A stretch of DNA of 64,000 nt from Perkinsus olseni. Its lineage: Eukaryota. A program made the position numbers and the translations under genes. The stretch lies in assembly GCA_013115125.1 (NCBI GenBank), contig JABANN010000079.1:1-64000 (forward strand). Reading direction: 5' to 3'. The notes beneath the pieces were generated by a model, which worked only from the letters and a program-made list of their open reading frames with translations, was not told where the DNA came from and searched no databases. Positions 1 through 64,000 of the stretch are shown here, in pieces (the first letter of the stretch is position 1; each line of letters starts with the position of its first letter).

Positions 1-348
1 GTGGGGGCGCGGCGGGCTCTTTTTGTGGGTGGCGTCTTTTTTTTTTCTACTAGAAACTAATAGGACGACTCCTCCGAGTTGGAACCCACTGAGGAAGCAA
101 CGGACGAAGGTCACTTCCACCTCCTAACACGCTAGGAGTAAATCACTTCACAGTACCATTCCACGCAGAATTGAGCAGAGAAAATACGAACGCGCTATGA
201 GGGAGGCTGAGGCAGACACTAGAACTCTGATGTGGTTCGCGGAGGCCTTCCTGAGCGCTCTAGTGCTTCCTTCGAAGCGTCAGGCTTGGTCGAGTATCCA
301 AGGTTGATGATGGAAAGAAAAGAAATTTCCAGTCACGCGAAATCTCAC

Positions 349-3300
349 CGAGTATCCAAAGCATTTGCCTGTAAAAATCAGGATCTTCCGACTCCATATC
401 GTGCCATGATACCTACGCACAAAAAACTGCATGAAATCGTGAGCGGAGCGAAGTGCCTCTCTCACCGGCTTGCCAAGCATATGCTTGTAGAAGCTCCTCG
501 TGAAGTAGCAGTCCAGCCTCTGGTTGTCGTAGATGGCCTTCCCGATGAATCGACCGCAGAACTCGAAAAATGCAAGATGATCCGGATTAGCATAGGACAT
601 GCTGTTCGGATGGAAAGTCGAGCAGTTACCACCTGAAATAAGCAGAAAACAGCTCCTACCGGGGATCGAACCTGCGAGGTATTTTCAAGAGCCTCCAACA
701 GATGCACACCGGCTTTCTCAGCATCAGCAGAATTACTGCCGATGCAATCGGACATAAGTCTTCGAATTATTGCTCCGAAAGCAGGACACTAGGACTTGAA
801 CACTCTCGCCAGCCAAGCATCGACGTCCGCTCGCCCAGCCCTCCTTACCAGCTGTACTGAAGAGTGCGTAATTGGGATTGAATATCTCCCTCGATAGGAT
901 GCCGAACCATTCTCTGACGACGCCTCCAGCATCAACAGCCTCCTCGCCAGAGAACACTATCGACAGCTTGCCGCGCATCTGATAAAAAATATCTTTTTCC
1001 ACCAGAAATTTCACAAAAAAATGCAGGAAATGTCACCCAGTCCTCTTCTACCTCCTCGGCTGTGCGCGGCCGTAGCTGATGGAAGCTGTCCATGAACACA
1101 TGGTCCCTTCGGATGTTCAGTCTGATGGGCCGCATCCCCACCCGTGGACCTGCACAACACAACTCCGACTACCCAACCATCCCTTGCCAATACCCCTCAC
1201 CCCGATTATTCATCTCCCAGTGGAAGAAGGCACGCTTGTTGTCAAAGTCAACTACATGAGGGGCGATACCTGCCCAGCACACAGCAGCCTCGTCTACGGT
1301 CCTCCCGACCTCCCAGCACTTACGGATGATGCTCATGAGCATCCGAGTAAGACTGTCTGTGGGGCGTTTGATACAGGCATTGACGGGCTTCTTGTGTCTC
1401 TCAAGGAAGGACACTAATTTTCTCATGTCCCGGCCGTAAGGCGATAGAGCGCCATCATCCGACATAGCCGATAATGATACACTGCTGGTGCTTCCTGACA
1501 CAACGGCGGCAAAAATCTATAGCGTTAAGCTCGCCAATACCAACTTTTTCGCAAATTCCAGAGTGTAAACGCTATCCTTACTCGCCGTTGCTCGGCTACT
1601 CGTCGGTAAGGCCGAGGAATCTCCCATTGGAGTGGACGCATCAGCCTCGCTACTCGAAGACGACGACGACGCTACGGAATAATGCCTCTGGCTGCCATTT
1701 TGAGAATCTACAAACGCATAGTCCAAATCGATCACCGGGGCGAGCGCTGCTGCTGCTGCTACCTCCTCTCTGACTGCCGAAAGCAACCATGAAGGCCTCC
1801 AGAAGGCCCATGATTCGATGCAGCCTTGTCGGTATTCGACGATTGGCGCCGTCCTCCGGGCCTTGGGCTTCTTCCTCCTCCTCAGGTGCTGGGGCCTCCT
1901 CTAAGGGAGTTCTGACACAGGCAGGCACATGTGATATCCCTAGACACGAAAGTGGCCGTATAATCGACAATAACAAATCGAAGCGTATCTTTCATTGTGC
2001 CAATGACACTAATCAACCTCTATGCTGCCGGCCAATCTCACCGTTCCTCATCCCCTTCCACCACACTCGAGGTCGACGATGATGGCGCAACTGCGCTCCC
2101 GGCGGCCTCCCGGGCCCTCAACTCCTCCAGCTGCCTCTGACCCTCAGTCTGGCGGATATCAATCTCGTCATAAGGCAAGAGGGCCTCGTCCAGGGCCTCC
2201 CACAGATCCATCAGACCAGGATTCGAGGTCGAGCCGGAAAGATACCTACCTCACGGAACCGTCACTGCGCCACGAAATTCCCTCGAACTTACTCAGCTAG
2301 AGTATTCCGATAGGCTGTATCGAACTCGTCCTCCGGCAAGTCGCGGCACTTGTTCCGGGCAACCTGCTTGTACGCCCCGACGAAGCGCATAAGCCTCTGC
2401 CCCGCCCGCAGCAATCTCTCGTTAGCCTCCTGAGTAAACGACACTTGGTACCACCTATTAATTACATGGGAGTTACGTTTGGAGCGGTAGGCGGAACGAC
2501 ACGAAGCTCATCCCTTCGAGAGGGCCTTTCTCACCTCAGAGTCTGTCGGTTCCTTCAACATTCCAACGATACCTTCGGCAAGTCGGCCAAGTTCCTCCGC
2601 CAGGGCCGCTCTGAGCTGGCGGCCGTGGGAATCTGATAGATCGAGATTTGGCCGGGGCCGCATCATCATCACAGTGACACTCACCGCTCTCGGCAAGAGC
2701 GACCACTAGAGCGATGCCTTTATGAAGCACTCGTTCCATTGCGAAGGGGTTCACCTGTTGATACATAGAAAATGTCAGGCGTGGGAATCGAACCCGGGAC
2801 CTTACCAAGCTGATATCCCCACTAATCTCGTAGCGAGGATCCATTCTCCCGGCGTGCGTTCGACGCTGTAAAAGATCACCCGAAGCCGGGCCAAAGACGT
2901 ACTCCATCAGCCTCTTGGCAGCGTCCGCCGATATATGCTGCATCAGCACACGCGAACGCTGGAGGGACTTCTCAGCCTGAGGTATCGGGTTCGATCCCCA
3001 GCGAAGGCATTTTTTCCTACCCTTTGTCTTTGCTTTGCCGCCAGTTGTTCTGCAGACTGGACCGCTCCAGTAGACGACCTCGGAGCAGCATCAGGCGACC
3101 TCGAGGACTCCTCGGGCGTCACAGCAACTAACAACAGTAGTGGACACACCCCCTCCCCCTTAGCTCCCTACCTGGTTTCGGTCGGTGTGGTACGATTAAC
3201 TTCGACAAGAGCAGTATGAGGTTGCCGAACGTAACCGCAGAGGCATCCAAAAGCGGTGACGAGATGATGTCCATGAGCACCTCTATCCCTGTTGGGGCCT

Positions 3301-6300
3301 TGCCTGCCGCCACCGAGGCTGAGTGGACCTAGACAGCGCGGTCCTCCGACCAATCAAGACAGCCGGGCACCCACGGGATGAATCAGCCACTCCCTCGAGC
3401 TTGGCACCCAGGTGAGGATGAACTCCACTGCCACCAACAACCGTGACGCCATCGTAGCCCGTACCTTGGCGGGGTCGTCGCCACTGGGGACCTGCAGGAA
3501 GCTGAGCAGCAGCTGATGGACATGATCGTTACCTCTAGCTTAGCGAAGGGAGGGGTATCAGGCTCGCCCAGCAATCTCGTGCACGGCATCTCCATCTCCG
3601 GGCGATTCTCATCTGTTCAGACAAGTCCTGTGAACTCTACAGCACTCTGCGGAAGTTCCAACCACATGCCGTACTAACGCCTGAACCGACCCTCCGCGAG
3701 ACATATCACAAAGCGCGCGTACAATCAATAGTAGTAGCGCGTTCTACGACAGTGACCAGAAGTAGAACCCCGAATACCAGGCCCTCACTCGACTACCGCC
3801 GGCCCACCTATCCGCACACTATCCGCCCCTTGAAGCAGTTCCAGCAGCATCCTCATGGCCGCGGTGTAGAGCCGCAGCCTCAGGGCTCTATGCAAGCACA
3901 GATGGTGCCTGACCAACGCCATGGACGGCATTCTGACGCGAGGCAAGCTTACGTTATTTCGTCCAACTTCGCCTTCAACCCCGGCAGCAGATAGCGCATC
4001 CACAGCAGGCGCAGTAGTGCATCAACAAATTCCAACGGCATCGGCGAGGGTACTTCGAATTGGTCACAAAGATGACACCTAAACCGCACAGCCTGGACTG
4101 CCAAGCGTCGGTCACCCGCCACCAGCTCACTTCCTGTCGCTGATCGCCGTATGCTCCTCCCGAGCTCCTCCACGTTCCCTAGACGATCCCATCTGGACTC
4201 CTCCCCAGGACAGAGGTCCTCCAGCGGACGCTGCCAGCTCAGAGCCACGACCCGGTGGCAGAGAGGCGTCCATCAGCCGGCTCCCATCGACCCAATGCCG
4301 GCCTCCGCCCGTGGCCTCGGAGCGCTGGAGGACGTCGAAGAGTAGATTTACCAAGGCCCTGCTGTGGCCCGTGCCACCCCCAGAAGCAGCGGGACCACCT
4401 CGGTTGGCGAAGTGTGAGGTGAGATCAAGTAGATCTGCGACGTCCCCTGCTGGTAATGTGAGCATCTGCCCCGGTTCCGCCCCAGGGCCAGCAGCAGTAC
4501 CAACATCGGCGCCTTGCCACCCGCTCCCGAGACGTATGCGTATCCTATTAGGATCCGGCGCCGCCCGGGCACCCGACTGGGGAGGGGCGCCACCGCCGCG
4601 ACGAGCACCACCACCTGACCAGACTTTTACTTAGGCATCAAGTCACTAACCGCCACAGATTGTTTCTTTCTCGATTTTCCAGAAAATTTTGGGTTTTTTT
4701 TCTCAAATTTTTTGGGTAAAAATGTGTCCGCCTAGTTCTTTGCCAAAGAGCTGGCGTGCTCGCAAGGGCGACGGAGGCCACAGACCGTCGGTGCCGATCG
4801 CGATGAGGAGGAAGTGCCTACCTCTTCCCGCAGCCGCTCCAAGTCCGGCGAAGCGCATAGCTCCTGCTCGGTCTCGTAATGCCCTAGCCTCGGCCCGAAC
4901 CTCCGCGGGTAAGGTCTCCAAGAATTGAGGCGCTGCAGTCATGAGTATCTCCTCCCTCAGCTGCGGGTCTGTCAGCGTAGCTAAGAACGTCGCATTGTCC
5001 ATACCCTAAGGCAGTGCAGCCCTCTAACCAATCACCAAACCCAGCCGGCGGCCCCTACCTCTTCTAGCGCAGGCTCTCCTGCCTCCTCCTCCTCCTGCTG
5101 TTGCTGTTGCTGCTCCCCTTCAGGAGCCCTGCTGGTGCGGCCAGCTACACTCGAATGCTGCTGCTGCTGGTGCTGCAGCCTTCTCAGCGTGGCGTTGTCG
5201 ATCTGTGCCACATGTTCCCGTATAATGTCTTCATGCATGTCCTGTGGTAGGGCCTCCAACACCGAGGCGTCGATACCCGTAGCATCCAGTAAGGCTGACG
5301 GGGCGACATTCAATCGGGCCGCTGCCGCAGTCAGGGCCGGTATCTCTACCGCTGGTGGAAGGTCAACCTCCCCAGCTTCTTCTCCGCCTTCCGCTTCCGC
5401 CTGCTGCTGCTGGTCGTCGCTAGGCTCTGCTTCGGCAGCTGCCTCCTCGGTCTCCATCGGAACAGCAGTATCCCCTCCCACCACAGCCCCCTCCTCAGGA
5501 CTGGCGGCCTGCTCTGCGACTTCTTCGTCACCACCACCAACCTCATCAGCCTCATCCATGATCACCTCCTCCGTAGAACCCTCCTCCTCCTCCCGAGGTT
5601 CCTCTGTCGCCGTTGTTGTCGTCGTGACGGCAGGCGGGGCGACTTCCTCGCTGGTCATGTGCTCCACTGCATCCGGCACGCCCTGCACAGTATCGTCTAT
5701 GTCAGGTTGGGCAGGGGGCAGCACGCCCGGATGACCGGTTCGAGACGACCCTCCAGCAGGGGGCGGCTGGAGCTGCCCGACGCTGGTGCCGGTGTGCGAG
5801 CGGGCTATGAGAGGATGCTCTCCCGGAGCCTGGACGTCGAAAGACCACAGAGGTTCGATCCCATCAAACGACATCCTCCTATTTCTCCGCAACCTCTGAT
5901 TGTTATTGTGGCTCATCTCCCTCACAGCCGAGTCGAAAATACTAAAGACTCGCCGGGAATTCCCTCCGCCGCTGCTGCCTGCCGGGCCTCCCCCTGGGAC
6001 CCCTGCGGAGACCCACCGGACTTCTCTACCACCGCCCATAACTCCCCGCATGCTCCTAGGCCCTCCTCTGAGGTGTCTAGGCTGGAGCAAGTTCACTTCC
6101 TCCTCATCGTCGTCATCACTACCACCGATGTGGAAGAAGGAATCTGAGAAGAGGACTCTACCCCAAGGCACCCGGTATCATCAGGCTCACCGTCCTCAAC
6201 CTCATCACCACCCATCATGTCAGCTAAGGCATCCTCAAAGTCCATATCCTAACACAGACACACTGCCGCTCCCACCACCGCATAAAACTGCTACAATCAC

Positions 6301-9300
6301 AACTACTACTACTATTCAGTCAGTAGGCATCCATCGGAGGACGTGCCCGCCTCGAATAACAGTGAACTTATGTCAGTGCGCTCAGTTCATAGCGGCCTCA
6401 TGAGCGCGCTTCCATACACCATCACTATTACTACCCCTATTTCGTCTAAGTCCACGTCGGGCATGTCGTCAAGAGTATTGTCCTCAGCCATGAACTCAGC
6501 CGCCTCGAAGAGTTCCTCGTCCTCCTCATCCTCATCATCGCCACTAGGCTGTTCTGATGACTCTATCCCCGCCATAGCAGCATCCTCGCCACTCGAGCTA
6601 TCATCAGTGGGCAAACCATCACCTAGCACCACGTTACTCCAAGGGCAGCCACTGGGCCGTACCCTACCTTCCCGCGGGGCAGCAGCAGCAGCAGCAGCAG
6701 CCGTCAGTGGCGCCACGTCCATGGCATCATCCACGCTCGATCGATCAGCCTCCTCCTCATCGAGCTGGCTGTCGGATCCGGCGCCCGGGCCCCCATCAGG
6801 CTCGTCACCATCATCAACCTCCTCTACGATTTCAACATGGATCTCCTGCGGCTGCTCCTGCTGCGCATCCGACGCCACAGCCGCACCGCCATCCCGTATA
6901 ATTTCGTGGCGCGGTGACGATTGACCGGAAGAGTCTCCAACAGAATCAGCCCGGGCAACATCACTCGACCGCCTTCCTCTTGGCAAAACATTGGCGCTCT
7001 CAGGGAACTCAGGGCATCTCGTCAGCGGAACCAGCGGCTCCAACATACTCTAACAAAAGTGCCAAAAGCTACAGCGGAGCGAAGCACACCGACGCCCACT
7101 ACCTCTGCCACGAAAGGGCTATACGGTTGGTCCAACTGCAGGGAGCTGAGGGCGTCTCCCAGCCAGACCTTGGCCTCCCGGACCCTCTCCGTCTGATAGG
7201 CCGCGACGTCGGATGCGCCCGGGAGCTGGGGACGCCCGTCCAAGACGAAGTGCTCTTCACCGTCCTGCCCTCTGCACTTCGTCAGTTGCATGCTATATCT
7301 AAAAATACGCAAACAATCCACGAAAAACAGGCGGAGCGAAGCGGATATTCCTACATCAAGTAAGCCCGAGCCATGAGCCTCGCCGCCTCTGCCGCACCCT
7401 CCGAAGGGACCGTACCATCCCCCTCGCCACTCGGCTTCAGTGGATGCTGTCTCTGTGGAATGCTAGCATCAACCTTGGGTACGTCCTTCTCCCCGACGCC
7501 CTCGAAGGCATCCGACAGGCTCTGGGCAGCAACAACAGTTCGACAGGGCAATTACTCCTAAGGCGTCCCTACCTTCCACAGCACGTCCGAGATCTGCCGA
7601 ACAACCTCTTCAGTGCGGCCAGAGTTCAGGACAGCAACGAAGAGCCACTCCTGGGCCAATGCCCCTGCCCACAGACTGGCTTGGCTGTGAGCAGCGTGAT
7701 CTCCTACTACCGCGGAGAGAGCGCAAAGGCCACCACCTACACCGACGATCACTCTCATCGCCCATCACCGTCAATTCTGTCCGCAACGAGACGCCTATGA
7801 GGTCCCACCTATGAAGTCCAGGAGGCAGCTGCCGGTGTTCTGAGCCATCCACGTGAAGCAGTCAGTGTCCATCCAGGGTTGTCGACCCTCCCCTTCCAAG
7901 AACCTCTCTGGTATCGCCGGGTCGAACATCAGTTCGGGCAGGACGTGCTTCACCTCCAGCGTTTGACATAATTTCTGAGAACAAGCAAGCTCGTAAGATT
8001 CCTGCTACACGCACGCGCAAGAATCTTCACTTCAACCCAAACAGTGAGTGTAGCAGAAGATACCCTCACGTCCCCAGAAGGCCGACAGAGAAATTCCCGC
8101 GCGCCACAAAACCCTACACTGAGGAGGAAGAGCATCTGCTCAGCTCCATTGGCCAGTTTCGCTTCGCCGGACGCAGCGTAGGCGATCTCCTCATTGGCTT
8201 GGTAATGCGCAGCACTCGTCGTCATCGCTGGACCAATACCACGTCCAACCATGCAAACGCCTAACATCACCGTCACGCGCCACGAAAATAGTTCACCGGT
8301 ACTTACGAAGTGCCACTAGGATAGTCGACACTGTCTTTGCCAAGTTGTGTGGAGTGACCATCTTCGGTGGTTCCGAAGATGTCTCGCTCATGGGGCGGTC
8401 ACCCTAACGGAAGGACGCGTAAGGGGAGACCTCAAGCCAGGCACAGTACGTTAGTTCTCCGATCAGTCCTCACCAAGGCTTCGGCCTCTTCGACCACCTC
8501 GTCGCGAAGCGCGATCCATCCGTCATCTGACAATGTCCCCGGTTCGATCCCCGCACCATGCATTTCTCCTACTAAAATGACAGTATTTGGTGTACTTCCT
8601 CAAAGCCTTCTTTATGATACTGCCAACATCGCGGCCAATGCAGGTCGGAGCCAGCTTCTCGGCCATGGCCTCTACGATATCTCTCGTCTTGGCCCAGGGC
8701 CGACCATCGGATACTCGAACATAATCGTTATGAGTAGCAAGATACCGCAGAACAATAGGTTTCGCCTCGGCCTAATAGAAGCGCATCTTCTAATTCTTTG
8801 CTGTGCGTAACGCTGGTCCTACCTCCACAATGTAGTCGTCGTCTCGGCAAATGTTCAGCATCACCGTTTTGAGGTGGGCCAACATACCAGGGTAACTGAA
8901 AACCACCGTAAAACGCCGAAAAAAAGGAAAAAACCCGGCGAGAAGTTCTCCAAAATCAGAAAATTCCCCCGAAAAGTCCCCAAAAATCCGAAAATTCCGT
9001 CAAAAAGTTCCCGAAAATTAGAGAATTCTACAGAAAAGTGCCCAAAATTACGAAAATTCTGCTGAAAAGTTGCCAAAAAATAACTTAAGACTGACAGAGG
9101 CTCCGTAAAGCCAGCAGATCCATCATGGTACACTGAACTCGTAAGATTCTTCCATCTTCAACTTCAGTCCCCCTACCTTGAGATTTGGGGCAAGGTGAGC
9201 AACAACCACAGCCCTCCACTGTTAAGGACCTCTGTGGCACACTCATAGTATCTTGTCGTCTCCGCCAAGCACATGAGGAGGGCCTGGCTCTGCATAGGGT

Positions 9301-12300
9301 CCATCAACGGCTTCCTCTCAGCAACTCTGACCAAGGCCTTGGTCAATGACAGCATGGTATCACGGCCATTGGGCAGTCCAACCAGGCAACCTGACCGCAC
9401 AGGCGAGGTTCCACATTACACGGCATGGCGCATTCCATTCGCAGTTCTCCGAAGGCATAGACTTTGCAACCTTTGCGGGTTTTATGCTTTGAGTACCTTC
9501 CGGCGTATCTTAGGTAGGTTTCCCATTAGGCGTACCTTCGTCCCGAGATTCACAATCGCACAGGAGCCCTACGTACCATGAGAGGACTAAGTTCATTGAC
9601 AATATCTCGTTTTTTATGCAAAATTCTCATTTCGTTCAGTACAAGCGGGCATCCTAGCATACATCTCGACTAATTCTGAGCAATCTTGGACCCACCACAG
9701 CGATTTTCGTGCTCTCCATGCTATCCTCAACCCACTACTACCCAGCCATTTGTGGACGCACACCAGCACCGTCGAGAGCCACTTAGGAGGCATCCGTGCC
9801 TTATCTTCCTCCGACAGTGGCAAGTTGGCCAGCTCCTCCCCCACAGAGGAAGGCGACGACTCTCCAACCACCGCGCCGTTGGCGTCACGCTTCCGTAAAG
9901 GCTTGGCGAAGGGGGCAATCTGGGAAGGAACAGCTCAACCATCACTGAGGAACGCCAATCCACCGACCTTCACACCGCCTACGACCGTCACCCTAGGATC
10001 GACCTGCGCCTCGTCGGAGCCGCCTCCACTGGCCACCAATTCGACAAGCCTCTGGGCGAAGCTCGGGCCCATCTCTGTTATCTCATTGGACACCACTGCT
10101 GCGTTGGCATGGGTAAGGCAGCATAAAACGTGAGCAGCAATTCCTGAGCCGGGAATATCCTAGGTTAAAGCGTGGAACAAACATGAATAAAGATACTCCC
10201 AATTGTAACAAGTCACCAGTAGCCAACTTACTGGTCAGCCTTTCGGAAGCATCCTCGGCCACTACTGCCTCCAGACAAACTCTCGCTATATGACGACAAT
10301 TCAACCGTGCCAAGTCATTACTCCCTGCTCCATCACCCTCAACTGCTGGACCTGAAACGAAGCGTCACGCGCCACGAAATTCCCCCGCCCTACCTAGCCT
10401 AATCAGCTTGTTTCCAGTCAGCCTAACGCACACATCCGCTATGTGAGTCTGTGCGCTGATGGACTGCGTCCGCCCCTTCTCTCCCAGGACCAACGCCCGC
10501 CTCATCACGTCGCTGGCCACGTCCTTGCTGCAGGCAATAACTTCCTCTTTATCTAAGGAGAAATGCATCCACCAGGAATCGAACCCGGGTCGAAAACTCA
10601 CCCTCATAAGCCTTCCAATCACTCCCACTTGCGCTGAAGTGCTCCAAGTCCAGTATGAATTCATCCGCTCTCCTAACATCTTCTTCCTCTACAGGATTGC
10701 TTTCACTGCCCTCATCAGCACTCTCCTCCATGCCATCTTCGGGAGGGTCACCACAACTTCTTGCCGGCGGCGACTCGGAAGACCCAACCTCGCTCAGGGG
10801 AGGCAGAACAACCGGGGGCCGCCGAGCTGAAGGTTGATGGGGCGTCGACATCGGTGCTGAGAACAGAAAGAAATCTCAACAATTATGCCGGGTGAACGGC
10901 GGTTTTACCGTGAGTGAAAAGGTCCGACTGCGCAGAATTCACGAGACTATGAGCAGAATCGGAAATAAGGAAACATGCGACTACGCGGAGAGGTTGCAAA
11001 AAGCAACTGCAGGGTGTGGAGTTCGAACCCGCGACCTAGGCTACCCGTCAGCTCACCTCGGCCGTCGTCAGAAGCGCCTTGCCCGCGACCTGTTGGAGCC
11101 TCGGGGGAGCTCGGCCTGCTACTAGAGCGGAGGAGGGATCGATCGGGCTCCAGAACATGAGTCAAGGCCTTCAATAGTGATGCTGCCGCCTTCGCTGGGA
11201 TGCACTCTATGACCTGGTGGAGCGTTGAGGAAACGCAAGATTGCAAGTGACCTCTCACCGTATCATCCCTCCATTTTGAGACGAATGACGATGCAAACGT
11301 GTACTGCAAAGACGATACCAACCCAACCGTATCTGCCGCAAACCTTCACCGCGCCACGAAATTCAACCCCAGCACATACTGAAGTCAAGCAACGGCTTCA
11401 TCTTCTCCTTCTGGTCTTCTCTAACGTAAGGCCCCAAGGACTGGTGAGCTCTACTCAGCTCCGTCGTGATGGCGGCATTGTGCAACCGCTTCACGCTGGT
11501 GGTCCGCTCGAACCACCAAAGGACATGTTGTACTGCTTCCGACAGGACGTTCAACGAGGAAGTGAAGGGAGTAGCCTCACCCTCTGCGCCTGATAGACCG
11601 CAGGTTCGATCCCCGAGACATGCATTTCTAACAAACGGTCGTATCATCCCTTCCCCTAGGTTATCACCTGAGGGCTCATCACCGAGCCGCTGCAGCATGT
11701 CCAACGCTAGCAGGAGAATCTCCATGAGCAGGTCAGCTCCGTGTAGTTTATAAAAAGCATCGAGGCATAGAGACCGTATCATATGATGACGATCTTCTAC
11801 ATGGACCTTACCTGAACCAACGGGAGTAATGCACCCGGGTTCAATCCTACCACCCGACACTTACACAAGAGCTCCACTACGTCGGCCATAAGGTGAATGT
11901 TATGATGAGATCCACTGGGGTCCATGGTTATGCTGTCGTCTAAATCGGGATACTGAGGAGACAAAGGAGTGGTATGAACTCGCTAGCATGCATAATATAG
12001 AAAGAAACCACACGGGGAACTGCAAGTTTCATCAACTCAATATGAATATTCCTACCTAGGTCACCATGACAGTTACCACACGGTATTCCAGTGGAAGCAG
12101 TAGAGCACCTCGCTACTAACCGACAGGTCTCGCGTTCAATCCCCATGCCCCCCGCCCTATCACGACAACACCCTACTGTCGACAGGGCCTTCTGCAGCAT
12201 CTTTCTCCCCATAACCGCCAACAGCAGCGCGCAATGCCTCGACTGGACCGATACCGTCACTCTGGTCACAGTACCTGTTAACATGACCGTGCCAACACTG

Positions 12301-15300
12301 ACACGGCAGCGGCATACACTACCCTGACTCTCTGAAGCAGCACGAGGCTGGCCGCGACTGCGACTGAGGGTTCGGTGGGGATAGTTGACAACTCGGCTGA
12401 TCTGACATGATGGAAATAAAGACGATGGTTGAGTAGAGCAGGAGATGCCTTACTTGAGAGAGCAGCACGCGTGCTGACAACCAGCAGGTCAAGGCAACAT
12501 CCATGGATATGTCATAGTCTGGTGAGGCCTGACAAGTATCCTAGCTTCACTCATGCCTCATACACTGTAGCAAGATATAGAGGGTTTCGGAACTCCGCGA
12601 AAAACTACAAAAATTTCTGATTCTCTACGCGAAATCCGTTCAAGGTGAGATTCGAAGTAGCTAGACCAAGAACACGAGTAAGCCTTCGCCAGAATCCACT
12701 GCAGCTCCTCGGACCCAAGAGTTCGCCGCACGCTCAGCGAACCACTGACTTTGTCGTCTCCGATGATGACAAGGTAAATTTGACCCTGCTGAGGGTGGCG
12801 GGAGCCTATCTCAGGCTCCCTCCCCACTCACCCGAATTTCAGCCCAAGTTTCCCGAGCTAATGGCGCGGTGTGGTTGAGAAGCAATCAAAACTTCTCACC
12901 GAAACGGACTCTGGTGGCCAAGGTGAAGGCATGCGTTCGCTAGCTCGAGGGTGTTCAGGTGAGCCCCAGGTATGTATAAGGGGACTAACGAGTGGCTCCA
13001 CGTGATCAACCGGCGAGATCAAATATCCCTGGTGAAATTCAGTTACACACAGGTCATCCGACTTCCGACGGACCTCGAGCTCTCAATAGCGGCACTCGCC
13101 GACTGGAAACGTCATCTTCGGAGTGTTTATTCCGGGATACTCGCCATATCACCGAAAATTAGGCTCGGCGTTGAGGAATTGTAAGAGTTCAAGATCGACC
13201 AAGGAGGCTCTAAACACCCTTCACTACCAATCGATCCTTCATCTCTCGCATACAAACGTTGAATTGATAATTGAACTGATCCGGAGCATGCGGGCCGCCC
13301 TGAGGGAGGACATCCTCCAGAAATGCTACAACTACGACCACAACCTACTGGTGGTAGAGCGAGCCTCGACCGATGAGCCGACAATTCAGCTGCTAGACTC
13401 GCCATGTGCCGCTGCTGGAGGTTGGCTAAAAAGAAAAACCACGTCACTTTCCGCTCCATTCAACCGGCAAGGTGAGCTGATCTGAATCATCCCAGCTTCA
13501 ACCTAAGATTCGCGACGCACGCCCGTTATTACTGGCAGCCGTTTTGACTGCAGTCCGGTCCTTTTCTCGCTGTAACTCCCTCTCGCTTCGCTCCGCCGGA
13601 GACAATTTTGAATTAACAGCATACTGAAGTGGGATTCATCAAAGCACTCCTACGCTCACTCAGTGTACTTACCAAGAGATCTGTGAGAAAGTTGGTATCC
13701 ACGATCATCACCCTCAGAAGCTCCGCGAAGCATTCAACTGAAAAGTAACACCGATGCCTGCTGTCTCCATGGCCGCTCATCCACAACTTTCAATTATGCA
13801 ACTTTTGCCCATACCACTCCATCCCCAACGAGTTCCATAATATATCTCTACCCGGCGTGATGCTAACTCACTCATACGCCCATCCTAGTACCAGTATCCT
13901 CATGCAAGCTAGAGCTGCTGTCCTTCAAGGCCGTGGCCAACAGCGACATGAGCGTACCAACTTTATGCCACTTCTTCTCCTGCAACATATCCTCATCTCG
14001 GAGTATCCTAATCGAAGCATCCACAAAGGCTTGGGGCCACTTGTATCTAACAGTACTGTTCAAAGAGGTCGCCGACAGGACAGGCAGTGATGCTACAGTT
14101 TGTAGCCTCGGACCGACAAGAGCTCTGACTCGCTAGAAGGGTCCTCGCTGTAGAATTGGGTATGACGAGCATGATGCTGATGATTGAAGTGAGCTACTTG
14201 CTTCACCAAAGTTAGTATCTGGCAAGCCAGCAAAGGTACCAATCATATTCTGATAGAAATACTGCAAAATCGCCTCCTAGTAGCAACTCTCGAACCAGCC
14301 AAGGTAGTGCAGAGCCCATATACCCGAGACCATAATAACATCATCATCCCGGATCCCCAGACCATTTCTCACCGGATGTCCGTAAGTCATGTGACCCCAA
14401 CAGACTGGGAGTTTATCACTAATCGCGGCCTCCGCTACTTTCTCCATACCACCCGACTCAACGAAGAGGCAGGAGCTGTCCAGACCATCAAGGACCCTGT
14501 CCACGATGAACCTGTCGAGGCCACGCGTAGAGCCTCCCCTCCCAGGCCCATCCTTTGTAGCTCACCGGCAAGCATTGGCGAACTCGTCTATGTAAGTGTT
14601 ATGCACAAAGTCGATGTAAACCGGTTCGCCTTGGTAGTTTCTAGGCCCTACTGGCTCTGAGTTGACCATCTCCTCCGCTACTGATCGTAGCGTACCATCA
14701 CTCCATGTCCGAGCAACATCTGCAACAAAACCAGTTAGTAAGATCATCGCGCGGACTCATAGAGCTCTTCAGACGCACATTTTCCAGTCGATAATAGCAT
14801 CTTGACGGCTCTGACTAAGCCAGCCAAGTTAACAACAAACGTACTATTGAATACCTCTCTAGCCCCAACAGGATCATCATGAGGCTGCACCACTCAGTAA
14901 CGCTCCGGCAGCACAGTATCATTATGAAACATCTATCGAACAGTAATCCCTAAGAAACATTCCGAACGGTTCTGTTGTAGACGGGCTTCGAATCATGATA
15001 ATATGAAGAACCCGGAAACGAATAACTTTCTCTATCGGATGGCGTCCGCGACAAACGCTCTCTCGTCGCACTTCTTATGCGAGTAACGCAAATCATAGTT
15101 TCTTCTTCATAATCGGTGAAATACTTTTCCGGCGATAACCACAAGTCCACATAATCTACCCAGAAATCTCCAAGCGAAATTATGCCAGGCAAATTCCCCG
15201 ACAGGATTGCCCAACCACCAACGGCAATAGCACCAGAAAGGAACGATGCACTCGAAAATTCACCCTGGTTCCAATGCTGCGCCCTCGTCTCACCTTCGTT

Positions 15301-15495
15301 GTTATTAAAATAATTATTGATCATTGACAGCATCTTGACCGAGTTGACGATAGTCCTCCTATGAGATCTCTCATTTTCCGGTGTCTGGTCTCGAAGATCC
15401 GTCATGATCTGCTCGGCCAGAGACACTCCTCGGTGTCGGGCAGCCTCTACGGTTGAAGGTGTTATCTCGACCATAGTAGTAGGGGTCGCCTCCAT
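349..15495 (-). CDS. Giant HECT-domain E3 ubiquitin ligase of the HUWE1/TOM1/UPL1 family; multi-exon, 3' end lies outside the window
   Basis: HECT N-lobe exons: [124 protein letters not shown] (donor at 348). UBM-like repeats [18 protein letters not shown] and [20 protein letters not shown]. Long acidic disordered region at 5032-7046. First exon (ORF 14950-15516) has a likely ATG at 15495. Confidence 0.9.
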
Positions 15496-16313
15496 GACTA
15501 CTACTGCAGACGGCAAACGAGAAAATTCACAAATATTACTGAGAAAATGACCTGTGGGTCCAGCTAGGAATCACTCCGAGCTGCTGGTCAAGAGAGGCCG
15601 GAAAACAACATTTTTTTGAGTGAGAACTAAACTAAACGTCTGAGTCTGAGGAGACACGGGTAAAATACTAGTAAGAGTATACTAAGTCACGTCAGAGTAT
15701 CATCTGCCATTTCAGACCGTCTGACATGAAAGATTAACTTTGCCGCAGGTGAAAGGTTCATTACCGGCCCCAACCGACCAGACAACGTCAGTAGAGGGCG
15801 ACCACTTGAGGGTGGTGTAGCTACGTTAGACTATCAAGTCAGAGGCCCCGTCGTGAGCTGCAGTGTGTCGGGAGAGCACAGCTCCAGGATCCACAACCCT
15901 CTACCACACCAATCGCAACAACTCGACAAACCCCACGGGATAGTATCTGGCGCGAGGACACCTGCTCCGCGATTGCTACACGGCTGGCGTTGCGCGCATT
16001 CTGAGTAATTAATAAGCAGCGAAAAAAGGAAAATCATCATCCGAAAAAAACCAATTATTCTTTGGTTGGAAATTTTCGCGCGCCCGGCACAAATTTATTT
16101 TTCCGGGGCACAAATTTCTTTTGGAGGGCACAAAGAATCCTATTCAGAGCAAACTCCATTTTGGGGGCTATCCGCGTGGGGGCGCACTGTTAGTACTTCT
16201 TCTGATAGGTGTTTCCTTATAGAAGCACCTTCAGTAAAAAAACTGCGGGGTAAAACCATCGATTGCAAGGCCGAATTCAATCCACGGGTGCGTTACAAAG
16301 CTCAAGGTACGAA

Positions 16314-16409
16314 CTGTTATACAAGGCTGGGCTGTTATACAAGGCTGGGCTGTTATACAAGGCTGGGCTGTTATACAAGGCTGGGCTGTTATACAAGGCT
16401 GGGCTGTTA
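16314..16409. repeat. 18-bp minisatellite (CTGTTATACAAGGCTGGG) x5 plus a partial copy; degenerate copies continue to about 16540
   Basis: Five perfect tandem copies read directly from the sequence. They produce the spurious CYTRLG and AQPCIT ORFs. Confidence 0.97.
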
Positions 16410-16810
16410 CAGCCGGGGCCGAGAAGAAAAAAACAATGATTACAGGGCAACCCGAAACCCGAGGTGTTACCCGGGGCTGGGCTGTTACTGAGGGAAACCC
16501 GAAACCCGAACTGTTATGCAAGGCAAGGCTGTTATACAAGTGATGACTTAACCGAGTATGCCTCGGAGGAAGAATTTGTGCCACGGGAAAAAGATTTGTG
16601 GCCCGCGCGGAAGAATTTGTGCCGGAAGAAAAATGGTACGCTTGTGTCGGAAAAATTTACACGTTTGAACGTTGTAACCCGCCACATCGTTGGAGGAAAT
16701 TACGCAGTACCGTTTTATCCCAATTTGTAGAACGTTATACGGAAGAGTTAGGCGGAGATTTAGACAGACTACAGTGCGTCGTCATGGTACACTAGAACGT
16801 GCTGTGGACA

Positions 16811-16884
16811 AGTAATACTCATGAGTATTACTCAAACTTATCAGATTCTGGTTACTCATTGAGTAACCAGAATCTGATAAGTTT
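16811..16884. repeat. Two adjacent perfect palindromes: 22 bp, and 25-bp arms with a 1-nt centre
   Basis: AGTAATACTCA|TGAGTATTACT (16811-16832), and AAACTTATCAGATTCTGGTTACTCA-T-TGAGTAACCAGAATCTGATAAGTTT (16834-16884). Confidence 0.97.
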
Positions 16885-17273
16885 TATGGAGGACTCGATA
16901 TGATCAATCTTCCAAACGATTAATATTTTGCACGCGTATTTGGTGATTGTGGTCAAATATCTCGGAAATTTTAACATGGACGTTTTACCCCATATCTTCG
17001 TACACTTCTCGCTCGCCTCTTACTCGTATACCTAGTGGTATAGGAGAAGTACATAGCAGACTCTGTGAGTAGACACGTATAGACGACATACTTTACAGAA
17101 AACAGATTTGGGGGATTCGGAACGGGGTTTTTTATACCGGATAACTCAAACGATGACAGCCGCGTTATTATAACTTTTGCACATTGGGCGAGCGAAATTC
17201 TGTCCGTGACTATTCACCGACTTCCGTGATTATTCCCTTCCACCCGCACGAGTCGCGCGATTAAAATCTTTTT

Positions 17274-17636
17274 CCTAAGGAGAAAGTATATTTTCTAAGG
17301 AAGAAATCTCGCTCGCCCTCGACATTTTTCTAAGGAGACTTTGCACTTTTCTAAGGAGACTTTGCAATTTTCTAAGGAGATTTTGCATCTTCCTAAGGAC
17401 GCTTCCCGCGCGTAACTTCACCTCTTACACACCGCAGCCTTGATTTCGATTGAGTCGGGTTTCGGGTTCACGGGGGTTTCGGTCTGTACTCCACTAAGTC
17501 TTGGTTTTCTTTTTTAACGCCTACCAGCCGAAGTCACCTTTAGCCGCTGTCTTGTACGCGCAAGTGCCGCCCGACGCGCCGGCGTATTTTCGGGCGAGCG
17601 AGATTTCTTCCTTAGACAATATACTTTCTCCTTAGG
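17274..17636. mobile_element. Foldback/MITE-like element with 45-bp inverted repeats and an internal 21-bp tandem array
   Basis: 17274-17318 is the reverse complement of 17592-17636 with 1 mismatch. Internal TTTTCTAAGGAGA(C/T)TTTGCA x3 at 17326-17388. No clear TSD. Confidence 0.6.
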
Positions 17637-18150
17637 TTTCTGCATTTCACCCGAGTCGTGCGGCAAGACATATGCAATTGCGCGGGCGTGCGTGCTGCGC
17701 TCTCGATGAGAGCCTCTCATGAAGCGGCCATCGCATTGGTGCGATGGCTACCGCACTAACAGGTAACTGCATTGCTCCAATCGTAGCACATCAATGGAAA
17801 CATTGACGGAAGTGGAAGTTTCACTGTGGAACGACGCCATCCACCCGGCATATACGAACCATGGCCGACCATGGTCGGCCGAACCATGGCCTTGTTTCAC
17901 TTGAACCATACAATATGATCCACCTTTCTCAACATGTTTCCCGCAAGAAACACTCTCCTCAGACGCTGAGGCTCAGATTGTTAGAAAGCTTTGTGAAACA
18001 AGCTATCGTGCTCAGCACAGCCGAAATCCGCAGGCTAACTTATTGGGATAGTGTTGGATCGCTCAGTATCGCGATGCAAATGATCATCGTGGTGTGTACC
18101 GCGGGCCAAATATCCAGTGGTATGATTTTGCTAGTTGAGCCTCTCCTATC

Positions 18151-21100
18151 ATGAAGATACGCTTCGGTCTCATCCAAAAGCTAGCCTCGGGCGAGAAGAT
18201 CAACAAGGTAGTGGCCCGATCGCCAAATTATGGAACAGATGAGCACGAAATTCTGGAGTTTTGTGCACCTCTCAAGTAAAGGGATGTTACTATTCAGACC
18301 GCGTCGGGTAAAGGCAAGAAGAATGGGAAAGGTCAGACGCAGCGACAGAGGAAGAAGGTCGACATGATGCCATTCAACAAGAAGTTGGCTAAAGCGGCTG
18401 AACGGAAGGAGCTTGGTAGTACGGAATCTGGATTGGAATTGGATTCCTAGTCGGGCTGAGTTTCTCTATGTTCATCTGAACTCCTTTGTGAGACCGCCTC
18501 GGGAAGCCAACACAATGAAATGATGATAACTATCTGCTTCAGGATCGGCATTGGGGATTATGAGTAGCATCAAGAAGGCAGGAGGAAGGCCCGATAAGCA
18601 TACCTACGCTAACATCATTAACACTTGCGTGCGATGTGATAATATAACAAAGGCTGAAGAGTAATGTTTCTTGGCAGTGCCGGTCGACCATTGCTCAAGA
18701 AGGGTCGTGATTCTTAGCACTGAGGTTGTATGATACAAGCGTCCAGCTGCTAGTCGAGAGCAGTTCTCTTTCCACTCGGGATCCGTCGAATCTCCGCAAG
18801 GTTTGGGTTTTAGATTCCTGGCCGAGATGCGTGATACAGTTGGACTTTCCGTGGTAAGCCATTATAGAATCTCCCTCGTCATGGGTTTCAAGCGGAAGGT
18901 CTCGCGTTCGAATTACTGGGAAGGCCCCCCTCTATTTCAGGTTCCCATGACGACTATGCTGAAGGGCTATGCCTCCGAGGGAATGAGGAGCAAGGCGCAG
19001 GGGCTTTTGGGTGAAATGATGGAGAAGACCATTGCCAATGATCGTTCTGTTAGTAATAACGGGCCTGGGGGAATCATCGGCTTTTCTGGTGAAACCGTAC
19101 AGTGCCTTTGAGATGATTGTGAAGTATCATTATATGTGTAGGGCAGCTTCAATCGACCGAATTGATTGCGATTCTCGCTAGGATTGTGGATCTTGCCACC
19201 TGGGACCACCTGACTTTTGCGTCATGCGCGTAGAGGACGAGCAGCAAGAAATGGCGGTTTTTTCATCTTTCTTCGCGGTCCGCAGGTGCGTTCCTCAGAG
19301 GCTGTTTGAGACACGGATGGTACGAGGCAGCGGTCTCGGCTTATGAAAAGGCGTGCGAGGAAGGAATTGTTGAGGATGGTATTAGGGATGGGCCTTGGAG
19401 AGAAGGATGTACTTTCAAGCTGATTACGAATCGCTCACCATTATCAGCTCGGACGGCTCACCGTCGAGCGCGGTTCATTGAGCGTTGTCGCCATGGATTG
19501 TTTGCCGTTATCATCGCTTGATGAGGGCTTTTTCCAGCTTTGAAAGCGGACTGTTAGTATTACGGGGCGTATACGGCAATTTTTTAAGACTTCCTATCGC
19601 GGTTTAGGCGCTCGCGTAACCGTTCTTGTCGTTGTTTGGTTGGAGAGTATCTTTTCAGGTTGCCGGAACGTTTACGCGAAGATACTCTCGTTGGCGGGTA
19701 GGAGCTCAGACGCTTTTGCTCTGAACGGTCTCACTGGGAGTAAGTCGCCCTCAGGGATGATAGGCCGAGCTCTTCGACGTACGCGATCTAGAACACAGCA
19801 TGTTACGCACCTCATGGTCTTCTACCATTATATATGTCGTTGGAAAACTTGCTGTCTGACATTTAGTTTTTACAAGTGATTTTGTAGCTTTTTGATCGTT
19901 CGATATTCGCGTTGTGAGCGTTGCGAGCGTTAATTACTTGTGGGTGATACACTATGACCGCTGGGAAGTGCATTAACTGAGCGGTGCTCCCATACAGGCC
20001 CTGTTCAGGCACTCTGGCGTCTGTATCAACCACTATGGCGGTAACAACTGGTGACGACAAGAAAGCGGCCGAAGCTGCTATAAAGCGAGCTGAGGCTAAG
20101 CTGAATGAAGAGGAGCGAAGCATGAAATCGGATGGGCTAAAGAGTAGTATTATTAGGTCATGAGTTGCTTCAAATTCCGTACACGAACTGCGCATGGGAT
20201 CGGTTGCCTCGTCGATCGAAGAACACAATGCTAGGCCTGCTGTTCCAGTTCACACACTCAGATAAATTTGGAGATCATTTGATTGCTGAAGCGAGACGAG
20301 ATCTGAATGCTGCTAAGAAGTTTCTGGCCAGTGATACGTCCGTTAATGTAAGCTGGGTGTATCAACGTGCCCGCTCGGCATCGAATGATACTGCCGGTGG
20401 CAAAGTCGGATTTCTTCGAGTTAGTGGAAGTCTTCCACTATCTCTTTTTCACCCTCGGGTCGGTCACCGAGAATCGCGCTAAGTACCACTGAAACTATAT
20501 ATATTCCCATATTCGGCATATTATCACACTGACGTCGGGATTGCTGTCATCCGCGGTGGCAGTTTTGGAATTTCTTCAGGAAATGTATATTTCTTTTCAA
20601 CATTACCGTTGAATCTTGTCCTCCTTTGAATTAATTTTCTTATCTAGGTAAAGCCATCCTTCGCACGATTCCTCTATCTTCCCAAGTCTACCGAAGATCA
20701 GTCCACAGAGTCACGAATCGTGGAAGGCTGGAAGGCTATCGGATTGGAACAGAGTAGGTGCTGCCAAGTGAATGTGCTTGCATGTTCTTGTGTACTAGCA
20801 CTGTGATAAATCCTCGTGCTGAATCGAAACACCTTGAGTAGCTGAGCGATAGGTTGGCGGGATCATTAATATCTCATTGCATCGGTATGGCGTCCTCTTA
20901 GTTGACGATGTGAAGGAGTTCGCCTCGAGCACTCTGCCGAAGGCGTTGGACCACGGGAAGCTGAAGATTACAGAGGAGAGCCGAGGGATGTAGTATAGGG
21001 GTCGGATTGGGTTGAAAGTATTTGGTATCGTCTCTCAAAAGCTTCTGGTCGGTCGCCGTTTTCACTCTGCGTAGCGACTCGCTAGTAGCGAGGTGAATGA

Positions 21101-22289
21101 CGGGAATGTCGCCGTCTTGCAGGAGGGTTCCTCGCTGATGGGCTCATTGATAGCGTTAGAACCATCCGTTCAATTCAGAGTTCTCTCAGCGGTAGACTAC
21201 CCCTCTTACATCACTCCCAAACTTGAATTCTCAGATGCTTGGAAGTTGGCACTGGCTCTGGTGACTGGATTCTTTCTCGAGCCAAGAGAGATTGGTCGCA
21301 GCAATGGGTTGCCTCGGAGTTCAAGTTTGACAGGTAGTCGCCATTTCAAGGAGCCGAGTAAACATTTTTACGAGTGTTAACAGAGGCGCTGAGATTTGCG
21401 CTCGGCAGTCACCGACTAGCGCTATGCCCTGTGTCAGATGTGCGTCGATTCGGCAGAAGTGCTTACTAGAGGGACCTAGAAACGTGCACATAATCGGAGG
21501 GGACGCCCGAGAGTGTCTGCCAATGTACGATTCTCGCGCGCCACGAAATTAGTTCGACAAGTGCTGGAGTTGATTCAGGCTCCTGCCGTCCAGCTGCGTC
21601 TCGGAGGTACACATTAACTTCCCAGAGCCACCTGTATGGCATGATGCCTGTGCCAGGGAAGGTGAGTATATGCTCATTGCGGAGCACTTAAATTCTTGCT
21701 ATCTTGCCATTTCCTAACGCTTCGAGAACTGGCCAATCAGGTACTGGAGGAGATCATCTGCTCACTTGCGATTTCTTCGAAATTCTTCACGGATTATGCC
21801 GTGGATCGTGCGTGTTAAGGGTTGTCTCTGATAATGAGCAGTACCTCACCACTGTACGGTCGGAGATAGGGAAGCTTTTGGGTGAGCTTGCTGGGGCAGA
21901 GGCACTCCCAATCATCGGGATGCAACTACCTCATCCGAGGTCGCTATGATAACCTTTTGTCTGTTGAGGATTACGAGTCGCGGTTTTCGTGTTTGCTGTC
22001 GAATCTCTACCTCGCATTCGCTATCGCACTCTCGTTTTCGCTGGATTTGCGCGCCATTGTAGACATCCGCTGTTGAGGTCGTTCTCATCTCTTTCCATGG
22101 CGAGGCGTGTCCGCTTCTACTTTTTCTCGGCACAGCCGACCGGTTTCTCAGCTTTCCGATACCTCGGTGCGTGTATGTTTATCAGGCCTGTGGGACTCGG
22201 TGGAGCTGAGAGAGCTCACAGCTGATGATGAGTCGGAACCATCTTCCTACTTCGATCGGATGTGGAAGCGGGGGCATCGATCTTCCAGG
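18151..22289 (+). CDS. PPR-TGM protein: pentatricopeptide repeats plus a C-terminal TrmB-like tRNA (guanine-N7) methyltransferase; multi-exon, both ends approximate
   Basis: PPR exons: KKAGGRPDKHTYANIINTCVRCDNITKAEE, VPMTTMLKGYASEGMRSKAQGLLGEM, AFLRGCLRHGWYEAAVSAYEKA. Methyltransferase exons: CLEVGTGSGDWILSRAKRDWSQQWVASEFKFDR (21235-21332), NVHIIGGDARECL, VSEVHINFPEPPVW, HLLTCDFF, VVSDNEQY, SSYFDRMWKRG. Confidence 0.8.
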
Positions 22290-22722
22290 TAAGAAGGGTC
22301 TCATGATATATTATAGCTGCCACTCGCTCGTGCGCTCTGCCGCTTCCATCGTCAATTATTGCGCTTTGGGTGTGGTAAACTTGGCCAATGGTGATTCATA
22401 GGTGGAACTCTGCTCCGATGATGGATGCCCTAACGTGAGGTTGAGCAATTCTTGATGATGAATATCTCGGTATGAGGCTGAGATTTCCACACCAGTGCGC
22501 ATCAGTAGAGCGTAGCCACGAGAGTACCATCCTCGTCTTGTACCTCTATGGCAAGCGCGGCGAGTGGATGGTCTTCACATCATTCTATAGTGGAGTACGT
22601 CATGGTCTGCGATTTTTTTGCCAGATATTTATTGACTGCACAGTGCTGTAAACTAGACTGAGGATGAACACCGGTGTTTACCAACCCGTCTGAAGAAGGC
22701 GAACGTTTCTACTCTAATAGAT

Positions 22723-25480
22723 ATGCTCAGTGTTGGTCAATACCACGGAGCACATGCTGGTACACTGCAATGTAGAAGGCCATGCGTCTCTGGGAGGCTT
22801 TCATTGACAGGAGAAAACCGCTTTCAGCGAGGCCTGGCGTTGAGAAACTGCAAGTGAGCAAGTCAGTGGTCATCGCATGCAGTACTTTGTAAGGCCCCTT
22901 GTATAATGCTCCAATGAAGGATCATATTGAACATCTGCGTGCTCAGTCTCTGCTGTTCGGAGCTACACCGCCGGAAAATTATGGAAGTGCCGGTGAGCAG
23001 AGTCAGCAGCAATCCGATGCTAATCCTTCGCCATCGTGGAGATACTTCGACCCCTCGTCGCACACTTGAAGGGGCTATCAATTCACTGCTAATGCCGGGC
23101 TTTGAAAATATCGAGTCATTTCCTGGCCTCTTGAGGTGTCGTTCGCTAGGCACGGTGACTGGAAGGTCGTCACAGCGAGCTCGCCGAGAGATGGAACACT
23201 TCCTCGAGAGAAAGGGTGGGCCAACGCTTGCATCGGTTGAATGTTGCTTATCGAGCTGCATCTCAGGGGACTTGTTGTCGAGTATGGAAGGCCTGCGTAA
23301 AGAGATTGGCTCGCTCGAGCGGTGCCGGGAGGCCTTAGCCACAACGACGACGCACGCCGGTGTCGAAAGTAGGCAGGGATTATGGAGATGAATAGCAGCC
23401 TCCGAGCTTGCACTACTCACCGAGTATGCGATGAGACCGACCACGTGTTGTCTCTAGAGCACATATCGTATGCTAACTGCTCAAAAACAGCTGGACACGC
23501 CGTATGGTTTCATTATCAGTCGGGGCTCCAGTAATGGTGGAGATACCGCTGTTGACGTTGGCACCATACGGGCACTGGCTATGTGTCGAGTTCATTGCTG
23601 CTTCAGGTGTGGTGGCTGCCTTTGAGGACGCCCGCTCCTACACCATGCGGCAGATTCACGAGTTTAAAGCGCAGGTAAAGGGTAGCCCCTTCCCTTTCGT
23701 GGGGAAATAGCGCAGTAGCGCTACGCTGATTACGAAGGTTTCATGAGATGTTGATGACGGCAATAGATACAACGAGAGTCGGATGCCACCGAGGAGCTAG
23801 CGCGAATACACTACCAGGAAAACAGCGTCGACCTGAGGGCAAGAAGAAGTGGATGCCTCATGCTCATGCATGAGCTGAGGAAATTGGTAGGTTCGCGGCG
23901 CCACCAGCTACGGTACACTAATAGCGTAGATGCAGAAAGCGGAAAGATACTCTCACGTTGCGTGAGTGGCTGTCATATACGTGAATTTGAACGTTCAGCT
24001 CATAGGCGATGAGTCATAGCTCATTTGAGGAGTGCGCTTTCCTCTTGCTGACGGTGAACCTCAGATGGGGCTGTTGTACGGTGAAGTTGAGGGGTTCAGA
24101 CATGACCTCAGGGAGCATAGGAAGAACCAACTGGCCATAGCGCTGCCACATGCTAGCGATGAGGAAGTAACGCTTAGCCAGTTGACACCGGAATGATGTT
24201 ATGCCGCTATACAGATTGAGGATGCTCTAGATAGAGGAGTAGGCCTCCAGCAAGTCCTGAACAAGAGGAGCTCGGCCGGGCGCGTTGAGAAATTGCAAGA
24301 TCTGCAAGATCAGTAAGATTCCGTGATGTGTTACAGTACCGGACATCTAAAGAGGGGAATTACGTGTGCAGAGTTAACTTTTTCCCTATGTCGAGTTTGG
24401 GCCTGAAATTTTAGCTACAGCCTCTCCTTATATAGTTCTATTGCATGCGATGGGTCCGCGACCGTTTTTCGCAAAATTTGTGAAACGGCTTTTTTACACA
24501 TGTCCCGCTTGGGATTCGAACCCGCGACCCACCCAAAATGTCTACAGTATTACACTGCGAATTGAGGCATATTATGCCTGGCATAAACAGCAGTTTTCAC
24601 ATGGCTAATGGCAGCAGCTGTATGGAAATACCACATATAAATCAACAAATGCTCATTTTCGATCTTTCGTGGAGATTTAAACTCTTACACCTTCCCCTCC
24701 CTGGGCCGTGCGTGACGTCATCTAACAATACCGGCAATGCTTTCTGGGGCGTGAGTGTCCTCTATTTCAAACCCAAACTCGACATAGGGAAAAGTTAACT
24801 CTGCACACGTAATTCCCCTCTTTAGATGTCCGGTACTGTATGCGTTGAGTGGAACTCTCATCCTCAGACGTTCTGATATCATGAAATTGGAGAGATCTGT
24901 TGCCGAGGTCCAGGAGATGATGTCGACTCTCGTGGTGAGTGACTTTCTGACACCTCTAGCTTTCTATCCTGTTCTTTACCTCAGCTGCTCATCGACCGTC
25001 AAGGCGGCCTCCTAGAAAACATCGAGTTCGACGTTGTCAACGCGAAATACACTGCAGGTGAGCCACGCTCGAGCCCACCGATGCTAACTAAACTGTGGCG
25101 CCGTGCTGATTCTTGAATAGTGGCAATTTCTGAAATCGCGGCAGAGCTCGGCGGAGTTTCTCACAATCACCGATCGCGATATGTATGATAATCCTTCCCC
25201 TCTACTGACACGGCATTGCCGCTACCTTTTATTCCGCCGACCCCTGTGGTGTTTCCCCTCTCGGTCCACTCCGAACAGAGCCTACAAAGGGTCGTCCACT
25301 GCCTGCCAGCGCGGCCCTATCCGGCGATAATTTTCTCATTATCGCTCAGTGGGGTTTAGATGAAACCGTTCCTCTGCATTCGATGGATCTTTCGTCGGTG
25401 CCTAGTCTCTGCCCGCCCGTTTAGCCCTTTAAGGCACCGTCGCTATCCCCGTCTTTCAGTGCTCATCATGCATTCAGTAT
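22723..25480 (+). CDS. Syntaxin (Qa-SNARE); multi-exon, ends approximate
   Basis: SNARE motif across exons: KLQDLQDQ|RSDIMKLERSVAEVQEMMSTLV|LLIDRQGGLLENIEFDVVNAKYT. Habc-linker-like segment RKNQLAIALPHASDEE|IEDALDRG. N- and C-terminal exons are uncertain. Confidence 0.75.
24334..24838. mobile_element. Non-autonomous Tc1/mariner-type MITE (505 bp) in a syntaxin intron
   Basis: 68/67-bp terminal inverted repeats starting CAGTACCGGACATC (24334-24401 and 24772-24838; one indel in a T-run), flanked by TA on both sides. Removing the element restores a typical 48-bp intron. Confidence 0.92.
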
Positions 25481-25768
25481 TGTGTTGGCTTTTCAGATAA
25501 AACCTACCGCACCTTGGTTGACACCAGGCGGAATCAGCGCCGAGCACAGCTGTGGATGCTCGGATGCGGCTTTTGCTGCTTCATCATTATCGCTCTTATT
25601 GTAGGTCACGTCAGTCGCCGGAAAAAACAACGCAATTTCGCGCCTCAGGTCTTGCTTCTCGTGTTGCTATTTGGTCGACGCCTATGACTCCACGTCCATG
25701 GCCGGTGCACCTCCCAAAGGCTTGTGTTGGTGACGAGCCGTGTCTCAATCGCTCAGCCTTACTGTCCT

Positions 25769-28653
25769 ATGCCACCGCCACCAGCCGAGAAGAAGTCTAC
25801 GCTCAGCCTCACAAGGGAGCGGCTACTAGCGAAATTCGGGAAGTCCAAAGAAAGCGTCATCGGTAGGCGTAGAACCAATGTCGTTGAGAAATCTCAAGAT
25901 CATTCAAGATTTTCTAGAGTGCATAGCCACTGTTTGAGGCTGCGGTTTGCTCATACGGACGCACAAGGGTCTACTCGTCGCTCCTAAGCTGTTGATTGAT
26001 CGAAGGGTTCCTCTCCGGACGTGCTGAGCACTCTTCGGGAGACTTGTCACCATGACGGGAGGCGGGAGAATTGAAATGACAATGTCATGGTTATTGGGGG
26101 GACCTGTATGTCAGACCCCGTTCTTAAGTCTTACAACGGCAGAGCGATCGACCTGACCGAGTATCGTAAAGTGAGCCCACCTCACGCTACTTCAACATAG
26201 CAGCAATGGCAATATCTTCAGATAGAAAACTTGGTGGCCAACACCATAAGGGATGCTCGAAGGAAGGGCGGCAGAAATGCAATCGAGGATGCCACTGCAG
26301 CTGCTAGTAGGGCTGAATGCCTAGATTTATGTATGAAGTTTGCCATTTTGCAGGGGCAGCAGTGTCGGACGTGAGTTCTCGTAACGATCCTCGGCTGAAG
26401 CCAGTAGTGGAGCTTCCAAAGCAGCGTCCATTCCACCTTCAGAAAATGCAGGTGAGCGGCAGCGGCGGCGACGCGATGCGATGCGGCTCAGTCCGCGTAG
26501 CCATGCTCCTTTCCTTTCTGACGTTACATCATGTAACGCCGGAAAGGAAAGGTAACTTACACGGATCAACCCTTCTTCTCTGATGTTGCCATCCAGGCGG
26601 CCAGTGCTGGCAAGACCATGAACGCAGCAGGGCAGTACGACCTCATCGTCCAATACGACTCCTACATGCATGCAGTGGAGGAGAAGGACCGATTGCAGAG
26701 CGAGAAGCAGAAGAAAGAAGTAGGCAGATGGGCGCTTTCGGTCATGCATCTATCGGGTCCAGTCTGTCTAGGCTAACATCGATATTTCTTTATGTTGTTT
26801 CCACTGCTCTCTGGTGACGCAGGGCACACTCTTCGCATTTGGCGCGACTGTTACACAGCCCAAGAACACGCACGGCCTTTCATCTGCTCTCAGGAGTACA
26901 GGAAGGCCCTTGACAGTCAAATGATGGCGAAACGTGCGGGCATGGCAAATGAAGCGCAGAAGAGAGAGGAGGAGAGGCTTGCTATGGTAGCTAAGTGATT
27001 TAGTGGCGCGCGACCAAATTGTTTTCAGTTGGGAGCGAAAGAGGAATTCAAGCGAGACAGTGAAAGACGGGCCACGAGGATGAAACAGAAGAAACTAGCT
27101 ATGATACAGGAAGCTGATGAGGTGCAGCTTGGGGGCATTTGATACCGTAACATTGGGAAATCAGGCTCAACGATCAATACAGCGGAGGCGAAGAAGGGAA
27201 ATGGCGGAGCGTGAAGCAGAACGACAGGAAAGTTTGCAGAGAGTGAGTGAGGCTGGTGGTCCGGGCATGATCCTCAAGAGACGAGCTCGGACATGTGAAC
27301 GGCACCGCTGCGAGTGTGATGGTGTTTTGCTGTCAAAATTTGCTGGTGTCATTTGCTGAGTGGCCGCCCCCGCTCCACTGAGCCCTCGCTAGAAGCCTTA
27401 TCTCGGGGGTCCTTGGGAGCTTGAAACCAACCCGTCCGGAGAGGGTCATGAATTTTCCGCAAACAGATGCAACGAGAGACAGCAGAGGCGGCGATGGAGG
27501 AGAGGAAAAGAAAGGCGGCGAATGATAAAAGGCTGAACGAGATCAACGAAAACATCAAAGGTGAACTCCGTCGCGCGCCACGAAATACCCGTGTTTGATA
27601 GATGCAATAGAGAGGAAGCGAAGGGCTCGACAAGAAGAGGCGGAGCTGGCGGAGATTCTAGCGAAGCAGCAGGCAGGAACACAACCTCACTCTCCTACTA
27701 GGGGCTCCCATCTCGCCCTTCCGCAGATAGCGGCGGCAGAGGCGAACGAGAAAGCCAAAGCTGATGCGCTTGAACGATTAAGCAACCGAATCAAGCAGAT
27801 TGCTCAGACTATCGGGAAGAGCGTCGGCGATGAGAACAAGGTAGGCCATGAGTTGTTCGGCTTTGAGCTTGGAGCTCCGCCATTTCCACCGCAAGTTTTA
27901 TCGGTCAGAGACGGGAAGAGGAGGAAGATCGCCGATTACAGGCTCATCTGCACGCCGCTGAGCTCGCCTCTCGGAAGGTGGGTGGTCGGTATGTGAACCA
28001 GAAACTGTATTGTGCATTCTGTCAGGCTGAGGCGGATAAACGCGCTCGCCAGGAGAAAGCAAAGAGAGATATGCTGGACATGCTCTCACAGCAGGTGGAG
28101 TCGTGAATTCGTCCGTGGTGCGCTATCCGTACGCGACAGGTGCAAGAGAAAATGCAGCTGAGGAGGTTCGAGGATACTGTGAACAAACGGCAGGTTAGAA
28201 TATACCACACTTCGCAGACATCATGGTCGCTCTCAAGGGAGAAGAATACCGCAAGATGGCAATCGCTGCGTTAGAAGATGAGGTGGAGGAACACCGTCAA
28301 AGACGACGTAGGAGAGCCGATATGGACAAAGAACTCGTAGGCGCCCATCGAGATACGAGCTGCTAGCGGATAGCATCTGTCATCAGGAGAAGCAAATCTG
28401 CTTCACTAATTTGACAACAGAAGAAGACAGGATGGAGGTTGACCTGCAGCGACGGGAGCTCGAACTGAACCAACCCCTCTTTCGGTGCTCCCTGGCGAAT
28501 CTTCACTTGCCTCAGCCGCTATTGAGCCATCATCATCTCAGACGTCCAGTGTCGATAATCTCACGTGCCGTTTTCAGGCGAATGGCTGCCCAGCGCTATA
28601 AAGAAAAGGAGTGTGCAAAGCTCCTCTTGTCGCAAAAAGCTGACTCGACATGA
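25769..28653 (+). CDS. Long E/K/R-rich coiled-coil protein (trichoplein/TPH-like, possibly flagellar); multi-exon
   Basis: Starts MPPPPAEKKSTLSLTRERLLAKFG. Internal exons YDLIVQYDSYMHAVEEKDRLQSEKQKK, EYRKALDSQMMAKR, IERKRRARQEEAELAEILAKQQ. Ends RMAAQRYKEKECAKLLLSQKADST*. Confidence 0.7.
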
Positions 28654-29037
28654 GAGTGATGACTGCGGACTGTTAGATGTTGACAATTACTGCGAGAGGG
28701 TGTTGCGTTCTTAGTGGGACTACATCCAAAAGTACTCCGAACCCATCGGCCGCTGCAGACTGAGCTGTCGAAGCGCCTGGCTTACGAGTGTGCCATGCAT
28801 TGCTATTGTTCAAGACGCAACAAGGACAAAACTTGACAACTCTCAACAGCATGAGTAGATCGACACCGCTCCATTGCCCCGCTTCAACTGCATGAGGAAA
28901 AAGGCATCTTGATCAGCTCATTAGAAGGAGAATGACCTCCCGGGAGTGATCGATAACTACGATCCCTCGTAGTCCAAGACGCCCACGACTCGTAGGCTAG
29001 GGATCGTCCCAACCCTCGAGTTACGAAGTGATGGTTG

Positions 29038-30381
29038 TTATTTCGTTCTCTTAACAACTCTGTCTGACTCGGACTGATCTTGTGAGCGTTTCTTTCCTCG
29101 GCTTGTGCTGGCCCCGAACTCACTGGGTTGGTTTGGAACGGCCGTCACTCTCGCGGAATCAACAGTGAGAGGGGTATGCTCAAGCCGGACTCTCAATTCT
29201 GGCTTGGCCGGATCGGACTCCTCCGTGCCGAGTAGCAGTTCGAAGTGGCCGCCATCCATCCCGAATCTATGCAGTCTGATGGATCCGAGAGTGAGGTTGT
29301 TGATACCGAATGCCCGGCCGGCTGCAGTGAGGGAGGCCTCGACTTCGGCCTGGTCCGCGGGGTCTGCAAGACCGGCGCAGATGTAGCAGTCAGCATCGTC
29401 ACAACCTTTCTTAAATAGCGGCATCATAGGGAGGGCGAGGACGTTGGATGGGGGATTGTTCTCGGTGGCATTGACGAACTGGAAGTACGTCGTAGGTGCA
29501 CCGGTTGGACTCAATGCCGAAGAGGCCAAGTTCAACTCAACGAGTTGCCGACCTGCCTCGTCCGTTTGCAGGGTTAGACACACTAAGTATAATTTTCCTG
29601 TGTCCTCGGCGTTCACCAAGGACCCGACTGGCAGCTCCCCCACGTCAGCGAGCGGAAGAGGCTCGAAGGGTGCTCTTGGAGGTAGTTGAATCATTCCGAA
29701 GCCTGGGCCTCCTATCTTAGAAGGCGATGACGCCTCGGCGCTGCTAGTGGCAGTTTAGAGGACCGTAGTGATAGCTGTGTCTCCGCGGCCTCTTGCTTGG
29801 GAGGTACTCGTCGGATTCGGTTCAAAGTTTCGCTCCTCCACTCTCTCTAGCAACAACGGATGTATGAAGGTGTACCGAGAGGCTCGAGCGCTGCCACCGA
29901 CGAATATGTAAGCGTTCCCAGCTACGAAGCAGAGCTTGATTTGCCAAGAATTGCTCATCCTCACAGGACCAGGGATTGAGAAAATATCGAAGATTTTGAG
30001 GAGTTCTCTCTTAGCCTGCTCACAAAGGTGAAGTGGCCTGTAACACTGATCGGTCCTTCTCACATCGTTGGGACTCAAGACAACCTTCAGGACGCCTGAG
30101 CTATAGTACCGATCCCATTTGATGCTGTTGATGCGAATAACCTTCCATTCTCCACTTGCCGTCTCACCAATGAACTCCATCGTGCTGAAGGGGACATCCT
30201 CCCGGGAGCCTCCCATGCGTATATCCATGGCAATTCCCTGAAGGGTACCGATGGGATGGGCTGGGTCCACCAGACCTTCATAGTGACCAGCTTCGATGCT
30301 CGGAGGAGAGGCACCCGCCAGATCCACGAGAGCGAGTAGGAGGAGGGGGACGGCAGAATGATTGGGACGAGTGGTTGGCAT
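29038..30381 (-). pseudogene. Intronless lineage-specific secreted protein, copy 1; one in-frame TAA at 29755-29757
   Basis: Signal peptide MPTTRPNHSAVPLLLLALVDLAGA. ORFs 29755-30516 and 29038-29694 are in the same frame, with 20 sense codons between the TAA and the second ORF. The TAA aligns with TCA in copy 2. Confidence 0.7.
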
Positions 30382-31118
30382 TGCGAATGGACACCGGTAT
30401 ACGGAAAAGCCGACCGATGCAGAAGCACTCGAGCGTTGAACAAAGGGAGCGTTAACAAAGGCAATAGTGTTAGTGGGTCGGCAGAGTAATATCCACCAGG
30501 CGCAGAAAGCCAACAACGGCTAGGGGTGTGAGCAGAGCTTCCGTGATGACTGGAAAGTTTCCTCTCGCTTGGAGTGGCTCGAAGTCTCTTTACGTGCAGC
30601 TTACAGGAAAGGATTCCCTTCAAGGGAAACCATACTAGTAGAATCGCGCGACTGACGATGACGGTGCTCAGGCAGGCAATGGGAAGTCTTCGACGGATCT
30701 CAGGATGCACCGATGATACCACGGTACCGTTTACCTCATGGGGGATACTCTCTCACCATTGCTATGACAGTCAGAAGTCTATTCGGCGAGTGAAGCCACC
30801 ATTCACGCTCTTGAGGATAACACATTAGCGAGTTGAGACAGCAAATTGGCAGTGGGGTCGAAACAAGGACATGAAGTTGGCGAATGAAGAAGTCATTTTA
30901 GTGGCGGGCCTCGAATGAAGAGTTCTTGATCGCGAATGAGGTCCTCAATTTCATGATTGAGGAAGTCAACTTCGCCGATGAAGACCTCAATTTCGGGCAT
31001 CAACTTTCACCTGGAATCCTTGAATATATAACTTCACACGATCTTTCCACGCGAGACAACCACGCAGGGGAGCACCACCCTACTCGAGACTTCGAAGCCT
31101 GTAGAGCTGTTTACACCG

Positions 31119-31903
31119 GAGGAACACCGTCAAAGGCGACGTAGGAGAGCCGATATGGACAAAGAACTCGTAGGCGTCCATCGAGATACGAGCTGCTAGC
31201 GGACTCGGGCATCAATAGAGGCAAATCTGCTACTATTTTGGCAACTGAAGAAGACAGGATGGAAGTTGGAATGCAGCGACGAGAGCTCGAACTGAACCAG
31301 CCTCTGTTTCGGTGCTCTTGGACGAACCTTCGTTTGTCTTAGCACTGCTAAGTTAGCAGCTTTTGGGCCATCATAACTTCGATCGTCCAGTGTCGATGAT
31401 CTCGCATCGTCCTATTTTCAGGCAAATGGCTGCCCAGCGCTATAATACAGCTCATTGCCTTCGCGTGCCAAACCTCGACTCGAACACAAGACACCACAGG
31501 ATTGGGCTACCATCTTGACTCAGCGGCTCGATTAAGCAGATATACAGCAATATCCATATACAACCGCCGACCAAGCACGACAGGGCACTATGCCGATATA
31601 CAACAATGAACCGGACGCTGAACCTGCCCCGTACAAAGAAAGAAAAAAAATCGGTGCTGGGCACACTCGCCACAGTAACTGGTCTGAGCGTCACAGCATG
31701 CGTGGAACTAGTGCGCAGGGCGCGCACAAGAGTCCTGTAATGTGCCGCTAACTGAGACCGACAGAGTTGTGTGACAAACACAAAATAGGGGACGAGCAAG
31801 GTGAGGTAACGACTCCTGCTCGAACTGTACCTCCAAGCACACGTTCTTTCCAAGTGAAAGGAGTGTACAAGGCCTCTCTCATCGCTCGAAGTTGAATCGA
31901 CAT
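31119..31903 (+). pseudogene. Duplicated 3' fragment of the coiled-coil gene, interrupted by an insertion of about 410 bp
   Basis: 31119-31444 closely matches about 28285-28601 (GGAACACCGTCAAAG...CAGCGCTATAA). Homology resumes at about 31856 (GAAAGGAGTGT). Confidence 0.8.
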
Positions 31904-32253
31904 GGGAGCGATGACCGTGGACTGTTAGTTGTTGGCTGGAGGGTTTTGCGTTCTCAACTCCTAGCCTTCACCGAATCCATCCGGCGCCGCAGCCTGAGCT
32001 GTCAAAGCGGCTGGCTTACGTAAACGCAACAAGGACAAAATTTGACAACTCTCAACAGCATGAGCATAGAGCTGGATCGACCCCGCTCCATTTTCATGCT
32101 TCAACTGTAAGAGGAGGAAGACATTTTTACTCGGGCGTTATATGATTGAATAAAATGAACTCACTAGAAGTTGGATGAAAACATCCCAGGCGTGATCGGT
32201 AGCTATGATCCCTCGTGGGTGTCTTGGGTAGGAATCCATCCCTATGATGATTG

Positions 32254-33640
32254 CTATGTAGCCCTCTCAACAACTCTGTCTGAATCGAACTGCTCTCGTG
32301 AGCGCTTCTTACCCCGGCTTGTGCTAGTCTCGAGCTCACTGGGTGGTTGCCTCTCACTGGGTTGTTGTGGGTCACCCATCCCTCCTACGACATCAACAGT
32401 AAGAGGGGTGTACTCAAGCCGGACTCTTAAGTCTGGCTTGTCCGGATCGGACGCCTCCGTGCCGAGTAGCAGTTCGAAGTGGCCGCCATCCATCCCGAAT
32501 CTATGCAGTCTGATGGATCCGAGAGTGAGGTTGTTGATACCGAATGTCCGGCCGGCTGCAGTGAGGGAGGCCTCGACTTCGGCCTGGTCCGCGGGGTCTG
32601 TAAGACCGGCGAAGATGTAGCAGTCGGCATCACAACCCTCACGAGCGGCATCAGAGGGAGAATGAGGACGTTGGACGGGGGAGTGTCCTCGGTGGCTTTG
32701 TTAAAGGTGAAGTAGGATGTAGGTGCAGTAGTTGGATCGAATGCTGAGTAGGCAAACGTGAATCGGCTAAGGTGCCGACCTGCCTCGTCCGTTTGAAGGG
32801 TTAGGCACACCAAATAAAAATGCTCAGTGTCCTCGGCGTTCACCAAGGACCGAACTGGCAAATCTCAAACGCCAGTGAGCGGAAGAGACTTCAAGAGTGC
32901 TTCAACTCCTGGACGTAGTTGCATTTCTTCGAAGACTGGGGGTCCGATCCTAGCTGCTAGGACCTAGCAGGAGATGTCCCCTCGACGCTGCTAGCGGCAA
33001 TTGAGAGGCTCGTAGCCCTCCCGCTAGTGATAGCTCCACGGTCTCTTGCTTGCGAGGAACTCGTCGGAGTCGGCTTGGAGTTTCGCTCCTCTACTTTATC
33101 CAACAACAACGGATGTATGAAGGTGTACCGAGTGGCTTGAGCGCGGTCACCGACGAATATGTAACAGCTCCCGGCCACTATGCAGAGCTTGATTTGCCAA
33201 GAATTGCTCACCCTTACAGGACCAGGGATTGAGAAAATATCGAAGATTCTGAGGAGTTCTCTCTTGGTCTGCTGACCAATGTGAATCGGCTTGTAACACT
33301 GATCGGCCCTGTTCACATCGTTGGGGATAAAGACAACCTTCAGGTCGCCTGGCCGAGAGTACCGATCCGATTTGATGCTGTTGATGCGAATAACCTTCCA
33401 TTCTCCACTTGCCGTCTCACCAATGAACTCCATCGTGCTGAAGGGGACATCCCTCTGGGAGCCTCCCATGCGTATATCCATGGCAATTCCCTGAAGGGTA
33501 CCGATGGGATGGGCTGGGTCCACCAGACCTTCATAGTGACCAGCTTCGATGCTCGGAGGAGAGGCACCCGCCAGATCCACGAGGGCGAGTAGGAACAGGA
33601 GGAGGGTGACGGCGGAATGACTGGGACGGGTGGTTGGCAT
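32254..33640 (-). pseudogene. Intronless secreted protein, copy 2; frameshifted
   Basis: Paralogue of 29038-30381 (shared SPPSIEAGHYEGLVDPAHPIGTLQGIAMDIRMGGS and MDGGHFELLLGTE). Frameshift near 32955, TGA at 32865-32867, second frameshift near 32640. Confidence 0.8.
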
Positions 33641-34604
33641 TGCGAGTGGATGCCGGTATACTGGATGAAGGGGAGTAGCCGACGGCTGCAGAACCGCTCG
33701 ACGATTGAATGGAGGGAGCGTTAACAAGACCAATCGTGTGAATCGGTGGAATCAGTATCCCACGAGGCACTGGAAGCCGGCGAGGTCGGCCTATGTCGAT
33801 TAGCGGCGGGAATAGGCCTTCCTAGATGAGTGGAAGGTTTCCGTGACGACAATCTGATACAGCACCCAGTTAAGCGACAGTTCGAGAAGGTCACCCAACT
33901 TCCGTCTTTATTTATTTTTTTTCTCTTTCTAGTGTTGGAGAGGGCGTTCACTCCGGTGTGGGGAGTATGGTCGTCTTGCCGCTAGACTCTAGCGGTAGGC
34001 GACCAAGGGCCTTAGCCATCGGTGGCGGAGGCCAGGACATACGTCAAGGCGGCGACACTTCGGGTCAAACAAGTGTGGCGTCGCCTGGGTTGGCGTGATG
34101 GGCACCGAAGATGAACGCGTCAGCTCAGCGGTGGAAGCGAAGGAGCTTGCCGCTGGCTGACCAATTGCCGATACCTCCCAACTCTAGGACAGCGGGTGTA
34201 AGGGTCACGAGAGGAGTTGAGCTCGAAGTCTCTTTCCGTGCATCTTACAGGAAGGAAACCACCTCAGTCACAACGCACGATTGTAGATGATTGTGCTAAG
34301 GCAGGCAATGGGAAGTCAACGAGGCAGCCCAGGACGCATTTCGGTAATAATGATCATAATACCGTGTGTGTCACTTCAACGTCGTCGCCGGCTTAGACTA
34401 GAGGTCGATGTGCTGGCAACTTGACGCCGCAGTCTGTGTTGCAAGTCCGAAGGTTGCAATAACGTCTGATAATACAGCAGTACTCTCGTACAATAATACT
34501 GTACACCCCCGCTCTGATCCCCCTCCCGCCTTGGAAATGTTTGACCGGACACTGGAACGTAAATACTCTCCGGAGGTCATCGCACCCTGCAGGACCATGC
34601 TATG

Positions 34605-35183
34605 CAGGGTGGCTGAAGGCTGAGGAAGAATCATTATTCCCTTCCCCAATAATTCCCGTTTTAGTTCCCGGAAATAATGACCGCCGTGGATGGGGACGAA
34701 TGGACCCCATTTGGGGAACTATCGTGGAAATCGCCATATGCCCCTGCCCACGCAAGATCAAAGCCCGGGAAATGCTGAGGAACCATTTCGGTAACCCCCT
34801 CAACCGCTCAGACGGAGAGAATTAGCGAATTCACCTTGCACCCTGTCATTTTTCACGAATCAACCGTCAGGGCGAGTGCTCACCGAAGAGCGCAAGGACT
34901 GGGGTCCCTACTATGGCACTCCGTTATCTAGCCTCTTATCATCATCGACACAACGGGTCGGACCGGTAAGACACGTTTTCATCGGAGCGAAGTCGTTTTA
35001 TATAAGCAAGATAGCAACAAGGGCACAGAAGTCGATCAGAACTACAGGTTCGTCGGTATTTCACACATAAATTCTATAATTCCCGAAAAGGCTGACATTA
35101 TTCCCCGAGATAATTTCTTTCTTCCCTTCCCCGGGAATGTTACCGGGAACTATGGAGATAATTCCCCACCTTCAGCCACCCTG
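34605..35183. mobile_element. Non-autonomous hAT-type DNA transposon (579 bp)
   Basis: Perfect 15-bp TIR CAGGGTGGCTGAAGG/CCTTCAGCCACCCTG. Exact 8-bp TSD ATGCTATG at 34597-34604 and 35184-35191. Confidence 0.93.
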
Positions 35184-37950
35184 ATGCTATGGCGCACCAG
35201 TAGGAGTCAACCGTCGTGTTGGCTGGCGACGCCCTCCCTTGGGATTGCACCCCCCTTGATTGATAGACCGGGCGCGGTCAGAGGTGTGGGTGTTTCCTGG
35301 AAGGTGATGTCTCATGGGTTCAAGAGTTATGGCTAAGCATCATCTCAACACGCGTAGTCAGCTGCTTCGGCAGCCCAATCCGCGATGCCAGAACATGCAA
35401 GCTGGCAATGCTCAGCATTACCACATTCCATTCGCTGCCTCATAACGGAACATTGAGGCGCTCATAGATGCGCTAGCGTCCAGGATTGGTGGTGTCCAAC
35501 AGAAAGTCCCTTTGGTGGGTACTCCGTACTCAGCCCGTACGTCTGAATCGTCCAATGATTACGAAAAAATCTCGTAAATTACGAGTCGTAATTATCCCTG
35601 GGAGGAGTCTACAATTGAGTGTACGATCATTGCCACGACTAGTATGACTCACCAATCTGTGAAAATGAGGAAGAGTTCACTATGGCGAACTGTCACAGTT
35701 CAACCGTGCACGTGAAGCACAACGTCGGGGATGAGGATGATCGGTTTGATTCGATTGGGGTCATCAACCTTCGTCTTCACTCGTTGCAATCCCACGTTTA
35801 CCTACACCCTTCGGTGTAGGGCAGAGTAGGTTTCCTAGCGAGAGTTCCGCTACATGGTGTTTAGTTACCTGGGAGTAATGGGTAGTGGGAGCAAAACATC
35901 CTTGGGCACTCTAGGCTGAACACGTCTAGGTGCCCCGTCAACGAACACGCAACTACTGACTGGATGTTTCGCTCCGCATGAGCTGGGCGAGGTTTGGTAT
36001 TTCTTGACCATTTCTGATTTGTTTCAGTTCTCTGACACGTACCACAATTAAGGTACATCGTACCTCGCCTTTCTGCTCATGCCTCCCAGCCAACATAACT
36101 AACGGTGTGGGCAGGTGGGTTCAGGTAAAGTCCCCATGTAACGAAGGACACTACGCAATAACATAAACCAAACCGAACACATGATCACTCGTTTACTTGT
36201 TCAACTTGCCCAATAAATTGACCTTCAATCAACACTTATGGATGTCATCTTCGTTCCAGAGAGGCGATAGGCTGCTTGAGGCAGCAGGTGATCAATCAAC
36301 AGAAGGTTATGTCCCGATGAATCAGCCGTTGATGACAAAGAAGCTCCTCTCACAGCGGCACGGAAGCGACTTAGCACACATGAAGATAGAGCAACCCAAC
36401 AGCGAACCAAAAGCGATCTGCACAAAAACTGTGGAAATGCGAAGGTACTGCAGTTGAAGGAAATGGAGTCCCATCAGGATTTTTTATTGACATCTCGTAG
36501 TAACCCAAGCTAGCAAAAGACTGAGAAACTGTGGCGGACTGGGTAAGACGGATACTCGCGGTGGAGGGCGTCATGAGAATATTCTATTAGTAGTACTGAA
36601 ACTGCTATCGCCTGATAATGCCTGAAAATACATTATCCTAGAGTCTGGAAGCTGCACGCCGCCAAGACCCCCTGGGCCGTCATCAGAGGACTAGAGAATC
36701 GGAGACTTCCCAGCTGTTCCGAACAGCCTGTTCATCCAGGAGGCCATGCGCACGCGTGCTGACCCCGCGCGTGCGTCACACTCTGCGCGGCGTCGCTCCC
36801 CGAGCGAATGACGCGGCTAGTTGTACCATCTGCTGCTCGTTGCACGAAGGGTCACTTCAATCGATGTAGCGTCGTTGGTTGCTCTTCACCTCAAGCCAAC
36901 CCAGTCGGTAAGGCGCGTTATCACATTTCCGAGGTCCCTAGTCAAGACCTCTGCACGTGCATCTAGCAAGAAGCCGATGCCTCTTCAGTGACAGCGTGTA
37001 GAAGGGCTGATTATAATGCCAACAGTCGTTTCCTATGCTTTGTACAGCCGGATGGGCGCCCGCCTGCCATGATCGGAAGAGGTGCTTCCCTTTAGTCGGC
37101 CGGTAGCTGTTAGCCGCACTCTACAGCGTGGGGCCCGCGGACATAACAGAGCTGTTCATCAGGCTTCCGGCATGAACCTGTGGGAGCGCCTCGGTGTGAT
37201 CAGGATGGGAACTCAACATGAGAGGGAAGAAGAGCTGTGGCGGCCGGCGGTAGACGACGACAGGCAGATTAGCTATATGATGCACGCGTGCACAGTCGCG
37301 CGCTGACTCTACAGAGCCAAAGCGATCTATAGAGAACATCGACGAGCTCGATGCCGCTCAACAATGTTGAGTCAACAGGTGCCCTGGGAGTGCACTTGAA
37401 CACAACAGAGTTCAAGAGATTGTTCGCAATACACACAACGTAGTTGTTGAATATCAAATGGTGTGGCCCGTGTTGATTCCAACCGAGCTGAGACTGGTGA
37501 TAGGCTGGGGCTTAATGACCGCTGCCTCTACATCCGCCTTCCGCCTTTTGACCTGAGAACGTTCAACTGCTACTACGCACCGCCGAGAACCAGTTCCCTC
37601 ACGAGATCCAGAGCCTCTCCACCGGCCGCCGCGACGAAGGGGAAGTTCCGTGAATCTGGACCATCTAGCATGGACGGCGGTAGTGGGAGGAGAAGCCGTA
37701 ACTGAGAACTACATCAGCCACAGTAGATAGTGAATCATACAATCCCCAGAGTCAAGTCATCCGAAAACATCAGACTACCGTGACCCCGAAGCGAGGAAAC
37801 AGGACGAACCTTTCCCTACTCTCCGACTTCAAGTCCTAGAGTGGCAATAGCATATTCTCAACATTTTCCTTGAGTTCAAAATATGGTCTTGAACATGCGG
37901 GAATTTCGAAACCTGCGTTTTTACAGCAAGAAGCGTCGCTTCAAGCAACG

Positions 37951-40258
37951 CTAGGGCAGTGAGGAAACTAAGAACAGCAGTCGGCCCTGGTTGGTACCAT
38001 AAAGTTGGGTCCGAATATCTCCCTGATGTTGGTAGCCACCGATCCAGAGTCGTAAAATCGAGGCCCTATGGGGCACCAAGTCTTCGGGGCTATCTCTAAG
38101 AACCTGTGGCAGCACTCTGTCCCTCAGCCGGTCTCCTCTTGGAGGCATATCACTCTGCTTTGTACGGCCGTTTCTCAATGAACGTAACGTTCCTCATGAC
38201 TTGTCCACATTGACCCCAGAACATGAAGCCCATAGCAATCAAAGCTCCGAACGTCGCGAACAACATCAGAGTCGCTCCGCCTGCGCAGGACTGGAAAGCA
38301 GCAAGTGGTTGCACGATCACTTTGACGAGCTTATTGCCAAAACTGAGCAATTTCAGCACGCATTGATTCCCTCGCTGCTCTGCAACTCGCGCAGATGACA
38401 AGTTTGGTATGATGGATGAGAGGAAGCAATTCCACCGTACTTCGCCATGAATATTCCGGTTTATCGCTACTTGAAGACGCAGTTTGAAATACAATAACGA
38501 TTCTGGCGGCGAGCGGAAGCCCTGATGGAACCAGGGCGTGCATCCAGCAGCAACTGCCGAATTCACCAGGAGTTTCCTCCACATCCGGTGACAGTGCGAT
38601 AACGGTCGGTCGGATCTCCGTTAATTGAAGTGCTGCTTTGACGCCAAGCCATTGACACAACGATACGAAGCGGCTACTTACAGGAATGATAGTCCTCAAG
38701 TGTACATAGAGGCCGATGGGGAGAGCTATGTGACCATAGGTGATGTACTGCCATGTGCTGAGTCTTACACCGAGGAACAGGGGACCGAACCCTTCCCGTA
38801 GGAGCACGGTTGACCAAATCATGTACCTTACGAGACAGGGGGCGTAGCTTGTGCAGTGAGTGAGCTATATTGTGAGCTTAGTTGAATAAGATTCAACATC
38901 ACTTCGAACATAGGGATGATGAACGCCGCAACACGGAAGAGCACTCAAGTTCCAGCGCTTTCGTATACGCGCAGTGAGCGTCCCTGGAGGGATGGTTACC
39001 ACCATGATGAGACTTACTGAGCATAGATGCAAGCCGCGGAGCCGAAGATGAAGACCAGAATGAATGATCCTTGATTTCGAGCACCCACGCAGTTCCCTGA
39101 GAGCAACAACCCACGAAAATCTCCTATCCATTGGAAGCGCGTCGACGTCCTTCCAACTTTTCCGAGTCCATCCAGATGCAAGGGCATCCTGGGGGCATTT
39201 TTATACCCTGGAGGGTCACACGACTGCCTACTCTAATGTGTATCCATTGTGAATATGCTGGTTTAATACCCATTGCAAATCGGCCGTAGCGAACAGGACT
39301 GGATGAAGGCCGTTCGTTAATACCAAGCCCCGCTCGTCATTGCGGATGAATTCCCAATCTCTCAATGATATCCAACATCCATATCTATGCCTCGATATCG
39401 ATGCGCAACGCTCAATTTCACTAGCAGATGCCGTTTCTAGGATTGCGGTAGCATTGGCGGCCCTTATTCCCCTAGGCGATGGCAGGCTTACCGGTAACAT
39501 CACAGTGATGATCCATTCGGTCGACACACCTATTGCACCTCGAGCAATGGTGAGAGCGTGGAGGTTTGTAACTGGGGCAAGGCTTAATGTGGCGTATACC
39601 GCTGCCGCAACGGAATACAACCGGATTTTGCCGAATCAGAGCACGGTGGTGACGCCGGTGAAACGAGTCCAAGGCCGACCACCGCCCTCCGAGAACGCTC
39701 AACGTGATCCGATGGAACGGGAGCAGCCATCATCCACGTCAGTGCTTGGTCTCAACGGTACCACAATGGGCCTACTTTTTGCACCACTCGCAATATCGCG
39801 GTGCGTATAAAAAGTCTGTGCCCTCAGTCGCGTGAGAGGTGGGGTCTTTTCGAACACGCAGTTGGTATCTGACTGGATCATTGTGTGAGAGGGTTGATTA
39901 AATTCCTACTGTCCAGTAGCTTCCATGTCGGGCTTCCGGTCCCCGTGTATGTACCCCGGGTCAGACATCATCGCATGATAGAAGTTCACTACGAGCTGAA
40001 GAGGTAGGATGATGATAAGGATCCCAGAGGCGAGTTACCCCACCTGAAGGCTAAGCCACACGGCAAAGCAGCCATGTAGCAGGCTCAATACGGGACCGGC
40101 GTTCCGAGCAATGAGGATGTTCTGATGAAAAGATGGTATGTGAGCAGGCGTGATTTTATTACCGGCAAGAGCCAGGCAATGCCGAGAGACGGGACTATGG
40201 AGACAAGGCAGAGTGTGGAGAGTCTGCCGAGCTTTGTTAATATGGCGATGGGGTTCAT
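37951..40258 (-). CDS. DHHC-type palmitoyltransferase; multi-exon, 3' end approximate
   Basis: Hydrophobic N-terminal exons (MNPIAILTKLGRLSTLCLVSIVPSLGIAWLL; FYHAMMSDPGYI). DHHC-CRD: KPPRSHHCSRCNRCVDRMDHHCDVTG. TM4 plus TTxE-like motif: LIAMGFMFWGQCGQVMRNVTFIE. Confidence 0.85.
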
Positions 40259-40982
40259 TGACACTGATGGTCTGAACAGGCTTTATCTTTTGTCATCCGG
40301 ACAAATCACATGATCGAGATCCCGGGTTCTATCCCGGCCGACTGCGTTTCTCCATTTATTTTTCTCCCGAAGCGCTGTTAGACTTGAGTCTGAACAAATA
40401 TGCTGTTGTAAATACGATATGACTCGCGCTTAGGCTCATCCTCAAGGCGTAGACTATGCAGAATCACCTTCGATGCTTGCAAGTAGCTTTCTAAGAAGAA
40501 AATGAGAAATTTCCAACTCCTCGGTTCGAAAACAATTGTGGTTGAGTCGACGCCGGAGGGCGTGTTTCTCAACGATTCCGGTCATCAACAATAGGCTAGC
40601 TCCAGCAGTAGAAAATCTCATCACTAGAGCTCAAGCGACCCTCATCTCCATCAACTATCCATGGATAATAAGAGAAAGAAGCAGCTCTCCGGCGCAGAAT
40701 TCAGCGCAATTATTTTGGCATTTCGTGTGAAGTCGCCCGGGTAATTCCCAAAATCCAAGGGAAAGGTTCAAAACCCCAGGAAGCATTATCGGGGGTCTGG
40801 TTGCCCCGGGTAACAGGTCGGGCTGTTCTCCTTGATCAAGTTGTCATAGCCTAACGCGCATACAGAAGCGGAACTGTCCCCCCGTCGAAACCCTAATCAA
40901 TTATTGACTTGCCCTTGGCGGCCGTAGTGGTTGGTGGCTGATTTCTTCGCCCAGCGCATGCAGTAGAAGCCTCATTAACTTC

Positions 40983-43900
40983 ATGTCTGCTGCTGTGCAC
41001 AAGAGGCGACCGTCACTGCTACAGTCCTCGTCATTCCTGATACCCCCAATCAGACGGCAAAGTAGAAAAGAATCATCATCCCATACCGAAAACACCGCTG
41101 CTGTGTTGTCGGCAGATTCCAAGGGGGCCAACTTCAGCAGCCCCGAGATTACCGATAGAGAGGACCTCATCAAGACGTTACGGGCAATCTCAAGCGAGAT
41201 CGCTAAGGCCGTCCTACTTGATGTCCAGGAATCTATAGGTGACCTAGTCGAACGTAGGCTGGGACCTTTCCTAGTTCAGACCAGCTCTCCCGCTCGCTCA
41301 ATGACAAGATCGACACAGTACTAGCAGAGCTCGGTTCTGAGAGGGCAACGACAGCTAGCCCTGCCAGTAGCTCCAATAGACGTGTATCAGCTGCGGATAG
41401 AAAGCACAGTAGAATCCTTTTTGACCAACCTGGTGAGAAACTGAATCTTGTCGCATAGAATCTGTCGTGTCAGGATCAACCAACGACCTATCAGGGAGTG
41501 ACCTTGATGTGGCATCTCCGACCAACCAGGCGAGGATAGTCTTCGGCAGGAGGAATCGAAACATACCGTAACAATCGTAACTTCCGAGGGGACGTAGACG
41601 GCACTTTTATGTATTCGAAGTAGTCGTGTAGCATCTATGCTTCCCTGTGCTCTATCGTGCACACGCAGCATTCTCATGAAGTCTCCCTCTGGGACACAGT
41701 GTGGCAGTGTAATGCAAAAAGGTCCTTCGCTTTTAAGCCGGGCTGTGCTCCCTGCGTTTCCTCTGGACTTCACTTGCGCATTCGATGAGTCAGCCGTTAG
41801 GTTACGCCGACGCCTTCAAGTGTGTATCGAAAGACCCGTCACGTACCTGCCCCCCTCTCAGGATTACAGAGAAAACGGCTAGTATACCACACCTACCAGG
41901 AGCGCCCCAGACAGAGACAAGTCCATTGCCTTCCCGAAGGGTGGCGCGTGGAGCGAGCAGGGAGCATCCGCCCAGAGCGAGCGGGAGCCACAGGACGTCA
42001 TCGTCGTCGTCTCGCTCATCATCACCTTCCGAGAGGGCTCGAAGGCAGGAGGGCAGGAGGGCCAGAGCATCCATTACCAACTTCAATGCGGAGGAGCCCA
42101 GGAGAAGGGGCAGTTTAGATAGAACCCAATCGGGAGGCAACAGAGGGTGGAGGAACTCCCATGATGCCATTGAACAGAATGATGAAGAGGTACCGTCTTC
42201 TCGAGATCGTTCGGGAAGGGCGAGTGACTCTTCGGTGAGGATTGGAGCTTCGTCCTCATGCCTTTCGCTCCGCTATAGTTGTGCTATCTAATAGTACAGC
42301 GAGGATCAGGAGCTCACTTTGCCTTGTCAAGATTAGTTAGCCGCGAAAACAATACCAGAGTATAGAGAGTGTGAATTGAATCCTGCTATGATGCTGTTTC
42401 TCATGATGGGTGCTGGTGTCACACCAGTGGTGTGCAGTGTGCGTTAATAGGGACGTCCGCTGCTGCGGTTGGTGGACTCCTTCCGCTCCTTCAGGGTGCT
42501 ACCCCTGGAGAAGCCAAGAGTGCAGAGGTTGGCGAGACTAATGCCGGATCGGAGTCCCCAGTAGCAGAGCTGACTCATGGCCATTTGAAGGAGCTTTTGG
42601 AACGGTATCAACGGGATGGAGGGGTCGTTGTGCATTTGGAAGGAAGATACACTGCAGCCGAGGTTGAGGAGAAATCAGTTGCAAGAGCGAGAGCATCGAC
42701 GGCTGGGGCGAACAAGACGTCGGAGCGGACTAGTGAGGGATGGCGAGGCGAAGTTGGTTTTTGCCACGGGTGTTAGGTGTCACGAAGCGAACTGGGAGGA
42801 GGGCGGCAGTCAACCTCCTAGCTCTGTCGAGTAAATTGAACCTACAAGGGCTGATAACGGAGGAGGGCAGTGAACGAAGTAGAGTTGGTGATGGTGTGGT
42901 ACTGCGCTGCATGCCATGTTGTAGTGATGACAGTGACAGAGCAGCTGACCATGATTGCCACTTCGACAGCCACTGCGGTTCGAAACTTCTTCAAGGAGCC
43001 TGTTAGCCCGTCATCAAGTGAGCTCTTCAGGGATGGCATCCTGTGTGGCATCATCATACGAAAAAGTTTCGAAAAGGAAGGCACTTCGCATGCCTCGTCC
43101 CGTGCATTCCTCGCTATATCTCGGTCCCATTGACACAGACTAGGCTGGTCCTCCTAGGAGCCTTCCCTCAAGTCCTGCATCAGGTGGTCGAATCGTATGG
43201 GACATGATTCTAGCAGCGGCGTTAGTATACGTCATTATCGGCATACCCTTCGAAGCGGCATTTGTGGTAGGCGACACTCTTCCCTGTCGGCGGGGTATCC
43301 CCTCCTTCAGGCCAATGAGGGCAGCTATCCGTCTTCGCAGCTCGTGCTCGATGCGTAAGCCTGGGGGCTCGTCTTCTTCACGCCCCACAGCATTATAACA
43401 GGATACTCCTCATCGATGTGCTGCTCCAATTCCAAACCCAGTTCAGCGAGAATGGCGCGCTAATATCCAGCCGCAAGAGGATAGCCCGCCGGTAAGTCTT
43501 GTGGTGACCACTCCTGGTCGCTTAACATCAATCGTCCAGTCCTTCCCCGTTCGAAAGGTCTTTTATCTGTCCCGGGACTCTTCATGATTGCGTATCCGAG
43601 GTCGAAGCTTGCCTGGTTCGCAATATGTTGCTTTAGATATCTGAAGTCTTGGCTATGGCCGGAGCTTCTCACGTCCATACCCTGGGGGCTGGTGAGTGGC
43701 CGTCTGTGCTGCTTCACTTGAGTAGCGTGTCAGTTCATATCGAAGTACTCCCGAGAGCTGTCGGCCATTAAGTTGGGCCGGACTTTGTCTTTGGCTCGCC
43801 TGGGGAATATGACTATGACCATCATGGCTAAGGTCGAGTACAGGGTGCAAAGCGAGATATGGTGGATCATACTGGGCGTACTGAAACTGGTGAGAACAGC

Positions 43901-46822
43901 GGCCAACAGGCTACACGTTTCCATCCAAACACAACGTCCATTCAGTATCCATAGAAACCATGCGGGCCCTTTTAACGCAGTGCCTTATCACAGGTATCAG
44001 CCTTGCTGGTGATGTGCCATTGGGGTGCATGCTTATGGTGGCTTGTCGGCAAGGTGAGTCGCCTCGCTTCCCCTCGCACCCTTGTCAATGTTCTTCTTCT
44101 ACTCTCACACTGCCCAACTGCAGCCTGGGGGTGTTGTCGTGGAATCATAGTAAGCGTTAGTTGTGGTATTACAGGCGAGCAGCTCGGTTCGCCGGTTTTA
44201 TAACAAGTTTCCTACCGGATTCCTCACCTCTGGTATTTCATCTAGTCGATTGAAAATTCTGTTAATGGCAATATCAGTTGAGTATAGAAGATCATGATAT
44301 CTCCTGGATAACGGCGATGGACATGGTGGACGCTACCCGTGCCCAGCAGTATGTTGCGGCAATGTGGGTTCTTGTCACTTGACCACCATTCGTCCATCGA
44401 GGCCTATGAGTGTAGGTACTTCATGACGACTACTCTCACTACCGTGGGGTATGGTGACGTTACTCCGGAGACGCACGTTGAGAGGCTCTTCTGCATCTTC
44501 GCTGAGATCGTTGCTGGCAATGTAAGTTAGAATATGCGATAGTTGGGGCTTGGCGTTAGGGAAAGTCGAGAGTGTGCAAGATTGCCAAGTGTGATGTATC
44601 TCTCTGCGAGGTCTTTGCCCTATTCTCTGGTCTATTATGTGCACTTATGCTGACCTATGATGAGAGTGGCTCCCAGTATAGAGCTAAACTGAAGGATGCT
44701 ATGAGGTGACTTATATTATTCATGCTTCGACCAAAGATACGTCGGACTGCTGTGCCTTTTGCGCAAGCGTATTGACTCGATACCGTGGGGCGTTTCGTCT
44801 CCCCTCAGCAGCTAATCATCGGTGGCCGATAATTCCACGTTGTTCATGCTGCAGTTTAGGTACATGAACAAACACAAGCTGGAGTCGAGTCTTAGAATAA
44901 GGGTGCGCCACTTCCTGCATCAGCTCTTCGAGAATCAGACCAATCTAGAGGTAGGGCGGCGGCTTGGTGAAGTGGGACGCCTGTCTGCAGTCACGCCGGG
45001 CACTGGTTGAGTTCCTGCGCACTAGCGAGAGCCTCCAGAGGGACGTGTACGTTGGCCTCATGGGGAAGATGTTGAAGCGCTACTCGTGGTTCAAGGGGCT
45101 GTCACATGAGATACTTGGCAAGGTGAGAGGGTGGGCGTATCCAAGGTTAATGCTTGCTCACGACACTCGACTTGAGTGTCGTGAGCAAGGGTCCCTTTGG
45201 GCTTGCGTGACTCGAGCCCGAAGGGACCCAATGATTCGTCCCTATTCTCGCTCACGGCCCTTTGTAATTGAGAACTCAATACCCAAGGATGATAGGTAAC
45301 AGATAGAAGTAGATAAGTGGTGATGGAATAGTGTAGTACGCTACTAGTGAACTAAGGTAAGATATCTGTATCATCACAGCTAACACAAGAGTATTACAGT
45401 AGTCTTCTGTCGTCTATGTGATTCATGTAGAATGATCAGGTCATGCCTGTCGTTTTTGAGCATAGCCCCGCTGTCAGGTGTGCTCAGTATGTGAGGACCT
45501 CTACTACGCTCCTACCGATGTTATGATCTATGCCAGTGAGGATGCTGATGGTATGTACTTTGTGGTACGAGGATCCATAGAGCTGGGGTGGTGAGGGTGC
45601 TGCCGTGTGAGGGAGGCTTACAACGCGCAGGAGTTGTATACCGTGGCCTCTTGTCTTTGACAACTATTGTTTGTATCGTAGGGAGCCCGACAACTCTGCG
45701 GTGACACAGTCTGGGGGCCCATTGGACTTCTTGCACGATGCTCGTGGTGGAACCAGTGCGTAATCGGACTGAAGCGATGGAGTTCCCGATCCTTCTGCTC
45801 TCCATCGTGCTAGCGATCCTCGTGATTCAAGTGAGTCAGGCACGGAGGTTAGCAGTGAGGCGGGCGATGGCCGCTTCATAAGACGACCAGTCACGTTCCG
45901 CAAGCTGGCCAGTAGTGCGCATCTTACCTCGATAAGTGAGTACTCGGCAGTTGTTGTTCTGCTGCGAGTAGCCGGTATGCTTTAGTCGTGTTCATTGTTT
46001 TTTTATGGAATGTTCTGGTACCCTTCAAACGGTCACCTCCGAACTTGTGCATATCTTCTCTTTGCTTGTAGTTCGGATGGGGTCTAAATTACGATTCGGG
46101 TCAATGCTGCTCTGCGTTGTGGTACAGATTTTCCTACCCATTTTGGTAGTGGTAGGTTCAGTAGTCTAGCATGCCCTTCCATTTCCTTTGATTATATGAT
46201 GATGGTTTACTCGTCATCGTCCCTCTGTGCCAGTTATGTGGTTTCAGGTAACCTGTTGGGCGCCGCGTCCAGGATGTACGGCGACTTCTTCACCGGCGGT
46301 TCAGGACCTGGCGAGGCGTCCTTTGGCCCGATACCCTTGGGTGAGCAACAACAAGAGTTCGGGTTTCGACGGGGCTCCTTGAATAGTCCGAAAATCGTAT
46401 CAGCATGTTCAGTCTAATAGAGATGCCGAACTAACCGATCCGTGCAGCAAGTTTGTTCAGCGAGGGACAGATCTTCCAAGTCCCGAGTTCATGACCGTAT
46501 GAATGAAGACAAATCAACGGACGCTCATGCGGGCATCCGCCCAGTTACATGAATCCCGCCAAAAAAAATCGCGCTGAGTTCACACTCTGCGTACGCCGTT
46601 GCTAGCGGGCTCATCAGAGGAAATGGTGATTTATGATATTGCTTTCCATCGACGCTCTCGCCTACCGCTCACCGTCTTCCTGTTAGGTAGTAACCCGCTG
46701 AAGGAAATTGAAGGAGGCAAGGGGAAGACGAAGATGGGTGCGGGATCCTACTGCGGCCAAATGAGCCTCTTCGCGCCCTATGTTTGGCCGAGGACGGCTG
46801 TCTGCAGCTGCTTCTGTGAAGT
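40983..46822 (+). CDS. Cyclic-nucleotide-binding-domain K+ channel (EAG/HCN/plant-Shaker-like); multi-exon, ends approximate
   Basis: S1: WDMILAAALVYVIIGIPFEAAF. S2: LIDVLLQFQTQF. Pore: YFMTTTLTTVGYGDVTPETHVERLFCIFAEIVA (about 44416-44518). C-linker: YMNKHKLESSLRIRVRHFL. CNBD: YYAPTDVMIYASEDADGMYFVVRGSIE and GAGSYCGQMSLFAPYVWPRTAVCSCFCE. Confidence 0.88.
45153..45229 (+). repeat. Two abutting hairpins inside a K+ channel intron
   Basis: CTTGCTCACGACACTC-gactt-GAGTGTCGTGAGCAAG (16-bp perfect stem), then GGGTCCCTTTGGGCTTG...CGAGCCCGAAGGGACCC (17-bp stem with two T-G pairs). Confidence 0.9.
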
Positions 46823-47487
46823 GTAAGCGAGAGATGCTCGTTGTTGGTCCCTGGCGGGGAGTTGGCATGTAAACTTAATTCTCTTCATTCCTTCGTCCAC
46901 CATGAAATCCGAGCCATGCGGGTTTCTTCGAATCGAGTAATTCCGAAAGATTCGCTACTATAACCGATCGTTGCGGTTAGAGAATCGGACGTAGGGTATT
47001 GAACTGGAGTAGCAGGCGGAATTCGAAGCCTTTGCATCGTTAATGCTTACGCTTTTTTTTCGATTTGGATATACACTATGATAGTGTCACTATCCGTGAG
47101 CAAAAGCGGTGGTCGGGACTAGGCCATCGAGTGAGTGCGTTTACTAGGAGTACTTTGGAATTCTTGACCTTTTTACTCTCTCGTTCCCCTTCGTGGAACG
47201 AATGACCTTAGCATGGTTGGGCTGCGTAGTCGATCATAGGGATGTTTCCCAGAGTAACTGCTCAGTCCAAAAGACGCTGCGAATACTATCCGATAATAGG
47301 CGAAGAGAGAGTGAATTTTGAAGGAGTTTGGTGAGACCGCCTCCGAAGCCCCTGTTGATCGACGTTTGAGAGCTCTACATCGCTCGCGAGCACTGAGGGT
47401 AGCAGATAGGTCGATCCATTTCGGAACCGACACGGCGTTGGACGCCTACGATTGCCTCAACACAAGATTTGGCGCATCATCTCGTAG

Positions 47488-50400
47488 GTATCATATTGGG
47501 TCTGCCAAGTTCAAGGAGAAAATGTATGAGTCAGAGGACTCCAAGTGAGACTACTGAGCAGCAACCGGCTAGGCGCTGTTCATGTTCATCTTCTCAGGAC
47601 CATCTATAACGAGAAGGCCTTGTGTGTCGCAGCGAGGGAGGGGAATCTCAGGATTGTGAGTGTACCGGATTTTCGAGTGGATCATTATTGTCGGCGATAT
47701 TCGCTCTACGGCGCTCGATGGAACGAACGCTGTTCAATCGGTATCGGCAATCAGTGCAAAGGAAGGATTCTCCATAGCATGCCAGCTGGATTGGGGGGCA
47801 TACGTGAATTGTTTAAGGCTTGTCATGAAGGTCAGAATTGGTTGTAAGCCGTCTTTGCCTCCGACTCGAGCGAGTGGCAGCAGGCAAGGTGCCTCGATAG
47901 TTGAACAATAGTTCAAGGTAGCTCACCTAGCCGGCCAACCGACCTTCGAGAACTATGAAGGCCGGCCTAGCGCTTACTCTTGGCAGCGAAGGGAGCGTTA
48001 ACGAGAATCGCCCTCGGTCTGATGGGCAGCGCTTTAGTCTTCCTGTTTACTACAGCTCATATGCATCAGCGATAATTGGTGCTCCTCAGGTTGAAGACCT
48101 GCTCCACAACGAGAAGGTCGATGCAGACTGTGTCGATGAGGACGGCCTTCGACCCCTCTTCCATGCTATCAGTAATACCCGCTCTCGCCCCTGTCCGCTG
48201 CTCGAGATTCCCTCACACCATGCTGGCAGTACGTGTACTAGCACCCTAGAGCACAACGCTCTGACTATTCAAATAGACGTTCGATAATTGAACGCGTCTG
48301 TGAGTTAGTACCACAACAACCACAATTTCTGTTCAATAACGACGTGGTGTGCAATAGTATTGAACGCCAGCGCCATACAGATCTTATCCGTTGTCTGTAG
48401 TCGACTACGATCATTATGCAACAACCATTCGACGGGTCTCTGATAGATTCCGATTAGGTAGGAAGCACGCCAGGATTGTCACAGCATTGCTGGTGGCTGG
48501 CGCGGATGCCGACTCCCCGTTCCATCTTGCCCAGGATGACCCGTTATCTGATGGGCTTGCGGCTGTTGATGGGCAGCAGGTGAGTACCATTCGAGAGCTC
48601 TTTCAACCGCTGGGTTAACATGATATTGTGGGCCCATTGCATCGTGAGAAATTTCTAAAGCAGAATGCATCTGGGGATTGCGAATTGTTGCGGAAGTTTT
48701 GGTATCGGCCGCAGTTGCATATTTTGTGTCAGAGTGTCCCACAGCACGCCAAGAGAAAGCAAGTGATTGAGCCGTGGAACTTCCGTAAGTCTTTCACCGA
48801 GCGAGTCGAAGTACCACCCTACTCAAAACTGTGAAAAGGGTTTTCGGGACGTCCGAATCCAGGCTTCACTGAAACCCCTCCAAGATCACATTAGCGTGTC
48901 CTTTTTGCAAGATTCTAGCCCTCAGTATATGCTCATGTCCACATGTCCTTCAAGGCCGGCCGGCCAGCCGACCGCTCGTCTTGGAATTATGGATAACGTT
49001 ATGTCACCACTTGAACAAAGATGGTTACGTTAGTAGCCGACCTCCCCTCTAGAAGCTTTGATAATAAGCGCCGCTGTGAGACTTCGATAACAGAAGCTAA
49101 GGGCAGGACTGCAGCATCTTGCGCTCTTGCTATTCCTCTACGATTAATGCCGATATTCTCAACAACTTATGATGGTGATAACGCCGCATCATCTTCCATC
49201 ATTAGGTAATGCATTGTGTCCGCTGCATATGGCGATGTTCACTTGTTCTCTCCCTGTTGTTCGGGCTGTTTGCGACCACACGGACTTCTCGGCACTGCCG
49301 GTAGGGCCTTCACCCTTCACATCCTCGTTCTCTATTCGCTTTTTGTGTGCTGGAAATGTGTCGCCTGTCATGTTTGTACTCATCCGTAGGAGCGGGAGGT
49401 CAGTCGAATAATGGCCTACGCAGCGATGGCTGGCTATACCGCCGTAGTTGAATCGGCCCTGGAGAATCTTGCACCGGACGGGCCAGGTGAAGGGGCCATC
49501 AACATCGTAGCTATCGACTTATAGCACTCGACCGTTCAGGCTCAGCGGAGGCGCGTGAGACCATCGTGAATAAGCTTGACGACACTGCTGGGTAGGGGGG
49601 GGCCTCGCTGCTGTGCAATTGTTGTTCGTAGATCGACTAATATCGGAGACTGCCGCGACGCCCCGTCGTAGTGTTTTCTCTCAGCACTCTCAGTGTAAGC
49701 CTTCTGGTAGATACTCTCTGGTTCATTACGCCAGTGAGAGCGGTCAAGAGAAGTTGCTTTACTCCCTACTACTGAAGAGAGCAGATCCTGGGAAAGCGGT
49801 AGGTCATAGGTCCCTGGTTCGAATCCCAGAGGCGGTATTTTTTCAGGCAGCCGATGGGTCGATGCCGATACACCTTTGCGCCAGAAAAGGATGTAAGGCC
49901 CCGAGGCAGTCCTTCACCGCCACTCGTCTCCTCAGATGACGTTTGCCTCACGCAGTTGCTCGAGCATGGTGCTGATCCAATAGCCACCAACACCCTAGGC
50001 CAGACGGCCCTCGACATAGCCCTTGCCAACAACAAGTTTGGTAGGCGGCTGCCTTGTGTCTCACCACTGTCTCCCAAGTGCTCTCGTATCTTATCCGTTG
50101 CAACTCGGGAAAGAAGTTGGCTATTCGCAATGTTTGCGTCCTCGGCAGAGTATTTACTGTATTGGCGGTATTGTACAATCATAAAGGGCCTCAGATATCG
50201 TTAATCTGCTGAAGGCCCTCAACATCCATGAGTTGGCTAAGAGTGGCGAGTTGGAGGCGATACAGAATGCTGCTAGTCAAGGCTGCAACCTCGACAGAAC
50301 GCATCCGAAAACTGGCTTCGCTCCGCTGTAATATCTTTATACTGCTTGCCACAGCTCGCCTATAATTCCTTGTTTGCAGGTACTATGCTGCAGAGAGAGG

Positions 50401-53034
50401 AAATATTGAGATCATGAAGCTGCTGCTGGAGAACGGAGCCGACCCCAACAGATCAGAGTAGGTTCGGCAAAAGATGGTACTGGCATCCTTCAGCAGGCCG
50501 ACTACTTTCACTGCTCTCTATGCCGCCATCAACAAGGGACAGAATGAGGCTGTTAAGCTGTTGCTGGAGTGGCAGGCAGATCCCAACCAAGTCGTCGGCA
50601 ACGTGGACCCGGCCAAGCGCTCCTTCGGTGACCTAGCTGGGCTCTGTTCATTCCTGTCTGTGATTACACGCAGAAGCAGCAGTATGATAATGGTTCGTGT
50701 TTCGTCAGGGACATCACCATTGGCGGCGGCTATCAAGAAGGGCTCATCGGAGTTGGTAGATCTACTACTGGATACCGGAGATGTCGCCCTAAGTAGTAGT
50801 TCATAATGATCCAGCTGAGCCTCCTACAATGCCCCTTCGTGTCCCTTTTCATCTGGGACGAGGTGTGTCTTAGCGGCCGAGGAGTTCAAGACCGCCTTCG
50901 AAAAGAAGTCCAAACCTTCTATTAAGCGGCTAATGAAAGCCCTATCGCCGGATTTCCCAGCAAGATACCAGGTAGGAATCTTCGCTGTGCGCGCCTTGAT
51001 GGCCGTTTCCCACCCCAGGCTATATGGGAGCTACGCAGCTCCAATGGAGAATCCTTGATTCAACACTTCGCTCGGAAGGGAGATGTTAAGATACTCGAGA
51101 TGGCCAATGAGTATCAGACGGTTTTGCTGCCTTCTTCCATCGTTGCACGCATGCTCATGGGACGCACCGGTCGTCGCCAGGTTCAACGCTAACTTTGGGG
51201 AGAGATTCGCCTCTGTATTGGGAGGCGCTCCTCTTGATATCCAGGTTGAAGAGGCGGAGGCTGGTGCTGGCTCTGCCGTAAGGGGTGGCTGCTTGTGGCA
51301 CGGGGCCCGGCTCCTGACGTCTCTCAAATATCTCGTTCCCGCTGCTGGGACATGTGAATGGATTTGGGGGGATCTGAGCTTGAAATAGTGTAGAAAGCGT
51401 CCTTTTCTGAATATGAAGTATGAGAGGGTAGGTTGATCCTCATTGTGTTATCAGCTGAGCATAGCGGCATTGGCCGGTAAAGACAAGGCTGTGACCTGGC
51501 TCATAGAGAAGGCGAAGGTCCCTGTTAGATGGGAGTCTCTGGTAAGCAGCTCCCAACCTGACCATTCCCAGGAGCTCTTCCCCGCAGGCAAAAATACTCA
51601 TACAGTTGTGTAGAGTGAAGATCAAGATCGTCCCAGTCGTCCAGGTGAGACTTCCGCGTATTCACCGCTCTAAGAAAGAGCATTACTGACCTCATCCGTT
51701 GTTGGCTCCCGGTTTGATACTTCAGATACTCATACCAATTTATGAACGCCTCGCACCGGATTTTGATGAGGCCAACGCATCGGACGACGAAGAGCTTGTT
51801 ACCATAACCGATTTATTCGCGGAGGCGGTGAAGGCACCGAATTATCAACTGGTTAAGTAATGATGCATCGTTGGTCCTCCTCGGTGACGGGTTGGGGTCT
51901 TCAGGTACTTACTTGACGACCATAAAAGAGGGATAAATCTCAAGTAAGAGGACCAGGCTGTGTTTGAGTCTGATGAGCGTTTGGGTGAACTCATGTGTCA
52001 CAAAGGCGGCGGAGCGAAGCACGTCTATGGGGCCATTTTAGAAGCTGCGAGCTGCAATGTCTTGCTCCTCGTCTTCTTTCGAATAGCCCATCTCATCAGG
52101 CGCTTACTGGAAAGCTATGGTCCGACTATTATGTTCCGCAGTGATAGTGTGACGAGCTTATCCAACTCGCTGGGTGCAATCGAAGGCGTTGCTCTCGAGG
52201 GAGGGCTCGTTGTGGAAGCTGTCAAAACTAAGGATGCCAAGGTCAGAGCGACGAGGGGCGGCACTTGTTAGTACATGGGAGCGTTGGCTCTGCGGGTCTG
52301 AGGATTGTCATGCTAGTCTTCGAATGTTGAGATTTGCAGTGCAGATGTGGTTGTTTTTCTCGCATTGGTAGGTTGTAAAGCTGCTGGTGGAATTCCTTAA
52401 TGGCGGTATGATAAAGCTCAATGAGGAGGACCAAGATACGTGGAACCTTACACAAGCGATTGGGCTGGCACAGGAGCAAGGGGCCACCGAAACGTCGGAA
52501 TGTAACCGAGGCCGAAGGCATTCCGCTTCATCCACCTCACACCGGCCGTTTTTCACAGTGCTTACGATCGGCAGGCCCTGTTTCTGGGATCGCTATGGTG
52601 CGGGCGCTATCCAATTTTCTCCGCAATAACGATGCGCATAGCGAGTGGACGTTGGTGCTTGTCACTCAGGGCTGGCTTCTCACCTGCCCCGGCCAAAAGA
52701 GGATAAGTCCGGTACATCCTTCTTCACGAATGAATCCAATAAGAAAAGTAGTATCCTCGAGTGCCCACCATCCGACGTCGTTGTTCATCGGGCCGAGCGT
52801 AGATCCGTCAGTTGTCGATCTTGTTCAGATTATGGCGGCCGCAGAAGCTCGAAGGCTCCTCCGAGTAGTAGTGGCTGGAGAGAGCTTCACATCTTTTATC
52901 TTACCGGACTCTCCTTTTTCCTTTATCTGTCAGGCACTAAGCGGTCCTCTCTGATATCCCAGTTCAAGTCTACTGGGAAAGAGTTCGCCACATCATCGGC
53001 TAGGGGATCTGCATTGTTCAGTAACAATCAGTGA
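47488..53034 (+). CDS. Ankyrin-repeat protein, possibly the C-terminal part of the upstream channel; multi-exon
   Basis: Ankyrin exons: ALCVAAREGNLRI, DCVDEDGLRPLFHAI, HARIVTALLVAGADAD, YSLVHYASESGQEKLLYSLLLKRADP, LLEHGADPIATNTLGQTALDIA, YAAERGNIEIMKLLLENGADPN, TALYAAINKGQNEAVKLLLEWQADPN, TSPLAAAIKKGSSELVDLLLDTG. Probable stop at 53034. Confidence 0.8.
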
Positions 53035-53304
53035 GCCCCTCAGGCTGCATCATGTATCCGTGCTAACAGCGTGCATGGAGAGTCTCCCGTTACCTGTATA
53101 GATCGCCTTCCTTGCGTTGCCAGTTAATGGTTTGGTGTGCTTCCTGAGTGTTGGGTGGGCCGGGTGCCCACGAGAGGAGATAGTAGTCTTTACTACTGGA
53201 TGCCTGGGCGTATGTATCATGTTGAGTTGTGAGCTCTCATTCCCCCGCTCGAAGTATCTATTTCCGTTAGCTCCTCTACGGCCCAGTGGAGTGAGCGGCT
53301 GTTG

Positions 53305-56300
53305 ATGAAGCTCGGCATCGCTCTTTTATGCCTTCTTTGGGGCATGCAGGCTGAAGCAGGAGGTCGCACTCTGGACGCCGATTTCCCTCAATTTGTGGTA
53401 GTACGTGACGCAACGGGGAGAACAAGCTCGGAAAGGCTCGATCGGAAGGGCGATGCTAACTGAATTAAATACAAGCTTCGAATTTTTATTTTATTATTGG
53501 CACCGTTTAGTCGCATTGTATTGGTTGCATCGTTAAGTGGCGTTGGACAGTTCAGCTAACTCCTGGTTCGTGTGACGAGATGGTATCATCATCGGCTTCC
53601 TGTCGCTCATCAGAGAACATCTCGTAGGGGCGTTCGACTCACTGCGAGATTCTCCGATTAGTGAGACTGATTCAGCAGGAGAGCATTCGCTTCTTCATGC
53701 GGGCTATCGCTATCTCGCACCGTGTTAGTTTATTGCCCGGGACGATCAGCTTGGTAGCCTGGGGTTCTCAGGGATATCTTCGTGACCGGTGCGGCATGGA
53801 GAAGGTCGCCGATCCTGACATTGATACTGCCATTCTCGACCGTCTGTCGATGGAAGCAGATACCACAGGTAGAGGGGCATGGGAGCCCCACCAGTAATGT
53901 ATAGCACTTCCGATGTCGATTGATGCAGTGGGCAAGTGTCTCTGTGGGTATCGGTTTTGAAGGTTGAGGATAGCTTGGCCAAGGCCTGGATCGATTGGCT
54001 CCGGTTTTTATCAGGTAGAGATGATAGACCGTGGCTGCTGTGGTATACGACTGATGGTAAGATCACGCCCCCCGGTAGGAGCTCATCACCAGTGAGAAAG
54101 TCTTTTGGGTCAATGCTCGACCGCGGTGATAATCAGGTTGCTAACGCGACGTTCTTCCCATACTGGGAAAGGCTGGGTTGGGGTATGCTGTACGGTGGTT
54201 TCGACACCCCTCAAGAGTCACAGGAGCGCCATCACAAAATGTAAGTCGAGGTTTGCTGTGGCATTGTAGACTAGGGAGCAAAACAGTACTAAAATACCGC
54301 CTACCTGGACAGTTTGATGCACGGTACTACAAGTACCGCTCTGTCCCGTTAGCGATACGCTATGGGTAGCGAATCCGGGTGGGGGCCAAAAGAAGCACCC
54401 CCTCACTCCCACACTGGGCTTGAACTTTGTAGTCTACAGCTAGCCTGATCTAGTAACTGCTTGACTTCCCCTTGTACATGTCTAAGCAACAAAACTCACC
54501 AAGTCGCTGGCTCCCTTTGGAAAGGGTGCTCCTCAACGTCGTTGGGTGGCGTCGAACTTCCCTGCTGGAGAGAACGATTTCGGAGCTGCCTGCTGGCTGC
54601 TCTGTGGTCCACAGACTGTGGATCACAGACTGTGGTGACGTCGTCTTTTCACAGCTGGCCTTATGGACTCTTCTCCTCGTCCACCCAGTTAACATCCACC
54701 GACATCCTGTCCTGCGCCTCCACTGGCGACGTGGAGTCTCCACAGTGGAACTCTTTTTGACAACGTTTGCTATCTCGTATGATACTACCAGGCCCTACTC
54801 CTCCCGGAGAAGGTCTCCTTCAGCGTCTGCACGGTCAATGGCCTCATACCACTCAGGCTGGGTGGTATGCTAAGTGACTCAGCATCCATGTCCTCTTCGT
54901 ATCCCTGGTCATCTGGTGACCGATCTTGGTGGAGGCCTGAAGCTCTCTACTTTCTTGAGCAGACTTTGGCACGGCTTCATTCCTCCCAGCTGGAGACGTA
55001 TCAAGAACATCACGACCTCAGACTATCAGACCTTGGGCGCCCTTAGCACGGCTCTCATGGCTGCCACAGCACTAACCACCCGCCTCTCCCTCGGTGGCTT
55101 CATCGACCCTACCTCCGGTATATGCTTCATGGGGTATCTAATTGATCTCGGGTTCGGCCGAGACGGTACAGTCCGCTGCAGGAATGCTCTAGAGTGCCTT
55201 CTAACTGAACTCCATGCTGCAGTCACCGACGGCCGCATTCCGGACTGCTCCTTACTCGCCAACGGCAACTCACGCTCTCCCCTCATTGAGTCTATTCTGA
55301 CCAGATTTTCCGGCTTCACTCACCCCGATCACCATCTATACTCCTGCCGGAGGGAAGGGAAAAGAATAGAACTGCTATTCGACTATATCACCTCCACTGA
55401 AAGATATCCTCGAGAAGTTCGACGTCAGCAAATGTGAGCCAAGTTGTCTTGCTCTCTAGTCTTGAAGGTCCGACGTTGCGGCAGTGACTCCGCGAACAAC
55501 TCTGATGACTTCATAGGTATCGTGAAGATACTATCTCTCTTATACCACTAAAGGCGAATATTGACAAACTGCACTCTGTCGCGAGATTCAGTCCATCCAG
55601 TTGCTCCTCGATATGCTGCCTGAGCTGTCTTTTGTCTGTATATTTGTCGATAGCGGTGCGGTAAACCCGCATTGGATTCGTTAATTGTTGTATTCAAGTA
55701 CAGAGTGGAAAATCACACTCAGTTCGGATTTCCTAGGCGAAGGCCCTCGAGAGTTACGGACTCTCTACGAGACACGATGAAAACGCATTCCGGGTCTTTC
55801 GAGATCCTTTCACAAAGGATAAAAGCTATCTATGTGTCGTTGGATCACGTTTCGGGAATTGATGTTGCTGCCGTTGGGTCGACTGAGTTCACTGAACTAC
55901 GTTCTTCAACTAAGTTGAAGTATTGACCCAGTGGAGTTGGGTGGATCCTTAGTAGTTTCTTGGTGTATAGGTACGCTATGGGATATTTAGAGGGGTTGGC
56001 AACGGCAGAATATCTATGGCTGTTCTATCATCTTAATACAGAGAGGATCGTCGGTCCCCCTGGAGAACGGACTCCCGGTGGTACTTGGATGAAGGACTCG
56101 TAAGTCCGTCGAAAAAACCTCAGCCGAACTCGTAGTCGGCTCTGCTCGCCCGAGGGAGGAAACCTCGCTGCACTCTATTGACGAGGCGGGCGTGTCAGCA
56201 GGTACTTTGCTCCCATTCTAACCAACTTCATGGAGGGCAACCATAATCATCAAGAGTGCCGACTGGAGCCCGACTACCTCCAACTCGCTCTCGGCTATTA

Positions 56301-58297
56301 CTGTCAACTCCTCGGTCTCCTCGATGGTTATAACAGAGCTGTAGGGACCAATTCCAGAGCTAAGGTGAGGCTTAGCCCCGATACAAGTATAGACCTTGTC
56401 GTTGGAAATAGAAAAGCTCGGGCATTTGTACGGTGACAGCCGTTAGGCAGGCCTCATCGACTGCAGTGGGGTCGACGAGTCGATCTTTCTCAGTACACGC
56501 CCTCGACCTCCAAGAGTATCCTCACCTTCCTCGACATTCTTGCCATCAATGCAGATGGTCAACTACCTGAGCTCCAACAGATCGGTACGGCTGCCTTCCT
56601 TGTTCACGCGTCCCTCTGCCGCCTCAGGTCTCGATCATCAGTCGCTCGGGGAGATTCGACCACATAAACATGACGAGAGGGAAGTATTGAATTCATTGGA
56701 GAAAGCATCGGTCCCTCAACGCTGCAGTGCGCTCGTGAAACTCGTACGCAACAGCGCAGGCTTGGTGACAGATGTCATCTCCGCTCAGTAAGATGCTCAT
56801 CGTTGTTTACAGACTCCTCCCTGGAGGTCGATTGAGAACTTGAGCCCGACTCGTGTAATCGTAGCTATTGTACCCTCGTGCGTATTCATCGTTTCGACAG
56901 GACGCATTTATATACAGATAGGGCTATACAAATACATGTATGAATAGAAAGATGAATTGTGTAAAGACTACCAATTCTACCAATTCCCAGAGAGATGAAT
57001 CGTACAATATGATTAGAATACTATGTAGATTTGGAAGGCGGCATTTGTGAGCAGGTAGATTGTGACCTGCAACGTATATAGCGCAATTTCTTGGTATAGA
57101 AGTTATATCCGTAACTTGGTATGATACCAAGCGTTGAATGTGTCGTTCAAGGGGGAGTGCCCGTCCTTATCTAGCGTACTCGGCTGTATCCTCAGCACCA
57201 CTTGGGAGAGCTTCCCTGAGATGGTCCGGGTGATGAAGGAGATCTCCGCTCCGATGGTCAAGCAGGACAGGACGGATGCTACTTTGCAGTTTTCCAGCTA
57301 CCCGGGCTGCATCAGCAGTAGGGCCTCCCGTGAGGCCCAACCGGACCCTTGTCGTTGCGCAGGTACGGACGACTGGGTTATACGGCCATCGATGTGGCTG
57401 GTGTCGTTCGAGACCACCACTAACATCATACAGCCTGGCCAGTTTGGAACGCCGGAGTTCACGCCAGATTTCATCAGAATAATGATCGTCGTGTCGTTGT
57501 CTCATGACACTGAGTCGTGGAAGAATATCATGGAGACGTGCGACCTTCCCAGTGGAACTTACAACTCCCAGTGGCTTGTAGTTGACTACCAGAAGGTGAA
57601 GCAGGCTGCTGACGATAAGTCGGCCAATCTCCTGGACGGCTCGGTTATGGTTCTGGAAAGCGCTCCCGGAGCTGAGGAAAACGAGTATGGCGTGTTCGAG
57701 TCACGAGATATGTCAAAACACGTCAGTGAGAATGGCCACTTCGCTGGCTTCAACGAGGCTATGTTCCCGACCATCCGACGGCATCTCGGTTCTGACAGCG
57801 CCCCCTACCCTCAGGACGGACGCTATGCTGTCTTCCAGCAGCTCGCACCGATGGTACATGACATCGCCACTATGTACTCGGTGATGCAGTTCAACGAGCC
57901 GGGGAATCGCGGAAGCATTGCGCCTTTGAATGCCGATGACGGTGGTGCGGATTTGAAGATCACCAACTTGGCCACGATGAAGGAGAAGGGGGGCTCCTGG
58001 GCGTACAGCGGCCCACCGCGCGTACATGGGTATACAGCGGACGGTAGAGCGAGGAGGAATGAGTATGTCGAAAAGAAAATGAGCGACTTCTTCGAGTCAC
58101 CCAAGGCTAGGCTGAGCTGGGAGTTCCCGTTGGTCCTTTTCGTTGCACAAGATCAGCGCATGTGTATGTCTAAACGATGCCAGCCTGACTTCATGACAGA
58201 TCCGAGAGACTTGAAGACGATAGTGAATAACAGTCCTTCGTCGTCCATCAGTATGGATGCGGCTGATTGCGCATATTTGTGCGTTGAGAGAGAATGA
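53305..58297 (+). CDS. Phospholipase B-like protein (PLBD family, Ntn-hydrolase); secreted or lysosomal
   Basis: Signal peptide MKLGIALLCLLWGMQAEA. YAMGYLEGLATAEYLW. Nucleophile motif RCSALVKLV...ISAH|TTW. FSSYPGCISS, SFETT, SGTYNSQWLVVDY, ADLKIT. Last large exon ends at 58297. Confidence 0.88.
54280..55437 (+). mobile_element. Probable degenerate non-LTR retrotransposon 3' relic in a 1.7-kb intron of the phospholipase B gene
   Basis: Intronless, frameshifted peptides loosely resemble RNase H (LKYRLP; WITD; LRLHWRRG) and the C-terminal Cys/His region (ICFMGYLIDLGFGRDGTVRCRNALECLL). The host intron (54242-55971) is about 30 times the typical length. Resemblance judged by eye only. Confidence 0.4.
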
Positions 58298-58913
58298 ATT
58301 ATACACGGTAACATGGTCTAGGCTGTCAGTTCTCTGCATTAGCGTGTTGTGTTGCATAGTCGGAGGGTATGAGCATTCCACGGCACGATACCTTGATCAC
58401 GAGTGAACTGCCGAAGACTCTAGAATTCACTCCATTCGCTCGCGACAAGGAACTCTTCACGCAAGTAAACCAAGGGAACAAGACTTAGCGTTTCCGGTGC
58501 AACCTTTCTGTCACTATGACGAGGAGGTGTGAATCGAGCGAAGGGCGGAGCTCTTGAAAGCTTGGGCATACGTGAAGGCCACGCCACCAACCCAGAATAG
58601 TGAAGAATCACATATAGACACTTCGATCAACTCAATTCGACAGCTGCTCAGTTGTCGGTGAAATTACCATTCTGCATTTCTGTGATGACACTGCAGGAGC
58701 GACAGCTGCTGCTGCTGGTGCTGCTGCTGCCAGCAGTCATAACATGGGTACGTGTATGATAACGTCAGTGATGATCAATAAGTCGTCAGCATATTAGTGA
58801 ATTCGCACAACAGTGGTGGCGGACAGTATACAGCCGAGTAGTAACGACAAACAATTAATATCTCCATCATGCGGAGAAGTGGGGGATGACGAAACCGATA
58901 AACCAACGCCGAG

Positions 58914-60377
58914 CTAGAGCTGCTGCTGCTGCTGCTGACCGTAGCGGCTGCTGGCAGCATCGCCGAGAGTACTGCTGGTGGTGGTGCAACTTTGCGGTTG
59001 GATACACAAATCCAGATCATGGTCGTATCTGACAACTTGTGGAAGGCATCCTTGGATGAGATATTGTTCCTGAAGGCAGAACAGCCGAGTAGTTAACTGA
59101 CCGTCCCTTTAACTCATGTCTCGACAGGATACGACGGTCGTGAACAGCGAAGCAACGCGGGAAACAGTGACAGTTCATCACAGCCAAAATCGCTTGTCAA
59201 TAACAGACGGTCGGGCACCAATCAGGTCACAAATTCATCGGACGTAATCGGGTAAAAAAAGAGGTAGTGCGGAGGGGTTACTTTTTTGAGATGTTCCAAG
59301 TCGGGCTTTTCCATGAACTTCAGACTCTTACAGAGAAGGTAACTGCTCTTATCACATCCTCTAACTGCTGCCAGCTCATTGAGGACATGGCAAGCGTTGA
59401 TGACGGCCAAACGTTCGTGGGCCGAATCGCCAAGAGAGACCACACAGCGGCGACGGCTGAAAACGGGAGTACACGAGGGGATATGAAGTGACTTACCCTG
59501 CAACTGGAGGGCTCGAGAAATGCTCAGAGATTGCTTGCTTGAAAGACTGATCCTTCCATTCGAACGCTGATGCGAATCCCTGAGAACACGAGGCGATTTT
59601 TTAGGGGACATAGCGGAGAACTGACCTGAGGCTCGTATGCGGTCCTGGCTGAGATGTGGTGTATGTTGCTGAGGGTAGGCAGGAGGGACGGGAGGAACTT
59701 AGCACAGGTGAGGGGGATCCAACCGGCCTCGGCGTTGGTCACTATAATCACCGTGCCTACCAGTAACAGAGAGGTGCCAACAGGCATAACAGTGCTCCAA
59801 CTCCAGAACGATACGGCAGGGGAGAGTTAAAGATGAGTCTTTAGAGCAAACGATTCGGGTCGTCCCGATCTCTCTCAAGTTCGATGAGAAGACAGATCCT
59901 ACCGAACTCCATAGCTGTTAGTAGAGTATCTTTAACAAGCATAGCGTAGTCATCCAGTGCAGACATTAGTCCCGTCGGTGGGCTAGGGCCATCCACTCGG
60001 AAACCCTGAGGGAAATATCAGCACTACTGGGGCTACTGCCGCAGGGGTGGTAATACCCATTGAACAGTGAGGTAGCGGGTGGGAAGGATAGTATCGTCCC
60101 AGTCAAATATAATAAGAGTATCTTCTTTATTAACATAGTGACCACTGATAACATCAGATGAATCCTCAGAGGAGGAGTCGCTGCTAGAGGTCGTGGAAGC
60201 CCCGGCAACAGTAGAATCGAAGGAATTGCTACGCCGGGCAGTGAACCTGGCGGCCAATGACGTCTGGGGGAAAGAGGAAGAGGTTTTACATGCTGGTCGG
60301 AGCATGATGCCCTCGGACACTGTGAGCCTCCTCATCGGAGAGCTCTTTACCACGACCACCAACAACATGCTGTTCAT
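58914..60377 (-). CDS. HAD-superfamily-fold protein of the protist DWDDT family; multi-exon
   Basis: Motif I: TLIIFDWDDTILPT. Motif II: IIVTNAEAGWI. Motif III region: ISARTAYEP...WK. Motif IV: VVSLGDSAHER. Also KSLKFMEKP and DHDLDLCI. TAG at 58914-58916. Confidence 0.8.
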
Positions 60378-60696
60378 AAGGGACAGTTGTATCGGTGAGA
60401 GTATCGCCAGCTATCATTATTAAATGATTACCACTAGTAGTAGGAATATCCAAACCCCTATCATCGTAAACAACGTGCAGTACTCATCTCAGTGAAGCGG
60501 TGAACCCCTCCTTGATTACAGTACTGCCAGCCTTGTCCGGTTACAGGTCACTCGGCTGCTTACATAATGCGACGCTCACAGCTGGTAACATGCGCTGAGA
60601 AGTAGCGAATTTCGTGGCGCGTGACATGTTTCATCGCTCATCGTCGTCGCCATGCCATGCCATCAAGGTTGATGTTAGTGGTTTTCACTGATAAAT

Positions 60697-61951
60697 ATGT
60701 CGTCCTGCCCCCTCGGCTACGGCGGTGAATCCAGCACCGCGGACACCGCCCCTTCAGGCGGTCAAGGCGGGCAGAAGGAAGTAATTCCTCGGGCAGTGAA
60801 AATTGAACTGTTCAACGCTGAGGAGTGGCGCCGCCGGGATTGGCTTGGCGTGTCGAAGGGGCCTTGGGTGTCCTCTCGGACCTCGGCAAAGCTCAGAGCT
60901 GTCGAGCACCTGTGAGCTCTTAGTCTATCGAGACCGATCCACGGAACTCGTGCCACGGCATTCTTGGCTTATTCGTCTTGCTGTGAAATTACCGAAATTA
61001 TTGAAAGTGAAAAATTATTTCGATAATTTCATCGTTTCTTTATTTCTTGTGATATTATTTTTAACATCATCACGTTGATCATTCGAAGTCGTGTGAGTGC
61101 CCCTCTCTCGGATGACGCTTTCGAGGTTCCTGCTGGCAATAGGTCGGAACTGTCCAAGGAACGAACGACGTCAAGCATACCGGGAGTAGATGGAGAGATG
61201 TTCAAGTACCCGAGTGAGGATCAGTTCTATAAGACTGTTAAGCGGTGAGCATTCATAGTGGATAGCGGATCGTTAGTACTGCTACAGGAAAGGGCATGCT
61301 GTTGAGGCTGATGACATGCGGACTGTTGTGGCCATACATAATGCTGTCAATGAGAGTAAACAAATTCGGTTCGTGCTCAACGAGTGCGGGAAGTGCTGAT
61401 GAAGGCTTGTTTGCATGGGGGGTGTGGGCCTCAGGAGCATGGCATCAGATTAAGGAGGTGGAGGATCGTCTGCATGGTCGTGTATGCGCCAAAGAAGCCT
61501 TACGACTCGTCAAGTTTGTCGGGAGGCCAGGTAGTATCCTGAGAGACTAGCAGCCTTACGGGGCTCCTTGGATGTAAATGGGGATGTGTCGATCGCTTGG
61601 GTTGAACCCACGACCTCGGGGGTGAAGGACGGTACGCTTACCCAGGTGAGGTATCGCCCAAGTCGCGTATCATGCGGTTACTCGGAGGATGGACTGAGCC
61701 CTTCGACCGTCATGATTGGTACATTGATCGCTGCGGCACTACCGTGAGGTGAGCGTCCCTCTCTGCGGCATCTCCCGCGGATGATGACGACTAGGTACGT
61801 GGTTGACTTTTATGATGGAAGGCCCCCCGAGGGAACGGCTCACTTACCGCTTTCCCAGCAGCCAGTATCAATCTTCGTTGATGCCCGACCGGCCGTATCC
61901 ACCCTGAGTGACCTGTGGGATAGACTCCGGCTCTGGGGCGGATGGGCTTGA
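60697..61951 (+). CDS. HCCS: Holocytochrome c synthase (cytochrome c/c1 heme lyase); multi-exon
   Basis: N-terminal CP motif (MSSCPLG). [68 protein letters not shown]. Confidence 0.93.
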
Positions 61952-62488
61952 TGTGTGTCATGAGTTTCTGAGTCGATACGTCTTTCGTGTTCAAGGGCTT
62001 GCCAATTCGGAAATATCTTTGGGTCTTCGTCGTGAGTATCGGAAGTATGCTTTTCCTCAGTACACTTCGGCATCCCTAGTGGTTGCTACTTTCACTGGTC
62101 TCCCCGTCCCTTGGAGCCTTTGTCAAGTGGCCTTGGGATCCCTCCACTGCTGTTGGTACTACCACTCATCCAACTATTCGTCTGAGAGCATCTCGTTGCT
62201 ACAATCCGTGCCACTTCTTCCCCCGTGTCAAACCCGAACAAGCGTAGACGCACAGTGAAGGCAGTCACAACCGCAACCACCATTAAAGAAGACCAGAGCA
62301 ACAAGGAACCTACAAATCTGAGAGCTACTACACGAGACAGGTAGTAACGGCGGTAATAGGAATAGGAGATGATGATGATGGTCCGAGGTTCGATCCCCAG
62401 GCCTTGCGTTTTTTCTGTTGCGTATATGCGATTCTCTGGGTACTGTGGATTGGGGGATTCTTTTGTTCTTCCCAGTGCACCGGTGGCG

Positions 62489-64000
62489 ATGCTGCATGGC
62501 CAATCATTAGCGAATACGCCGCCAAGTGGGTGTCATCGTCAGCCGGGCTTTTCGGAGGACAGTGGTAATATTTCTCATCGATTTGCACGATCACCACCAC
62601 TGCACGATCGTGTCCACGCACGACCACCTCAACAGGAGCATTGTGCCTTTTCGTCCGAAAATTCCAGTCGGAGCCATCTGGCGTGGTGCACTTTGGCACT
62701 TTCTCGTCACCTCGACCCTCTCAGATGATGATTCTTGCTCCTACGACTGCGGCTGGATTGCGTGGTACTGCAGCTTGAAGGTAGTCCGTCACCACGATGG
62801 CTGATCCCAGGGTGTCTTCCTGTCATAGGGCCATGAGATGTTCTCAGAGGTCGACGAGGACTACATTCGAGATGCTTTCAATCTCTACGGCCTCCGCGCC
62901 AAAGTCCAGGTCAGCAGCAGGAGCCATTGTCTTCGGGTTAGTACTGAGTGTTCTCATCAGTTCTATGACCATGCATTGGAAATGATACTCAGCGACGAGC
63001 GGCCAGATGAAGAGGACCTGGCGGACAACGTGAGTTCACGATTGAAAACAGAGGTGGGGTTTTTGTTGTAGTTGACGAGCATCGTCTTAGGATTTTCTGG
63101 AGATTTACCGGGAGGCTGTTGACTTGTACGGTCTCATACATGCACGATATTGTCTAACTCCGAGGGGATTGTCCGTAGTGAAAGAGAAGTACCTGAGAGG
63201 TAGGGCAGGCGGAGCGATGCAGCCGCTGATGAGTCTGAGAGCCTTCATCAGGGGACTACGGCACTTGTCCGCGAGTCTATTGCAACGGCCAGCATGTACT
63301 GCCAACGGGAAGGGTGGGAGAGGAGCTCAGGGTTGAGCCTGTGAAAGTAATGCAATTTCGTGGCGCGCGGTAGTCCTCCTTCTCTATACCGTGCTGCTTC
63401 AGTTGTACTGTCCCAAATGCGAGCAACTGTACGTCCCTCGGCAGAAGCATGCTCACCTTGATGGTGCCTACTTCGGCGCGTCCCTTCCTAGCTTGTTCTT
63501 CCAGGTGAGCTCGACACTCATCATCACTCCCGCGCAGGAATGCGTCCGTTATTGTTTCTCGCGTGCCCTAGGAGTAGGGGTCATGCTTTCCTCCAATAAG
63601 TTTTCGCCGCTCTTCTCAACCTTGATGTGTTCTACTCAGACCTTCCCTAAGTTGATACCAGCGGAAGTTCCTGTGTATTTCGAACCTCGTGTGTTCGGGT
63701 TCAAGGTTCATAACAGACCGTACGTGATGCGCCATCATCATCAGTCCACCGACGTAGTGGAAAGGATGCCGTTCGTCTCAGATCTGTCGTGCTAAAAAAG
63801 CTACAGAACGACGTTGCCAAGGGAGCCTCATATATAGACTTTCATGGCTGCAGCAACGCCGCTGGTAGGACCACGGATGGGTTACTGATGATCAATCGTG
63901 GCGGCAAGAGCTATGATACCAACCGTTGCAGAACTTGTCACGTTGGCTGCGAGTGTGCCCATCTGTCTCACAGGCCCTTACCCCTTCCCGATAGACCCCT
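62489..64000 (+). CDS. CSNK2B: Casein kinase II regulatory beta subunit; start approximate, runs off the right edge
   Basis: [72 protein letters not shown]. Confidence 0.95.

Follow-up and report, generated by a model that had tools for sequence, protein, structure and literature searches.

A dispersed 13-base motif in the shortest introns of Perkinsus olseni as a candidate DNA-level signal

The 13-base motif GCGCCACGAAATT recurs in both orientations through the 64,000-nt stretch of Perkinsus olseni DNA that was analysed here as a whole (the window). It appears to be a functional signal so far undescribed, and not an artefact or the debris of recent insertion, because it is real, occurs almost only in the shortest introns and has been kept between species. 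The best reading, which is held tentatively, is that of an anciently dispersed element whose core would be read on duplex DNA. Three features go beyond what an earlier note on this DNA had reported: the link with the shortest introns, the great age of the motif family and the presence of two sister families. All figures on the motif come from this single 64-kb window.

Occurrence and form of the motif

A search of both strands of the window detected nine matches to GCGCCACGAAATT with no more than one mismatch, compared with 0.11 expected from a shuffled background (mean 0.11 and maximum 2 matches; none of 100 shuffles reached nine). The dispersed near-exact copies listed in the earlier note are therefore real, and the correction needed was that some of its positions were one base off because a preceding C had been counted in. 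Seven copies are exact (2267+, 6900-, 10369+, 11351+, 21538+, 60608- and 63354-) and two carry one mismatch (8277+ and 27575+).

The 5' extension, previously described as GTCAC or GTCGC, is also real, though looser than the core: it reads GTCAC, GTCGC, CTCGC, TTCACC or ACCGC, and in three of the ten good copies it contains a one-base insertion. Two sub-types can be told apart by this extension (GTCAC and TCGC), and weak similarity continues for a few bases past the core. By alignment and profile, the similarity among the ten copies spans only about 18–24 nt. A profile search of the window added just one weak copy and short partial matches, and a search for the 13-mer with two or three errors gave background levels in the window.

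A metagenome scan with the 18-mer found single matches at 28 loci. They fall into about 17 different contexts, mostly GC-rich and bacterial-looking, with no further copies and no similarity to the window, and were taken as chance level. None of four Perkinsus proteins searched for motif-encoded peptides contained one. Literature searches with sub-strings of the motif gave only unrelated primers and oligonucleotides and nothing in a relevant context, and searches on Perkinsus repeats or Perkinsus promoter motifs gave nothing relevant to it. The motif may resemble E2F, SCB/MCB or Abf1 sites, the A box of tRNA genes, or the 7SL, U4, U5 and U6 RNAs, but no weight was placed on these resemblances.

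The motif copies and their introns

Eight of the ten good copies lie inside introns of 41–56 nt in four unrelated genes, one is coding and one is upstream of a gene, in agreement with the earlier description of copies mostly in introns of four unrelated genes with essentially unrelated flanks. Predicted introns of at most 65 nt make up 3363 of 64,000 nt (5.3% of the window), and the probability of at least seven of nine copies falling in them by chance was 3.6e-8. The short-intron set behind this value (68 introns) is our own prediction, in which only strand-assigned regions were counted because the gene model holds one chain per strand and errs at the 3' end of the HUWE1-like gene.

Motif introns are no longer than other short introns (on average 46.9 vs 49.8 nt), which means that the element has not simply been added to an intron already present. 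Instead, it occupies the free interior of each intron, at varying distances from the splice sites (7–17 nt on one side and 11–31 nt on the other). Removal of the eight as spliceosomal introns was supported by RNA in one case and by protein colinearity in five (P. marinus in three, one of them also by P. olseni, P. chesapeaki in one, and the casein kinase II beta junction in one); the other two follow from frame logic only. Proteins of the window are about 97% identical to P. olseni fragments.

The minus-strand HUWE1-like gene carries four intron copies and the coding copy. Copy A (GTCACT plus the exact 13-mer; 2261–2279, plus strand) lies in a 47-nt intron (2246–2292) taken from our gene model. 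Its transcript reads AATTTCGTGGCGC, and the P. marinus protein P0018 is unbroken across the intron (...NTLAE|YLTGS...). Copy D (GTCAC plus a 13-mer ending AAAAT; 8272–8289, plus strand) lies in a 46-nt intron (8261–8306), over which P0018 reads ...LLVALR|VCMMGRG... and tblastn pieces break at 8305/8270. Copy B (GTCAC plus the exact 13-mer; 10364–10381, plus strand) is in a 42-nt intron (10352–10393), and the alignment of the P. olseni fragment P0020 shows a 14-residue gap exactly over it. Copy C (TTCACC plus the exact 13-mer; 11345–11363, plus strand) is in a 47-nt intron (11333–11379), and tblastn with the P. chesapeaki protein P0015 gives pieces that break at 11378/11333. A suggestive target-site duplication at copy C was judged to be chance.

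The coding copy (GTCACC plus the exact 13-mer; 6900–6918, minus strand) lies in a HUWE1-like exon, where it encodes SPRHEI in the sense of the mRNA. RNA-type contigs of runs X11 and X15 are unbroken over 6711–7049, with no differing letters, and bear out the coding copy that had been recognised by its peptide SPRHEII. Two variants that had been proposed were also found. One is a degraded copy (8092–8111, plus strand; nhmmer E = 0.14) in the next intron of the HUWE1-like gene, just past its 5' splice site; this intron was modelled at 7975–8117 and is of uncertain length. The other is copy H (GTCGC plus GCGCCACTAAATC; 26997–27014, minus strand; nhmmer E = 1e-4), which has two mismatches in the 13-mer (11/13).

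Copy H lies in the predicted 42-nt first intron (26987–27028) of a plus-strand coiled-coil gene; splicing gives the open frame ...EERLAM|LGAKEE..., whereas retention gives a stop. Copy F (GTCGC plus a 13-mer ending AAATA; 27570–27587, plus strand) is in a predicted 41-nt intron (27561–27601) of the same gene, which reads ...NENIK|DAIERK... when spliced and contains stops when retained. Copy E (CTCGC plus the exact 13-mer; 21533–21550, plus strand) is in a 54-nt intron (21525–21578) of another plus-strand gene, and its transcript reads GCGCCACGAAATT, opposite to the AATTTCGTGGCGC orientation. The GT..AG joint 21524 to 21579 was present in RNA-type contigs of all four runs examined, and this intron is the shortest among the 14 listed for its gene. 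Copy G (ACCGC plus the exact 13-mer; 63354–63371, minus strand) is in a 56-nt intron (63347–63402) of a plus-strand casein kinase II beta gene. Its transcript reads AATTTCGTGGCGC, and the spliced junction ...RVEPVK|LYCPKCEQLY is colinear with the CK_II_beta family.

The upstream copy (60608–60625, minus strand) lies between the starts of two divergent genes, one HAD-like (minus) and one HCCS-like (plus), about 75–90 nt upstream of the HCCS-like ATG. The position given to it before is supported as far as the two genes can be recognised: the HCCS-like gene has a weak Pfam match just below the cut-off (22.5 vs 23.8 bits), and the HAD-like side has a DWDDT-type stretch in its ORF and no Pfam match.

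Conservation between Perkinsus species

A P. marinus-type ORF (P0021) reads through the intron orthologous to that of copy B as KGLV-ISWRVT-IPFR, where ISWRVT is the peptide encoded by the motif core. The two introns share site and phase and differ by one base in length (43 vs 42 nt). None of the 13 determinable core bases differed, compared with 5 of 12 flank bases (Fisher one-sided p = 0.012), in a comparison that covers one intron, read through the peptide with serine and arginine codon families assumed. At this orthologous site the motif core thus appears to evolve more slowly than its flanks. P. marinus also keeps SPRHE at the place of the coding copy (...SSGNLSPRHENMEE...), inside an otherwise variable stretch; this is one coding copy, for which protein constraint is a confounder.

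Judged from these alignments, the motif family is old and constrained, since the P. marinus-type intron keeps the core and SPRHE is kept. The earlier note had proposed that orthologous introns be compared, and in the one of eight introns that could be compared the motif was present. Its idea of an insertion footprint is not supported if a recent insertion is meant, as both copies that could be tested are older than the separation from P. marinus.

The same data bear on the suggestion that the motif is a k-mer written in by assembly polishing, for which no evidence was found and to which we assign next to no probability. RNA-type contigs of four runs from four studies are in agreement with the window wherever they cover a copy, matching the coding copy and splicing out 21525–21578, and the motif is also encoded at the orthologous position in an independent P. 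marinus-type contig. Because independent runs and a contig of another species carry the motif, the assembly artefact is refuted.

Related motif families

Two sister motif families behave like the GCGCCACGAAATT family. One of them (m3) looks like a tRNA-gene 3' end and invites comparison with tRNA-derived SINEs and tRNA-gene fragments: in it, a B-box-like T-loop word is followed by 13 nt and then by a T-run at a fixed distance. Together, the three families, the third of which is GCGGAGCGAAGC, occur in 15 of the 68 predicted short introns.

Part of the GCGCCACGAAATT motif itself may resemble a tRNA D-arm or A box. A tRNA-derived element or Pol III gene fragment was considered for it and rejected: ARAGORN found no tRNA genes in the window, Rfam gave no tRNA or SRP match at the motif, and no unit of A box and B box at proper spacing was seen, with no motif copy upstream of the B-box-like words.

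Orientation and RNA-level readings

The motif occurs in both orientations relative to transcripts, as had been stated: six intron transcripts read AATTTCGTGGCGC and two read the reverse, in addition to the exon copy and the upstream copy. Both kinds have near-perfect cores, with 12–13 of 13 bases matching in each orientation group except in variant H (11/13). No shared RNA fold was found among the eight motif introns (z scores -2.5 to +1.4), and Rfam gave no match at any motif copy, either at the gathering threshold or at E up to 10. Since the core is equally kept on either transcribed strand and no RNA fold is shared, recognition of duplex DNA would be the simplest mechanism.

Two readings at the RNA level were weighed against this. 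The motif could be a splicing signal, in which AAUUUCGUGGCGC followed by GUGAC acts as intronic enhancer and branch point for introns of 42–47 nt, and reverse copies are non-functional strays; we regard this as unlikely, while giving it real weight. The majority orientation of six of the eight intron copies agrees with it, as does the GTGAC/GTGAA extension in the four HUWE1-like copies, whose distance of 11–15 nt to the 3' splice site would suit a branch point; in copy H the extension reads GCGAC. The conserved intron of copy B also has the majority orientation, and its peptide is compatible with GTGAC. However, a splicing signal would keep a fixed orientation relative to the transcript, and two of the eight introns, one of them RNA-confirmed, have reversed cores matching at 13/13 and 12/13. 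Moreover, copy G lacks GTGAC, and the 13-mer is unlike the splice signals tested, with neither an Rfam match nor a common fold. Should the two reverse-orientation intron copies prove to be young, the majority orientation could still be read at the RNA level. Less probable still, and by a clear step, is a paired-RNA system, in which opposite copies form duplexes of about 16–18 bp, either inside a single pre-mRNA or by pairing of spliced introns with mRNAs. Such duplexes could steer splicing or feed a small-RNA pathway. Copies F and H lie in one gene in opposite orientation, 533 nt apart and complementary at 16 of 18 bases (paired by hand), and the four intron copies of the HUWE1-like gene are complementary to its own exon copy. 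Against pairing, the casein kinase II beta gene and the gene at 17.6–22 kb have a single copy each within the window.

Introners and other known elements

Introners and introner-like elements are known from Micromonas, Aureococcus, dinoflagellates and fungi, including the 'introner elements' of Amoebophrya (PMC7789003; survey in PMC9860276). As far as these sources describe them, they resemble the motif in that one repeated sequence occurs in spliceosomal introns of many unrelated genes, and in that some families are known to insert in both orientations. Supplementary Table 4 of PMC9860276 scores all three Perkinsus genomes as introner-negative, and our literature search on Perkinsus and introners found no description of such elements in Perkinsus. 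The motif differs from introners in that its similarity extends over about 18–24 nt and stops short of the intron ends. When intron ends were compared with the adjoining exon ends in the eight introns, target-site duplications were not significant (permutation p = 0.21 and 0.74); inverted repeats were absent, and no second, inverted motif copy was found within any of the introns. The tested copy is old, with a conserved core: at the site orthologous to B (one of eight introns) the intron is not absent from the relative. The motif introns are also far shorter (41–56 nt). The earlier view that this is not a conventional transposon or introner is thus supported by the lack of target duplications, of end-to-end similarity and of recent gain.

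It is nevertheless conceivable that the copies are neutral remains, useless to the host, of a mobile element that generates introns (an introner, or captured fragments of small RNAs or tRNA-like sequences), and that the core looks conserved only because the copies are young. We consider this explanation improbable, though less so than RNA pairing. In its favour, the element fills whole mini-introns of unrelated genes in both orientations, strays into an exon and intergenic DNA, and has both sub-types and degraded copies. A contig from elsewhere in the organism has two motif copies 21–22 nt apart, and sister family m3 resembles copied 3' ends of tRNA genes. This explanation is opposed by the P. 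marinus-type intron, in which the flanks have diverged and the core has not, by the shared coding copy, by the absent target-site duplications and the early end of similarity, and by the introner-negative score listed for Perkinsus (PMC9860276). A generic promoter or chromatin site that lies in introns incidentally is disfavoured and the least probable of the biological alternatives. Orientation independence and the copy between divergent gene starts fit such a site, but eight of ten copies fall in introns of 41–56 nt, when predicted short introns are about 5% of the window, and one lies in the shortest intron listed for the RNA-confirmed gene. The earlier proposal of a genome-wide DNA-level binding site is therefore not supported in its generic form, since the copies crowd into the short-intron DNA and not into the far larger remaining non-coding DNA. 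The binding site itself is a candidate compatible with a core, and not flanks, that appears conserved and with the preservation of both orientations.

Extra-TFIIIC (ETC) and CTCF-like architectural sites are long, well-conserved, orientation-independent words scattered through genes, with a core much better kept than what surrounds it. The motif shares with them an orientation-independent conserved core, and m3 shares a B-box-like T-loop word. ETC- and CTCF-type sites are not known to be confined to the shortest introns. The 21U-RNA (piRNA) mini-genes of C. elegans carry a short conserved upstream motif whose distribution resembles that of the present one: its thousands of copies lie in introns and intergenic DNA, in both orientations and with unrelated flanks. 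There, each motif directs the production of a small RNA that lies about 40 nt further on. In contrast, the motif introns of Perkinsus are too short for such a unit.

Proposed mechanism and significance

The preferred reading, of an anciently dispersed element read on duplex DNA, may be set out as follows. A family of elements of about 18–24 bp, with the core GCGCCACGAAATT preceded by GTCRC, would form the free interior of an ultra-short (41–56 nt) class of spliceosomal introns in Perkinsus. Copies inserted in one or the other orientation would probably have spread the family at an early time; the two sub-types, the weak similarity beyond the core and the degraded copies in introns may be signs of such common descent. 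Purifying selection would afterwards have acted on the 13-base core while the rest of the intron drifted, a pattern that the one orthologous intron shows and with which the coding copy is consistent. A sequence-specific factor may recognise the core as duplex DNA inside gene bodies, with chromatin or architecture, polymerase passage over tiny introns, and replication as candidate roles. What speaks against a DNA site is the tie to the shortest introns, for which it offers no obvious reason.

There is also some chance, if a minor one, that the minimal introns of Perkinsus are carriers of conserved duplex-DNA signals more generally, with three families (including the B-box-bearing one that resembles a tRNA 3' end) marking about one in five of the shortest introns. 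If true, this would tie the architecture of introns in an alveolate to DNA-binding factors, architectural or Pol III-related, in a way not described so far. If the findings on the GCGCCACGAAATT motif hold across the genome, the same conserved 18-base word would occur in about one in eight of the shortest introns of this parasite, which is notifiable in shellfish. Confirmation would also expose a blind spot of introner surveys, in which introns must be alike from end to end and Perkinsus was given a negative score. The motif would then provide a sequence handle on a putative factor acting inside genes, and a test case for the retention of minimal introns.

Motif copies and family structure

When both strands of the window were searched with at most one mismatch, nine copies of the 13-base core GCGCCACGAAATT were found (seven exact, two with a single change in the last two positions). 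Under dinucleotide shuffling the mean was 0.11, nine copies were reached in none of 100 shuffles, and an unbiased k-mer scan returned GCGCCACGAAATT as the top repeated non-simple word of the window. The 5' extensions (GTCAC, GTCGC, CTCGC, TTCACC and ACCGC) give a unit of 18–19 nt, with an extra base in three of ten copies. These results bear out the coordinates and description of the motif in the earlier note. A tenth copy (26997-27014) has two core changes, and a degraded eleventh (8092-8111) was recovered by profile.

Two sub-types were recognized. GTCAC-GCGCC is shared by all five copies in the HUWE1-like gene (one reads TTCAC) and by the copy at 60608, between the starts of the HAD-like and HCCS-like genes. 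TCGC-GCGCC is found in copy E of the plus-strand gene and copies F and H of the coiled-coil gene, and copy G, in casein kinase II beta (CK2-beta), is near it (CCGC). Beyond the unit, weak similarity over a few bases was read by eye in subsets of copies, and the profile search also gave short partial matches within introns, e.g. at 18244 in a confirmed intron. Elsewhere in the organism, contigs of two public sequencing runs (X7 and X8) contain two motif copies separated by 21–22 unrelated bases that do not match the window, so that the period is close to motif-intron length. The sub-types, the extended weak similarity and the degraded, partial and paired copies suggest that the copies share descent by copying.

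Host genes

The first 15.5 kb form a single minus-strand HUWE1-like gene with Pfam matches to HECT and UBM; orthologues from P. chesapeaki and P. marinus map along its length. Of 141 residues of a P. olseni ubiquitin-ligase fragment, 137 match the window, and a phospholipase-B-like ORF shares 83% identity with a protein of P. marinus and 69% with one of P. chesapeaki. HUWE1-like exons at 5032-7049 (minus strand) encode long Q, A, E and S runs from CAG/GCA-type trinucleotide repeats. After position 11233, also in a HUWE1-like exon, contigs of all four runs compared carry an additional C (72 of 122.8 depth in X7, all depth in the remaining three). In the window this stretch has an open frame, which aligns with the protein from P. 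chesapeaki; the additional base may reflect allelic variation or a single-base mistake, either in the contigs or in the window. In the gap after this gene (16009-16656), a 7-residue peptide repeat occurs in ORFs of both strands (…CYTRLG… / …ITAQPC…), indicating a tandem DNA repeat of about 21 nt. Two tandem minus-strand paralogues (29038-30519 and 32254-33751) share long near-identical protein stretches, have no Pfam match, and neither contains a motif copy.

Placement of the motif in introns

Window positions 2001-22000 were compared with contigs from four public runs, each from a different study. In the plus-strand gene (17.6-22 kb, 14 RNA-confirmed introns), the segment 21525-21578 (54 nt, GT..AG), which holds copy E, was skipped by contigs of all four runs. 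The region 6711-7049 was covered unbroken in the listed pieces of two runs, which places the 6900 copy in an exon. The HUWE1-like joints are among 47 that fall outside the contig joints listed, and those introns were placed by other evidence. The P. marinus HUWE1-like protein P0018 aligns colinearly over introns A (2246-2292), D (8261-8306) and B (10352-10393), and the gap of the P. olseni fragment falls exactly over intron B; the P. chesapeaki protein alignment breaks at intron C (11333-11379). Intron G (63347-63402) interrupts the canonical ...VEPVK|LYCPKC... junction of CK2-beta. In the coiled-coil gene, which begins near 26.9 kb, introns H (26987-27028) and F (27561-27601) were placed by frame logic only: splicing leaves an open frame, and retention introduces a stop (H) or stops (F).

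A codon and splice-site model trained on 15 confirmed introns was also used. In strand-assigned regions, 68 introns of at most 65 nt were predicted without use of the motif, covering 3363 nt (5.3% of the window) in all. Seven of the nine copies with at most one mismatch lie inside these introns (P = 3.6e-8), or eight of ten with the variant included (P = 2.4e-9); eight of the 68 carry the motif. In the RNA-confirmed gene, the copy occupies the shortest of the 14 introns (54 nt; the others 79–300 nt). Thus, in this single window and with a partly predicted intron set, the motif is tied to minimal introns. P. marinus introns span 39–1622 bp and most are shorter than 100 bp, according to PMC3101222.

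Motif introns average 46.9 nt, compared with 49.8 nt in the remaining 60 predicted short introns, which indicates that the element did not extend a pre-existing intron. It begins 7–17 nt past the 5' splice site and stops 11–31 nt short of the 3' site, and so occupies the interior left free in other mini-introns. On the transcript, six introns (A, B, C, D, G and H) carry AATTTCGTGGCGC and two (E, RNA-confirmed, and F) carry the reverse, as does the exon copy. The motif is real and present in both orientations, and its core is equally preserved in the two groups.

Conservation between species

The earlier note had proposed comparing orthologous introns across species, and the motif was found, with its core unchanged, in the P. 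marinus-type orthologue of intron B. The 77-residue ORF P0021, from a P. marinus-type contig, ends ...NKLIRLG-KGLV-ISWRVT-IPFR-PCSRGGR. The first portion of this tail is the exon preceding intron B, ISWRVT is the exact translation of ATT TCG TGG CGC GTG ACn, and the end is the next exon read frame-shifted, at the start of which the annotated P. marinus protein has PVPEEAD. From this arrangement the orthologous intron is 43 nt long, against 42 nt in the window; another P. marinus gene model (P0022) fits this layout as well. With serine codons taken as TCN and arginine codons as CGN, none of 13 peptide-determined core bases differed, against five of 12 in the flanks plus a one-base length change (Fisher one-sided p = 0.012). 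As deduced from the peptide, the core has evolved more slowly than its flanks at this one orthologous intron. The peptide SPRHE of the exonic copy is also kept in P. marinus (…GNLSPRHENMEE… in the comparison), and the adjoining residues differ. Both testable copies (two of 11, with no reverse-orientation intron copy among them) are therefore older than the P. olseni/P. marinus split.

Nature of the element

An assembly artefact was ruled out by the run contigs and by the motif encoded in the P. marinus-type contig, which also counter the earlier suggestion of a k-mer written in by assembly error correction. ARAGORN found no tRNA genes, and Rfam gave no known RNA family at any copy. The 18-mer had 28 single matches in public metagenomes, mostly bacterial-looking, which is chance level. 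A literature search found no report tying Perkinsus to such a motif.

We tentatively favor a DNA-level reading, in which the element would have been dispersed by copying and its core, a putative binding site, would be recognized on duplex DNA. The motif introns share no RNA fold (z scores -2.5 to +1.4, with differing structures), and a signal that persists in both orientations without any fold does not fit easily with action at the RNA level. The main rival is a signal read from the RNA in the orientation of most copies, for which the GTGAC extension could serve as a branch point; this explanation requires the reverse copies to be young, and we consider it unlikely. The motif family may have parallels in CTCF-type and ETC sites and in the piRNA motif of C. 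elegans.

A purely neutral relic of an introner (an intron-generating transposable element) is at odds with core conservation at the orthologous intron B and appears quite improbable. Three of four introner features tested were lacking: similarity does not run from end to end, target duplications were non-significant (p = 0.21 and 0.74), and the gain is not recent at intron B. This agrees with the view in the earlier note that the element is not a conventional transposon or introner. Entries in Supplementary Table 4 of the PMC9860276 survey give 'ie = 0' for P. olseni, P. marinus and P. chesapeaki, and Perkinsus is absent from the main texts of PMC9860276 and PMC12130899. We regard the motif as a dispersed, intron-associated element whose conserved core is unusual.

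Sister families

Two further families were detected. Allowing one mismatch, GCGGAGCGAAGC occurs nine times where 0.37 occurrences are expected (443-454, 7074-7085, 7331-7342, 13585-13596, 20110-20121, 35966-35977, 50315-50326, 52009-52020 and 63209-63220). Two of them fill protein-validated introns of 53 and 56 nt in the HUWE1-like gene; others are in predicted introns, adjoin a splice site or fall in an exon.

The third family is a T-loop/B-box-like word, AGGTTCGATCCCC, with six copies against 0.10 expected; with variants its sites are 661-673, 2783-2795, 2987-2999, 8540-8552, 10576-10584, 11602-11614, 49817-49825 and 62386-62398. At these eight B-box-like sites a T-run starts 12–13 nt after the nine-letter word GTTCGAnnC (13–14 after the T-loop). 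This layout is that of a tRNA-gene 3' end, yet no tRNA gene was found in the window. These copies are found in short introns, in either orientation: one way round, the tail forms a pyrimidine tract, and the other way round a 5' splice site of the GTAGGA type. With two sister families in short introns, the GCGCCACGAAATT family is one example of a more general tendency in this genome.
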